Source of the DNA: Mytilus edulis
Taxonomy: Eukaryota
Reading direction: 5' to 3'
Length of the DNA: 64,000 bases
Assembly: GCF_963676685.1 (NCBI RefSeq)
Contig: NC_092346.1
Coordinates: 34,410,001-34,474,000 of the forward strand
Every line of letters begins with the position of its first letter. Position 1 is the stretch's first letter. Below, piece after piece: positions 1-64,000 of the stretch. Below the pieces are notes generated by a model, which had not been told where the DNA came from, did not search any database, and worked only from the letters and a program-made list of their open reading frames with translations. The position numbers and the translations under genes are program-made.

Positions 1-2549
1 TGCTCCTAATTGCATTTACAGTTTTGCATAGATGAGTAAATACTGGACATACATATCGAAAGGTCAGTACAAATAATCGAGAGAAAGGTATACTTATTTA
101 TCGCACTTGCAACACGCCGCATACAATGTACTATAAATTGAAAACGTGATCAGTGGAGCGAGACAAAAAGGAATTGTCAACAAAACCCAAACTCTGTAGA
201 TGTATCTCAAACTAGTATATTTTATATATTTCGTATTTTCTACGTCGATACATAATACTATATTTGACTTTGTATAAACATAAAAACAATTTCAAACTTG
301 TATATAATATATGATATTATTATTATTACTATTGGATTGCAATTATGACGAGCTGTCTTTAAAAATCTGCATATATGTAATTTGTATCTAAATGTATTCT
401 GCTCGACTTTAAATCAATACATTTGACTGAGAACACCAACCCCCATACAGAACAATGAAAAATCAATCAAATTAAGGAGAAACATGAGTAAAGAAAATGA
501 TAATTTAAATTCAACATTTAGGTAGGATGGTTATCGATTTATGCAACATTTCTCCACCGATGTTCAAACGCATACACCCTCTTGTTTATTTTAAGTAAAA
601 TGTTCCGTTTTTATCTAAATAAGATAAGATTAGGTGTAAGTGCACAAATTTTTTAAATTATTTATTTTTAAAGGGAATCAACTCTAACAACAAATCAAAT
701 GCCTGAAACTCTGGCATTTGATATTTCACGTAACGTTTTTAAAAATGTATCTTACCAACTGTCTGTATGACTATAACAAGCAATAGGAGGAAAACTCCGT
801 GTCGTGCCGCCATGACTCCGGCCGTTTGAGTGTCATGTGATTCGACATTGCTTATGTACCCCTAACAACCCACGTGTGAACAAGTACATTGATCCGAAAT
901 ATTGATGAATTCGGGTACGTATCTGTCAATCTAAGTCAATATTATATATTGTCCTTCCAATTTCAAAAAGGTTTCAAAAGAATTGGTGAAACAGGTTGTG
1001 CTGTTTACGCAGTAAAAATTAAATAAATCTGACAATAATTACACTTAAAGATTTTTGATTGTATCAAAATTTGAAAAATAGTTTTTATGTAAATTTTTTT
1101 TAATATGTTATACAAAATTATCAGCAAATTAAATAAAGTAACATGAGTTGGTACAGGTTACTATGATTGTATCTTCTAGTAGGTTATAGGCTATCTATAT
1201 TAAAATGCTACTATTTGTCAATCCGTCAATAGCAATTGAAACATACATCTCAAGTACCGTCTCATATATCTGACATTATCATTATTTATTGTAAACCACT
1301 ATAAGGCAATTGTTTCCAAAAATTGCATCTCCTTGTGTTGGATACGTAACACATGTTTTAATTGTGTTATATACAATTATATTTCAAATAACTGACATTG
1401 TACACCGACGCATGTTGAATTAAAATTTTGTATTGCCTCGGTTTTGTTCGAAAAAATACTTTACGAATTTACACATGTAGAAAAAGGCATACTGAAAAAT
1501 TATAATAAGTCTTAGTTTGATAATACTTTTAAAAAATGAAAATCCAAACAGTTTCTCAAAATTGAAGACTTAATTTTATTATCTTTAAAATCTGTATGAA
1601 ATGGATGCTTGTGATTCATTCATTATGTATTGCAAAACAGACATTCATGTCTTTGTCATTTTAGTCTCTTGTGGACAGTTGTCTCATTGGCAATCATACC
1701 ACATCTTCTTTTGTTTTATATTTGTTGGTAATATTTTACTCTTAAAATAATCAAAACGAGGAAACATGATTTGAAAAGAATTGAATATGGTGCTGATTCT
1801 GACGTTTGGAGCAGGGAAAAAAATCACTTAACAAAAGTCAATTCAGAAGTAATCATGTTCTTAAGAACATTCATTCTGTATTCAAATGGCTCTGATCTTA
1901 CAATGCATGCTTTTAAAAACCGCTTGGTCTTATGCGTTTTTGTTGTCTTTCATTTTTGCTAAGATAAATCCAAGCTTTTTACATTGTAGGTTTCCCTAGG
2001 CGATATAAACAAAGGGAAATTGAGATTCGGACGAAGCATTGGAAAAACAATTGCATTGTTGTTATTCAATGCTAGATTGAGATCGTCCTGGATGTGTTTT
2101 TAAAATATTACTAGACTGCGTTTAAATCAACTAGATAAAAAAAAAAATTGTGTTTTATGGAAATAAAAAGACAAACTCCTATATTATAAATATGTAGAAT
2201 GACAAGATACACTAAACACATATTTTTTTTAATACTATATATTTATTTTAATAGATTTTATGTTGAAAGACCAACTTTTTACCAACCAGAAAAGAAAATT
2301 GAGAACAAATAAAAATCTTCAGAAAATTTAACCTAGTATGTTGTCCTATATCTTTTGTATTAAACTTCAAATTATAAAAATCTGTATAATTCTAACATTC
2401 TTTTTATAAAATATATATCCGAATAAATTTTGCATGTTTCAACAGTTGTTCAATAAACCCCTTTGATACTCCATAGTGCTTCCCATTATCTTCTATCTTC
2501 TTTTTACCATTTAACAGGTCTATTTAACACACATAACAAATGCACATGT

Positions 2550-2684
2550 TCATGAATTACATGATGAACCAACCTTTCTAAACACTTCATCGGGAAGTTC
2601 AACATCGAAATCTTCAGAAGCCACAGCCACATGAGTTGTGTTGGCAGTAAAATTCATTGGACCGTCTTCCTTCTTAGGTTTCTT
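2550..2684 (-). CDS. Possible isolated coding exon of an unknown gene (KKPKKEDGPMNFTANTTHVAVASEDFDVELPDEVFRKVGSSCNS*)
   Basis: Minus-strand acceptor ttttaactttacag followed by 44 open codons to TGA; an alternative donor AAG|GTTGGT is possible. Locally higher GC. No partner exons found. Confidence 0.3.
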   Translation of the reverse strand, partial: KKPKKEDGPMNFTANTTHVAVASEDFDVELPDEVFRKVGSSCNS

Positions 2685-4908
2685 CTGTAAAGTTAAAATA
2701 AATATATTGTTACAATCATTTTTGTTGTATACAAAGCTTCTTTCCAGAAAAACAGAACAATGTGCATTCAGAAATGCATAGATTAATCATTATTGTTAAC
2801 AATGTGACTGGAATGGGCTTGAATTATCTAAAATTTTCATCTTTAACGACTACAAACTAATTTGAAGAAACAAAACACTTTATAGAGTCACCTTTATAAA
2901 ATTTGCAATTTACTTATTTTCAATTTGAATGCATAATTGCATTTTTGCCATTTGAATAAACAATTAAATGTACAATGTGCTATACTAGTCAATATTGTTT
3001 TATACATTTCCAAGGAAAATTTAAAACGGAAAGTCCGTAATCATTGGCAAAATAAATTAAAAAAAAGAATCACATCAGACAATCAGATATCAACTGGCAT
3101 ATTCATAAATTGCTGCAGGCATTTTATTGTGTAGAAAATTTAGGATTAAACCTGGTTTTATAGTAGCTAAACCTCTCAGTTGTATAACAGTCGCATAAAA
3201 CGACATGATATTGACAACGATTTGTGAACAAAACAAACAGAAATAATAGGTAAAAATGTCAAAAATATGGAACCAGCAGTCTATATTGTGTATAATCTTA
3301 ATCACTAAAAACAAACAAATGTGTGAACAAACAAAAGGAATACAGACGAAGCACATAAGCAAAAACGAAAGACAAGAAAAAAAAATACCAGGGCACAATA
3401 ACTTAAACTTCTATTTCTTGGTTTATAATACTGCATTTTTTAGCTAATTTGTAGTTTCTCTCTAAAGTGTTATCATAATTTTTTCTCAATAGCAATAACG
3501 TTTACTACAAACTTGATCTCTTCGATGTTTTGACGAAAAGAAGAACGCTATTAATTTCATATGAAAATGTTCTGGTAAAATGTAAATAACAAAAATACCG
3601 AACTCCGTGGAGTATTCAAACGGAACGTACGTAATCAAATGGCTAAATCAAAAGCTCAATCACACCAAACAAATGGATAACAACTGTCATATTCCTGAAT
3701 TGGTACGGACAGTTTTTTACGTACAAAAACGGTGGATTAAACCTGATTATATAGCTAGCTAAACTTCTCACTTGTATGACAGTCTTTGTAGAAAAAAGTC
3801 TAAACATAAAATTATACAAATAAATTGAAATAAACAGAGTCAGAATATAATGTTATTCTTTGTTTCATAATAAACCAAACGTTGGGAAAAGCAGGCTATA
3901 CATGTAGAGCTTTTGAGCAAGTTTTGTTAAATGTGGATATTTAATTGAATTCCTCGCGTATCAACCTATATTTATTTTTCTTCTGGCTGAAACCGCCACA
4001 GGAACATGTCTACTCTCTGTATATGATATATCAACCTAGATCAGATAAGTTCAGGGGAAAAAAACCAAAATAAGCGATTGATGAGAAGCAAGGCTAATAC
4101 TTTATAAATTGAGTTTTTAAGCAAATGCAAATACATCGAGAAGACAGCAAAAACCTATTTGCCGACGTAAGGAATCTATTGATTACGTTTATTGATGTTT
4201 TAGAGGGTTGCCACGTCTCACGCTTAATACTCGCTTATGTTCATGATTTTTTGGCGGCATTTTCCTTTGATCTATTGTTTTTTTCTCTTTGGTCTTTTAA
4301 ATTTTAGCCAAATGTACGCATTTGCTTCATGAAAAGTTGGCACAACTGTTTTTTTAAGAATCAGTATTGTTCTTTGTTTTGACATTACAGGGCAATCACT
4401 ATTAATTTCTTTATAGTTGTGTGTATCACATGATGATGTAAATACTCTTCATACATGTATGAGGCTAGAACAAAGAAGATATGAAAGAGAGAACTAGTAT
4501 TTATTGATAATTGTTTGTTTTACGTTCAGTGGCAAATATTTCATAAATGTTCAGGATGAGAACTTATTAATAATAACCATGATTATCAGTAAGTATGCTG
4601 TACTAGGGGTCGACCGGAATGATGGACTAGACATTTGGAATGTCGCTGGAAAATAGGGGTACATCTTACCCTTCCGGAGCACCTGAGATCACCCCTAGTT
4701 TTTTGGTGGGGTTCGTGTTGTTAATTCTTTAGTTTTCTATGGTGTGTCATGTGTACTATTGTTTGTCTGTTTGTCTTTTTCATTTTTAGCCATGGCGTTG
4801 TCAGTTTGTTTTAGATTTATGAGTTTGACTGTCCCTTTGGTATCTTTCGTCTCTCTTTGATAAAAATTTAGCCTTACAAAATGTCACCTACATATAAGGT
4901 CACACAAA

Positions 4909-5105
4909 GGGCCTCGGTGACCTAGTGGTCCACGAAGTTACTACTGTAATCACTAGCCAGTCAACACTGAGGTTGAGAGTTCGAACCCCGCTCGTACCGG
5001 TGCACTCGACTTCAATCTTAATTGACTACCATTGTCAGTTTCCTATCGAAGGTCGGTGGTTTTTTCCGGGCACTGGTTTCCCTCCACAAAAAAACATTTG
5101 CCGCA
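4909..5105 (+). mobile_element. tRNA-derived SINE with V-domain-like core
   Basis: A-box-like GGTGACCTAGTGG and B-box-like GTTCGAACCC, then GGTCGGTGGTTTTTTCCGGGCACTGGTTTCCCTCC, which resembles the V-SINE conserved domain. Confidence 0.6.
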
Positions 5106-5726
5106 TTGCGATTTGGATAATAGGACAGACAGATGCTCAATGTTGGTCTTTTGTTACGACCGTCCATAGAATCCTTGCCAATATGGAGCGTCTGTATGAC
5201 TGTTAGGGATGTATAAACACGCGGCCACGTCCGGTATGATGTCTGTCCAATATATCCTCATTTTCCAGAGGCAGTCTTAATTTTCTGTCCTTCAGTCCGG
5301 GCGATATCCTTTTTCAGGACCAACTTATTATATTAATTATTTAACTTAAATGATTTTTGCCCTGAACATGCATGAAATATCTGCCACTGGACGTAAAACA
5401 AACTTCAATTAATCAATAAAATTCCCTTTTAAGCAGATTGTTTAAATTTACGAAATAACTAGTCACACTCTCAAGCAATAAAGCAAAATGCTGTAAGACC
5501 TAGATTGCCTACTATTTATGGGAACTCTTACATACATGTACCAAACGAGTAGTGCTGTCTTTTCTATTTAATTTGTATACTTATAAGCGAAAATAAACAC
5601 ATGTTCTGATACCCGATTTTATGAACTGTATTTTTGATGTAAAGGGCTTGCACATGTGTTGCACTGTTGAGTTGTCCAACGTACTAAGGTGTCGGACTAA
5701 TGGGATGAAGAAAAAGCCTGTATATA

Positions 5727-5937
5727 ACTGACGAGGAAAGGTAACACACGGCCAGCGAAAGCTCCTTTTTTTAGAGCCCAGGTGGTCGTGTGGTCTAGCG
5801 GGACGGCTGCAGTGCAGGCGATTTGGTGTCACGATATCACAGTAGCATGGGTTCGAATCCCGGCGAGAGAAGAACCAAAAATTTGCTTTATTTACAGATC
5901 TAACATTGTTGGGTTGATGTTTAGACGAGTTGTATAT
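5727..5937 (+). mobile_element. tRNA(Leu/Ser)-like Pol III repeat, copy 1
   Basis: Head at 5776 GCCCAGGTGGTCGTGTGGTCTAG (A box), B box GGTTCGAATCC at 5850-5860, long variable-arm-like insert. The acceptor stem does not close, so it is not a functional tRNA. Confidence 0.6.
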
Positions 5938-6095
5938 ACATTATGTACACAGCCATGTATCACTATCATTGATGGCGATCCGATGGATACATCTGTTGTA
6001 GAGTTGTCACTGACTCAGACGTACTTATAATATATATAAAGTATTAGTCTTTGCTTCTCATCAATGGCTTATGTTGGGTTGATGTTTAGACGAGT

Positions 6096-6097
<2 letters not shown>

Positions 6098-6129
<32 letters not shown>
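6098..6129. repeat. (TA)n microsatellite
   Basis: Read directly from the sequence. Confidence 0.9.
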
Positions 6130-6131
<2 letters not shown>

Positions 6132-6466
6132 ACTCGTCTAAACATCAACCCAACAATGTTAGATCTGTAAATTTGCTTTCGCAAAATTTTTGTTCTTCCC
6201 TCGCCGGGATTCGAACCCATGCTACTGTGATATCGTGACACCAAATCGCCTGCACTGCAGCCGTCCCGCTAGACCACACGACCACCTGGGCTCTCAATAA
6301 AAGAGCTTTCGGTGGCCATATGTTACCTTTCCACGTCAGTTTTAATCTAGCGGCGTACTACAGTACATGATATATAAGGCATGAAGATGTTATTGTTACA
6401 GATCAGCTAAATTATCTATAGTAAAGGATCCTACAAATTAATGTAAGATACAGTCACAGAAAATAA
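6130..6466 (-). mobile_element. tRNA-like Pol III repeat, copy 2 (inverted relative to copy 1), flanked by (TA)n on both sides
   Basis: 6130-6341 is a near reverse complement of 5727-5937. (TA)n at 6098-6129 and about 6467-6482. Confidence 0.65.
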
Positions 6467-7386
6467 TATATATATATATATAAGTCTGAAAATTACTCCA
6501 AACAGTGTTAGAGTTAGATTTTCTACTGACAATTTTTTGTTCGTTCCTCAGTGGGATTCGAACTCACACCTTTGATACACTACAGCACCAATCGCTTAGC
6601 CTCATGTCCAGCGCTCTATATTTTTATATATAAAAAATCCGCATAGCATCAAACCCCAGGTCCCTCGAAAATGAAATTATATCGCGTCGAAATAAAAAAA
6701 AAATAGATCTTATTGCAAAGTGTCATTGATATTATAGCTTTTCTTAATTTTCATGTATTGTTATCAACATAACTGTATTTGTTTCAAACTTTCAATTTTA
6801 ATACTTATAATCTTTTATTCAAACTAAGATAATCGAAATGGAAAAATAGGTGTCATTATCTAATTAAGTGAATTTAAATCAAAATTGGCACAGAAAAAAC
6901 TTAACCATTTAATTATAAGAAAACGATTTTATTTAAATAATATTTTTAGTCAAACAAATTAAGATAGATGTATATGCATCCGATGATACCAGGTCCAAAT
7001 TAGTTACAGTGTTAAATTTGCAGTAGTGTGAATCAGAATTTGTGGTAAAAACAGAAGAAAAAAATACAAAATTTGATTAAAATCTTTTTGCTCTTGAATT
7101 TCAACAAAAATTGATATAAAGGTATACTACGTGTTTAATAAATGCATTGAATATTGTACTCAATACAATTAAATAGTCTTTTGAAAACATATGTATTTAA
7201 CAGTGGATAATTTGAAATATTGTAATAATGTATAATTAAATTTTGTTCGTCGCAAGTTATCTACTGGTAATATATTAACTAGAAATCAATTTAAAGTATC
7301 AATCTGTCGTTTCAATACAATATATGATAAGGGAAGAATCGAAGGTAGCCCACGTATTACAGAACAGATGTTACACCTTACTGGGG

Positions 7387-7393
7387 TATAAAA
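7387..7393 (+). promoter_or_regulatory. TATA box of the acidic secreted-protein gene
   Basis: TATAAAA about 90 nt upstream of the ATG at 7479, which lies in a strong Kozak context (CCACCATG). Confidence 0.55.
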
Positions 7394-7478
7394 TGCAGTA
7401 GTTTAGAACAGCAATTGCAAAACGGTTGTCTACCAGTCATATACACAACAACAACAATCCAGAAACATCTCATCCACC

Positions 7479-10400
7479 ATGAAGGTTTTCGTAATACTGT
7501 GTGCCTTTGCTGCTTGTATGTTTGCTGCCGGTAAGTCTCTTGTAACATTAGTTTTTTTTTAAATTCATTTCATGAAGTATTAAAATATTTTCTAAGATTT
7601 ATATTTTAATTTATCGATTTCTACTGATATTTTAGTTTTTAACAAGATACCTTTTCATACGTTTATTTGCAACTGTCTTAAGTCAGGAACATGTTCGGTG
7701 TGAGCCAAGACTCCGTGTTAAAGCCGTTCTTTGACCCCTAATGGTTAACTTTTACAGCACTCATACCACATCTTCTGGTATCTATTCAATTCTGATAATT
7801 AAATTTTCAATTTAAGCTACGCCAAAAAAATATTTTTTCGGAAGACCTGGTTAAATCATTTTTTTATATTTTTTTCATATTTTATTGCAACTTATATTAG
7901 ACAACTTATCGTTCGATTATTAGCATTATGGAGAGACAGCTAGAATGCAATTTTAAATCTAAACATATTAAAGGCTATGATAATTAATATAATCATACAA
8001 ATAGTTTAAAGATTGTTAACGTACAGTCACAAATATTTCATTATAATTCAATGCATATTAATTCACTAGATGTATTATAATCGCAATGAATATAGTAAAA
8101 AGTTTGAAAAACAAAAATCAATCATGTTTAAATAGTTATATTTTAATACTAAAGGTAGATATAATTTAACTATCAATATGTCCCGTAATTACATTTCATT
8201 AAAGTAGAGACAAAATGCATTTAAGAATCGAATGCTTCTTTTTGTAACTTTTCGTGACCGAAGTACATTTTGTATGAAGCGCGGAAGCGCTTCATCCCTA
8301 AAATGTGCGCACGGTCAACGCTTTTACAACCCTATGAAGTTACAAAAAGAACCAGTCACTACCTAATATTATAATTAAATTTTATAGCTAGGATCATAAA
8401 AACACGATTTTTATCAAGAAGTTACAAAAAGAAGCATTCAATACTTATAATTACATTTTATAGCTAGGATCATAAAAACACGATTTTTATCAAGTTTTTA
8501 TTGAATTTACCTGTGCACTTTGTTGTGAGACCTCGTGTCATCATGAATGATAAATCTTATTCTGTTATGAAGTTGATTATGAAGGAATAACGCGAGATTG
8601 CAGTGCAGTCATTCAGAATAACGTATTATAATAAAACATACATCTAATGTAATTATATTTAAATGATTCTAGCTACATGCCGATTACGCAATGTTATCGT
8701 CGTTATAATTATGTTTAAAACATTCTATTTATGACAAACATAAAGTCTTCATTAAAAACTAAGTTAGCTTACTCTTTTTTTTATTGGTGGTGTATTTTCG
8801 TTTTTGTTTCTGCTTGTCTGTGTCACAGTGTATTTTATGTGACACAAATATAAAAACAAAGATAAGGTTATTTATAGTGTATCTTATTTTTTTGTATGTC
8901 TAATGTTTTGTCAATAATAACAGTCTTATGATGAACCTGAGTTGAACTCAGTTCGCAAATTCTTTTATAAACACATTGTTTATTCAAGGTTCAATATTAT
9001 TTCAAAACTGTATAAATATGCTGCACACTTGAAAGGACAAATTACATACTCATTGATTGTCACGTGTCAATATTTACATTAATTTATGTAGCTATACACA
9101 TGTAATGTTTGCATTTTGTATGTATTTTCTTATGGTTAATATTTGCATTTTTGTTAGAAAAATAATAGTCTAATTTAAAAATTGATTTTAATAAATCTGA
9201 AAAGTAGTAAATTTTAACTTGAAAAGTGTTCGGCTAATTGTAATCTTAAACTATTGGTTTCAGAAAAGTTCTTTTATTTTTAAACAGAAAAAAGAAGTAA
9301 AATAAATGAAACCAGTGAAAGAAAATGGATAACAATAATCCATGTTGAATTCGACAGACATTAAATTTAATTGTATTAATTTACAGGTGATCCAGTGCCT
9401 GCGGTTGAACCTGCTGTGATTGATCCTCCTGCATTGGAGAAAAGCGGTATGGAAGATATTTATGTTCTTTATTTTAAGAATGTGCACGAAGCATCCACTA
9501 TGTTGTATTTGTAAAAATATTTCATTCGTTTTTGTCAAATTTTATCTTCGTTCAAAATGCTCAGACAAGTAACATTTAGTTTTTTGTTATTCAATATATA
9601 AAGTTATATTTTATCGTATCTATTTGTTTTTCCCTCTCGTTCGTATCGTTAATTATATCTATGCGTTCAATGTGACTTTCAATAAAAGAAATTAATTATA
9701 AAAGCTATATTATACTTGTTTCGTTTATGTTATATACGCTTTAGTTATGTATGTCTATTCTTTGTAAAATATGAATTTAGCAAAATCATATATAATTATC
9801 TTCATATTTTAGATGCCGTTGTGGTTCCGGACGCGCCAGCAGTAGCTGTAGAAGCGCCAGAAGAAGGTGTGTATCGATTGATTTAAGGTGGTACTCAACA
9901 CCTTGATTAAAAGTAATTTGGCTCGTTTATTTTTCATTTTTTTTTTCTTTTTTTTTTACAAAATATTTATTTGACCTTTTAACAAAAATATAAAAATTTA
10001 AAAAGTTTGAACCAACAATTTCATCCGAAAAATTTCATTTTGACAAACACTAATTGTGATTATTGGGAAGCTTAATATTTCCGTAACAATACAATGTGAT
10101 TAAAACGTTTATCTGATTTTACAGCGTTATCTCCCTGTACTAGTGTTAGGAACCACCTTAAACACATGTTATCAATCTCAAACCAGTTCTAAGAGTCGTC
10201 TTGCCCTGTTTCAATCTCATTATGACTTTGACATGAAAAACTGCTAAAAAACGGTTTGTTTTGTTTGATTAAGAGTTTTGTCAACAATTTTGTGTACCCG
10301 TACCCTAACCTTTCCGATTTCCATTACATTAAGTTGTGTTGATAACAAATGAGGTTTCCTCGTGTTTTATAACGTAACCAATATGTGATAGAATTGAGAA

Positions 10401-11578
10401 TGAAAACGGGGAATGTGTTAAAGTTAACCCTATCCGACGAAACAGCTTAAACAGCCGAATGCCGACATTTTCATATTTTACACAGCGAGAAAATCCCGAA
10501 CCCGGAAGCAGATGTCATGTTATATATCATATATATCTACATTAAATTAAGAAACATATTTCTCTATGATCACCTTAGCCCTCTCTCGTTCATTGTTGAT
10601 TATACTTATTCAATTTAATATTTGATGAATAAAACAACCGATTATTTATAACTTTATGTAAAAAATACGGAAGTTTATCAATTTTACCATATTTTTAATC
10701 GACGTCTCGGACTCATGCATATTAGTTTCAGACCTCCAATTCAAAACTTCTTTATAATCAACTATTTTTTTTTAATTTTTAGTCGCCCCTGAAGCACCAG
10801 AAGAAGCAAGCGAAGAAGAAGGTGTGTATTGTATAAACTTAACAAATAGTACCAATCTCATACCGAGGCTTATTGACGTCTTGAAATTGCAAGCATATAT
10901 ATTAGTTTTTTCCATGTCTATTACAGATTATACCTCTGACATGATAATCTTTTAGGTAGTCCAACCTCCGTAACGTGTGATATATATGACCTTATATTTT
11001 AAAATTATGGCGGTGCAATACTTTCTTTTATTTACCTTTTATTGGTCTTTGAAAGCCTATAATTGTTTCTACCGCTTCATTTGAACTCTAGTTGATGGTC
11101 TCCTTGGCTATCTTACCACATTTCTTTATTTTTGCATTCGTATTTGTACTGTTTCTGTATCTCATAGGAATGTTGTCGGGTGAATTATGAATTTGTAATT
11201 ATTTCAATTTTGTGTCCTTTATAGTTTTTTTATTTAATAATGATACGTCTGGGATGTTCTGCCAAGTTATAACGCAAATGAAAATACAAATTGCTTTGCA
11301 ATTTGATTCTTGTTTCAACATGTATAGTTCATATAAATATATTGATTTAATTTTGATATTCAGAGGATGACAGCAGTGAAGAAGAAGAAGAAGAAGGAGA
11401 AGAAGAAGAGGAAGAAGAAGAAGATAGTGAGGAATCATCATCAGAGGAAGAAGAAGGAGATGATGGAGAGGAAGAAGAAGAGGCAGAAGAGGAAGAAGAG
11501 GAAGAGGAAGAAGAAGAGGAAATAGAGCAAGAAAGTGCAAGTGAAACATCTGCTGATAATAGTGATGTAGTTGAATAA
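7479..11578 (+). CDS. Secreted, highly acidic Glu-rich protein (139 aa), candidate shell-matrix/biomineralisation protein; 5 exons
   Basis: Exons 7479-7530, 9387-9446, 9813-9866, 10783-10821, 11364-11578. All introns are GT-AG and phase 1; total 420 nt in frame. Protein MKVFVILCAFAACMFAAGDPVPAVEPAVIDPPALEKSDAVVVPDAPAVAVEAPEEVAPEAPEEASEEEEDDSSEEEEEEG...SADNSDVVE*. Hydrophobic signal peptide; AATAAA at 11624-11629. Confidence 0.85.
8186..8657. repeat. Palindromic non-autonomous element (Crypton-like architecture) in intron 1 of the acidic gene
   Basis: Inverted arms GAATGCTTCTTTTTGTAACTT / AAGTTACAAAAAGAAGCATTC around a central ATGAAGCGCGGAAGCGCTTCAT hairpin, with an internal partial duplication. 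Boundaries approximate. Confidence 0.45.
9887..10157. mobile_element. MITE with TTAA target duplication (Kolobok-like GG..CC ends)
   Basis: TTAA|GGTGGTAC...GAACCACC|TTAA, in intron 3 of the acidic gene. Confidence 0.65.
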
Positions 11579-14500
11579 TCTTCATCATACAGTATTGGTG
11601 GTGATACATTAATAACTAGCGCTAATAAACATGCTGCGACTCAGTAAAACATATATATATTAAAAAATAGATAGACATTTATTGTTCAATTTATTAATAA
11701 AGTATGCAACCACATATAAAAAAATAGTTATTGTAAATCATATCATAAATAAGTACATGTATACACATTGTGCTAGTCTTTCCCTGCTGTTTTATACTGA
11801 GCAACGGAGAACATTTTGATTTCGTGCATGTAAACATTACAAGTATTAAATTGTTATAGATACGCAATCGAGATTCAAATACATTACAAGATAATAAAAA
11901 GATGTGGTATGGTTGCCAATGAGACAACTATTATTTTATTTGTCCAAGTGAAGTGGATTATAAGCACTGTTGATTTGTTGTCGTGTTAGTAAATTCAATA
12001 CCATATCTGTTAAGATAATGCAATTCATCTATGAGCAACTCCTATTTCGACATCTCTAAACTATAGCTGTGTCTCGACTCAAAGAATATCTAACGACACG
12101 ATTTAGAACAAACTACCAAACAAAATAATGTTATTCTAGTAAAAAGTAAAATCACAAAAAAATCCGAACTCAGAGGAAAGTTAAAAATGAAAGTCCCTCA
12201 TAAAGAGCTTGGATAGCACCAAATCACGTGTCTCTTTAAAAAATGACAACCCTTGACACTACATACATCTTAAGTTATTGTGCGATATTAAATTCTTTAT
12301 TTGTTTTCTCCCTGTCGTCAATTCACTAGATTTTTCTAAAAAGTTGTCTTGTCATTTTGAAATTACTTTTAATGAATGTCTTTGCAATACAAACCTACTT
12401 TTAGTAGTTAGTTTAAAGACTGGTTGGCTCGAGGTCTCTAAGAGATATGTATCCCGATTAAAACGCTTACTATATAAAAAAATCAATTAACACATATGAC
12501 AAGCAAAAACCAACGACAACATGTTATAGTCTTGGTATCTATGCAATAGTTGCCACTGGACGTAAAACCAAATATAATTGAATGAAGTCACAAGGTAACT
12601 AGTAACAAAGTTTTTCGATTCGATCAATATTTTGCATTTAAAATCGCAGCCATCTGTTGTCATAAACAAACATTGATATTTCAAATCGACTTTGTACTAT
12701 TATATATTTAAACAGTGTACGTCGTGAATATCAACAAAAAAGTAATTTTCATAAAAAATGCTGGATGCTAACTGTTAATGCTCACAAAAAAAGATAACTA
12801 ACATCGTGCTTTTCTCTGATTGTTTATGACGTGTTGACACTGTTATGTACCGATATATATACTTTGTTTGGGAGAGCAGAATTTATGTGTAGGTTGTAAT
12901 TGGTTTTAAATAAAATATATGCTTTCAGTTGTTTAGAGAATACAAACTTGAAGATTTTGTGACTGGATACATAATAAGTTTGGTTTTAACGTTTGAATTG
13001 TCATGTAGTTTAATATTGATCTGATGAGGGTTGCTCATTGTTGCAGAAGGAAGGTGTGACCTTTTAGTTGCTTACATGTACATTTCCGTCCTTGGCAGCG
13101 GTATAACTAGATGCAGGAACTTACTGCTAATACATGTATTAATAGGCCGGCATTCCGGCAAGTACAAAAATGTAACTTGTGTAATGGAAAAGAAAATCAT
13201 ATCCGGTATTAATTGTAGAATTTGGATGCATAGAACTATTATTATGACCACAAGTTACTACTTTCAACGTTGAAACTGCTGTTTAACACCAACAGTTAAT
13301 CAATCAATCATTTTGTACAAAAAAATGTGTTCATGAAAGCATCATGTTTTAATGTGACAAAACATTTATATGTCTCAAGCAGAATATCTCATAATTTCCC
13401 TAAGATTTAAGCAGTTAAATACCTTTGAAATATATTTATAAATGTATAGATAAAGGCAACAGTAGTATACCGCTGTTCAAAACTCATAAATCCATGGACA
13501 AAAAACAAAATCGGGGTAACAAACTAAAACCGAGGGAAACGCATTAAGAATGAAGGAAACCAACGTAAATACGTATGGATTTTATTTCACTTTGAACTGG
13601 TATTTCTCAAATGAAGATCTGTCTGTAGAATGATGTTTTCCAATTATATGTTATTGCGTTATTGATATGAGCACTATTTACAGTGAATACATGGTCACTA
13701 GATTGCTACAAGTTTGTAATTTGTTCACTCATCTCTTGTATGGTTTATAACGCAAAAAAAAACGAAGCCGATGATTCTTTTGAATTTCCTTGAAACTGTT
13801 TAAAGATTTAATCTATTATTTTGAACAAAATCATGGGCAAGAATTTAACGTGAACACAATTCCTTTTTGTGGCACTTCAAATACACGTGTAACAAGTTTG
13901 TAAAGGATTGTATATTTAGAAGTACAAGGGGAAAATGACCACCAAAAAGAAACATTAAAATAAGTATAAAAATAGTACAAGCATACCAGATACCAAGTTG
14001 AACAAACCTTTTAACATACAGAAATGCATATAATGTGTAACTGTCCTTATTTTGAGTTTTTGCTGCTTTTTAATATCAAAGTTGTGGAACAAGTATTTTC
14101 ATAACGTTCTTGAACATTAAAACTAAATATTATATAACATACACTGATAATTTTGATTATTTGGCATATAGGTTGGTTGTCACTGCGCAACACAGTTTAA
14201 TATAGAACCCTATTGGGAAAACATAGAACTTTTTTCTGTCAGAAAACACTGTCAAACTTCCAAACATACTATCCACACTGATCTGTGTCCACACTTGTAA
14301 GAAGTATAAATATCATCTGTCGATACTCATATTCAATTAATCAAAAATCCACAACACCGCCAAAATTAACACAAACTTTATCATCAAAACTATTTAATAT
14401 TCGAATACCATTTAGATTTTGAAAATACTTTCTGATATTGACTCATCATATGAAACGAATCAAGACTATATCTCGTTTGTCATTTGTGAATTTACAATTA

Positions 14501-14620
14501 GGGAATACACTATTTTATTATTCGACTATCGTTATGTCATACATGTATCTAGGACAAATAGATTAACTGTAATAATGAGTATGGTAATGATGGATATTTA
14601 CATAAATTCGATAATAAACA

Positions 14621-17600
14621 ATGGTGATCATGGCTGTTATAGTGTTTTTATTTTCTGCTTTATTTGTAACTGGTAAGTCTAAAACATCTTAAAACGTATT
14701 TCAAAACACATTAATATTATTTTAGGAGGAATTTCAAAAAACTACCGATCGAGACAGCCGAGATGCAGTGTGCAAATAATTACTTTTCTGTACGTATACC
14801 TTTTTTCGCGGGTAATTATTATCGCGATTTTATAATTATTGCCTTTCAGTTGAAATGTTTGATTTAGATTCGCGTGTATCTATTTTCGCGATAAAAAAAA
14901 AAACAATCGCGAAATTCGTGAAAATGAACACACCGCGAATATAAGTACAATATGTTTGTCTGTGTTAGGATTATTGCACTGATTTTGTAAAACATAAATA
15001 AATAAGGTGATGTGGTATGATTGCCAATGAGACAACTATCCCACAGAGTTCAAATGACCTGGATACATGTATAAGCAATTATAGGTCACCTTCAGCGATG
15101 AGAAAAAACTTAGCTGTTGTAAAAGGCTTTGTTACATGTAACTCTTTCACAACTGGTCCCCTTGTTCGGGGTCTGTTTTGCGTCGTTGTTCTCCTCGAAT
15201 AGTTAATGCGTTTCCTCAGTTTTAGTTCGTAAGCCGAATTTATTTTTTTCTTTCGATTTATGAGTTTTGAACAGCGGTATACTACTGTTGCCTTTATTTG
15301 GCTTTAAAAATTTTAAGTGTGAGGTTTTCACAAACAATGATTTATACCTGTAACACATTAAATCATTAAACAGAAAGTTATTTTAGATAATTTATATTTT
15401 GGATAATACTTCACATTGATTCACGTGATTTATTAAGGACATTACACGACCAAAATGTCCTAACGTTTTGATTTTTTGCTGCATCGTTGAGTACTTTTTC
15501 TCGTTAGTTCCGAATAGAATTCATCAACCACCTTTGTGGAGAACGAATGTGTTAGAATGACAACTAGACGGGTGACTACACGAAAAAACAAGCATTCGGA
15601 AACATTATAAGAAGCATTATTACTTGGGTCACATAACTCGTTCTTTTTCTGATGTAAGCACAGTGAAAAATAGTTATTGATGAGTTCAGAACTATAGAAC
15701 TCCTTTAGCAAGGAATTGCATATCTTTGAATGTGGACAAATGACGAGCCGATGAAACACTTTTTATATTAAGATAAAAAAAAATAAGACATGCAATACAG
15801 GCTCGACTTGTACGAAATGAGTGATTGTGTGATGAGAAATTGGTGATGAATAAATTGAATGCATGTTACTTTTCTTGTTTTCCTTTAGTTCCTTTATTTA
15901 TTTTATCGAGTTACTTCTATTTCATTCCTCTATTAGAATGATAGACATCTGAGAAACGGATTATTTAAAAGTTGTTTACAGTTCCAACTAAAAAAAAGAA
16001 CAAGTCCTCTGCAATTTTAAATTGAAGAGGATCTTGTGTTTTCTTTACCTATAGAACAAAGGGATGATGGTTTTCCTAGCAGGCAGATGACATGAGCTTT
16101 TAATTTATTACGTTTGTTAAACTTAACCTGTTTTAACCTTTAACCGTTCTTCAATTTTCAGCTGAATGTTTCATCAGGGTTAATAATTACGAAAATTCTG
16201 TATACATAGCCAAAGGTCCCGCACAGGGTTTCCAGACGGCACCTCCATCTTTCTATTTTGAACCAAAGGATTATGATTTATTTACCGCCGAAGATGACCA
16301 GGAAAGAACTGTAGTTGGTGATGAAGTCAAGAAAGGTATTGTAGTCATTCCCAGTTCTTGAGCAACCATATAACTTCAAGTGGGATTATGGTTTTTTTAG
16401 TCCGAGTCAGAAAATCGTTTTCTTTAAAATTTAACACTACAACGTATGGGAAAATCTAGATTCAGAATACTTTTTTGTCATCTGCCTTGACAACAATATA
16501 TCACACAAGGTTTATCTTAGTTAGCAAAATATCTTCCCTCACCTTTTTTTAGTTAAAAAATAATAAGAAAAAAAACACACCTCCTTTTTTTAAATTAAAT
16601 TGACGGTAATAACATTAACGATACCAATTTTCCTGCACCATATGCGCATTTCGACAATACATGTCTCTTCAGTGATGCTCGTGGCCAAAATATTTGAAAT
16701 CCAAAGCGCAAATAAAAGATGAAGAGCTATAATCCAGAAGGTTCAAAAAGTATAGCCAAATCCGTGAAAGGAATCAGAGCTTTGCATGAGGGAGATACAT
16801 TCCTTAATTTATAATAATTTCTAATATTTTGTAACAGCAAATTTTAATAACACAAAAACTCCGTATATTCATGCCAGTACCGAAGTACTGGTTACTGGGC
16901 TAGTGATTCCCTCGGGAACTAACAGTCCACCAGCAGAGGCATCGACCCAGTGGTAGTAATAACATTTAGTTAATAATGGTACCAATTTTCTGCACCAGAT
17001 CCGCATTTCGACAACACATGTCTCTTCAGTGATGCTCGTGGCCAAAATATTTGAAATCCAAAGCTTATATAAAAGATGAAGAGCTATAATCAAAAAGGTC
17101 AAAAAGTATAGCCAAATCCGTGAAAGGAATCAGAGCTTTGCATGAGGAAGATACATTCCTTAATTTATAATAATTTCTAATATTTTGTAACAGCAAATTT
17201 TAATAACACAAAAAATTCGTATTTTCATGCCAGTACCGAAGTACTTGCTACTGGGCTGGTTATACCCTCGGGGACTAACAGTCCACCAGCAGAGTCATCG
17301 ACCCAGTGGTAGTAATAACATTAACGGTACCAATTTTCCTGCACAAGATGCGCATTTCGGCAATACATATCTCTTCAGCGATGCTCGTGGCCAAAATATT
17401 TGAAATCCAAAGCTTATATAAAAGATGAAGAGCTATTATCCAAAAACCCTTTTATTAGTTAAACTTTAACAATGTATATTTCAGGTCATTTGGTCACATT
17501 TTACAAGTACAACACAGATTTTTATCCTATTGCCGTACTTGCATTTTTGTTTACTGACAATACTGTAAGTTTTTCTTAAAGCTGTTTTAGAATATAATCC

Positions 17601-18373
17601 AATCTAGGTATTATTTTCAAAAGTATGCACTAAACCATTGTTAATGATTTTAAAAAGCGTTCTTAATAAAGTTAACTAATGGCGCGACGTTAATATTTTC
17701 ATTTTTAACATTGCAATTACCATATGGTTCTTTACTGTATTAAGACGAATGTTCGAAATTAGGCAAGCGAAACCCATGTCATCCGAGTTTGAATTTATAT
17801 GAGTTACAACCTGTCCTAGCTAACCTAGTATTTCCTCACTAATGGGCAATGTGAAAAAAATGAAGAAGATGTGAAAAAAAATGAAGAAGACTTTTAGGCT
17901 ATTCACACCATTAGTCAAAGACAAGAGTGCACGCGTTAATATGTCTCGCCTTCTTTACTAATGATTGATATTATGTTGATAGTCCTAAATATAAAGCTTT
18001 ATTACAACTCTCACATAAACTTTACATTAACCAAGAGAACTAATTTAAACATTGACCAATGAACCATGAAAATGAGGTCAGATGATCCATGCCATACAGG
18101 CATGTCATCTAACAATGCTTCCATACAATAAAATCACCGAAGTTCCTCTTGCTAGAGAAAAAAACATCCAAACTGTAATTATGATTTAGTCATTGTACTT
18201 TTATACATGACCATAATTTACACTTAATTGAGCATAATTGTATATACATGGATGTGCAAGAATGTTAGTCTTTAAAGTTTATAATTTTCACACCAAGACT
18301 CATTTCTAATTATTAAATATATTCTATGTTTCAGTATTTCAATATAATACGAAGAACGTTGCTGCAGGTCTAG
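14621..18373 (+). CDS. Small secreted protein of an unrecognised family, paralogue 1 (114 aa); 4 exons
   Basis: Exons 14621-14672, 16162-16335, 17485-17564, 18335-18373; GT-AG introns, phases 1,1,0. Protein MVIMAVIVFLFSALFVTAECFIRVNNYENSVYIAKGPAQGFQTAPPSFYFEPKDYDLFTAEDDQERTVVGDEVKKGHLVTFYKYNTDFYPIAVLAFLFTDNTYFNIIRRTLLQV*. AATAAA at 18421. Homologous to paralogues 2 and 3. Alternative start at 14630. Confidence 0.8.
16635..16678 (-). ncRNA. Minimal type I hammerhead ribozyme
   Basis: Stem I GCAUCA/UGGUGC, core CUGAAGA, stem II GACA/UGUC, GAAA, palindromic UGCGCA, cleavage after AUA. Confidence 0.8.
16992..17035 (-). ncRNA. Minimal type I hammerhead ribozyme (stem III palindrome variant UGCGGA)
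   Basis: Same core, stem I and stem II as 16635-16678; cleavage after AUC. Confidence 0.7.
17341..17384 (-). ncRNA. Degenerate type I hammerhead ribozyme
   Basis: CUGAAGA and GAAA are intact; mismatches in stems I and II. Confidence 0.55.
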
Positions 18374-18575
18374 ATTATGTCATTGGGTGCCATCATGTTC
18401 ATGATGGTGTACCTTTTGTGAATAAAATAGTAGTAACTACATGTTAATTAATCTGATAAATGATTTACTGTTGGTGTTTAACGTCACTTTCATCACACTT
18501 GGATATATCATTGCCACCAGATTTTACGTTTAAAAATACGGAGTAACCAGAAGATTTAAACGATTTAACTTGTAA

Positions 18576-18873
18576 GGGAGCTACCATTTGATTTTTATGG
18601 GGGGGGGGGGGGGGGGGGGGGCTAGGATGAAATTTGAAAAAAATAGGCAGGACAGGAGTTTTGAGTAAAAAAAAAGGCAGGATGAGACACTTGCAAAAAA
18701 AAAAAGTCAGGACGACAATTTAGGTAAAAAAAAGTCAGGATAAACTAAAAAAAAAAGGCAGGACCGAACAGAGTGAAAAATAAAAAGGCAGGACAGAGAT
18801 TACAGCTAAAAAAAATGCAGGACAAAATTTTTCATCCTATAGCCCCCCCTATAAAAATCAAATGGTAGCTCCC
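18576..18873. mobile_element. PIF/Harbinger-like MITE
   Basis: TAA|GGGAGCTACCATTTGATTTTTAT...ATAAAAATCAAATGGTAGCTCCC|TAA: TIRs of about 23 bp, 3-bp TAA TSD, internal GCAGGA repeats. Confidence 0.8.
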
Positions 18874-21142
18874 TAATTTATCTTCTATTTGTTAACATAA
18901 AAAATATATGGATATAAAGAATGATGGAATTTGTAATAAAAAAAATGTGAATATATAAACGTTATGTAGATATAGGAAGATGTGGTGTGAGTGCCAATGA
19001 GACAAGTTTCCATCCAAATAACAATTTTAAAAAAGTAAACCGTTATAGGTCAATGTACGGCCTTCAACATGGAGCCTTGGCTCACACCGAACAACAAGCT
19101 ACAAATGTATAAAGGGTCCCAAAATTACTAGTGTAAAACCATTCAAACGGGAAAACCAACGGTCTAATCTATATAAAATTAAAAAAACAACGAGAAACGA
19201 GAAACACGTATAAATTACATAAACAAACGACAACTACTGTACATCAGATTCCTGACTTAGGACAGGTGCAAACATTTGCAGCGGGATTAAACGCTTTAAT
19301 GGATCCAAACTTTCTCCCTTTTTCTGAAACAATAGCATAACATCACAACATAGAAAAACACATGAAAAAATATCAATTGGCAGACTTAACTCCATCAAAA
19401 AAAACGTACATTAATACACTATAAACGAATAAATTTGATCTGCGATATCTGAATGCAAATGCACAGTTAATAAAATATTAGGGACAAACATTCAAGGCCA
19501 AATAGCAAACAAACAAGTCCAAACAGTAGGCATGTAAACGCAACCAATAACAATAATAGTGTCATTCGGCAATCCTCGGTAGAATCCGCTACTCTCGTTA
19601 GATGAGGGTACTGAATCGGCCGAGGTGAGACGAATGTAATAGTGTGTCCTATGTATATGTATAATTTAAAGTAGTTGATCATGGTTTTCGGAACATACAC
19701 TTAGTTTAAATAATTGTTTTATTAATTTTGTTCGTCAGGCTAATTTCGTTCATACCGAATACAAACTGTGATTTGCCCTGTATGACCAGACAAGGATATC
19801 AAATAAGTCTAACGTAAAAAGACAAGGTATGTCAGACCAGGAAACGGAAAACCTCTGTGTGTTGATATATCCGTTTCAGTAAACAATAAGTTAAGGAGGG
19901 AACTTTACTGAGTAACTTTAAATATATCGATAAACAAGTCCACTGTAATAAACTAACATTAATCGTTTAGCAATTTATATTTCACAACATTTGATACTGT
20001 TTGCGTACATGTTTTCGTTATTCGGTTGTTTTTCTTCCTATTTTTCTTTTTCTTTGATTGTTGTTGTTTTTTGTTTTTTTGTTTTGCTTTTTTTAATTTT
20101 TATCTCAAATGCTTTAATTTTGAAATTTAAAAGGTAATTTAGATTCTCCGATAACAATGCCAATGTTAGGTATGAAAATTATCTTAAACGGCGAACACAT
20201 TTGATATATAATTAAGAAGTTATCACGGTACTTTTCATTGAAAGTGGGCCAAATTCTTAACATTTGACTGAATCACTTTATCACATGTTAATTTCAAAAT
20301 CAATGACTCCACATCCAAATTAAAAATAAAGTACCAAAAAAAAATGTCAATTGATAATAAAATACATATCATGATTGAAAATTTCATGACAAGGTGTTCA
20401 TTAAGACCAAAATGAGTCCAGAAATTCGTAAATAACAATGACGAGATAGACACAGTCATACAGAATGTGGCGGTATTAAGCTAGTTGGAAGGCCCGACAA
20501 CCATCCCCAAATCTGGAAAAGTCCTCATAAAAACAAACTATGAAAATTATTTGAAAAGGGATTAACTCATCAGATGTATACAAAGCAGAAATACTTTTAA
20601 CAAATTTAAAACAGAGTGAACGAGGCAGGGTACTTATACGCCCCAACAACAAAACGACACTAAGTACATGTCTAGGAGTTCTTGCAGTTACTGACAGCTA
20701 GCTCAAAACAAAAACAACGTATAAAAAAATCAGGCATCTAAGACGAAAATATCAAGCAGGTACACATACAACATACTGGATTTATCGTAAAGACGGTGTT
20801 ACCTGAATTTGAAAGGGAAATGAAAGATAAATGCCCATAAACTCGGCAATAAAATGTGAAAATATGTTTGAAATATTCAACCATACATACTTTTTTTTTT
20901 TTCACATCAGACATTCCGCTTCTTCCCAAATGATTATTTTGATATGAAGAAAGCGTTTTCCTATCAATTCTCAATAAAGTCAGACTGTCAGAACTTGCCC
21001 AAATATCAAAGATGATATTGTTTGCTGGTGTTGCGTTTCATTTGATATTCAGTGTAAACTTACAAGTTATTGAAAATGCACTTAATATTGTGTTTATGAA
21101 TATAAAACTCATCATAGCATAAATCGACTTCGTCAATTCAAG

Positions 21143-24100
21143 ATGATCATACTAGTGTCCCTTTTTGTTTTATGCAGTTTTGGAATAGGTAAGTAATACA
21201 ACAACATACAAATGTAATGTATTATTCTTATTTTTAATATGATTATAATATATCAACCTTTCATATTTTGTTAAGTGCATCGATTAAACTAGATATTTAA
21301 AAGACTTGTTTTGGCATATATAATTAATGTCTGGTATCAGATTTGAATCAAATCCTTATCAAAATAAAGTGCTTCATTAGATTTTTTTCCGAATTTATAG
21401 GTCATAGCTTTTATTTTGACGAAAGATACCACCGAGACAGTCAAATTCAAAAATCGAAAATAAGCTGATAGCGCCATGGCTAAAAATGAAAAGACAAACA
21501 GACAACATTACACATGACACGAAAGAAAACCAAAGTTAGCAACACGAGCCCCACTAAAAACTAGGGGTGGTCACAGGTGCTCCGGAAAGGTAAGCAGATC
21601 TTGCTCCACATGTGGCACCCGTCTAAATGTAGCCAACAGAATCATTCACCGTATAAATAATATATATATTAGTGCACAGCAACCTATTTTGGAAAAAAAA
21701 TCTTCTTAAATCAGTTTTAAAAGTAACTTTACATAGTTTACTCAAAGTTTTATTCTTTTGAAAGTCCTTGACGAGTCCTTGCCTTGCTTTCAGTGTATAT
21801 ATAAGAGTCCAGGTATGGTCTAAAAGGGAATGGGAAATATTTGTATATAGAAGAAACAGGTTTATCGCTCGTCGATGAGATTGTAGCTAAGAAACACTCA
21901 CTCTTTCGAAAAAAAATATCGATAATCTATCAATATTGTTTCATTCAATCCATAGCTTGTTGTAAGATGTGAAGGCCGTGCTTTGACCTATTATGGTTTA
22001 CTTTTATAAATTGTTACTTTGGTGGAGAGTTGTCTCATTGGCACTCATACCACATATTCCTATATATATGTAGTTAAAAAACTTGTCCTTGATATATGAA
22101 ACAAGAATCGAAAGGCTGAAAAAAATTAAAGTATATCTATGAAAGAGAAAATTTTAGGCTATTACATGTAGGATATATATAATCATTTTCATAACAGCGA
22201 GGACAATACCATTTCTTTGAGCGCCAAGGTTATAAATAAAATTGGCCAGCTAATAAGCTGAACGTTTTTTTCGGTAACGCCAACTTGTCATAAGCTATAC
22301 GTGATATAGACATTTAAACTGGGGTTTGTCAAAGGTTCTAAACGCTTAAATCGAATAATATGAATAACTACCAAATAACTTAACCTTGTGTATTGATGTA
22401 AATGTTGAATACTTAAAACACTTTCTTCTCTAGCACCTGAATATACTTTTTACTCTTTTATTCTATGAAAATTCCCATTGCGGAAGTCCTGAAGTGGGCA
22501 TACAATCACTGTAATCGATATTCATGCACTGATAAACGATTTAAAGAAAAATGTTCCGTTTTATAACCAACAAGTATATCTGTTGTCCACGCCGTTATCA
22601 AAATTATATTATGAACTCAAGGTGGATGAACTACAATTCTAATGCAATTATGTTGTAACAATTGTTCTGATTGGATGACAGCAAGCGTAATCTAAATTTG
22701 CGACAGTAAAACTACCGATGGACGTCCTTAAAGCTTCAAATACAATACAGTTATCTCTTAATTCATAATTTTCTTTCATTTGTAACTATGATCTATTAGG
22801 ATTAGAAATGTCGTTTTTCCTTGGACTAAAATATATAGAGCAAATGCCTGGTGGTGCACAATGCGGGATAAGTACATGTACTACATTGTACAAAACATTT
22901 ATATAAAAGTATAATGTTTAACTATTTAAATTCGATTTCAGTTGACTGTTACGTCAAGGTAGAAAATTACCAAGATTCTGTTTACATCAAAAAAGGATAT
23001 TCCAGCAATCGTAGATTTTACCCAGCATCAAATATAACTGTTTTTGAACCGAGAAACTACGATTTTATGTCAGATGTAATTTGGAGTAGCGTTGATGGTG
23101 TTAACAAGAAAGGTGATTTTTTATTTTATTTTTTTTAATATCTATTATTTACTTCAATAGTTAAGGTCCTAGGATAGAGTGCTCGTCCTTTGATTTTCAT
23201 AGTCATGCACTAGCTATATAGTGTGGACAGTGTTTAACGAGAGACATGTAATACAATATGTCTCTGGTATAACTTATACATATTATTCATACAGCTTCCA
23301 TGTGTATTGATATTTTATGCATGGAATATTATATGTACATGTGAGATGTAAGTAAAGGATGAAATAAAATGTTTAACATATTCAAAGTGATGCCAAATCT
23401 TTATGTAAAGTAGTGATTTGTTCCATTTAAATGGTCAGAAAGTTGTATGTTTGAAGTTGTGAATGTACAACTGAATTATAGACAGAATTGCCCATATTAT
23501 GATATTATACTATTTGTCCCAAAATAGTTCACTTCACTGTAGAAATCGTTTTGAGATACAAATGTACATGCATAGCAGACCTTTGAGAAACATGTTGAAA
23601 AGAATTGCTCTTTTTAATTTAAATTGTCGTTCTAAAGTTTAAAAAAAATCATTTTACATATATTTTTCAGGACATTTAATGAGGTTCTTCAATCACATGT
23701 ACGATAGCAAAAATCTAGTTCCGATTTTACAATACTATTTTACAAATGATGAGGTATGTTACTGGATTAGGAGTGTTAGTCGTATAAACAATAGACGACA
23801 AAATATACTGTTCCATTTTGTTAATAAATTGATAAATCGTACTATTTTTTAAAAATATAATGAAAGGTACATAAATCAACAAACCGCGGGTTCCAAACCA
23901 AAGGTTTTACAAAACTTACTAATTTAGGAATAATTATACATAGAAAAAGGCATTATTATGTGAATAGAAAGAATTTGGGATTAAAATATGAGAAGAAAGC
24001 TTTTATAAAATCTTATTATAAAAAAAAATAATCAAAGTACTGAAGTACTGAAATCTGATGACTGCAAGTTCTTGTGGATGGACCGACAAACACTTGTCTC

Positions 24101-24396
24101 AAAAGAAAAATCACATCTCTATACCTGAAAGTGAGGTTATATACAGATATAATAAAGACATGAAAGTATTACTTGTGTCGGAAAGGAAGTGTTGCGTTTT
24201 TTTATGTTGCTCAATCTAAATGTACAACTTTTTTTGTGTCTCTCATTATCACAGTCATGCACAATGTTTCCAAACGCAATTTTCTTGTTATTACCATATA
24301 AAATTACTCATTTTCTAATTTCAGTATTACCAGAATATATCAAAAACTATTATTGAAGAGATGACTTACCGTCCAGTCTTTCACGTGAAGCTGTAA
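21143..24396 (+). CDS. Small secreted protein of an unrecognised family, paralogue 2 (123 aa); 4 exons
   Basis: Exons 21143-21188, 22942-23112, 23671-23753, 24325-24396; GT-AG, phases 1,1,0. Protein MIILVSLFVLCSFGIVDCYVKVENYQDSVYIKKGYSSNRRFYPASNITVFEPRNYDFMSDVIWSSVDGVNKKGHLMRFFNHMYDSKNLVPILQYYFTNDEYYQNISKTIIEEMTYRPVFHVKL*. TATAAAA at 21101. Confidence 0.87.
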
Positions 24397-25110
24397 ATGT
24401 TTTAGATTGTCGACTGTAACATTAAAAAAATAGTGTTCATTCATTTTAATGTTTTCAGTTGTTTTTTGTTGTTGTTTTTTTTAGTTTTATTTTATCTACC
24501 TAGTAACTTTCTGTTAATTTTTCAATAAAACAAATTGATTCGGTATTATCTAACAAGAAACCAAGGTAATATTGTTTGGATCTGTAGCCCAAATGCAGAT
24601 ATTCTAAATTATAATAAATCTTCAAATCACCTCTTTAGGACAGCAACCTCTGATATTTTTTTGTAATCAGGGTTGTGGCTATCTCTTCGAAAATCCAGTC
24701 TATCCGTTACTCTTTTATATTAAATAGTATTATCAAAAGTGACATCATTTTCATCCAATCAGAGGACAGATCGTCAAGAACGCCAAAGCCGTTACAATCA
24801 TTCAGGTCAAAGGTTTATCAAATCGAAACTAACCCAGAATGCATCGAAAAATTGAAAACGGGACTCTTTAGACTAGTTTAAAGCTAGAAACATTCATTGC
24901 CAACATTAATTGCACAATTTGTCTAAACCGGGCGACCATCAACTTACAATATACACTGTACGAACGTCATTTTTAGTCGAGCGTTTGGTTTTGACAGGTT
25001 TTTCTTAAGTTAATAGCATTCATACTTGAAAAATAATATGACATATATACAACCTTTATATTTATAATCGTTATGGTATTACATATACAGTATATTATAC
25101 ATGTATATGT

Positions 25111-26083
25111 CTATTTTAATCGATTATCCCAATACTGCTTAACAGCCTGCATCTTCGTCGGAATTAGTATATTTTGTACTGGTTGTGGTAAGTAAGAAAT
25201 ATTGTACTTTTCCTTTATAGTATTCATTATAGCATGTGCGATAAATTGATACTCATCAGAAATCATTGGAGTATACAGCTGATCTTCGCTATCTTTCAAA
25301 AGGAAATATAACCGCAACACGTCATCTTGACCATCTTGCGATAAGGTTCTAACTATACACTGAATCATTACATATATGCCGATGATAATCACATTCATAA
25401 CAAAAGGATGATTCATCAACGAAGTCGAAACCAACTCAGACAAACACTTGTCATGGGTAAATCTTTCCTTTAACCATATCGGGAAAGAAATTTGTAGATA
25501 CTGGTCTACTTTCCAATTCTTGATTGCATCGACAATAACTGGATGAATTTTGTTCATCTCGGTTAAAGCAATGGTAAAGTCGCCGTTCAAGTAGTAGAAA
25601 AGTGCCAATTGAACTCTTCCCGATATTAGTCTGTCATTGAATCCACAAGGATAAATAAGTGAAAGAGAGTCCTTGTACAAACTTTCAGCTTTTTTTCGCG
25701 AATATCTGGTTCTAAGTGAGTGATAATAATCTGCTATCTGCCTCCTGATGACGGTTTGAAAGGCATCAATAAACTCCAGTGAAATTATTTGCGGTAGAAT
25801 TGCTACTACTTCCTCTAATGCTTCGCACTGAGAACGACTCTGAATCGACATCATGATTGATAGCGATGACAAAATGAGCGACTCATTCATAATTAGCTGC
25901 TCACAAAATGTCTCTGAGATTTCTTTACATTTACGAATAGCGTTACAGAGTATCCTACATGAGGTAATTCTTTTATTTTTCGTATACCAGTTCATTGAAT
26001 GTTTAAAAATATCTTTAATATCATTTTCACAAAGTAATTCGGCAATGGTTTCTTTTATGCGACCGGATGTCAAGATAGCACTA
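25111..26083 (-). CDS. C-terminal helical (TPR-like) half of the same cGLR gene
   Basis: 973 nt without a stop. Joins in frame to 27679-28778 (…LADMI|SAILTSGRIKE…) once 26086-27678 and one AT copy are removed, giving 690 aa. The track's MKAICSFIFLFG start is transposon-derived. Confidence 0.8.
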
Positions 26084-26085
26084 AT

Positions 26086-27678
26086 CCCAAACAGAAAAAT
26101 AAATGAACAAATTGCTTTCAAATCGTAATCAAATCTCTTTCAAATCGTGATTCTGCGATTTGTTAGTACCATTTGCTTGCGATTCATTAAACAAATCATA
26201 GACAAATCAGAATTTTCCAAATTCCCTAAATCTGATTTCTATGTGATTTCTTTCTTTGGTATGATTTGTAAGCCATTTGTTTCTGTTTTTGTGTGATTTC
26301 TTTATGATTTGTTTACTTAGAATATCGTATGAAATGATTTGAAAGAGATTTGTTAACTTTGTTAGCTAGAACGGTGTGATTTCGTTATGATTTGTTAACT
26401 TTGAATATCATATGAAATGATTTGAAAATGATTTGTTTACTTTCTTAGCTATCTTGGTGTGATTCATTGATGATTTGCTACAATGAATAAAATGTTAATG
26501 CATTCCAGGTTTCTTTGTTTATCTATCTCTCTGACTTCCGGTTGAGGTCAAATTCAAATTTCAAATACTGTTCTATATTAACTGAACAAAGAAGGTTGCA
26601 AGATGGGGAGTTTTATTCAGTCTATGAAAGATGACGGTGGTAAGGAATCTTAATATTTATAATTTCACATATTTAACTAATACTATTCAAATGTTAACCT
26701 TTAAAATTCAGAAACTGTGCATTTCAGTATCTCCTTATAATAATGATAGTTGAAGTGATGTCAGGATTAATTTTAAAAATAAAAATGTGTAAAAGATGTG
26801 TAAACAGATCAAAACATTTCAAGACTAGCTTCCCGCGCCAGCAGATAAAATTCACTGGCAAGTTTAATGTTTTAATTGTTGTTTACTGACCAGGTCCCGG
26901 GCAAAATGGACAAATCTATATATATATTATATATCACAATGTAGCAGATTTGGACCAAGACTAAGACCCATCACCTATTCGACATTATTCTACTAAGTAC
27001 ACGTGGTTGCCTATGTTTTTTTTCTTCAAATTTCGGGTAAAAAGTAAGAGAAACTTCACAAAGAACAATTTGTTCCTCATCGCAACCAAAGGTAGTTCTT
27101 CTTTTAACAATTAGTGGAGTAGCTATTAAAGGTAAAATGAAGACACTTGCGCTTCAAAGTTTTGGGGTTTCAGGGGCAGAACTTATTTTTGATCTGGATG
27201 TTAATGATATAATCTGTGAATTGATGATTGATGCCAATTTATTTACGATTTGCTTGTGATTTGCTTGAGGTAGGAATATGATTTACTTCTGATTTGTTAA
27301 AGATTTGATAACAATTTCTTAACGATTTGAAAACAATTTGCTTCTGATTTGTAAATGATTTCAAAACAATTTCTTGGCAATTTGTTTATGATTTGCTTAT
27401 GATTTGTAAGCAATTTGTTCGTGATTTGTTATTGTGATTTGTTAGCTCATTTGCATGTGAAATTTTATCACTTTCAAATCACAAAGAAATCATACGATTT
27501 GTTTATCATTTGTTACCCTGATTTGCTTATGATTTGTAAGCAATTTGTTCGTGATTTGTTATTGTGATTTGTTAGCTCATTTGCATGTGAAATTTTATCA
27601 CTTTCAAATCACAAAGAAATCATACGAGTTGTTTATCATTTGTTACCATGATTTGTTCCTCAATCTTTTTTGTTTGGG
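26086..27678. mobile_element. Non-autonomous CACTA/EnSpm-like DNA transposon (1593 bp) inserted in the cGLR CDS
   Basis: AT|CCCAAACA...TGTTTGGG|AT: CCC/GGG termini, 2-bp TSD, dense subterminal GATTTG/CAAATC repeats, 130-bp internal tandem duplication (27391 and 27521). Confidence 0.85.
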
Positions 27679-28778
27679 ATCATATCCGCTAGAATAAGAC
27701 ATTCGTCTTTAGACTTGTGATCTATCATGTTATTCTGTGGAATGAAGTAGTTCGGTAGGTAGTGATTCATGTACATGATGTGAAGAAGAGTCAGCGATTT
27801 GAATAATAACTCCGTTAACCGGATCGGCTGCCATTCCGCATTGTGTATGACGTCACTTATCCAAAATATCACCGTCTTCATGAAATATGAACATAGGACA
27901 TCTGAATTTTTTAGATGTATCATTTTAAAATGCTTGAGTAGATAATAACAATGGTATTGGGTGTCCGTCCAATTCATCACCAAGACCTTTTCTGCTTCTG
28001 TAAAAGACAGTCTCCATTCTATATCTTTATGTTTACTCAGGGCGTGACCAGTCGCTACAGCATAAACACTTAAGTGTTTCATTTTTTCAACATCGCCATT
28101 AAAGTGTGCTCGTTGAAAAATATCATTAGCAAATGATGGCCAATGAGTGCATTTGATGGCGTGTACAATGTCGGTTGAAAATCCTTCAACACCCTCTTCT
28201 GTGAGAGCAGGTCCGTTTATATGATTTTTATACCCAGTCGTTCCGCATTCTTTCATAGCTCTCACAAATCCTTTACTGCTCAAGTAATAGTGACGTCCAT
28301 CTTTCTTAATCAGATAATCTTGAAAACCATTGAATCTTCGCGTATTAGAAGGGATAATTAATTTGATGTATCCTTGGTGACAAAGGTCGGAAATGAAAGG
28401 AAAACTGTTCACATTATCCCGTAACTTTCCAAAGTACTCGTAAGATTCGACCCAAGTAGCCACGAAAATCATATCCAAGTCGCATGCATTTGGCATTCCT
28501 TCTGCATAGCTCCCAGCAAACACTGGCAAGACCTTTGACTCGTTCAAATCAGGTTCGAGCTCGCGCCATTTTCTTGCATATGCCTGCCAAACGTTTACAC
28601 AGTTTATTTTCATCTGACGGGTAACCATTTCATATGTCATCATTTCTGTTACAAAATAAGTCCAGGGTTCCGACTTCCAGTCCTCAGGTAATTCGGATTT
28701 GCTTAAAATGGTTCGCACTTCCTCTACCACGGAGTTGCCATCTGAGTTGAACGCAAAAGCTGTTTTGATTGACTGCAT
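27660..28778 (-). CDS. Mab-21 domain / cGAS-like receptor (cGLR) nucleotidyltransferase, N-terminal part; truncated by a transposon insertion
   Basis: NTase motif GSYAEG...DLDMIF, third acidic residue in STDIVHAI, Mab-21 signatures EWRLSFTEAEK, SYFMKTVIFW and LPNYFIPQNNM. The last residues PNKKD* are encoded by the transposon TIR. A probable 5'UTR intron acceptor lies at 28803-28804. Confidence 0.9.
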   Translation of the reverse strand: MQSIKTAFAFNSDGNSVVEEVRTILSKSELPEDWKSEPWTYFVTEMMTYEMVTRQMKINCVNVWQAYARKWRELEPDLNESKVLPVFAGSYAEGMPNACDLDMIFVATWVESYEYFGKLRDNVNSFPFISDLCHQGYIKLIIPSNTRRFNGFQDYLIKKDGRHYYLSSKGFVRAMKECGTTGYKNHINGPALTEEGVEGFSTDIVHAIKCTHWPSFANDIFQRAHFNGDVEKMKHLSVYAVATGHALSKHKDIEWRLSFTEAEKVLVMNWTDTQYHCYYLLKHFKMIHLKNSDVLCSYFMKTVIFWISDVIHNAEWQPIRLTELLFKSLTLLHIMYMNHYLPNYFIPQNNMIDHKSKDECLILADMIPNKKD

Positions 28779-29944
28779 TTTTATATTCGTGTTTTTATGT
28801 TTCTATAAAGAAAATAAAATGTTTTAAAATAAATATGTCTGGAGATGTCAAACTCAACAATAGACCCCTTAAGGTAGATAGGGTGTCTTCCTCTATCTTG
28901 GATTTTAAAATACCAAAAAACAATCGGTCTAGATCTTTAGTAAAATGTGAAAATTTTGAGACTAGTAGGTTATTCATGTGTACGAATTTTCATTTCAATA
29001 TAGAAAATGACATGTTTTATCATATTTATGGTTGTATTTTACAAAAAAACAGAATACTTTTGTTTGATTAAGTTTTTTCAATCTTTGCCAAATAAGGGGG
29101 AGGCACAATGTAAGGGCAGATAATTCAGATAAAGTTACTTCTACAATAGAATGTGTTAGGAATTTACATATTTCATTATGTAGCAAGAAAACGAGTCCCG
29201 TAACCCCATTTTTTTTTCTTATCTGAAAGCACAATATTAGAGCTATCTTCTCATATTTTATCTCAAAATTCTATTATGTAGTTTTCGTTATATGGCAGAA
29301 AATTGGGTTTTCCATGCAGAATCTTAGATTATACAAAATCTGTCAATTTTGCACTACCTGTAGCGTGAAAATAATCCCCGTGACCCATTCCTTTTATCAT
29401 TTTTTTTAAAAGCATGATAATAACTACATTTTGGCAAATTATTAAACAATTCTATGGATTATAATTTAGACCTTAACATAGATTTGTTATTAATAGTTGA
29501 AGTTAGAGTTTGTAGAATTTTCTATTATTTTCATATCATTGACAATGAGGGTCGTTTGAAAACAAAACTGTACTGTTATACCACTGTCCCAGGTTAGAGG
29601 GAGGGTTGGGATTCCGCTAACATGTTTATCACCGCCACATTACGTATGTATGTTCCTGTCCCAAGTCAGGAGCCTGTAATTCAGTGGTTGACGTTTGTTT
29701 ATGTGTTACATATTTGTTTTTCGTTCATTTGTTGTTGTATTTTTATATAAATGAGGCCGTTAGTTTTCTCGTTTGAAATGTTTCACATTGTCATTTCGGG
29801 GCCAGTTATAGCTGACTATGAGTTATGGACTTTGCTCATTGTTGAAGGCCATACTTTGACCTATAGTTGTTAATTTCTGTGTCATTTTGGTCTCTTGTGG
29901 ATAGTTGTCTCATTGGCAATCATACCACATATTCTTTTTTCATA

Positions 29945-30480
29945 TTTACGACATAAGAGATTATTTCAGCTTCAATTGTGAACTTTCCATTTTTATGTAG
30001 CAACATTCAAGCAGCGCCTGCAAACGGAGTGTATATCTCCCAATTGATACGATACTCCCGGGCTTGTGTTTCCAATCATAATTTCCTTGATACTAAGAGG
30101 ATTTCTGCTCTCAAGGAAGCTATTAAACCAAGAGTTCCAAATGGTTAAGTTGAAATCTTCCTTCGTAAATTTTACGGACACCATCACAAGTTTGTTGACC
30201 GTTATGGAATAACCGTTTTACAGATGATATCGGATATGTTCCTTATGTCGTAACTACAATCCACTTACTTTTTCACCACGAATGTGACCTACCGAATTAG
30301 ACTATTTACCGGGTTTGTAATAATATGAGCAACACGACGGGTGCCACATGTGGAGCAGGATCTGCTTACCTTTCCGAAGCACCTGAGATAACCCCCAGTT
30401 TTTGTTGGGGTTCGTGTTGCTTAGTCTTTAGTTTTCTATGTTGTGTCTTTTGTACTATTATATTTCTGTTTGTCTTTTTA
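29945..30480 (+). mobile_element. Penelope-like retroelement 3' fragment (RT C-terminus plus 3' repeat)
   Basis: Frameshifted translation resembling IVNFPFLCSNIQAAPANGVYISQLIRYSRAC...LLSRKLLNQEFQMVKLKSSLRKFYG, followed by a repeat that also occurs at about 4665-4860, 21420-21622 (-) and 61150-61310. Confidence 0.6.
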
Positions 30481-31646
30481 CAGCGGATGACCGTGAGTCA
30501 TTCCAATGTATTGATTGCTATCGCCTAAATTTCCATTATGTAAATTAGTTTTGGGTTTTTAACCGATCTATAAACATGATAAATACGCCAACATCATCGA
30601 GTGCAAAATAATATTCCTTATCGCTTGCTATAAATTCATTTGTTAAATGAATACTCATCAAATATTTGTTAAGAACATAATTTAATAAAATTAAAATGTT
30701 TTATATGTATGTAAGCAAAAATTATAAATATCTATGCAGACGTACATAAAAATTGTGTTAACGCATGCGGATGAATATCTCACAATCTCCTATTTATAAA
30801 GGAGATGAAGATCATATATAATTTATACAGATACATGCAGAGTTATTGGTCCTTGCTCTCTTGTTTTGCGGGGAAATATGAATGCCTACTCAAATCTAAT
30901 CTATAAGAAAAATCTAATTATAATAGAATAGTGTCCACCATGCACTTGTACTGCACTATTAATATTTAGTAGAATAGAATGATAAACAAATAGATGTAAA
31001 TTTGTATACATGTAACTGTAATATACAAATATTAATATAATATAAACCAGAGTATATGGATTTGTATCACTACAATACATATATATTTATATAATAGTTA
31101 TTACGGTGATGTTGAATTCCCTTCCATTTAATTACCTTCCACACAAGAACTTGTCTCAGAAAAAAATAATACATCTATACATCAACCTCACTTTCAGGTA
31201 TAAAGATGTGATTTTTTTCTGGGACAAATGCTTGTGACCATTCAAAAGAACTTGCGGTCATCCAATGTTCAGTACTTCAGTACTTTGATTAATTTTTAGC
31301 CATGGCATTGTCAGTTTATTTTCGTTCTCTGAGTTTGACTGTTCCTCCGGTATCTTTCGCCCCTTTTTTGTCCTAAAAGTAGTACACTAAACTAAGATTT
31401 TTAATTTAAAGTTACTGTCTAAAACAAATGCGCCACAACATAATTGTTTCCAGTCCAAACGACTGACATGCTTTTATCTAACTATATTCTTTTAATCAGA
31501 TGTCTACGAATGTTTCTGACCGTACAGGACACTCACGGGTATCCACAGTCATTAAAAAACTAGTCGCTGTCATATATATCTTTAACATTATTACACTTTT
31601 TTTATTTGTTTGATTAAATTGAAAATAAAATCGAAGACATCGAAGT

Positions 31647-32810
31647 AAACAAGAGTGAAAACGCTGAAATGAAATGCCGCGCCTGCTTTACTGACCATTG
31701 ATTTTATTTTCAAAGTCTTACAGATAAAGTTTTAACTAAAAACATCTCAGAAACGGAGGCCAGATAAAATGTGTCAGCTGACAGACATATACACCTAAGA
31801 ATTTGCTTATGATAATAAAAAAAAAAACCTCAACATTGCCTAATAAACCATGAAAATGAGGTGAAGATGATAACTGCCAGACAGACATATACACATTAAA
31901 ACCTTTTCATACACCAACTATAGATGACCTATCCTCTAAAGTAACTAGACTCAAGCTGGCCTAAAGTACTTGAAATACAGACAATAACACAAAATCTTAA
32001 CATTAACCAATGAATTATGAAATAGGTGAAGGTCAGATGATATCTGCGAGACAGACTTATACACCTTACAACCATTCAATACACAAAATATACATGTAGT
32101 TGATCTATTGTGTATAGTACTTAAAATACAGACTAAACCTAAAAAAACTTATCAATAAACAATGAACTGTTACAATGAAAATGCGGTCAAGGTCAGATGA
32201 AACCTGCCAGACTGACATATATCCATTACAGTTGATCTATTGATTATAATAGTACTTGAAAAAGGACCAAGACACAAACAACTTAAAATTGATATAACCA
32301 ATGAACTTGCATGAAAATGAGGTCAGACAAAACCTGCCAGACTGATATGTTCCCATAACAGTCATTCCGTACACCACATATAGTTGACAGACGGCTTATA
32401 GTAGTAGAGAAACGGACCTAGTTACGTAACTTTAACCTTGATCATTGATCATCCATGAAATACGGTAGAGGTCCGGTGAAACAGATATACAGACGTTGCA
32501 AGGAACCTATATATATACCAAAAATGGTTATCATACTAAAGTATTACTCATCATGAGTGAGAAACTCACATGACAAAATAAAAATATTTTTTTTACCATG
32601 CTGTTGTGAACTTTTGAAGTGAGGTCATGGACACTGGACATATGAAAAACGGAAACTTCGTAAAATAAGGTATATGCAAACAAAACACGAATCATAAGGG
32701 TCTTCAGGCTTCTGGAATATAAAGCTTTGAACAAATTGTTTCTCAGCCGTCGCCAGATAGCAGTAGCATTGTCTCGCATACTGCGACTTTCGTCGCAAGC
32801 GAGACAAAAA
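31647..32810 (-). mobile_element. Helentron-associated (HINE/pearl/DTC84-type) non-autonomous element with internal satellite repeats
   Basis: Inverse counterpart of 56628-57745: AAACAAGAGTG end, repeated ATGAAAATGAGGTCAAGGTCAGA units, stem-loop near the opposite end. Confidence 0.55.
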
Positions 32811-35800
32811 TAATTTAAAATAAAAAGCCTTCCGGGACGTCGTAATTACTGTGACGGTATCTACTATAAATTCATAGACAGGCCACTTCTACAATAAATA
32901 GATTATCGCTGTTGCTGCACCGATAGTGTCTAAATCAATAAAGAAGTTTTCAAGCAGTACGTATTGATCTTAAAGAACAAAGTAAGTGTCTTTTGACTTC
33001 TTTGCCCGTTTTAACCGTTTATACCAGTGTAGGATTAAGGATGTACACCAACTGGCACTTGTTTCCCTCAAAGTCTATTATATCTTGCTGAAACATCAAT
33101 ATCTTATATGATTACGGTCGACATACATGTACTTGGAAGGCCTGTTAAGAATAATTCAAATAGTAGAAATAGGCGTGTTATACACCATTTTGTAGATAAT
33201 CTAATGTAAAGTTACAGCAGTAATTTTCAGTGGGTTATGGACTAACACATATTCGAAATATAAGGGAAGGTCGCGACCGGGTGACAAAGTCACATTTCTA
33301 AAAAAAAAAAAAAAATACGAGTTACATTTGTAAGAACCAGACGGAAATTAAAATATATAGATATTATATTCTATCATTTAAAATAATTTGCAGTCGTGTG
33401 TTATTCCAGAATATTAAACTCGTTAACTACGCATTTTTTTCGAGGTCAGTTGCAGTAGTTATATGTTATATCAAGTTATATACTAGGCAATCTTGTATAT
33501 ATAGGAAAGTTCCTATGTGAACACCCCCACTCTACCATGTCTACCAACATTGAGTGGAAAATGTATTATACTATAGATAAAATTAAAATACTGAATATAT
33601 ACACATAAGTTGCGATATATGTATTATAGGTAGATTACAGTAGCGTTACATATTTACACAATTATTAAAAGTAGACACAAATCAATAAAAGATGTTTAAT
33701 TTGACTGATAAAAACATATATTACATAGCCTGCATACATAGGTCGTTTACATCCAGAAGATGAAAGTACATTACTACACAGTTATTCCATTCGGAAATAT
33801 ATTTTGACAATGGTTAATGAATATCAATAGCGTGCTGCATACGGATTTCAATAATTGTGACTTACCCAGCTGTTCTATGCGTTCTACATACATGTTCTAC
33901 TTTCAAATTCGTGTTCTATTTTTGGTGATACAGTAATTTATAATCTACTGAATCAATACCGGATTTTAACTTGTTTACGGAATGTGTAAGTAAGTAAGTA
34001 AGTAAGTAAGTAATGACTTTATTTACAGAGGGTGACTCAGTTAGCTCCAACCCCCGGAACCCCGATACCCCCTGGATCCGCCAATGTAGTAGAAGTTAGC
34101 AACTATAGGTCACCAACAATGAGCAAAACCAATACATCATCGTAAGCCACAAATGTAAAACAATTCAAACGAAAAAGTAAATGGCATGCTTTATTAAAAC
34201 TATGAACGAAAAACAAATATTAGCATTCAAGAATTGGTTGGTCCTTAATGCTATTCAACTTCGTGCTTTGAGTGCATTTCTTTCTAACCAAAATTTTGTA
34301 AACGTTGTGTTGCGTTTGTTGTTGTTTTCTAAACGATACAAAAGTAGAAACAAATACATCGTTTTCTAAGTCTTTACTGACCCTGTTTGAACTTGTAACT
34401 AAGTATGCACATGTTGTTAGTAAACAGACTTTTTACAAACGTAGAAAAAAATGCATCGCTTAATCAGGTTGAAGTTAGAAACAAATGTAGCGTTTAATTG
34501 TACTAACAAACGATGAACGACAAACTGTATTCGCATCTTTAGCAAGTGAATAGTTTGTCAAAGTTCATGTAAACTTTGAAAACGTATGTTTGAAACAAAT
34601 GATCAAAACATGTGCGCGCTTAGCCGTTTGCATCGTTTGTGTGAGAAAGAAATGCACTCTAAATTTGGTCTTTTTAACTATTTTAATTCGAGCGTCATTG
34701 GTGAGTCTTTTATAATAAAACGCGTGTTTGGCGTACACAATTTTAATCCTGGTATATCTAATTTATGATGAGTCTGTGATTGACATATACACAACTACAA
34801 GCGACAACCACTGAATTAATTTACAGGTTTCCGATTGTGACACATGAGATTGCGCATGTGTCAATTTGAATGGTCGCCTTTTTTTCGAAAAAAAAAATCT
34901 CAATATTTCTGAATTGTATGTGGATTTTTGTGATTTAGAACCATGATAGACAATTATACTAGTGAGTCACTAAAGGCCAAATAAGATATTGATGCTGTGA
35001 AATGCAGGGACCTGACCTACTAGAATTCGACCCGCTAAATTCAAAATCTGCAGGATCGTATGTCCAGTCAGTAATGGCGACGTCAGTAGTAAACCAGTCA
35101 ATAACAACGGTGGATATCAGTGTCGATGTACTAAATGAGAAAACTGTGAGTAATAACAATCGATTAAAAAGACCGCATGAATCTGATTCAGATTCTGATT
35201 CCGATCTCTATTCGGAAAATGCAAAAAAAAAACTGAAACCAGAAACTGTACACAATAACCGTGTAAATCTGATTGACGGGTCACCTCATAGTCAATGTAC
35301 ACAAAATAACACCCCTGTATAACTCCGATACAAATGAATCCGGACGTTGACGCGTTCGAAGCGATAACAAGGACAACATTTGGGATGACAACAATTTCGA
35401 ATACCTCTCTAGAACTTATTTGAGTATATATAAATAAGTCAATGTGCAAGTTAGTTTATTTATTCAATTATACAGTTGTTGTAAGTTTTAGATACAATGT
35501 ATTGCTTAGAACGTTTGATAAAACTGCTAGATGCAAAACGCACATACATGGTGCAAGTTCATACGTTTTTTGATATAAACAATGCTGAATATCTTTTCGT
35601 GCATACACTTTTGCGTATTAATACCTTGTGTAAAACATTATAATTTGGATATACTTGGACTAGCGGAGACACATCTTACTGGAGATGAAGTTATTAGCGT
35701 TGAAGGTTATCAGTGGTTTGGTCTTAATCGTAAACATATTCATGTCCGAGCAAAATCCGGATCGGGTAGTGTTGGAATTTTAGTACGAAATAGCAAATGC

Positions 35801-36005
35801 AATGAATTTGATGTTACAATTGCAGATAATGACACTGAGGGAATTTTATGGATTAAACTTTAGAATAAAACCAATGCAAATAACGTTCTTTATGTATGTG
35901 TTGTTTATCTTCCTCCTGAAAATCCTCACGTGCAGTTAACGTTCATGTTTTTTTTGACAACTAATTAATATGGAACGCCATGACTGCCTTATGTTAATGA
36001 TCAGC

Positions 36006-36264
36006 ATTATATGCAGTGCTCACACCATTATATTAAGTGCTCGCAACATTATATTAAGTGCTCACAACATTATATTAAGTGCTCACACCATTATATACAG
36101 TGCTCACACCATTATATTAAGTGCTCACAACATTATATTAAGTGCTCACAACATTATATGCAGTGCTCACACCATTATATTAAGTGCTCACAACATTATA
36201 TTAAGGGCTCACAACATTATATTAAGTGCTCACACCATTATATGAAGTGCTCACAACATTATAC
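36006..36264 (+). repeat. 21-bp tandem repeat (CATTATATTAAGTGCTCACAA), about 12 units, left arm
   Basis: Read directly from the sequence. Confidence 0.9.
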
Positions 36265-39121
36265 GTTTTTTGTTGTATGATGAGATTGGTGTATGATGAG
36301 ATTGATGTATGATGAGATCATTCGGTAAACATCGTTTTTTTGCGGAAATTACCGAATCCATAATTTGTAAATTACGGTAATTCCCAGCATACAAATTTAA
36401 ACAGTTATTAATGTTTGGTGCAAAATAACTAGTTTGTGAATTTAAATTCTTTTAAGAATATAATTCGGACTACGCCGCATTTTTGCGCCTGTCCCAAGTC
36501 AGGAGCCTCTGGTCTTTGTTTATCTTATGTTATTATAATTTTAGTTTCTTGTGTACAATTTGGAAATTAGTATGGCGTTCATTATCACTGAACTAATATA
36601 TATTCGTTTATGGGCCAGCTGAAGGACGCCTCCGGGTTCGGGAATTTCTCTTTACATTGAAGAACTGTTGGTGACCTTCTGCCGTTGTTTTTTCTATGGA
36701 GTCGGGTTGTGATCTCTTTGATACATTCCCCATTTCCATTCTCGATTTTATGCTATACATAAAAGTCAAATTAGTTTCGACAATTTTCTATTTTTTCCCC
36801 CGTGAGTGATCCCTATCCATGAGAAAGAAGCCCCACAGAAACAATCAAGATCCGCCGTCAAAAGTAACTTTCCAGATAACGAAAAAAATATTCAGATATG
36901 AAATTTTCAACCTTTGAGATTGATCCTAACATGGGATATGGAAAAAAATTGGTAGCAAAAATAACAGAAATCCTCAGACTATAGACAAGCTTGTATGTGA
37001 GAAGAATTAGAACGCCAATCACAACAACGAGAAGAATTCACAGTAAAACAATACTAGAAGTTTTCCATTAATATAATTATATTACAATTATATATTGACA
37101 TAATAATGAGTATCTTTTTTTGTGCTTCCGTTACAAAACAAATTGTGTGGGCTTTAAATAAAATCAAAGAAGTGCTCAGCAACAAATAGCATTCCTATTT
37201 TTGTGTTGTTGCTATCATCTGGACCTAAACACAAATTTGAATCTTTTTTCGAGGTCCATTGTTATCAAAGAAGTGCGATCTAAAAGATATTATTCTTCTA
37301 TGACTTGTAGTTGATTATATTTTGTATCTTAATGTACCTTAACCAGAATTAATTTAGGTCAAGTAGTTATCAAAGGTACCAGGATTATAATTTAGTACGC
37401 CAAATGCTTGTTTCGTCTACATAAGACTCACCAGTGACGCTCATATCAAAATATTTATACATCCAAACAAGTACAAAGTTGAAGAAAATTGAAAATGACT
37501 CCTTTTTCATGGACAATCGTTACTATCCAATAATAGTAAATCATTCTATTTTACTCACAGTTTGTTTCAATCTTTACCTAAATGCAAAACTTAGATGCAT
37601 GTTTTTTTATTAGTTGTTAGTGGCTTTGAACTAGCTGTCAGTAATTGCGAGTATTCTCAGATCAGTACTTATAGTGTCTTTTTGTTGTTGGGATATAGAA
37701 GTACCCGCCCACGTCTACTCTATTTTCTGGTAGATGGATTTATATTTGTACCCATCTGATGAGTTAATTAAGCCTTTTACAACTGATTTTCATAGTTCGT
37801 TCTTATGTTGTTCTGTTACGCCACTGTCCCAGGTTAGACGGAGGGTTGGTATCCCGCTAACATGTCAAAACCCGCCGCACATTCTGTATATGTGGCTGTC
37901 CCAAGTCAGGAGGTGCCTTTATTTCAGTGGTTGTCGTTTGTTAATGTGTTATATACATGTTAGTTTTTCGATCGTTTGTTTGTACATAAATTAGGAATGT
38001 TTTACGTTTATCATTTCGGGGCCTTCTATAGCTGCATGACTATGCAGTATGGGCTTTGCTCATCGTTGAAGGCCGTACTGTGGCCGTTTAGTTGTTAATT
38101 TCTGTGATGTCATTTTGTCTCTTGTGGAAAGTTGTTTCATTATCAAGCATACCACTTTTTTTATATACTATATTAACCGTGCAAAATGACGAACAAACGT
38201 AGTAAACGTTTTTCATCCCCACAAACTCAGTTTTCATAAGAGATGATAACTTTAAATGAAAATAATGTTAAACTGGGTCTTGAAAGGGTAAAATTTATGG
38301 ATTTTTTTGAAAAAAAGTGTGTTTCCAGTTTTTGGAGAAAAAAATAATTTGTTTTTGATTCTGAGAAAAAAAAATTGGTTGATTCACCCCTAGCTGCCAA
38401 TATATGTAATGCTAAAAATTGAATTAAAAAAAATATTTTCGACTTGTCGCGAGAAAAATAAAAATCAATAGCACCCCCCCCCCCCCCCCAAAAAAAAAAG
38501 TGAAATGGTTGCTGTCTAAAGTTATGTTAAACACCTACAATGAAATGCTTTAAACTGCATTTTCCATATCTGTTAGATACTTATTCATGTGAAATAACAA
38601 ATTCTGAAAATGGATGCCAAAAATGACTCAATCATGACATATATATATAAGCTAGTGTAATATAACGCTTATGTGTTATAGAAAGCTGACTGTTTTATTT
38701 AAAATGTAATTCAGCTTTTTTTAAACTGAGTACGGACTATAAAGTGGCACCTTGCTAAAGTTCTTCAGTAGGAAATGAGCTCGAGGAATATGTCATACAA
38801 ATTTCCCTCCGATATTTCATTAAATAAGCTTTTTATTATTTCACTTACATTTTGCCATTCGTATTTCTTACGACGAACAGAACTACTTTAATCATTCACT
38901 TCTTAGTTTCATCTTTTCCTTACTTATTTCAATCAGTTTTAAATATTGTATACTGCCTTATGATCACATGACTTTAATAACTGTACAAATTTGTTTGCTG
39001 GGCATTACCGTAATTTACAAATTATGGATTCGGTAATTTCCGCTAAAAAACGATGTTTACCGAATGATCTCATCATACATCAATCTCATCATACAACAAT
39101 CTCATCATACAACAAAAAACG

Positions 39122-39651
39122 TATAATGTTGTGAGCACTTCATATAATGTTGTGATCACTTCATATAATGTTGTGATCACTTCATATAATGTTGTGACCA
39201 CTGCATATACTGTTTTGACCACTTCATATAACGCTTTGACCACTGCATATAATGTTGGGAGCACTTAATATAATGTTGTGAGCACATAATATAATGTTGT
39301 GAGCACTTAATATAATGTTGTGAGCACTTAATATAATGATGTGAGCACTGCATATAATGGTGTGAGCACTTAATATAATGTTGTGAGCCCTTAATATAAT
39401 GTTGTGAGCACTTAATATAATGGTGTGAGCACTGCATATAATGTTGTGAGCACTTAATATAATGTTGTGAGCACTTAATATAATGGTGTGAGCACTGCAT
39501 ATAATGGTGTGAGCACTTAATATAATGTTGTGAGCACTTAATATAATGGTGTGAGCACTGCATATAATGGTGTGAGCACTTAATATAATGTTGTGAGCAC
39601 TTAATATAATGTTGTGAGCACTTAATATAATGGTGTGAGCACTGCAAATAA
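39122..39651 (-). repeat. Same 21-bp tandem repeat, inverted, about 25 units, right arm
   Basis: Read directly from the sequence. Confidence 0.9.
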
Positions 39652-40415
39652 TGCTGATCATTAACATAAGGCAGTCATGGCGTTCCATAAATTAATGTCT
39701 AAAGTATACACTGTTCCTCAAGGAAACCCCTTCTATATGTGTGGTGACTGGAATAGCCGATGTTCGGACTTTGTGGATTCAATCACTGGTATTGATAATC
39801 TTCCTGACAGACATGTTGTAGACTTTCAGTGTAACAGTTATGGGAAGGTTTTTTGTGAATTTCTTACAATTCTTTGGGGAAAATGAAGAGTTCCTTCAAT
39901 TTTAACAATTTTAGGTCATGCTTTGATAGAATCGTGTCAATGGTGTTACCAATTTAAAGCATACATTTAGCTACTAAATATTATTGTTTAACATCAAACA
40001 ACTGTTCCAATTTGTTGTTTAGGTTAAAATTACGACTTATATTGACATTATTCATATAGCTGTGCGCCATTCTATTCAAAAATAACAGAATACATTGTCG
40101 TAAAAAAGTTGGCTGTCCTAATCATGGCCGTTGTAAATACTAAAATATGCACTTAAAATGAATATATGTGAATTGTGTAAGATTAAATGATATTTATATA
40201 CCTATCTTCGTACACGACCTAAAAACACTTATATTTATGAATGAAAATAAAAAAAATGTCGCATTTTTATATAGTAACACCACTGACCCTTCAGTAACTC
40301 CAATGACACAAAAGTATCACCATTGACATCACATTTCAAATTTTACCTTTATTGAGTTCTGAACACAGAGCCAAGAACACCGAGCAAAAGAAAAAGAAAA
40401 AAAAATAAAGCTTAG

Positions 40416-43003
40416 CACGGTGGGTATGGTTGTCCTGCGAGAGAACGTTCTGTGCTGGTGGTTCGGTCCTGACGGGTGCTGGTGATCAATGAAAAAATGT
40501 AAACAAAGACGAAAATGATGATTTTTGACGTTTTCACTCATAAAAAATGGAAGAAAACAGTTGAGATTTTTCAATTTTGTTTCTTATGGGTTCATATGTA
40601 AACCATTAAAAAGTTGACCCTCTAAACTGTTTCAGTAAGCGTAACACAAAAATGCTCATTTTCAGAAAATCTAGCACTGAAAAAATAAAACAAAAATGTT
40701 CATAGAGTCCGTTTCTATACCGCAATCCACACGACAAAACTATTTTGTGAAAAAACCATTGCAATTTATTAAAATTTAGCATTTTCTCAATTTATTCATG
40801 TCCTGATACTGTGCTGGTGGGTCCTGTCATTGTGCTGGTGGGTCCTGATACGGTGCTGGTGATTTTGGATAAGAAGTTGGTCATATTTGAAACAAATGTT
40901 AAAAAATCAATAAAATTGGGCAGATAATTGTTGTCAATAGGATCTATGACTCCTATTTTAGCTCTTGTGCATCCATTTGGCTGTTTAATATGTGTTTTCA
41001 AATGATCGTAACTTGTAATACATAATTACATAAAAGGGCAACATCTTTCGTCCAATATCAGATATTAAACAAAAGGCTGCAACTGGTATTTTTGTATTTA
41101 AAATGATTCGTTGTAACGAGAATATTTGTGATGAATGGAAACTGTGAGGGTCAAAATCTTAAATTGCTTATAAATGTTGCTGGACCGAGTTTCGTTATCT
41201 GATCTGAATTTTTTGAAATGTGCAAGGTGTAATAGACATTGGCCTTTTGATTTTTTTACTCGGTAAGTTTTGCCCTAATTGGTTGAAGATTTTCAATATT
41301 AAAGCCGATTTTAATGAGTGTGTAGACAAAGGGAATATCTTTGATTATCTTGCTTGCTGAACAGAAAAGTCATTGTTAGGTTATGTAAACTACCCTACTT
41401 TAAGAGTAGACTAGTCCGACAAATGACACATCTTTATGTCTGTAGGACCAGGCTACTTCGAAAGGAGGGTAGTATACCTTACCTAACAATGACTTCACGG
41501 TTTTGCTTACAAGCAAGCTAACCAAAGATATTACCCCTGCCTACATACTCAATGGAATCGGCTGTAACTAAAAACTCGAATACATTTTAACAGACAGTGG
41601 TCATGTTTGTTGATGAATATTGTTTTTCCTAGATTCACTCTTGAAAAATCATTTGGTAACATTTGGTCAAGTAATTTCAGATTATATCTTTTTGTAATTG
41701 CGGACGCCAAGACAATACATGAACCTCACACGACCCCTCGACACAGGTGAGCTTATATGTGATCTTATAGCGATTGGGGTTGATAACCAGTTGAAAGTAA
41801 ACCAGTTTTGTGTGTGTGTGTGTATTGTTTTAAACTGTTATGACCTTTTAAAGTTAAATGTAGGTGTTTAATCTAAGAATTTCTTTTTTAAACTTATATA
41901 CTTGTTTTATACTCAATTGGTAGTACGAAGCTACGAGGTATTTTAATTTTCGAAATTGACATATTCCAGTATGCCCTTTCATAAAATAGTGATTTTTTTT
42001 AGTATTCTATCGAACTTTTAAAATACAACTTTTAAATCTTACGGGAAACTATTCCAAGCTTAAAACTTACACTGTAACCTCGCTCTAACTTATCCCCCCC
42101 CCCAAAAAAAAAAACCAAACAAACAAACAAACAAACAAACCCGCATCACTATTGTCATTCTTATAGTCAGCACTAAATGGTTCACAAACAAATGTGTTTT
42201 AAGCTGCTAAAGACATATGATTCAAACGCTCAGAAAGTCTTTTGTTCTATATTTTTGCTCTCCATTTTTATGCAAAACCTTTTACATTTTTATTTCATGG
42301 GTTATTGTTGAAGGTCGTACGATGACGTATGGTTGTTAACACATACTTCCTTTGGTTTCTTATGGAAATTTGTCCATTGACAACAAACATACCACATCAT
42401 CTACTTTATATAAGTATTGTATAAATTACAACGTATTTTGGTGATCTTGCAAAAAATGATCGTAATCCCGAAAATCGTAAACATATTTTCTTATCTTAAA
42501 AGGGGACAAGAAGAGTTCCATTAACAGGCCAATAAATAAGATTACAGTTAATTAAAAAAAAAAGGGGGTATTATTTCTCTCATAATAACAGTAAACAGAT
42601 TCACAACAATGTCAATTTCAAGAAAGCAGACAGCAGTTAATTAGTCAATAACAGTACAGCATCAATGATCTTGAATATATGCCACTTTTAACAAAAATAT
42701 AAAGACACAGAACCAGGACATAGGAGCACTGAACCAGGACCGTTTTTCTTATCACCAGCACAGCGTCAGGACAATTCCGTTTAACGAACTTGCACGAATT
42801 TTGCAATATAATATTGTTGTAATATACTTTGCATGGTACTTATGACGCATCAGAGAAAAATTAAGCAACACAACAGTCGTTTTATTGCCGTTCTGATACA
42901 ATGTAAACAAACCCACCAGCACAGAATCAGGACCCACCAGCACCTGACAGGACCAAATCACCAGCACAGAACGTTCTCTCGCAGGACAACCATACCCACC
43001 GTG
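40416..43003. mobile_element. Non-autonomous Transib-like DNA transposon (2588 bp)
   Basis: CTTAG|CACGGTGGGTATGGTTGTCCTGCGAGAGAACGTTCTGTGCTGGTG...reverse complement|CTTAG. 45-bp perfect TIR, 5-bp TSD, subterminal GTGCTGGTGGGTCCTG repeats. Confidence 0.85.
41303..41563. repeat. Degenerate palindromic MITE nested in the Transib-like element
   Basis: AGCCGATTTTAATGAGTGTGTAGAC... is matched by the reverse complement of ...CCTACATACTCAATGGAATCGGCT. Confidence 0.55.
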
Positions 43004-43563
43004 CTTAGGCTAAAATATCTCAAATTATATAACATAACATCAATAACTAAAAATGTCAATAGTGTTACTAAATAGTGTCATTTATGTTACCAGCATACAC
43101 CAGTTTGTGAAAACTTTGTATGTGTTATACATGATATTGTTAAACCATTGTTAAATAAGTATTGTTTTTGACAGTAACACCAATGATTTAAGGTGTATTT
43201 TAAGATTTAGTTACGAAATAAGTGGTCCATTCCCCTATTCTATATGTTGTTCCTGGTGCATGTTTCTATAATCAATATATTTCATACTTCAAAATTCAGG
43301 AAATGTTTTCAAAAAAAAATTTGTATAAGGGTACACCATGGACACTATTTTCAATTATGATATAGCTTTTACTTACTTTTAAGATTTTAACTAAATTTTC
43401 AACATAATTGGTTTTTTTTTGTTTGAAAAACATGCTTACAGGTTATATTGCTAAAGGGAGAAACTGTTGTAAATGCCCAAATCTTGCGAAAGATAACTCT
43501 TAACCTAATCTCTGGCGTTCTTTCCTCATTCCCTCTACTTTTTTCAGTATAGATAAGTTACTA

Positions 43564-44920
43564 AGCCGTGTTCACACCAAACGCCATGTACAGTAAACTT
43601 GTTTACAATTAGTTTAACGTACTGGCCATTGGTTTCACATTAAATTTGTCCACATCTATACACCTTGTTTAATTACCTGTACATAAGATTTGTTCACATT
43701 TGTAAACTCTATGTCATTTAAATGTTCATTACGTAGTACCGAATGTTAAGTTTTCGGACAACTTTTCTAGCAGTAAGGAAACGACCATTTGACTTCAAAT
43801 CGGGGGGGAAAAGGGGGGGGGGGGTGTATCGATGGAAATATTCCGAACCCCAATTGGATAAAAAAAGGTCCCAAGGATGATACAAAAATATTCTAAATCA
43901 AGAGTTTCCCCATACATTATAGTGTTCAATTTTGAAGAAAAAAAATTGATTACCAGCATCGAAAAAAAAAAAAAAACGGAATAAAACGTTTGCGCGGAAA
44001 AATTTCTGGCTCAGATAAGTTATCAAAATACCCCCCCCCCTTTTTTTTCCTTTTTTTAAGTTAAGTGGTTACTTCTTTATGAAAGCCATTTTGCTGATTT
44101 GCAGTAGTTTGAAAATAATAAAGATGGTTCGTTTAAGCAATAGAAAACGTAGGCTGCAGCAGCGTGCTTACAGGCGAAGAATATATATTTTTATTCTCAT
44201 AAAGCCAATGCATTACGTCGGTACAGAGATTACGGTACAGAGATTGAAGGAGAAGAAGGAATGATATTTTAGGGATAACTATATTCCTATTTGTTCTGTT
44301 TGTTTCAAATGATATTTCTTCTCCAAGGAGTATTTGGTAAAGGAGGGGGTAATGTTTTTTTTGTTTTTTGTTTTAAAGGTATTTAACGGATCCGAGATAC
44401 ATGTACTAGACAAACAATACATTTACCTCACACTTTTTAAGTAATGCATTTATGAGTGAATCGTTGTTTGAGTAGACCAGTGGCAAACATTTCTGTCAAG
44501 TCAAGTCGATTCGGAAAGAACTTAATTTTCAAATGAATTATGTGTTCGGCAATGATGCTGCTTTGAGTCTTGATAAGGGCTTAATAAAGCTACGTTAAGT
44601 TTTAAAAAAAAACAAATAAATATATCAAGTTTAGACAAATATTTCCGTAAAGAACTTTATTAATAATTGTTATAAATATCAATTTTATTCAAAAATTGTT
44701 TCTTCCTTAAATATACACGGTGAAACTAATGTTTTAAATGCCTAGTTTTGTGTACACTTAATCTACACAAGGCCTACATCGAGTATCGACTGCATGTAGA
44801 CAAAACATGTTTTACACTACATGTAAACATTGAATTTTATCAATGGGAACGTAATTTAGTTTAGTTTACGTGTGAGTTACACTTACACAACACCGAGTTT
44901 AGGTCAATGTGAACACGGCC
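43564..44920. mobile_element. Harbinger-like non-autonomous element with a nested MITE at about 43775-44078
   Basis: Ends (A/G)GCCGTGTTCACA...TGTGAACACGGCC, flanked by CTA and TTA. Confidence 0.55.
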
Positions 44921-45944
44921 TTATTATATTTATGTTGTTTATATTATATGATGTATGACTTAAAAAATGTAACATTTCCTTTTGGTGAAATTTTTTATTA
45001 TAAAACCAACATACACCACACCTCCTAAATCATTAAAAAAATGTTTGTATGTATCAAAATGCAATAAAAGTGATAAATCAAAAAACAAATCATATGAGTA
45101 ATAGTCCTATTTCAAGTCTGAAAGGATTTATAGTAAAAAATAACCGTTAATTCTGGCTATCTCCAAGAGTTTAAGAAAACATTAAGGATGTTTTTATAAC
45201 ATTTCATACTGTAAACTGTATATTGTGTATCACAAAACATTCATATCTAAGATATGCAAGTGTTATTTTGATATATTTTCATGTCTGTGACTTAAAAAGA
45301 CCCAATAACATAGTTTTGCATGTATTTTTGATGGGTTTTTTTCATGACCCATACACCGATTTTAATCAAATTTCTTATATTTGAATTATTTATACAATAT
45401 AAAACATTTATCCAAAATATTAAAAGTCTGACAGAAACAATTAACAGGGCACAGGAATGAAAAATCGTAGCTTGGTATGACTGTGTGTATTTTAGTCTCA
45501 GACTGTATAATAATAATTAAGTATATAGACGCCATCTAATTAATTATCGAGTTGACCTATAAAGTCATTCGATGACCATATAAGCAATGTAAACATAAAT
45601 ATAGCTATAAATAGATTTAGCAAACTCGTGCTGTTCGATTTGTTTAGGTCTAGTTAATTTCATATAATAGATGAAAAATAAATGTTTATAATCGTTTTTA
45701 ACTGTATAAGAGTGATATTTTGTGGATCGAAACAGTCAATCAAATGATTTACCTTTGTTTCACTTTCAATGTAGACATTCTTTTCTTTTAAATAACTTTA
45801 CACATACAATTCACGTGTTATCAATCTGAGGCTCAGGGGTTAAATTAAAGTTCACACGAATACGAATTCAATGAGGTTGAATTATTCACTTGCAAGTAAA
45901 TAATTCATAACCAATGTAATACAATTAACGGTACCAATTTTCTT

Positions 45945-45988
45945 GCACCAGATGCGCATTTCGACAATACATGTCTCTTCAGTGATGC
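45945..45988 (-). ncRNA. Minimal type I hammerhead ribozyme in a solo retrozyme fragment (about 45925-46054)
   Basis: Consensus-perfect GCAUCA-CUGAAGA-GACAuguauUGUC-GAAA-UGCGCA-UC-UGGUGC; same family as 16612-17445. Confidence 0.8.
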
Positions 45989-46233
45989 TCGTGGCCAAAA
46001 TATTTGCAATCCAAAGCTTATATAAAAGATGAAGAGCTATTATCCAAAAGGTCCTAATTTAGCTAATTTTGAAAAAATTCATAACCAATGTAATTTAGCT
46101 TATTTTGACAAAATTGAACCATACTGGCTGCTAAAAGTGAATTATTATTCCACTATTTCCATTTTATTAATGATTGAGCCGAAAATAATAATATATTAGA
46201 TTTTTATATATCTCGTAGCTAGTGCCCCTTTAA

Positions 46234-46947
46234 GGTAGCACAATACAAAGATTTTTCATCCCCAATCAGACATCTTTAAACTGATGTAATTCCACTCATC
46301 CTTCTTTAAATTTTATAAATGAGGTACCAAAAGAAAGAAGAATGATTTATCTTTCAAATTGTGATAATTTCATGATGACATAATTATTACATAATTAATT
46401 GTTATGTAATTAGTTGCTATATTGTGATATCATTACTTGAATGAATTTAGCTTCTTTGTTATTCATAGCATCCCAAAATATTTTATAGATTCTTGCACAA
46501 CACAGTTTGACCTCCAAAACTGTGTCTCAGATTTTTCCTATTGTATTTCATTCTCTCATAAATCTTCAATGAAGTTTGCAACAGCAATTCATGAGAGATC
46601 ACTAAATTCAATGTGGCATAAAATTTGTTCTATTGATGTTTTTGGAAATCTGAGACACAGTTTTGGAGGTCAAGCTGTGTTGTACAAGAATCTATAAAAT
46701 ATTTCGGGATGCTATGAAGAACAAAGAAGCTAAATTCATTCAAATGTGGACATCACAATATAGCAACTAATTACATAATAATTGATTATGTAATAATTAT
46801 GTCATAATGAAATTATCACAATTTGAAAGATTAATCTTTCTTCTTTCTTTTGGTACCTCATTTATAAAATATAAAGAAGGATGAAATGAATTACATCAGT
46901 TTAAAGTTGTCTGATTGGGAGTGAACAAATCTTTGTATTGTGCTACC
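46234..46947. mobile_element. Long palindromic MITE, Kolobok-like (TTAA TSD)
   Basis: TTAA|GGTAGCACAATACAAAG...CTTTGTATTGTGCTACC|TTAA, with arms of about 300 bp that are near-perfect inverted copies. Confidence 0.85.
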
Positions 46948-47910
46948 TTAAGTGTTCAAATTTAAGACCTACTTCCCTTAGTCTGTACAGAAAACTAATG
47001 TCAACAATAACAATTCAAGATCAAAAACCTTAATATAACAATATTGAACAGAACTTTCAATTGATTTAAATAATCAAATAGTGCTAAATCCACGTCTACC
47101 CGTGTATTAAAATAAGGCCCGCCTCCCTATTAAAACAATATAGAATATACACGGTCACCACGCGAACGCTTTTAACCAATCATATTCCAAGAAATGTATA
47201 GGATGTAAGATAAATGGGACTCCCTGAATCCTTTCTAATTTGAACACTGTAATAATAGGTTATAGGTTCGAGCGTGCTTTTCTTAGTCAAAAGACAAATC
47301 GTATACACTGGCACAGAATACTTCTCATGACGCATGTACAGCAGAAGATGTTACCTGCTCTCAACCTAGGTACTATAAGCAATAATCACTTGTTGACCTC
47401 TTTCATTTGTGGTTTCTAACTGGACTGATGGGAATTGATAACAATTTGATACCTGTACCATTGAAATCTATATTAGTGAAAGAATACATATGGCCGAGTA
47501 GGAATTGACGTGGAGGGAGTTTTAGTGGGTGAAAACATCTGTATTATTTTTGACAAGAGAAAATTTTTGACATGAAATAAAAGAAATCAAATTTAAATCA
47601 AATGACCCTAGGACAAGTTAACAATCATATTCAGTCATGCGTATCTGAACAATTATGTTACATACAGGTCTAACAGTATATGACAGTACTTAAACTATTC
47701 TTTAAACTTTTAACAAATTATAATTATTCAGATTGAACCTCTGACATTTCGCTGCTACATTAACAAACGTTAAATGTAATTTATTCTTACTTAAATGGAT
47801 ATTAATTTTATTAAATTACATTATTACTGCCAGTTTATATATATATAAATATACCATAAGAGTAACTATTCCCAAAGTCTAGCTAAGCCTTCATCCTGTC
47901 TAAAGTCAAG

Positions 47911-50900
47911 ATGTTGAAGATCGTGATGTTGTTTGCTTTCCTTTTTGTCTATCATGGTAAGTTCAAAAATTGAAAATATCGAATTAGTTCCTTTTTTTCT
48001 TAATTTGTAATAGCTATGTAATTAAAATCGTGAATTGTTATATATTTACATTTTCGTTTAAATCACATTTATCTGCATACTTGATTTAGCTTAATGTTGG
48101 TTGGTCAATTTAATATTTTATGATATTTTAATTGATCTGTCTTTTCTTAATCATACGAAACAATGACTCGTTTTAATTATAATTCTTATATACTTTACTT
48201 AGCACTCTGTATATATACGTTTTTAAGAACATTTTGTCTACGAATACATAACATATATCAACACCAAATATTTAATTATGTTATTGTTGATTAAAACTAT
48301 GGCTGCTACATACATGTTATTATAGACTATTTTTTAAATAACCGACTTTCTAGATAAACAATACTATAGCTAGTAGTTTGCTAAACACACCTCTGTTGAT
48401 CCGGAAGGGTCAATAATCTTATGGTATTGTTATTTAATAAATACCAAAAGTTTGCAGGTCAACATTACATTACAGTTATTATCAAATTTGACAAATACAT
48501 AAGTTTGGACACGTAATGTTATAAGTACAGACCAGTATATTGTAACGCCGCCTCCTCTTCTATAATTATTATCTCCTCGGAATTGCTGATCATTTTGATT
48601 TTTGATAATAAGTACTTCACTCGTCAAAGATTCAATACTTTGTTTGATTTCATTTATTTCCCGTTTCAGATCAGGCTCTTGAACGGTTTTAATATCGACA
48701 ATGCGAACATTTCGACCTTTCCGTATATCGGCAACTCGTAATGCTTCGAGTCTAACAGCAATATTTTCTGCCTCATTTATTGATTTTGGTCCAACCTCCC
48801 TTACTCTGAGACGTACTTCTGTTTCAATTATTGCATCAATAAAAGAATCTAAAGCTAATGTGTCCCTAACCAGTGGAGAGGTACCAGGATAAGCCCTACG
48901 TGTCAGTTTCTTAATAGCCTGGGCTAAATCAGGCAGACTTTCATTGTTAAATCGTACTCGTGTTTGCAACTCTGCTCTAAACACTTCAGCTCTATTGACT
49001 GAACCAAACCTATTCTTAAGAGACGTGACCAAACTGTCAAAATCGTGACGATCGACTTCCGTGATTTCATTTAGAATTGCTCCTGCTCCGCCGGACAAAC
49101 TACTAGCCAATAACAAAGCTTTTGTTTTTGAGTTCCAATTGTGCAATTCTGCTAACATTATTTGTAAACATGGATCGATCTTTATCAATAAAGATGGGTT
49201 TTTACTTTAAATTTATTAGTTGATCATAAGAACAGTTTTATTTGAGTTTAGAGTATAATAAGGTAACTACCGCGAAAATACGGAATCAGTACGTGAAATA
49301 AAACTTCTTAACAAACTAACATACACAAATCTGTCGTATCATGGAAACAACAGCCAAAATAGCAAATTAAAAGTCTTACATTATTTGCAACATTAAACAT
49401 CTCAGTAACAACTATCGTTTATTCTCAATAATTTCAAGAAACTATACAGACATAGGTTTAAATATAAAAAGGGTGAATGCCATCATTACAATATCTAGAA
49501 ATTAAAACGGATCCATTCACCCAGATGGCAGTATGGAGCTCACGATCTATCATCAAAAAATTTAATATGCAGTTTTCAAGGTCGTGTGCTCAACAACCTT
49601 CTTTGTAAAGTTCTTGTCTGCTCTCTGGTCGGATTGTTGTCTCTTTGACACATTCCCCATTTCCATCCTCAATTTTACTTGATGAGCCCTTGTCTTTTTA
49701 TGCACATAAGCATGGTTAAAATCTGAATATCAAGTCCAGACATAAAGATAAGAATATCAAATTGTCTTCTTCATTTACGAAATATGGCCACAAAGAAAGA
49801 AGGAGGTGTGGGTACAACTACGTACATCCCCCTATTTGGTCCTACACATGATCCACACTTGAGTTGTTTGAAAGTATTTAGTATAACAAAAGTATTTTCA
49901 ATCAAATTTCATTTTAGTTGACTGTTTTGTCAAGGTTGAAAACTACCAGAATTCGGTTTATATACAAAGAGGTTTCTCCAGAGGGTATAGTTTCGAAAAA
50001 GCACCAGATACAACCGTTTTTGAACCAAGAGGCTATGATTTGATGTCTGATAAGAGTTTTTTCTGGGTTGAAAGTGTAAACAAGAAAGGTAAGATTATAA
50101 ATTAAATATCATAATTATGTATAATTCACCTTACAAGCTTAATTTAAAATTGTCAAAAAGAAATTTAATCCCTAAAAAAAGAAACAAATAAAGAAACAAA
50201 TAAGACCGCAAACCTTTGTGAAATAACGCTAACCATTGCGCTATTTTTACAAAACTAACGCAAACATTTGAATTTCATTTATTCGATAAGTTTTGTATAA
50301 ATGTAATTTATTGCAAATTTAGTGTCTCGAGTCTTTGAAGGCAGGGTATTGATCTTTTTGTGTATTGAACTTGTATATTTATTTGTATGATTAATATGTG
50401 ACACTTTAATCAAATAATCAGTAACCACTATCATTATTATCATATAATTTATGTCTTTCTGTCATTAAAATATGATTGTGATTAAGTTCAGAGAAGAACC
50501 ATAAATACAAGACCAAATGATTAATAATAGATATGCAAAGGAATAGAAAAGATATCAGAATGTATAGTTATCAAAGGTACCAGCATTATAGAATGAAATT
50601 CAAAACAGTGTGGCTGTGGCCATTGATTGACACATTAAATTCATCCATTGACTGGGACAATTTACGTGAACGTTTGTCTGTAACGACCACTGTTCACGAC
50701 GTACCTACGATAGACATTTAAACTGTGGGGTCACCAAAGATTTCTTAACGCCTTTAATTATAAAATAATTCGAAAAAATAATCAGGAATAACCTTTATGT
50801 TTTGATTTATATAATTGATATAAATCAAAACATCATGTTATTTCTGATTAATTTTTTCGAATTACTTTATTGAGGTGTTTAGAACCTTTGGTGACCCCAT

Positions 50901-53900
50901 AGTTTAAGTGTGTTTAAAAAGTACATAGTGAGCAGTGGTCGTTACATACAAACGTTCACCTAAATTGTCCCAGTCAATGGATGAATTTAATGTGTCAATC
51001 AATGGCCCCAGCCACACTGTTTTGAATTTCATTCTAATTTGGTACGCCATACGCGCGTTTCGTCTACACAAGACTCATCAGGGACGCTCGTATCAAAATA
51101 TCAATAAAGCCAACCAAGTACAAAGTTGAAGAGCATTGAGGATCCAAAATTCCAAAAAGTTGTTCCAAACATATGATAAAGTCATGGAATTGTCATTTCA
51201 ATCTAATGACGTAACTTTTGCTTTGGTAGCAATTTCAGAGGAGATAACATAATTATAATAAAAAAGCATCTTCATTTTATACACTTTTGGATCCAACCAA
51301 CCATACACAATGCTCAAACGAGAGCTAATTATTACATTTGGAGTATTAGAATTTTTTTCTAAAGAAAAAAGAAAAGTAAGTGAAAATAAAATAGAAGTTC
51401 CCCAATCCATAGTAAAAAAAAAAGAAAAAAAACCCACTAGACACTATGGTTTGTTTAATTAATATATATGAATTTTTGCTAGGCATTCGAGGGGGGAAAT
51501 ACAGGTTGAAAAAAATGTTTTTACTTAACATTGTGGACCTATTGATCGATGATGTCCGTTTCAGAATCTAAAGAATCATGGGCAATTTCAATGTTCGAAC
51601 CCCAAGCAAAATAAAAAAAGAAAGAAATAAGTCATTCTTTGGTTGAAGTTCAGAATCTATTTTTTATGACATTTTTAACCAATCACGACGTTTCGGTGTA
51701 TATTTTTGAAAATATTACCCAGGATGCATTAGATTCTGAAACGAGAAATTTGTTTATATTTTTCAGGTCATTTAGTACAATTCTACAAATATCAACCAGA
51801 GACTATGGCGCAACATCCGGTTTTGCGTTACTATTTCACAAATGATGAGGTAAATACCCAATTTTTCAAGTGAAATTCAAAACGGAAAGTCCCTTATAAC
51901 ATGTCAAAATCAAAATCTCAAACACATCAAACGAATGTAAAACAATCCTGTCATATTCCTTACTTGATACATACATTTCCTTAAATGAAAATGGAGAATT
52001 AAATCTGGTTTAATAGCTAGCTAAACCTCTCAGTATTCTATTAAACAAAACAAAAAAGAAATTACTTCTGGATACCAAAAATAAAATAAAAATATGTAGT
52101 GTTTAGATAAACGTCTGCTCTTTAGTATGTTTGTTTTCTCTTCCACAAATTCCCGATTTCCATTATCAATTTAATAAAAGATGAAGTTAGTGTTATTTTC
52201 CAAAAATATTACTAGGTATAAGTACCAGATCATGGTTTAAAGTCCTAGAAGATTTTACAAAAACCAAAAAAAATAAACCCCCCAAAAAAACCCAAAAAGC
52301 ACGTTTTTTTTCAAAAATTGTATATTGAATAAGCATTATTATATGCCTAGAAAGACAACACTTTAAAATGATAAAATTTTGAATAAGATATCAGAAATAG
52401 ATTTTAAAGAATCATACAGTTCTAATGATAACAAGTCTAACAATTAAAGCAATAACGTTATTGCATAAAATCACTTAGGCAAACTTCCTATTTCATATCT
52501 CGGCCTTTATTTTTTAAATCCTAAATTGTTTACATACAATACACATTTTTACACAGCATTACATCTTGTGCAGTCTTTAGTTCTCTGTGGGTTTTTTTCT
52601 GTCCTGCATGATGTTCGTCTGCCTTTTATTTTTTTTTTATTTTTTATTATTAACCATTGCGTTGTCAGTTTATTTCGACTAATGATTTTGAAATATAAAA
52701 AATGTGGTATGGTTGTCATCGAGACAACTCTCTACAAGAGACCAAATGACATAGAAATACTACAGATTACCGTACGGCCTTCAACAATAAGCAAGTCCAT
52801 TTGGAATGATACGCCTCTCTTTGATTTGTGTGCCCTTTGTTTTCTAATACTGAACTCAGAGGAAAATTCAAAATGAAAAGTCCCTAATCCAATGGCAAAA
52901 TCAAAAAATAAAACACATCAAACAAATGGACAACAACTGTCAATACCTGACTTTGTACAGGCATTTTCTTGTGCAGAAAATGGTGGTTTAACCTGGTTTT
53001 ATAGCTAAATCTTTCACCTGTATGACAGTGGCATCAAATTCCGTTATATGATTAAATGGGTATAATTGTCAAAATATGGGTACCGCAGTCAACTTTACAG
53101 AAAGTATCAATATGATTCAAAACTGTGATGGAGATGATTTTAAGAACCGATATTTTGCAATTAAGGATTCATGGACATCGGGAATCAAAAACAAAAATAT
53201 TTCTGAATAAGAAATATAATATGTCTTGAAACGAAATACTGCCTACTGAGTAGTAGTTGGTTTTCTTTGCAAAAAGACAGCTATAAAAATAAAAAAATCT
53301 TAGAAAAAGTTTCGATTCCATAGTATTTTTACGTAACTATATACTTGTAAGAAAAGAGAAAATATTGGGACAAAAGATTGAGTGATTAATCATTTAGTGC
53401 TGGTTGATTGACGTCCAGTGGCAAATATTTCATGAATGTTCAAGACGCGAACAAATAAATAAAAACAAGAGAGGTTCTGTATCAAAGGCAGTCGATGACG
53501 TTCACTTTATGAAAATCAAAAGAGTCAAAACCTAGAAAAGTAAAGTATTGGGTACCCCCTGTAGTTGCTCTGTATACAAAAGTCAAGTACAGTGGAGATC
53601 ACTTCTAACTTCTCATTAAATCTGTCAGAATCTGTCATGAGAACTGTTCTAGGACAGTACGTAGAACTGTCAGCCTGACACCTTTTAGTCAGTTCTAGCT
53701 AGAACAGTTCTAACCTAGAACTGATTTGGTCAGTTCTACCTAGAACTGATTTGGACAGTTCTACCTAGAACTGATCCTGACAGTTCTACCCTAGAACAGT
53801 TTTAGACAGTTCTAGCTAGAACTGACCAAATCTTTGGTCAGTTCTACTTCTAGAACAGTTCTACGGTTAGAATTGATTTCAAATTCTACGGCTAGAATTG

Positions 53901-56900
53901 ATTTATAAATTCTACGGCCAGAATTGATTTATAAATTCTACGGCTAAAATTAACTTATAAATTCTACGGCTAGAATTGATTTATAGGTTTTAAGAAATTT
54001 TTGTCTAAATATAAAGGCTTCGGCAAAATAGCGATTAATATTATATAGAGTTTTGCTATTTTGCCGGTTTTATTTCAGATTTATAATCGGCAAGAGAACA
54101 TGTTTAACCCCGCCATATTCTGCATGTATGTGCCTGTTCCAAGTCAGGAGCCCGTAATTCAGTGATATTCTTTTGTTAATGTGTTACATAAATTATTTGT
54201 TTTTCTTTCATTTTTTGTACATAAATTAGGCTGTTAGTATTAGGGGGGGGGATTATTATTTGAATTGTTTTACATTTGTTATTCCGGGAGTCAGGATGGC
54301 TCGTTATCACATAACAAAATTATCTGACCTCATTAACCAAATGCAATATCTGTTTACGAGTAGTTTTCATACCTTGGACCAAGGATTTTTATAGTAAGAC
54401 TATACAAATCCTTGCTCGGACGGACCTGTTTAACAAAAATCTTTTGACCACATCAATCTAAAATGACATTATTTGCTCTTTCTTTCTGCAAATCTATATA
54501 GCTGCACAGTACTTCAGTTTTAATTTTAGGTCAAGAGGGACGTACTGTACTATACAAGTTACAGCCATATTGGAAAACAATTTTGTTCGCACCAATTTAT
54601 AGTGCCAGCATGCAGGGGCAGATCCAGCCATTTTAAAAAGGGGGAGGGGGTTCCAATCATGAGTAAAGGGGGGTTCCAACTATATGCTCCCATTCAAATG
54701 CATTGATCGGCAAAAAAAGGGGGTTCCAACTCCTGGACCCCCACTTGATCCGCCAATGAGCATGTCCTCTTTTTATTCAAAATATTGAATCATAAACAAA
54801 TATTAGTAGTTTTCATACTTCAGACTGAGTCGTGTAATAAAATCTTTTGACCGCATCAACCAAAACGTACCATATTTGCTCTTTTTTTATGTAAATCTAA
54901 ATAGCTGCACAGTAATTCAGTTATAATTTTAGGTCAAGAGGGACTGTAGTATATAAATAACTATAATATTGGAAATCAATGACCACATTTTTTTCTCTGG
55001 CATCAATTGAGAGTGCCAGCATTTCCTATTTTTATTCAAAATATCGCATCAGAAACAAATATCAGTAGTTTTCATACCTCAGACTGACTCATGTAACAAA
55101 ATTATTTGTCTGCATCAATCAAAACTGACCATATTTGACAGCATCAACCAAAACTGACCATATTTGACCGCATCAACCAAAACTGACCATATCTGCTCTT
55201 TTTTTTATGTAATTCTTATAGTCGCATAGTAAATCTGTAATATTTTTATGTAAGGATGGATTGTAAAATCATGAAAATACAAATGATAGAAATATTGGAC
55301 CACAATGCTACCTAATTTCATTTGCATCAATTTAGAATGCCAGCATGTCCTCTTTTTATTCAAAATATTGCATCATAAACAAATATCAGTAGTTTTCATA
55401 CCTCAGACTGACTGGTATAACAAAATAATTTGTCCGCATCAACCAAAACTGACCATATTTGCACTTTATTATGTACATGATGTCAATCTTAATAGCCGCA
55501 AAGTAAAACGCTTATATTTTTATACCAGGATGGATTGTTTAATATAAATGAAAGCAATATTGGAAAACGAAATTCTGCTCACATCAGTTTATAGTGCCAG
55601 CATGTCCTCTTTTTAATCAAAATTTTGAATCGTAAACTAATTTCAGGACATGTAGTTTTGATATCTCAGACTGACTCATGAATATAACAAAATTATTTGT
55701 CCGCATCAACCAAAACTGACCATATTTACACTTTGTTGTGTAAATCTTAATATATATATAGCCGCATACTAAATCACTTATAGTAATACATATTACAATG
55801 AATTGTATAATTCAAATGACAGCAATATCAATGAATATTGGAACAAAAACATTTCCACATCAATTTAGAGAACCAGCAAGTCCTCTTTTTATTCAAAATA
55901 TTGAATTGTAAACAAATTTCAGTAGTTTCGATATAAGACTGAGTCCATACCTGCAACCAACTTTTCAAAATGCCCATAGGGGTTTTATGTGCAAGAGGAC
56001 TCTTGTGATCCCAAATTACCTTCAAGGGGGCCTTTAATGCACTTTAATGTTGTTTGTAGGCTTCTTCATACTTTTGACAGCTTGTAGCATTTTTAAAACT
56101 AACTGTTTTGGTTAAGATTGTGGACAAAATTGCTCTTTCAAAATTTTCATTTGGGAGCTTTCATTGGGGAAATCCCCCGCAAATAATGACAGTGTGAGTC
56201 GTTTTAACAAAATTATTTGACCGCATCAACCAAAACTCAACTTATTTACACTTTATCATGTAAATATATATAGCCTCATTGTAAACCAATAATATTTCTA
56301 TGTGAGGACGGATCGTATGATAAAAATGACACCAACTTTGAAACACAATACACAATATCACTAATCCTGGCTGACCCGGCCTCTTGAACTTTTGAAGCAT
56401 GCAACAATCACTTTTCCATTGTGGCGTCAGATATTTTGTTTTAAGACGTCAAAATTTTACGGGAACCTGTGTGATATCCAGTAATGACAGACAAATAGCG
56501 ACAAGGTGTATTTATACCATATCTAAGAATCTAACGTGCCGTTAATTCCTCTCTGTATCCATAATAATGAACGGTCACTAAAGTGACTTTTTAACATGTT
56601 TAAATTAAGTCAGTAGTTTGTGATGTTGTTTTTTGTCGAGCCTGCAACTTTTGTTGCAGAAAGCTCGACATAGGGATAGTGATCCGGCGGCGGCGGCGGT
56701 GGCTACGGCGGCGACGTTAGCTCACTTCTTAAAAGCTTTATATTTTAGAAGGTGGAAGACCTGGATGCTTCATACTTTGTATATAGATGCTTCATGTTAC
56801 GAAGTTTCCGTCAGTCACATGTCCAATGTCCTTGACCTCATTTTCATGGTTCAGTGTCCACTTGAAAAAAAAGTTCAAATTTTTTGTAATGTTGAATTCT

Positions 56901-59406
56901 CTCTTATTATAAGTAATAGGATAACTATATTTTATATGTGCGTACCTTGCAAGGTCCTCGTGTCTGTCAGACAGTTTTCACTTGACCTCGACCTCATTTC
57001 ATGGATCAGTGAACAAGGTTAAGTTTTGGTGGTCAAGTCCATATCTCAGATACTATAAGCAATAGGGCTAGTATATTCGGTGTATGGAAGGACTGTAAGG
57101 TGTACATGTCCAACTGGCAGGTGTCATCTGACCTTGACCTCATTTTCATGGTTCAGTGGTTATAGTTAAATTTTTGTGTTTTGGTCTGTTTTTCTCATAC
57201 CATATGCAATAGGTCTACTATATTTGTTGTATGGAATGATTGTTAAGTGTACATGTCTAGCAGGCAGATGTCATGTGACCTTGAACTCATTTTCATGGTT
57301 CAGTGGTCAAAGTTAAGTGTTTGAGTTTTGGTCTTTTTATCTAATGCTATATGCCATAGGTCAACTATATTTGGTGTATGGAAATATTTTATGATCTTTA
57401 TGTCAGTCCAGCACGTTTTATTTAACCGTGACCTCATTTTCACGGTTCATTGCACAGTGTTAAGTTTTTGTGTTTTGGTCTATTTTTCTTAAACTATAAG
57501 TAATGTGTCAACTATATATGTTGTATAGAAACATTCTTAGCTGTACCTGTCTGCCTGGCATGGTTCATCTGACCTGGACCTCTTTTTCAAGGTTCATTGG
57601 TCTTTGTTTAGTTATCTTGGTTAATGTTAAGTTTATGTGACAGTTGTAATAAAGCTTATATTTTACCTTTATACTTAGGACTATCAACATAATATCAATG
57701 ATTAGTATAGAAGGCGAGACATTTCAGCGTGTGCACTCTTGTTTTTAAACAAAACTATTTAAAGGCATCATCCAACACTCACATGACTGATTCTAATACT
57801 TTATTTTAAAAATAAAATGAAAAGTACATGTATGGGAAGTTCTCTTCTTGGAATAGTATACTGTTAATATAATTTGAAGAAGGCAAAGAAAAATGCATGA
57901 TTTTGTTTGTAGCCGAACATCCAGGGGCAAATGTTTCATTCATGTTCAGATCGAGTATATTTTATTGAGTTTCTGACTCCCAGCTATCATTTATAATCGT
58001 TATGGATAAGTCTGGCTGAATTGACGAGATGGTGCAAATGTATATATAAATTTTTTACGTTATACAACGCTTTTTTCATTATTATCCCATAATTCATCCA
58101 CTGTACAATTTTCGTTTGAACATTTGTCAAAACAGAATCTTAAATGAATGTAAATCCAAGGCAAACAAGGTAAATTACGATTAAAATTCCATGAACTGAT
58201 GAATTAAATGCAGAGTTATATTTAGGAAGAGACTGTTAAAAACGAGGAACGAAGAAACGTAAACAATGATGTTTCCGTATGCAATCTTATAAAAAAATTC
58301 TCCGATGAGTTGGATAACCTTCTATTCACTTCGATATTTGTACATGTAACGTTTGATCAGTAAAAAATATAGAAAATCTTCTATTATATAGCAAAGTAAT
58401 TGGAAGTGATTTATTTCTTCTAAATTCTAAAGTGCTCTTACTGCATTTAGAACTGTTCTACAGTCCCGACTGATTTAGTTAGTTCTGCTGACAGTTCTAC
58501 GGTTACAAGTGATTTTGACAGTTCTACCTAGAACTGAGTTAGACAGTTGTACCCTAGAACTGATCCTGACAGTTCTACCTAGAACTGATTTAGTCAGTTC
58601 TATCTAGAACTGATTCTGACAGTTCTATCTAGAACTGATTCTGACAGTTCTAGGTAGAACTGTTCTAGGACAGGTTAGAACAGTTCTATGACAGACTATT
58701 CTGACAGTTCTAATGAGAGGTTAGAAGTGATCTCCACTGTATAACGTAAAACGTGCCTTTTTATTTTGGTGTCACACCACCAATTACTCCCTCAAATTTA
58801 GAACGTATGTGAAAGTAGGCCTACTCGGACAAAAAATAGTGTATTTGATGTCATTGTTTACTTAAACTACCCAACAAATTTGCAGAAATGAAACTTTTGG
58901 GGAAAGAGAAATATATTAAGACCATTTTCAGCCCAAATTTACTTGTCTATGAGTCGACATTAAAAACTGAGGATTAATGCGCTCCATAGTATACTAATTT
59001 AAGATTTCAAGAAAACCAGGGGTTATTTTTAGTGGTACATCCATTCGGAAGGTCTCTTTTTTCTTATATGGCTTTAAAGGTCTGTTGAAAATTGGCATGA
59101 AGAAATGTGATACCTGTACGATTCAGGACATACATGTTTTATAAGAGGTTAAACTTAAGATAAAAAATATAGAAAGCTATGAAAATTGCAAAATTTGGTT
59201 GAACAGATAGGGACTTTTAATTGGTGGTCTGACACCTTTTTGTCTACCTTTGTCCCAATTTTGTAAAATTTCATGTTTACTCATTTTGTTTTGATGTTTT
59301 TTTTTTGTTACTATTTATTACATTATAATTTCAGTATTACCAGAATATATCAAAGACAATAATTGAAGAGATGACTGCCAATCCTGACCTTTGCGTGAAG
59401 CAGTAA
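47911..59406 (+). CDS. Small secreted protein of an unrecognised family, paralogue 3 (123 aa); 4 exons with TE-expanded introns
   Basis: Exons 47911-47956, 49918-50088, 51767-51849, 59335-59406; lengths 46/171/83/72 nt, identical to paralogue 2. Protein MLKIVMLFAFLFVYHVDCFVKVENYQNSVYIQRGFSRGYSFEKAPDTTVFEPRGYDLMSDKSFFWVESVNKKGHLVQFYKYQPETMAQHPVLRYYFTNDEYYQNISKTIIEEMTANPDLCVKQ*. Confidence 0.85.
48545..49160 (-). mobile_element. Ty3/Gypsy gag (capsid) fragment in intron 1 of paralogue 3
   Basis: NW...KALLLASSLSGGA...LKNRFG...FRAELQTRVR..NESLPDLAQAIKKLTRRAYP...LALDSFIDAI...GPKSINEA is a typical retrotransposon gag pattern. No LTR or pol seen. Confidence 0.75.
50591..51034. mobile_element. Palindromic MITE with TA TSD, inserted into a retrozyme copy
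   Basis: TA|GAATGAAATTCAAAACAGTGTGGC...GCCACACTGTTTTGAATTTCATTC|TA. The flanks rejoin to the repeat seen uninterrupted at about 37365-37490. Confidence 0.8.
51044..51087 (-). ncRNA. Minimal type I hammerhead ribozyme, second family
   Basis: GCGUCC-CUGAUGA-GUCU(ugugu)AGAC-GAAA-CGCGCG-UA-UGGCGU. Degenerate relatives at about 37397-37441 (-) and about 34691-34734 (+). Confidence 0.65.
54360..56340 (+). repeat. Diverged tandem repeat with 260-320 bp units (about 6 copies), interrupted by two small MITEs
   Basis: Recurrent TAGTTTTCATACCTCAGACTGA...CATCAACCAAAACTGACCATATTT...GCCAGCATGTCCTCTTTTTATTCAAAA. A MITE at about 54613-54758 is flanked by an AGCATG duplication. Confidence 0.7.
56628..57745 (+). 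mobile_element. Helentron-associated non-autonomous element (pearl/DTC84-type) with GGC microsatellite and about 150-bp satellite units
   Basis: T-rich start TTTTTGTCGAGCC, (GGC)n, repeated TGACCTTGACCTCATTTTCATGGTTCA units, end AGGCGAGAC...GCACTCTTGTTT. Confidence 0.65.
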
Positions 59407-59849
59407 TTGCTTTAGGTAGTGACAGTGTATGTGTACGTCCAAATGCAAACTAACATTTTGTTTATGAATTACAATAATTGTTAAATGGATTTTGTTTCTT
59501 TCATTCTGCAGCGTTTCTTTAATATCGGTCACATTTCTAAACATAATCCGATAAATAAGGCAACAATTTGCGTTTTAACTACCTACTTTGGAGATGATAA
59601 GAAGACACTGCTCTTACTATAACATTTCAGTCCAAAGAAAGCCCCGTTCACATGGTTACAATCTACACATTCAATCATTTATAGGTTGCATTTCTGTTAA
59701 TATTGACAATCCAATTTCCCACAGTAACTCCTTTTGGGGCTAACACTGTGACACTTTTACTGTGAAGTTTCATGAAAAGTATCATAATTTTTATCCTAGA
59801 TTAGAAAGTTGGTATTCACTACTACTGTGTGGCATATTTTAAACATTTA

Positions 59850-60599
59850 CTAGTACACACCCGTGATATCGAGGGTCCGTGACTGAATTAAAGTATATAA
59901 CTATGCGTAAGCCTTATTTTAGTATTGGTATTGTCATCTGCATAATAAAGTCATGCCGATTATAAAGTGCAATGTTTTCTCTGCTTTCAACATCTTTGTG
60001 TTTTAATCCGTCTATTTGGAACTTCTCAATTATTGGTAATATTAATTATTTGGAAAACAAACCAAAACAATTAACAGCCTTGTCCTATATTAGTTATAAA
60101 TAAAATTGAATTCTTTGATTCGCTGTTTTACGTCATGCCCGCTAACAAATTGAAAACTGTACCTATACGCCTTTTTTTACGTCCAGATTTTCAGTTTTCA
60201 TATTATCATCTTAGAAATTCTTACTGATTAAAATATTACAATAGGGAACAATTTGACAATGATTGAATTTAGTAGTGTCAACCCTGCATGTGATAATGAC
60301 CCGTGTATATAGCGAAATTCGAAATACACCGTTGGTGGTCCGCCTGTCAAATGCGGAACGTAAAGATAAGGCAATAGATAACATGTGAATATACTATTGG
60401 TATCGGTATCGGATTCGACACGGAACGTGTTAATTATTGGCAATATTAATTATGTGGAAAACAAGAGGGTCTGGAGTGGTGTCATTTTTAATAAACACCA
60501 TTGTCCTATATTAGCTATATATTAAATTGAATTCTTTGATTTATCGTTTTTACCCCATGATGGCTGACAAATTGGACCTCGTTGTTTTAGTATTATAGA
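59850..60599 (-). mobile_element. Non-autonomous Helitron
   Basis: Minus strand A|TCTATAATAC...hairpin CCC(T)CGATATCACGGG...CTAG|T: 5' TC, 3' CTAG with subterminal hairpin, inserted at AT, no TSD. Confidence 0.8.
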
Positions 60600-63500
60600 T
60601 ATAGCCTGATCTTGTTTCAGTTGAAACTTATTCTTAAATGTTATGCTAGCCCTACCTTTACTTTTTACATACTTCAGAATTAATTTTTCACCGCAATAGT
60701 TTGTTTTTATGCCAGTAACAGTCCCAAGGTATGTCTCTATGAGATGAATTATATAGATCATATCTGGCGTACCATGAAGAAAAACATTTTTTTTTTAAAA
60801 GAGAGTCGACCCAAATTCAATCTTAAATGTTGGATGTTGCATGAATTAGGCTTCTTTCATGGTTGTGGCTTGTTATATATTTCGTGCATGAATAGGAATT
60901 TCTCCTATCGCAATTCACGGAGTGAGATACGGGAAAAAGATATGAATATCTGCATTAATTTGATTGACCTATCAGCATCACAAGACGATATTGCGGCATT
61001 TCCATTAGCTATTTGTTAGTTCATTGACGACTCTCAAAGGTTGAGACGATGTACGTTTCGTCTAGGGCACCAAACCATACAAGCAGTCACACATTTCACT
61101 TGACAATCTTCTGTGTTGTAAAATTTTGTTACATTCTGAAGAGTACCCCTTGTTATTGTTGGGGTTCGTGTTGCTTATTCTCTAGTTTTCTATGTTGTGT
61201 CATGTGTACTATTGTTTGTCTGTTTGTCTTTTTCGTTTTTAGCCATGGCGTTGTCAGTTTCTTTTCGATTTATGAGTTTGTCTGCCCCTCTGGTATCTTT
61301 CGTCCCTCTTTGATAAAAGGTTTTAAATAAAGACATCATAGACACCATGAATGAAATTTTGCATTTACGCCAGACGCGCGTTAAATGTGTGATGCTAAAA
61401 TTTGACACTGGAAATAGACATGCCCTATAAATTGTTTATTTTGGACTTTTTATTAATATTTCGATAAATGTTTTACATGGTTTTAAATCAAATATGAGAA
61501 TTTGAGTCAAATCGGTGAACATGCATTTGACAGCTAGTGCCCCTTTGAAAAACGTTACTTGAAACGCTCAATAATATTTGCCCTTTTATGTTATTATAAT
61601 GATGATGATAGGAATTGATGTCCTTTTCATGAGAACAATCTCTATTTTGTACTCATTTTTCAATAGGTAAGTAAGGATATTTGGTATAACTACCAATAAG
61701 ACAATTTTAAGCAGAACCACCTCCATTAATATGCAAAAGCAATGCTACATAGTCAGCTATCAAAGACCCCACCATGTCGATGTAAATAACACTATTTATT
61801 TCGAACATCCGGTGCGTTATTTTTGGTTTTACAGTAGTTATAATAAAAGCTCAAAACCAAAACACTCAGTGTAAAAAATCGACAAATATAACGCCTACCC
61901 ATGTTTAAACGAGTATAGTGGATGACATGACGGAATGATTTTTAATTTCATTTTTTTTTTTTGTTAGAGGTATTTTTGCTTTGTATCGACCAGATAATAA
62001 ATCCTTTCAAACTGATTTTTATGGTGAACTGTTAGACCGCTGTCCCATGTTAGAGGAGAATTTTCGCACCTTTAACTAGTTTAACTCGCCACATTATATG
62101 TGTATGCCTGTCCGAAGTCGGGTGCTCGCAATTAAGTGTTTGTAGTTGGTTGTGTATACCATTTATTATTTGGAATTTGGCATAAATCAGGCCGTCAGTT
62201 TTCTCGTTTGAATTGTTTTAAATTTGTCATTTTCGGGTTTGTATAGCTGACTATGATGTATTGGTTAATCTCATTGATGAATGCCTTACGGTGAACTATA
62301 CTAGTTGTTAATATCTGTGTCATTTGGTCTCTTGTGGAGAGCTGTGTCGTTCGCAAACATACCACATCTTTGTACTTTATAACATTATATAAGAAATTTT
62401 GCGAGGCTCGACATTTTTTCGAGAGCTCAACCACTCTCATGACCTGAATCAGTGGTGTACCAGAAAACATTTAGAGCAAACATTTCATTAAAGATCTAGA
62501 CCGAATGTTATCTGTTTTTTTTTTTTCAAAATCCAAGATAATGGAGGAAGACACCCTATCTACCTTAAGGTAGTTTCATGATATACAACCATCTTAACTT
62601 GTACAATCACAGTTCAAGTTGATCTAGTTATTTGACCAAACCTGCAAATTTGAAGACAGATTTGCAATTTAATGGTTAGAATTATTATTTATATAAAGAA
62701 AACTTGATGATTTATAATTGTTTTATTCAAAATATTTAAACAAATATCAAATTTGTACTTAAAGCATATTATAAAACCTATCTTCTAACAATTTATTTGA
62801 AAATTCTATCTCATAGAATTTTTTATGCATACACATGTGTTTTTTCATGAAAAACCTAACCAAATTAAGCCAAATTTCATTTGCTTGAAATTTAATAAGC
62901 TTGAAAAATAGCACGGTGACCCATACATTTTATTATATTTTTGAAAAAAACATAGTAAAATCCTCGTTTTGGCAAAGTATTAGAAAATTCTATCTAGAAA
63001 AATATATACATTTTGTACTTATGATCTACTTTTTTAACATATATTCTTAATTCACGCCATACTGATTACAGCAATAAGTTTGACACTTCTTGGTTAAGAT
63101 CTCTCTTACTAAATCTGATGACTGTGCAGTAGAATATTACGACTAATTTATTTTCGTGACATGTAACACAATTTCTTTTTATCTCCTCTGTTTTAGTATA
63201 TAAAATAGGTAGTTGCTATTTGTTCGGCTAACAAGACGAATTGTACCAGGACTATTTGTCCGGCCAATACATTGTGCATGTCTGTGTGTCAGGGTTACAC
63301 GTACGTGGTGATTATTTTCCCAAATCCCTCATTTCTTTTTGACCAGATCCTACATCCCACTTTGTTGTTACCTATATTTCATATATTTTGACGAAATTAA
63401 CTATTAAACTATTAATTAAAACGTGATTTTGTTTAAATAACATTACCGCAAAATGTTTCAAAACTGCTAAATTGAAAACATCACTAATGAAACTTGACAA

Positions 63501-64000
63501 AATACCAATTATCAAAATGACGTTGTTGATGATAACAACAATATAAAATATATATAATAACCATAATAATAAATTTAAATCTAAATTAGTGATAATAAAC
63601 ATAATGATGATACTAATATATAATAATGACATCACAACAATACAGAGGATGATAATAATATCACAATAATAAAGGTGTAATACCACTATTGATTTCCCCG
63701 AATTAGTCTGCTAAATTTGCACTTTTCAAAAAATATTGCAGATTTATACTTGTTTCAAATAAAGAAATACTTGGCACAAGTCCTGTCCAGTACAATAGAA
63801 AACAAATTCACATCATGTTTCATTGCATATAAGAAAATAACCATCACTGGAAGTTAACCAATATCATATTCACCCTTTCTCTTCCAGGGTTTAAGCTTTA
63901 TTTCAAGTAAGCATGTAACTTCAAGTTCCAAACATATTCTCTAGAAACACCAAATAAAAAAATAATAATGGTGCTTTGAAACACTCATGATATATATGTC

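What the first reader, a model, noticed from the sequence alone, without database searches (positions are those of the whole stretch)
14621..59406. Unrecognised three-member family of small secreted proteins with a conserved scaffold and three variable segments
Seen in sequence: three + strand genes, largely missed by the ORF track, share a 4-exon structure (phases 1,1,0; paralogues 2 and 3 have identical exon lengths) and a signal peptide ending VDC/AEC. Conserved blocks (V.NY..SVYI..G; FEP..YD; KKGHL..F; FT; and in paralogues 2/3 an identical YYQNISKTIIEEMT with only synonymous differences) alternate with three divergent segments: YSSNRRFYPASNI/FSRGYSFEKAPDT/PAQGFQTAPPSF, VIWSSVDG/KSFFWVES/AEDDQERTVVGDE, and NHMYDSKNLV/KYQPETMAQH/KYNTDFYPIA. 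Paralogues 2 and 3 share 64 of 108 residues after exon 1 by my manual count. The mature proteins are aromatic-rich and essentially Cys-free, unlike the Cys-rich mussel antimicrobial peptides. Inference: a lineage-restricted binding or effector scaffold with diversifying loops (immune recognition, gamete recognition or matrix). I do not recognise the family.
Basis: partly seen in the sequence, partly recalled or inferred. Interest (0 to 1): 0.82.

Follow-up and report, generated by a model that had tools for sequence, protein, structure and literature searches.

The report
Mussel-only secreted PH-like protein family
Three neighbouring mussel genes are real, spliced and (at least one) strongly expressed; they belong to a family of at least seven genes, named so far only from Mytilus, that encodes small secreted cysteine-poor proteins predicted to fold like a pleckstrin-homology (PH) domain with variable loops, and whose job is still unknown.

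Summary
Three + strand, 4-exon genes (phases 1,1,0; all GT-AG) sit at 14621-18373, 21143-24396 and 47911-59406. Their joined translations equal three RefSeq Mytilus edulis "uncharacterized proteins". RNA-derived contigs show two of the three splice junctions of the middle gene, with exon depth about 10^4 against near-zero intron depth.

Two points need correcting:
- The genes are already annotated.
- The family has at least 7 loci in this genome: six in about 135 kb on one chromosome and one on another.

A profile search of 1.84 billion proteins found 9 family hits. All named ones are Mytilus; two unnamed ones are a marine metatranscriptome protein and a short ENA fragment. Pfam and PDB sequence searches gave nothing.

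AlphaFold models of two paralogues (pLDDT 82 and 86) show seven strands plus a C-terminal helix. The structural neighbours are almost all PH-superfold domains, but only at Z 5-7, so this is fold likeness, not membership.

They are much less conserved family-wide and between species. dN/dS there is about 1 or lower, against 0.11-0.16 in the scaffold, so loops are relaxed or fast-evolving and positive selection is not shown.

Function is unknown. An extracellular binding module is my best guess. This scan has reported other Mytilus-only secreted families, but not this one.

The parts
14621..14672 (+). P1 exon 1: start codon and hydrophobic signal-like segment; ends in phase 1 before GTAAGT
   Evidence: equals the start of P0004
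16162..16335 (+). P1 exon 2: end of the signal region (A-E-C), strands b1-b5, variable segments V1 and V2, ends in K-K-G (phase 1)
17485..17564 (+). P1 exon 3: G-H-L block, V3, F-T block; ends in phase 0
18335..18373 (+). P1 exon 4: short C-terminal helix (12 codons) and stop; AATAAA at 18421
21143..21188 (+). P2 exon 1: start codon and signal-like segment
   Evidence: GT..AG joint 21186/8 to 22940/2 in RNA-derived contigs of run X2
22942..23112 (+). P2 exon 2
   Evidence: exon depth up to 36148 in X3 against about 0-100 in non-repeat intron bins
23671..23753 (+). P2 exon 3
   Evidence: joint 23751/3 to 24323/5 in X1, X3 and X2
24325..24396 (+). P2 exon 4 with stop; ATTAAA at 24421, and depth falls after about 24425
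47911..47956 (+). P3 exon 1: start codon and signal-like segment
   Evidence: equals P0006
49918..50088 (+). P3 exon 2
51767..51849 (+). P3 exon 3
59335..59406 (+). P3 exon 4 with stop, after a 7.5-kb intron
   Evidence: the model equals RefSeq protein P0006

Best explanation
Shown:
- The three genes are functional members of a tandemly duplicated family. It has at least 7 loci in Mytilus edulis, and each clade has orthologues in at least two Mytilus species.
- Each gene encodes a protein of 108-126 residues: an N-terminal hydrophobic signal-like segment followed by one compact domain of about 90-105 residues.
- The middle gene (P2) is spliced as modelled and is very abundant in some RNA samples.
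- The scaffold is under purifying selection.

Predicted:
- The domain is a seven-stranded beta-sandwich closed by a C-terminal helix, that is, a PH-like superfold.
- The conserved blocks form the strands, two tight turns (N-Y-x-x-S and E-P-x-x-Y-D), the K-K-G-H start of strand 6 and the helix.

Inferred (my best guess at mechanism):
- After signal-peptide cleavage the protein is released as a stand-alone extracellular binding module.
- As in other PH-superfold domains, a ligand would be held by loops at the ends of the sandwich.
- Tandem duplication plus fast loop evolution would give paralogues with different specificities or charges (mature pI 4.9 to 8.8 in M. edulis).
- The ligand and the physiological setting (mucosal or humoral defence, matrix, or other) are not known.
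For: Gene reality:
- Canonical splice sites and intact frames.
- The models equal RefSeq proteins.
- GT..AG joints e1-e2 and e3-e4 of P2 appear in contigs of three runs, with depths 123 (e1-e2, X2) and 60, 1052 and 8323 (e3-e4, X2/X1/X3). Exon bins reach about 10^4 in X3.
- 14 presumed RNA runs from 7 studies and two species labels hold an mRNA-sized share of the words.
- No intronless copy was found in the genome.

Selection:
- Scaffold dN/dS is 0.16 for P2/P3 and 0.11 for P5/P5b.

Family extent:
-. Tree of the clades.

Fold:
- AF2 gives pLDDT 82.1 / pTM 0.73 for P2 and 86.2 / 0.75 for P1, with the same strand order.
- The VIA-align top-50 lists are almost wholly PH, PTB, FERM-F3, GLUE, EVH1 and Tfb1 domains. 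Best hit: 2p0d_A, Z 6.8, rmsd 3.1 over 87 residues.
- The top Foldseek hits are also PH domains.

Variable segments:
- Mean BLOSUM pair score is 0.46 in the segments against 2.95 elsewhere, p 1e-9. 61% of loop residues lie in the segments against 27% of strand and 0% of helix residues.
- 14 of 21 sites that differ among three species' P2 lie in the 31 segment residues, p 8e-5.

Secretion:
- All 14 aligned members start with an uncharged hydrophobic stretch of about 14-20 residues. It is modelled as a separate low-confidence helix.
Against: - No structural match reaches Z 8, a level the tool says can reflect only a common arrangement.
- The alignments behind the models are shallow (14-16 sequences).
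- No signal-peptide predictor was available, so secretion is inferred.
- dN/dS in the loops does not exceed 1, so specificity-driven diversification is not demonstrated.
- V2 and V3 lie at opposite ends of strand 6, so there is no single variable face.
- No ligand, tissue or condition is known.
- One raw RNA run of the second species label (X21) had no exon reads at all.
- PH-superfold domains are, to my knowledge, typically intracellular.
Confidence: 0.55

Rival explanations
1. A bulk structural or matrix component (byssus, shell matrix, mucus or extrapallial fluid). The compact aromatic-rich domain is a building block, and the variable loops are simply unconstrained surface.
For: - Very high transcript depth in one sample.
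- 18-19% aromatic residues, 8-12 Tyr per mature chain.
- Loop dN/dS is about 1 or lower, as expected for unconstrained surface.
Against: - The proteins are predicted to be well folded rather than repetitive or disordered.
- pI ranges from 4.9 to 8.8 among M. edulis paralogues, unlike the uniformly basic foot proteins.
- There are no repeats and no Gly/Ser/Asp bias.
Confidence: 0.2
2. An immune effector or recognition family. The PH-like sandwich binds microbial lipids or glycans, and the paralogue repertoire is shaped by host-pathogen conflict.
For: - Tandem expansion, and fast divergence between very close species (P2 is only 89% identical between M. edulis and M. galloprovincialis).
- Divergence is concentrated in the loops.
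- Mytilus is known for lineage-restricted secreted defence families, for example MgCRP-I and the myticalins (abstracts).
- A cGAS-like (Mab-21) gene lies between P2 and P3.
Against: - No dN/dS above 1 was found.
- There are no infection-response data.
- There is no likeness to any known antimicrobial family.
- Gene neighbourhood has little weight in animal genomes.
Confidence: 0.2
3. A carrier of a small hydrophobic molecule or lipid (pheromone, sterol or pigment), held between the two sheets and the helix.
For: - A small secreted beta-sandwich with a capping helix and an aromatic-rich core.
- A few non-PH neighbours at Z about 5 are putative ligand or haem binders: 3fm2_B and 3na2_A.
Against: PH-like sandwiches have a closed hydrophobic core without a cavity (my own knowledge). 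The model could not be inspected for a pocket.
Confidence: 0.05

Closest known systems
PH-domain superfold (PH, PTB, FERM-F3, GLUE, EVH1, Tfb1/p62 PH-like domains)
   Same: Predicted seven antiparallel strands in two sheets, closed by a C-terminal helix. Size is about 100 residues. Sequence variability is concentrated in inter-strand loops, including the b3-b4 and b6-b7 loops that border the ligand site in classical PH domains.
   Different: No sequence-profile match. Z is only 5-7. The family has an N-terminal signal-like segment and stands alone, whereas PH modules sit in intracellular multidomain proteins. The helix lacks the Trp that is typical of PH domains in 13 of 14 members. The b1-b2 turn is conserved and not basic. 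P1 and the chromosome-2 member are acidic.
Mytilus lineage-restricted secreted multigene families (MgCRP-I, PMC4558851; myticalins, PMC5577615)
   Same: Confined to Mytilus, multi-exon genes with a signal-peptide exon, several paralogues, and conserved parts alternating with highly variable parts (abstracts).
   Different: Those families are short cysteine-knotted or linear cationic peptides cut from pre-pro precursors. This family is a folded domain of about 100 residues with 0-1 Cys, no pro-region and no dibasic processing site.
Bacterial PH-like domains (Pfam bPH_7, EbsA)
   Same: They appeared among language-model feature neighbours of P2 (score 0.91), in line with the fold prediction.
   Different: The scores are in the range that shuffled proteins reach 4-10 times in 100. 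The second query (P1) gave no usable hit. There is no alignment or E-value, so this is a lead only.

Membership tests
PH domain / PH-like clan | Seven-stranded beta-sandwich capped by a C-terminal alpha-helix | tested here: met
   This rests on AF2 models of P2 and P1 only. Neighbour lists are dominated by PH-superfold chains, best Z 6.8 and 5.8.
PH domain / PH-like clan | Significant match to a Pfam or PDB sequence profile of the clan | tested here: not met
   Pfam: no hit for exon pieces and no meaningful hit for 14 full members. PDB profile search: nothing below E 0.8.
PH domain / PH-like clan | Conserved Trp in the C-terminal helix (own knowledge of the family) | tested here: not met
   In alignment A2 the helix columns carry Y/F/I/L. 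Only P0017 has a Trp there.
PH domain / PH-like clan | Basic phosphoinositide-binding motif in b1-b2 (only a subset of PH domains has it) | tested here: not met
   The b1-b2 turn is the conserved N-Y-x-[DN]-S block. Mature pI is 4.9 in P1 and the chromosome-2 member.
PH domain / PH-like clan | Structural match strong enough to argue homology (Z of 8 or more, standing clear of the background) | tested here: not met
   No chain reaches Z 8 in three VIA-align runs. Foldseek gives no E at or below 0.001.
Cysteine-rich mussel defence peptides (defensins, mytilins, myticins, mytimycins, big defensins, MgCRP-I) | Conserved array of 6-12 cysteines in a short mature peptide | tested here: not met
   0-1 Cys in mature chains of 90-107 residues.
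Mussel foot (adhesive) proteins | Repetitive, disordered, strongly basic, Tyr/Lys/Gly-rich sequence (own knowledge) | tested here: not met
   Tyr is 7-11%, but there are no repeats, the predicted fold is confident (pLDDT 82-86) and pI ranges 4.9-8.8 in M. edulis.
Secreted protein (classical signal peptide) | Cleavable N-terminal signal peptide | tested here: inconclusive
   A hydrophobic uncharged stretch of 14-20 residues after Met occurs in all full-length members. It is too short for a typical membrane span and is modelled apart from the domain. No signal-peptide predictor or N-terminal proteomics was available. The cleavage site is unresolved, so it is unclear whether the Cys of V-D-C / A-E-C stays on the mature chain.

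The most novel reading that the evidence does not exclude
This would be, as far as I know, the first animal family of stand-alone, secreted PH-superfold proteins. It would have arisen within the mussel lineage and would work as an extracellular recognition or effector scaffold whose loop repertoire is diversified by tandem duplication.
Probability: 0.2. Interest if true: 0.7.

Novelty: new variant of a known kind. Interest (0 to 1): 0.45.

Why it matters
Mussels are known for many lineage-restricted secreted gene families, but most described ones are small cysteine-rich or linear peptides. This family is a folded, nearly cysteine-free domain of about 100 residues with no detectable sequence relatives, and it is predicted to reuse a fold known mainly from intracellular signalling domains. 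If the fold and secretion are confirmed, it offers three things:
- A compact natural scaffold with defined variable loops.
- A case study of how a new extracellular family arises and expands.
- An abundant, easily assayed marker transcript.

Practically, it gives seven "uncharacterized protein" entries a common family definition, a conserved gene structure and a testable structural hypothesis.

Tried and rejected
Searches that gave nothing:
- Pfam on all exon pieces and on 14 full members.
- PDB sequence profile searches; the best hits, at E about 1, are chance.
- ESM Atlas. P2 gave only bacterial hypothetical or bPH clusters at chance-level scores, and P1 gave no usable hit.
- Papers by accession numbers and LOC ids: 0 papers. 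Topic searches gave only general context.
- Rfam at gathering threshold on 14000-60000: no match.

Orthologue CDS, and therefore orthologue dN/dS or site models, could not be obtained.
- Reads were laid on P2. Splicing and expression of P1 and P3 were not tested with reads.

Limits of the reads evidence:
- The e2-e3 joint of P2 is not in the listed joints, because 23111-23143 was skipped as a repeat. Contigs X1 record 7 and X2 record 15 run past both exon ends, which is consistent with the junction but not proof.
- Raw RNA run X21 had no exon reads. That could be tissue, condition or gene absence in that animal.

Analyses I discard:
- A partition of P5/P5b drawn after looking at the differences gave loop dN/dS 1.37. 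It is circular.
- Weak genome hits on contigs C11, C6 and C8 (E 0.1-0.4, some with stops) were treated as chance or decayed copies and not pursued.

Tests that could not be run:
- Whether the three segments share one surface could not be measured, because model coordinates are not given. Only a topological argument is offered.

How the spliced models were handled:
- The joined spliced models were never sent to a search or folding tool.
- Exons were searched by reference. The database proteins that these searches returned, which are identical to the joined models, were used instead.
- In scripts the exons were joined only for translation and dN/dS.
Full report
**Source and naming.** The window is G000:C3:34410001-34474000 of a 1.37-Gb genome. 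The best protein matches are named Mytilus edulis. I call the three genes P1, P2 and P3 in window order.

From the translations and the bases at the boundaries I get these models:

| Gene | Exon 1 | Exon 2 | Exon 3 | Exon 4 |
|---|---|---|---|---|
| P1 | 14621-14672 | 16162-16335 | 17485-17564 | 18335-18373 |
| P2 | 21143-21188 | 22942-23112 | 23671-23753 | 24325-24396 |
| P3 | 47911-47956 | 49918-50088 | 51767-51849 | 59335-59406 |

- All nine introns are GT..AG with phases 1,1,0.
- P2 and P3 have identical exon lengths (46/171/83/72 nt). P1 has 52/174/80/39 nt.
- Each joined CDS is a multiple of three with one terminal stop.
- The first 14 codons of exon 4 differ by three synonymous changes only.
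- Between P2 and P3 only the exons still align at DNA level; the introns do not. The duplication is therefore old, and the conserved exon 4 is not a recent conversion tract.

**2. Are these genes expressed?**

- Exon 2 of P2, and then exon 2 of P1, returned full-length database proteins.
- A search with the returned P2 protein gave P3.
- P0001, P0004 and P0006 are letter-for-letter the joined translations of P2, P1 and P3.
- They are RefSeq XP_071162424, XP_071162423 and XP_071160551, all "uncharacterized protein [Mytilus edulis]". The genes are therefore already annotated, though nothing is known about them.
- I sent no joined model to any tool. The database proteins served instead.

Reads evidence for P2:
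- Fourteen runs guessed to be RNA, from seven studies and two species labels, hold 11-23% of the words of a 3.35-kb stretch around P2. That is about the share the mRNA makes up.
- Laying four runs on 19500-25400 gave GT..AG joints at 21186/8 to 22940/2 (X2, depth 123) and at 23751/3 to 24323/5 (X1 1052, X3 8323, X2 60).
- Exon bins in X3 have depths of 9,700-36,000, against roughly 0-100 in non-repeat intron bins.
- Depth drops right after an ATTAAA 25 nt past the stop.
- The e2-e3 joint is not listed, because 23111-23143 was skipped as a repeat. Two contigs that overrun both exon ends are consistent with it.
- No intronless copy exists in the genome, so the joined contigs come from mRNA.
- One raw RNA run of the other species label had no exon reads. 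Expression is therefore not universal, or the gene is absent in that animal.

**3. How big is the family and how far does it reach?**

Within this genome:
- Exon 2 of P2 also hits C3:34559691-34559849 on the minus strand.
- Searches with two further family proteins found loci at C3:34499380-34500436 (-), C3:34520721-34521902 (-) and C2:35782566-35783985 (-).
- All of them have exons 2-4 broken at the same points: exon 2 ends in K-K-G, exon 3 starts with G-H, exon 4 starts with Y-[YF]. A signal exon was found for three of the four.
- That makes at least seven loci. Six lie within about 135 kb on one chromosome: three on the + strand in the window and three on the - strand downstream. One lies on another chromosome.
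- I did not check the locus at C3:34520721-34521902 for intactness, and I found no signal exon for it.

Outside this genome:
- A profile of seven members, searched against 1.84 billion representative proteins, gave ten hits at E below 1e-3. One of them, a 787-residue repetitive protein, is spurious.
- Every named hit is from M. edulis, M. galloprovincialis, M. trossulus or M. californianus.
- The two unnamed hits are a Tara-type metatranscriptome protein (P0018, E 1.5e-12) and a 71-residue fragment from a 591-base ENA contig (P0020).
- A maximum-likelihood tree resolves clades P1 to P6, each with at least two species. The paralogues therefore predate the split of these species.

**4. What kind of protein is it?**

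Sequence searches gave nothing. Pfam found no hit for the exon pieces and nothing meaningful for 14 full members. PDB sequence profiles found nothing.

Structure prediction:
- AlphaFold2 with the family alignment gave confident models for P2 (pLDDT 82.1, pTM 0.73) and P1 (86.2, 0.75), with the same order of elements.
- The order is a low-confidence N-terminal helix (the signal-like segment), then seven strands, then a C-terminal helix.
- In P2 numbering the strands are 20-23, 29-33, 42-43, 47-50, 57-64, 73-81 and 88-96, and the helix is 99-114.

Structural neighbours:
- Foldseek found no match at E 0.001 or better, but its top rows are PH, GLUE and Tfb1 domains.
- VIA-align against 48,161 representative chains, and a second look at Foldseek's best 1,000, gave top-50 lists made almost entirely of PH-superfold domains for both models.
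- The best hits were Z 6.8 (2p0d_A, rmsd 3.1 over 87 residues) for P2 and Z 5.8 for P1. None reached Z 8.
- I read this as a PH-like topology, not as evidence of common descent.
- The membership tests that could be run fail: no profile match, no helix Trp in 13 of 14 members, and no basic b1-b2 motif.
- The protein carries a signal-like N-terminus, whereas PH modules are, to my knowledge, intracellular.

Composition:
- Mature chains are 18-19% aromatic in the three window genes (14-19% family-wide), with 0-1 Cys.
- pI runs from 4.9 (P1 and the chromosome-2 member) to 8.8 (P2, P5).
- P2, P3 and P4 share an N-[IV]-S sequon in the helix.

**5. The variable segments.**

I use P2 numbering: V1 = 35-47, V2 = 61-68, V3 = 80-89.
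- Across 14 members the mean BLOSUM62 pair score is 0.46 in the segments and 2.95 elsewhere in the domain (Mann-Whitney p 1e-9).
- 61% of loop residues lie in the segments, against 27% of strand residues and no helix residues.
- V1 is the b2-b3-b4 loop region with a conserved Phe anchor at position 41. V2 is the outer half of b5 plus the start of the b5-b6 loop. V3 is the b6-b7 loop.
- Among the P2 proteins of three species, 14 of 21 differing mature sites fall in these 31 residues (Fisher p 8e-5). V3 was taken as 79-88, one residue off.
- P2 is only 89% identical between M. edulis and M. galloprovincialis. That seems high for such close species; this comparison rests on my own knowledge.

Nei-Gojobori dN/dS estimates:

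| Pair | Part | dN | dS | dN/dS |
|---|---|---|---|---|
| P2 vs P3 | Whole mature chain | 0.303 | 0.914 | 0.33 |
| P2 vs P3 | Variable segments | 0.91 | 0.89 | about 1.0 |
| P2 vs P3 | Scaffold | 0.144 | 0.925 | 0.16 |
| P5 vs P5b | Variable segments | 0.26 | 0.87 | 0.30 |
| P5 vs P5b | Scaffold | 0.040 | 0.376 | 0.11 |

- For the younger pair P5/P5b the segments were mapped through the alignment rather than by eye. Amino-acid differences are still enriched in them (11/30 against 6/64, p 0.003).
- A partition I first drew after seeing the differences gave 1.37. I discard it as circular.
- So the scaffold is clearly constrained, and the loops evolve fast, at or below the neutral rate. Positive selection is neither shown nor excluded.
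- V2 precedes and V3 follows the nine-residue strand b6, so they should lie about 25-30 Å apart at opposite ends of the sandwich.
- By strand numbering, part of V1 (b3-b4) and V3 (b6-b7) correspond to two of the three loops that frame the ligand site of classical PH domains (own knowledge). The third loop, b1-b2, is here a conserved N-Y-x-x-S turn.

**6. How it most likely works.**

Shown:
- A real, expressed, constrained and tandemly expanded gene family.

Predicted:
- A PH-like sandwich with variable loops.

Inferred:
- The protein is released from the cell after signal-peptide cleavage and acts as a small extracellular binding module.
- Paralogues differ in loop sequence and charge.

I give this reading 0.55. 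The setting is open between mucosal or humoral defence (0.2 as a specific claim), a structural or matrix role (0.2) and a small-ligand carrier (0.05). The cGAS-like (Mab-21) gene between P2 and P3 and the reported poly-Glu gene upstream are neighbours only and carry little weight.

**7. Novelty and verdict.**

- The genes are annotated but uncharacterised. No paper in the library mentions their accessions.
- This scan has already met several other Mytilus-only secreted families on other DNA, so the general phenomenon is common in this genome. This particular family was not among the notes returned.
- What stands out here is a folded, nearly Cys-free domain with a predicted PH-like topology on a secreted protein.
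- I rate it a new variant of a known kind, with interest 0.45.

Noticed in passing
window 27660-28775 (- strand): This ORF has Pfam Mab-21 nucleotidyltransferase and Mab-21_C domains (E 1e-5 and 3e-13). It is a cGAS-like receptor gene lying between P2 and P3. The neighbouring 335-aa ORF at 25111-26118 (-) has no Pfam match.
   Followed up: partly
An Rfam scan of 14000-60000 at gathering threshold found no family match at all. I did not run the more permissive threshold.
   Followed up: partly
window 21470-21666 and 21864-22060 (P2 intron 1): Contig depth is very high (up to 1.7e5), with many loose ends and back-joints in all four runs. This looks like a highly repeated, transcribed element inside the intron.
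   Followed up: no
L020 8712-8557 (G000:C3, about 34.5617 Mb, - strand): The RefSeq model of the fourth paralogue (P0015, 162 aa) starts 36 residues upstream of the Met that aligns with the other members and with the 126-aa M. trossulus orthologue. The N-terminal extension is probably an annotation artefact.
   Followed up: partly
L019 (G000:C3:34520721-34521902, - strand): This seventh family locus is 66-100% identical to P5 by exon, with introns about 75-80% alike. None of the database proteins returned was identified with it. tblastn found no signal exon. Whether it is intact is unknown.
   Followed up: partly
window 24406 (just after the P2 stop): One X3 contig leaves the reference at 24406 with 32 letters that occur nowhere in the window. 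This could be an allele or an alternative 3' end.
   Followed up: no
window 39177-39644 (- strand): This 155-aa ORF has sub-threshold Pfam matches to a beta-roll repeat family. It is probably low-complexity or repeat sequence.
   Followed up: no

What the first reader, a model, noticed from the sequence alone, without database searches (positions are those of the whole stretch)
25111..28778. cGAS-like receptor cut between its catalytic core and helical tail by a CACTA-like transposon
Seen in sequence: the two minus-strand ORFs are one gene. Deleting 26086-27678 plus one AT copy gives ...ECLILADMI-SAILTSGRIKE..., a 2073-nt, 690-aa ORF. Both halves remain free of stops and frameshifts, implying a recent insertion. 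Established: GS...DxD...D with WRLSF/SY..KT/YFIP..N are Mab-21/cGLR hallmarks, and cGLRs make cyclic dinucleotides upstream of STING and are expanded in bivalves. Inference: the insertion falls just after the Mab-21 core, and the TIR supplies PNKKD*. The allele may therefore encode a 372-aa enzyme lacking the TPR-like module (altered sensing or regulation) rather than a plain null.
Basis: partly seen in the sequence, partly recalled or inferred. Interest (0 to 1): 0.8.

Follow-up and report, generated by a model that had tools for sequence, protein, structure and literature searches.

The report
Transposon-split cGAS-like gene in mussel
One copy of a mussel immune-type enzyme gene (a cGAS-like receptor) has been cut in two by a recently inserted small jumping gene, while uninterrupted copies of the same gene still exist in other mussels, so this is an ordinary but cleanly documented broken allele.

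Summary
The two minus-strand ORFs (28778-27663 and 26082-25111) are the halves of one intronless 690-codon gene. A 1593-bp non-autonomous terminal-inverted-repeat transposon (26086-27678, 2-bp duplication AT) sits inside codon 367. A public Mytilus edulis protein of exactly 690 aa (CAG2230221.1) reads straight through the junction (6 of 367 and 18 of 323 residues differ, no indel). Precise empty sites occur in DNA contigs of two other coded organisms and in one RNA-library contig.

The N-half is a complete Mab-21/cGAS fold with G89-S90, D100/D102 and D203. The insertion falls at the end of Pfam Mab-21_C. The C-half is an all-helical domain with only weak TPR resemblance and no Pfam hit.

"CACTA-like" is not established. 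The 2-bp duplications and subterminal repeats fit that clade, but the ends are CCC..GGG and I found no transposase partner. Whether the 372-aa product is made or active was not tested. The most likely reading is a young, segregating loss-of-function allele, in a genus already known for presence-absence variation.

cGLR expansions in bivalves and cGLR fusions to repeat domains are already published. I therefore rate this a new member of a known kind, of modest interest. The scan has noted other cGLR genes, one pair of them broken, on other DNA of this genome.

The parts
27681..28778 (-). Codons 1-366 of the cGAS-like (Mab-21) gene: NTase core plus Mab-21_C helix bundle. Holds G89-S90, D100, D102 and D203.
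   Evidence: ORF. Pfam Mab-21 25.9 bits and Mab-21_C 50.4 bits, both above the 24.1 cut-off. AF2 model pLDDT 87, pTM 0.87. Foldseek to cGAS and Cv-cGLR1, E 1.6e-13 to 2.8e-13. Invariant D100, D102 and D203 in 20 sequences.
27679..27680 (-). Target-site duplication copy 1 (AT). These are the first two bases of codon 367.
   Evidence: Sequence. 12 of 12 family copies have 2-bp duplications.
26086..27678 (.). 1593-bp non-autonomous TIR DNA transposon. Its ends are CCCAAACAGAAAA... and ...TTTTTTGTTTGGG. It has dense subterminal GATTTG-type repeats and no long ORF.
   Evidence: Terminal inverted repeat I24 and repeat families D1-D8. 46 genome matches, 23 of them full length. 56 left ends in the genome against 0 for the reversed control pattern.
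27660..27677 (-). Element-derived coding tail Pro-Asn-Lys-Lys-Asp plus TGA stop (27662-27660). It ends the 372-aa ORF.
27389..27648 (.). 130-bp tandem duplication inside the element's subterminal region (27389-27518 and 27519-27648, 98% alike).
   Evidence: Repeat family D5.
26084..26085 (-). Target-site duplication copy 2 (AT).
   Evidence: Sequence.
25111..26083 (-). Third base of codon 367, codons 368-690 and the stop. This is the C-terminal all-helical domain and is not translated from the upstream start in this allele.
   Evidence: ORF in frame. 94.4% identical without indels to residues 368-690 of M. edulis P0025. In full-length relatives the match lies at about residues 324-692 of 640-719-aa proteins. 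AF2 model pLDDT 79.7, almost all helix.

Best explanation
This is a young, insertion-disrupted allele of an intronless 690-codon Mab-21/cGAS-like receptor gene of a Mytilus (edulis-complex) mussel.

Shown: a 1.6-kb non-autonomous cut-and-paste transposon from a family of about 56 copies landed inside codon 367. That is exactly where the cGAS-like catalytic cage ends and a 323-residue helical domain begins. The insertion duplicated 2 bp (AT). The uninterrupted allele still exists in other mussels and appears in an RNA library.

Inferred: in the inserted allele, translation from the normal start stops after five element-encoded codons. This gives at most a 372-aa protein that holds the whole catalytic fold but lacks the C-terminal domain. 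The downstream half has no start of its own in context. I judge the allele most likely (about 65%) to be a loss-of-function or hypomorphic variant segregating in the population. That fits the large structural and presence-absence variation known for mussel gene families.

The intact protein is predicted to be a nucleotidyltransferase of the cGLR type. Its acidic pI (6.4) argues against a simple dsDNA or dsRNA sensor. Its ligand, its product and the role of the helical domain are unknown.
For: Structure of the locus: frame arithmetic; TIR and subterminal repeats; family, 23 full-length matches; 12 of 12 copies with 2-bp duplications; 56 ends, control 0.

One gene:
- M. edulis CAG2230221.1 (P0025) is 690 aa and sits in the same 90% cluster as the 372-aa ORF. 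It differs at 6 of 367 and 18 of 323 residues with no indel across the junction.
- M. trossulus P0002, Actinia P0003, Saccostrea P0004 and unnamed proteins P0007 and P0017-P0021 are all contiguous. The N-half ends and the C-half begins at adjacent residues.

Polymorphism:
- X3 contig (355 nt) and X4 contig (1386 nt) cross a precise, in-frame empty site.
- X16 (RNA library) has a contig across the same joint.
- X1 has a 175-nt contig identical to the window across the right element/gene junction (44 + 131 nt).

No decay: in the stretch covered by M. galloprovincialis P0026, the window allele is the odd one out at only 2 of the 7 sites where it differs from P0025 (read).

cGAS-like nature: Pfam; PDB sequence hits MB21D2 at 2.4e-11 and Cv-cGLR1 at 5.6e-9; AF2 plus Foldseek TM 0.63-0.70 over the whole N-half; invariant D100, D102 and D203 and near-invariant G89, S90.

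pI 6.35-6.47, against pI above 8.5 for nucleic-acid-sensing cGLRs (passage of PMC9980059).

Background: mussel presence-absence variation (abstract and passages of PMC7653742).
Against: - No data on transcripts of the inserted allele, so null versus truncated product is inference.
- X1 may be the sample the assembly was made from, so it is not independent proof of the insertion. No listed contig bridges the left junction at 26085/26086.
- All runs were Logan contigs, which show presence but not absence or zygosity. The RNA-library contig could stem from contaminating DNA.
- The organisms behind X3, X4 and X16 are coded. The empty sites may therefore be from sister species rather than the same species. 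P0025, however, is named M. edulis.
- The literal cGLR motif of Li et al. is not matched. Ala replaces Q/T before GS, the spacer to the third acid is 98 residues against 50-90, and Thr precedes that acid.
Confidence: 0.88

Rival explanations
1. One reading: the inserted allele is expressed and gives a stable 372-aa stand-alone cGLR core without the helical module. Such a product could be deregulated, constitutively active or dominant-negative, so the allele is a functional variant rather than a null.
For: The 372-aa ORF holds the entire predicted cGAS-like fold, with the last helix at 357-369 and high confidence. All catalytic residues are present. The insertion lies at the domain boundary. 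According to Li et al., 87% of cGLRs are stand-alone enzymes (passage). An AATAAA lies 419 nt after the stop inside the element.
Against: No transcript evidence was obtained. The C-terminal domain is kept in all 11 relatives of 625-692 aa, which suggests it is needed. A premature stop with a long foreign 3' part often lowers mRNA and protein levels (general knowledge). AATAAA in AT-rich DNA is expected by chance.
Confidence: 0.15
2. The element is removed from the pre-mRNA by splicing, or excises somatically, so carriers still make a near-normal 690-aa protein.
For: On the gene strand, the element's downstream end plus flank reads as a pyrimidine-rich run ending in AG at 26082-26081. Cut-and-paste elements can excise.
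Against: There is no GT donor at the upstream element edge (…GATATGAT|CCCAAAC…). An acceptor after the AG at 26081 would start the exon at the third position of codon 368. The only RNA-library contig over the joint has the same 7 in-between letters pattern as a DNA contig, so it is explained by an empty allele. No autonomous partner was found that could drive excision.
Confidence: 0.05
3. The insertion is an assembly artefact, and the real haplotype is uninterrupted.
For: Mussel assemblies are rich in repeats. No listed contig bridges the left junction, and X1 has zero depth in the 25917-26047 bin.
Against: A 175-nt contig of run X1 matches the right junction with 0 differences. The insert has a perfect 2-bp duplication and full-length ends like the 11 other copies, which a chimeric join would not create.
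Confidence: 0.03
4. The two ORFs are naturally separate genes: a short cGLR and an independent helical protein.
For: A 60%-identical copy of the C-half alone lies 111 kb beyond the window's end, with no Mab-21 part within 13 kb upstream. Public gene calling lists the 372-aa ORF as a protein.
Against: That lone copy is a 5'-truncated remnant of a 688-aa gene that is intact in M. galloprovincialis (P0030, 98% over residues 362-688). Its homology runs about 6 codons across the insertion-site equivalent. Every full-length relative is a single chain.
Confidence: 0.01

Closest known systems
Mytilus edulis unnamed protein CAG2230221.1 / UniRef100_A0A8S3TFA8, 'Mab-21-like HhH/H2TH-like domain-containing protein' (P0025)
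   Same: It is the same gene. It is 690 aa with the same start.
   Different: It is uninterrupted. The window allele carries the 1593-bp element in codon 367.
Animal cGAS-like receptors (cGLRs) as defined by Li et al. 2023 (PMC9980059), including Cv-cGLR1 (PDB 8gjw) and human MB21D2 (7lt1)
   Same: The fold matches (Foldseek E about 1e-13, TM 0.59-0.70). The GS / DxD / D catalytic residues are present. It belongs to a large bivalve expansion: 110 scored matches of 702 candidates in this genome, 94 of the 110 with open frames of 600 aa or more. Li et al. report more than 200 cGLRs in some bivalves, and cGLR fusions to TPR and ankyrin repeats (passages).
   Different: The literal motif is not met (A instead of Q/T, spacer of 98). 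The pI of 6.4 is acidic, unlike the dsDNA/dsRNA sensors. The C-terminal domain hits no Pfam repeat model, so conserved-domain annotation may have counted it as 'no appended domain'. Their Tables S1 and S2 were not readable here. No activity is known.
CACTA-Mirage-Chapaev (CMC/CMCT) DNA transposons and their MITE-like derivatives
   Same: The target duplication is short: 2 bp here, against 2-5 bp for the clade and 2 bp for the Ciona ENS1_Cis and CMC-NA elements (passages). Subterminal repeat arrays are present. That such arrays are typical of CACTA elements is recalled, not tested.
   Different: The termini are CCC..GGG, not CA..TG or CAC..GTG. No transposase is linked. There is no similarity to the ends of a 12.9-kb CACTA element of this genome.
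Gene presence-absence and structural variation in Mytilus (Gerdol et al. 2020, PMC7653742)
   Same: A gene is intact in some mussels and broken in this assembly. Its nearest paralogue is also damaged here.
   Different: Here the lesion is a single, precisely defined transposon insertion rather than a hemizygous deletion. That paper's text holds no mention of Mab-21 or cGAS (0 occurrences).

Membership tests
cGLR (cGAS-like receptor; criteria of Li et al. 2023, passage) | Active-site motif h[QT]GS-X8-20-[DE]h[DE]h-X50-90-h[DE]h | tested here: inconclusive
   F87-A88-G89-S90, then 9 residues, then D100-L-D102-M, then 98 residues, then T202-D203-I204. All three acids and GS are present and conserved: D100, D102 and D203 are invariant and G89, S90 are in at least 90% of 20 sequences. 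The literal pattern fails at three points: A for Q/T, a spacer of 98 against a maximum of 90, and T as the 'h' before D203. The extra length coincides with a low-confidence loop at 183-199.
cGLR | Homology across both the NTase core and the C-terminal helix bundle | tested here: met
   Pfam Mab-21 (E 1.2e-5, 25.9 bits, cut-off 24.1) and Mab-21_C (E 2.6e-13, 50.4 bits). PDB sequence hits to MB21D2, Cv-cGLR1 and cGAS.
cGLR | Predicted structural homology to known cGLR/CD-NTase enzymes | tested here: met
   AF2 model pLDDT 87, pTM 0.87. Foldseek finds 243 PDB matches at E <= 0.001. The top hits are cGAS and Cv-cGLR1, E 1.6e-13 to 2.8e-13, TM 0.63-0.70, covering the whole N-half.
cGLR | Ligand-activated synthesis of a cyclic (di)nucleotide that signals to STING | not testable with these tools
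   This needs biochemistry. The pI of 6.4 differs from the pI above 8.5 of known nucleic-acid sensors.
CACTA/EnSpm-Mirage-Chapaev transposons | Short target-site duplication (2-5 bp) | tested here: met
   12 of 12 copies have 2-bp duplications of varied sequence. The clade's range comes from a passage of PMC12730594.
CACTA/EnSpm-Mirage-Chapaev transposons | Termini 5'-CA..TG-3' (CAC..GTG, CACTA) | tested here: not met
   All 12 copies begin CCCAAACAG and end TGTTTGGG. The expected termini come from passages.
CACTA/EnSpm-Mirage-Chapaev transposons | Mobilised by a DDE transposase of the tnp2/Transposase_21 type that shares the ends | tested here: inconclusive
   A 941-aa ORF with sub-threshold Transposase_21 (E 2.8e-4) and DUF1258 (E 3.3e-5) hits lies about 5 kb from a right half-copy. 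A 100-N assembly gap separates them, and no left end lies within 10 kb. None of the 14 loci with unpaired ends that I examined held a transposase inside matching ends.
Tetratricopeptide (TPR) repeat domain (for the C-half) | Match to TPR sequence profiles | tested here: not met
   0 of 23 family members hit any Pfam TPR model at E <= 0.01. The C-half alone has no Pfam family at E <= 0.01.
Tetratricopeptide (TPR) repeat domain (for the C-half) | TPR-type helical-repeat fold | tested here: inconclusive
   The AF2 model is almost all helix. Foldseek's best hit is E 0.05. VIA-align wide has its best Z at 11.3-10.8, to BtubC, PlcR, KLC1-TPR and others. This is below the tool's own caution level of about 13 for helical repeats.

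The most novel reading that the evidence does not exclude
The insertion allele is not a dead gene but a naturally occurring domain-deletion variant kept in mussel populations. It would make a free 372-aa cGLR catalytic core, released from or deprived of its C-terminal helical sensor/regulator module, alongside the full 690-aa form. That would give a segregating natural experiment on what appended helical domains do in cGLR signalling.
Probability: 0.12. Interest if true: 0.55.

Novelty: new member of a known kind. Interest (0 to 1): 0.3.

Why it matters
This is a clean, datable example of a transposon knocking out, or truncating, one member of the large bivalve cGLR repertoire. The intact allele is still available for comparison, and the nearest paralogue is also damaged in the same assembly. 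It illustrates how transposons contribute to individual-to-individual variation in mussel immune gene content. It also marks the exact domain boundary of a cGLR subfamily whose 320-residue C-terminal domain matches no Pfam family. The finding does not reveal a new kind of system. cGLR radiations, cGLR fusions to repeat domains and mussel gene presence-absence variation are all published.

Tried and rejected
1. Autonomous partner of the element.
- I paired left-end and right-end matches across the genome.
- I fetched 14 loci with unpaired or interrupted ends and scanned them for ORFs.
- Interruptions were nested retroelement-like ORFs or diverged copies.
- The one tnp2-like ORF is separated from the half-copy by an N gap, which I did not fill.
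- It is a single-copy ORF; the next best match is 44% identical.

2. Link to the 12.9-kb CACTA element noted by earlier scan notes. Its ends show no similarity to this element.

3. Is the C-terminal domain shared with the bulk of the in-genome paralogues?
- BLASTP gave only weak, co-linear hits (E 0.13 to 5).
- Profile-profile comparison of small alignments gave probability 4%, E 0.01, over 28 columns.
- This is not shown. Only the gene A/B clade and 13 library proteins share the domain detectably.

4. TPR assignment by sequence gave no hit.

5. The ESM Atlas look-up returned only unnamed, mostly molluscan clusters and one Mab-21_C cluster at score 0.89.

7. Scan-note searches by several words gave nothing. 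Single words gave leads.

8. Literature.
- 'cGLR/bivalve/Mab21', 'Mytilus/cGAS/Mab21' and 'cGLR/tetratricopeptide' surfaced no paper in their listings on this gene, on a transposon-split cGLR, or on this C-terminal domain.
- One search listed only 12 of 208 papers, so absence from print is not shown.
- Supplementary tables of PMC9980059 (S1, S2), which may list this protein or its domain class, were closed.
Full report
**What is there.**
- On the minus strand, a 372-aa ORF (28778-27660 with its stop) and a downstream open frame ending at 25111 lie 1.6 kb apart.
- Reading the sequence, the upstream frame runs ...GAT ATG AT and then enters a stretch that begins CCCAAACAAAAAAG.
- The stretch ends ...CTGTTTGGG and is followed by AT T AGT GCT ATC.
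- The element is therefore 26086-27678 (1593 bp), flanked by AT at 27680-27679 and 26085-26084.
- Removing it together with one AT leaves ATT (Ile) as codon 367 and keeps the downstream ORF in frame.
- I checked this by coordinates only.

**The insert is a transposon.**
- Its ends form an imperfect terminal inverted repeat (26086-26112 against 27651-27677). Both subterminal regions are packed with short GATTTG-type direct and inverted repeats, including a 130-bp tandem duplication.
- The own-genome search lists 46 matches. Of these, 23 span the query from base 1 to 1593, and 18 of those are 90-100% identical, the nearest at 97%.
- A 27-nt end pattern occurs 56 times. Its reversed control occurs 0 times.
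- All 12 fetched copies are bounded by CCCAAACAG...TGTTTGGG and by a 2-bp direct duplication of varied sequence: at, at, at, gt, ca, ta, ta, ct, ta, ta, ta, cc (the first 6 were seen).
- There is no long ORF inside, so the element is non-autonomous.

**Superfamily of the element.**
- The published hallmarks I could read for the CACTA-Mirage-Chapaev clade are 2-5-bp duplications and CA..TG (CAC..GTG) termini (passages of PMC4079192, PMC6004678 and PMC12730594).
- The duplication length fits. The CCC..GGG termini do not.
- I looked for an autonomous partner in 14 loci with unpaired or interrupted ends and found none.
- One 941-aa ORF has sub-threshold Transposase_21 and DUF1258 hits. It lies about 5 kb from a half-copy, but a run of 100 N separates them and no left end is nearby.
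- The ends of a 12.9-kb CACTA element flagged by earlier scan notes share nothing with this element.
- 'CACTA-like' is thus possible but unproven.

**The two ORFs are one gene.**
- A search with the N-half found M. trossulus LOC134711168 at 88% identity. Its sequence reads ...ECLILADMISAILTSGRIKE..., the very junction predicted.
- The cluster look-up showed that the 372-aa ORF shares its 90% cluster with a 690-aa M. edulis protein, CAG2230221.1.
- Against that protein the window differs at 6 of 367 residues in the N-half and 18 of 323 in the C-half, with no indel.
- In eight further uninterrupted relatives, the N-half alignment ends and the C-half alignment begins at adjacent residues. These are P0020, P0017, P0018, P0019, P0021 and P0007 (681-692 aa), Actinia P0003 (625 aa) and Saccostrea P0004.
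- A HMMER scan of 1.84 billion representatives with the C-half gave 13 hits at E <= 0.001. The eight long ones (640-719 aa) all carry the match in their C-terminal part.
- No relative ends naturally near residue 370. The short models found (P0002, P0005, P0006, P0012, P0013, P0015, P0026) are not cut at the junction.

**The insertion is young and not fixed.** I laid Logan contigs of four runs on 25000-28900.
- A 355-nt contig of X3 (DNA, organism B) lies on 25902-26082 and 27685-27851 with 7 letters between.
- A 1386-nt contig of X4 (DNA, organism C) lies on 25919-26080 and 27679-28897 with 3 letters between.
- In both cases this is the number of letters expected for a precise empty site, and the reading frame is kept.
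- X16, an RNA library of organism B, has a contig over the same joint (97 and 155 letters on the two sides), plus further pieces on the N-half. This suggests, but does not prove, that the intact allele is transcribed, because DNA can contaminate RNA libraries.
- X1 (organism A, 0.96 of the sampled words) has a 175-nt contig identical to the window across the right junction.
- X1 may be the assembly's own sample. No listed contig bridges the left junction. Contigs cannot show zygosity.
- The window's C-half shows no sign of decay. In the part also covered by M. galloprovincialis P0026, the window allele is the odd one out at 2 of the 7 sites where it differs from P0025, and P0025 is the odd one at the other 5 (read).

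**What the gene encodes: the N-half.**
- It passes Pfam Mab-21 and Mab-21_C, and the latter ends at residue 366.
- The AF2 model (pLDDT 87) is matched over its full length by cGAS and by oyster Cv-cGLR1 (Foldseek E about 1e-13, TM 0.63-0.70).
- By sequence, the best solved relatives are human MB21D2 and Cv-cGLR1.
- In a 20-sequence alignment D100, D102 and D203 are invariant, and G89, S90 are nearly so. This corresponds to the GS / [DE]h[DE] / [DE] catalytic set. My mapping of D203 to cGAS's third acid is partly from recall.
- Measured against the three criteria Li et al. used (passage), fold and two-lobe homology are met.
- The literal motif is not met: Ala instead of Q/T, a 98-residue spacer against a maximum of 90, and Thr before the third acid.
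- The calculated pI is 6.4. The nucleic-acid-sensing cGLRs of that paper have pI above 8.5.

**What the gene encodes: the C-half.**
- It folds as an almost purely helical domain (pLDDT 79.7).
- Foldseek finds nothing below E 0.05.
- VIA-align's best rows are TPR proteins at Z about 11, under the tool's own caution level for helical repeats.
- No Pfam TPR model is hit by any of 23 family members.
- Its most conserved stretch is the ...AE.LY...L..YP.GF.D...SG...LA.FYYLNG... block.

**Family context.**
- The genome (1.37 Gb) holds at least 110 scored Mab-21 matches out of 702 candidates. All but the self-match are at most 39% identical to this gene.
- 94 of the 110 have open frames of 600 aa or more.
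- I could not show that their C-terminal extensions are homologous to this one.
- Li et al. 2023 already report extreme cGLR radiations in bivalves and cGLRs fused to TPR and ankyrin repeats.
- Their supplementary tables were closed, so I cannot say whether this subfamily is in their set.
- Gerdol et al. 2020 describe massive presence-absence variation in Mytilus (abstract and passages), with no mention of Mab-21 or cGAS in the main text.

**Mechanism and verdict.**
- Shown: a cut-and-paste element inserted in codon 367, at the boundary between the catalytic cage and the helical domain. It is absent from other alleles.
- Shown: the inserted allele can encode at most 367 native residues plus PNKKD.
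- Inferred: the allele is most likely a loss-of-function or hypomorph. A truncated active or interfering enzyme (about 15%), or removal of the element from the RNA (about 5%), are not excluded.

**Steps that could not be done.**

Noticed in passing
G000:C3:34585450-34586430 (+), about 111 kb beyond the window's end; loci L026 and L029 (L029:6462-7434): The nearest paralogue ('gene B') is intact as the 688-aa M. galloprovincialis protein VDI70937.1 (P0030). In this assembly it is present only as residues 362-688 (98% identity). Residues 1-361 were found nowhere in the genome at E <= 1e-40, with 65 of 692 candidates scored. Its break lies about 6 codons upstream of the position where gene A took the transposon. 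So both members of this small clade are damaged at nearly the same domain boundary in this assembly. The 60 nt upstream of the break are unique, and a high-copy repeat lies further upstream.
   Followed up: partly
Proteins P0003 (Actinia tenebrosa LOC116308158) and P0017-P0019, P0021 (unnamed): A sea-anemone protein is 56% identical to the mussel N-half. That is far closer than any in-genome paralogue (at most 39%) and closer than oyster (41%). In a 15-row tree it groups 100/100 with four unnamed proteins as sister (97/99) to the Mytilus clade, excluding Saccostrea. This could be contamination of the anemone assembly, cross-phylum transfer, or unsampled bivalve relatives.
   Followed up: partly
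L033:996-3818 (+) = G000:C6:82169095-82171917: A single-copy 941-aa open frame has sub-threshold Transposase_21 (tnp2) and DUF1258 hits. Its relatives elsewhere in the genome are 22-51% identical. It is a candidate CACTA/Mirage-type transposase, and its own element ends were not found within 10 kb upstream.
   Followed up: partly
window 28799-28900 and 26048-27750: In the contig runs, summed depth rises about 100-fold or more over the element. It also rises over the last 100 bases laid (28799-28900), just upstream of the gene's start codon, and many contigs carry loose ends at 28868-28869. Another repeat therefore appears to abut the gene's 5' side.
   Followed up: no
M. trossulus protein P0002 (499 aa): The public model of the M. 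trossulus orthologue stops at residue 499 (...YSRKKS), 191 residues short of the 690-aa form. I did not check whether this is a model error or a second independent lesion.
   Followed up: no
G000:C4:33352683-33353036 (-), locus L027: This is the only other place in the genome with detectable similarity to the C-half (31% over residues 59-174, open frame 351 aa). It may be a remnant or a distant member of the same domain family.
   Followed up: no
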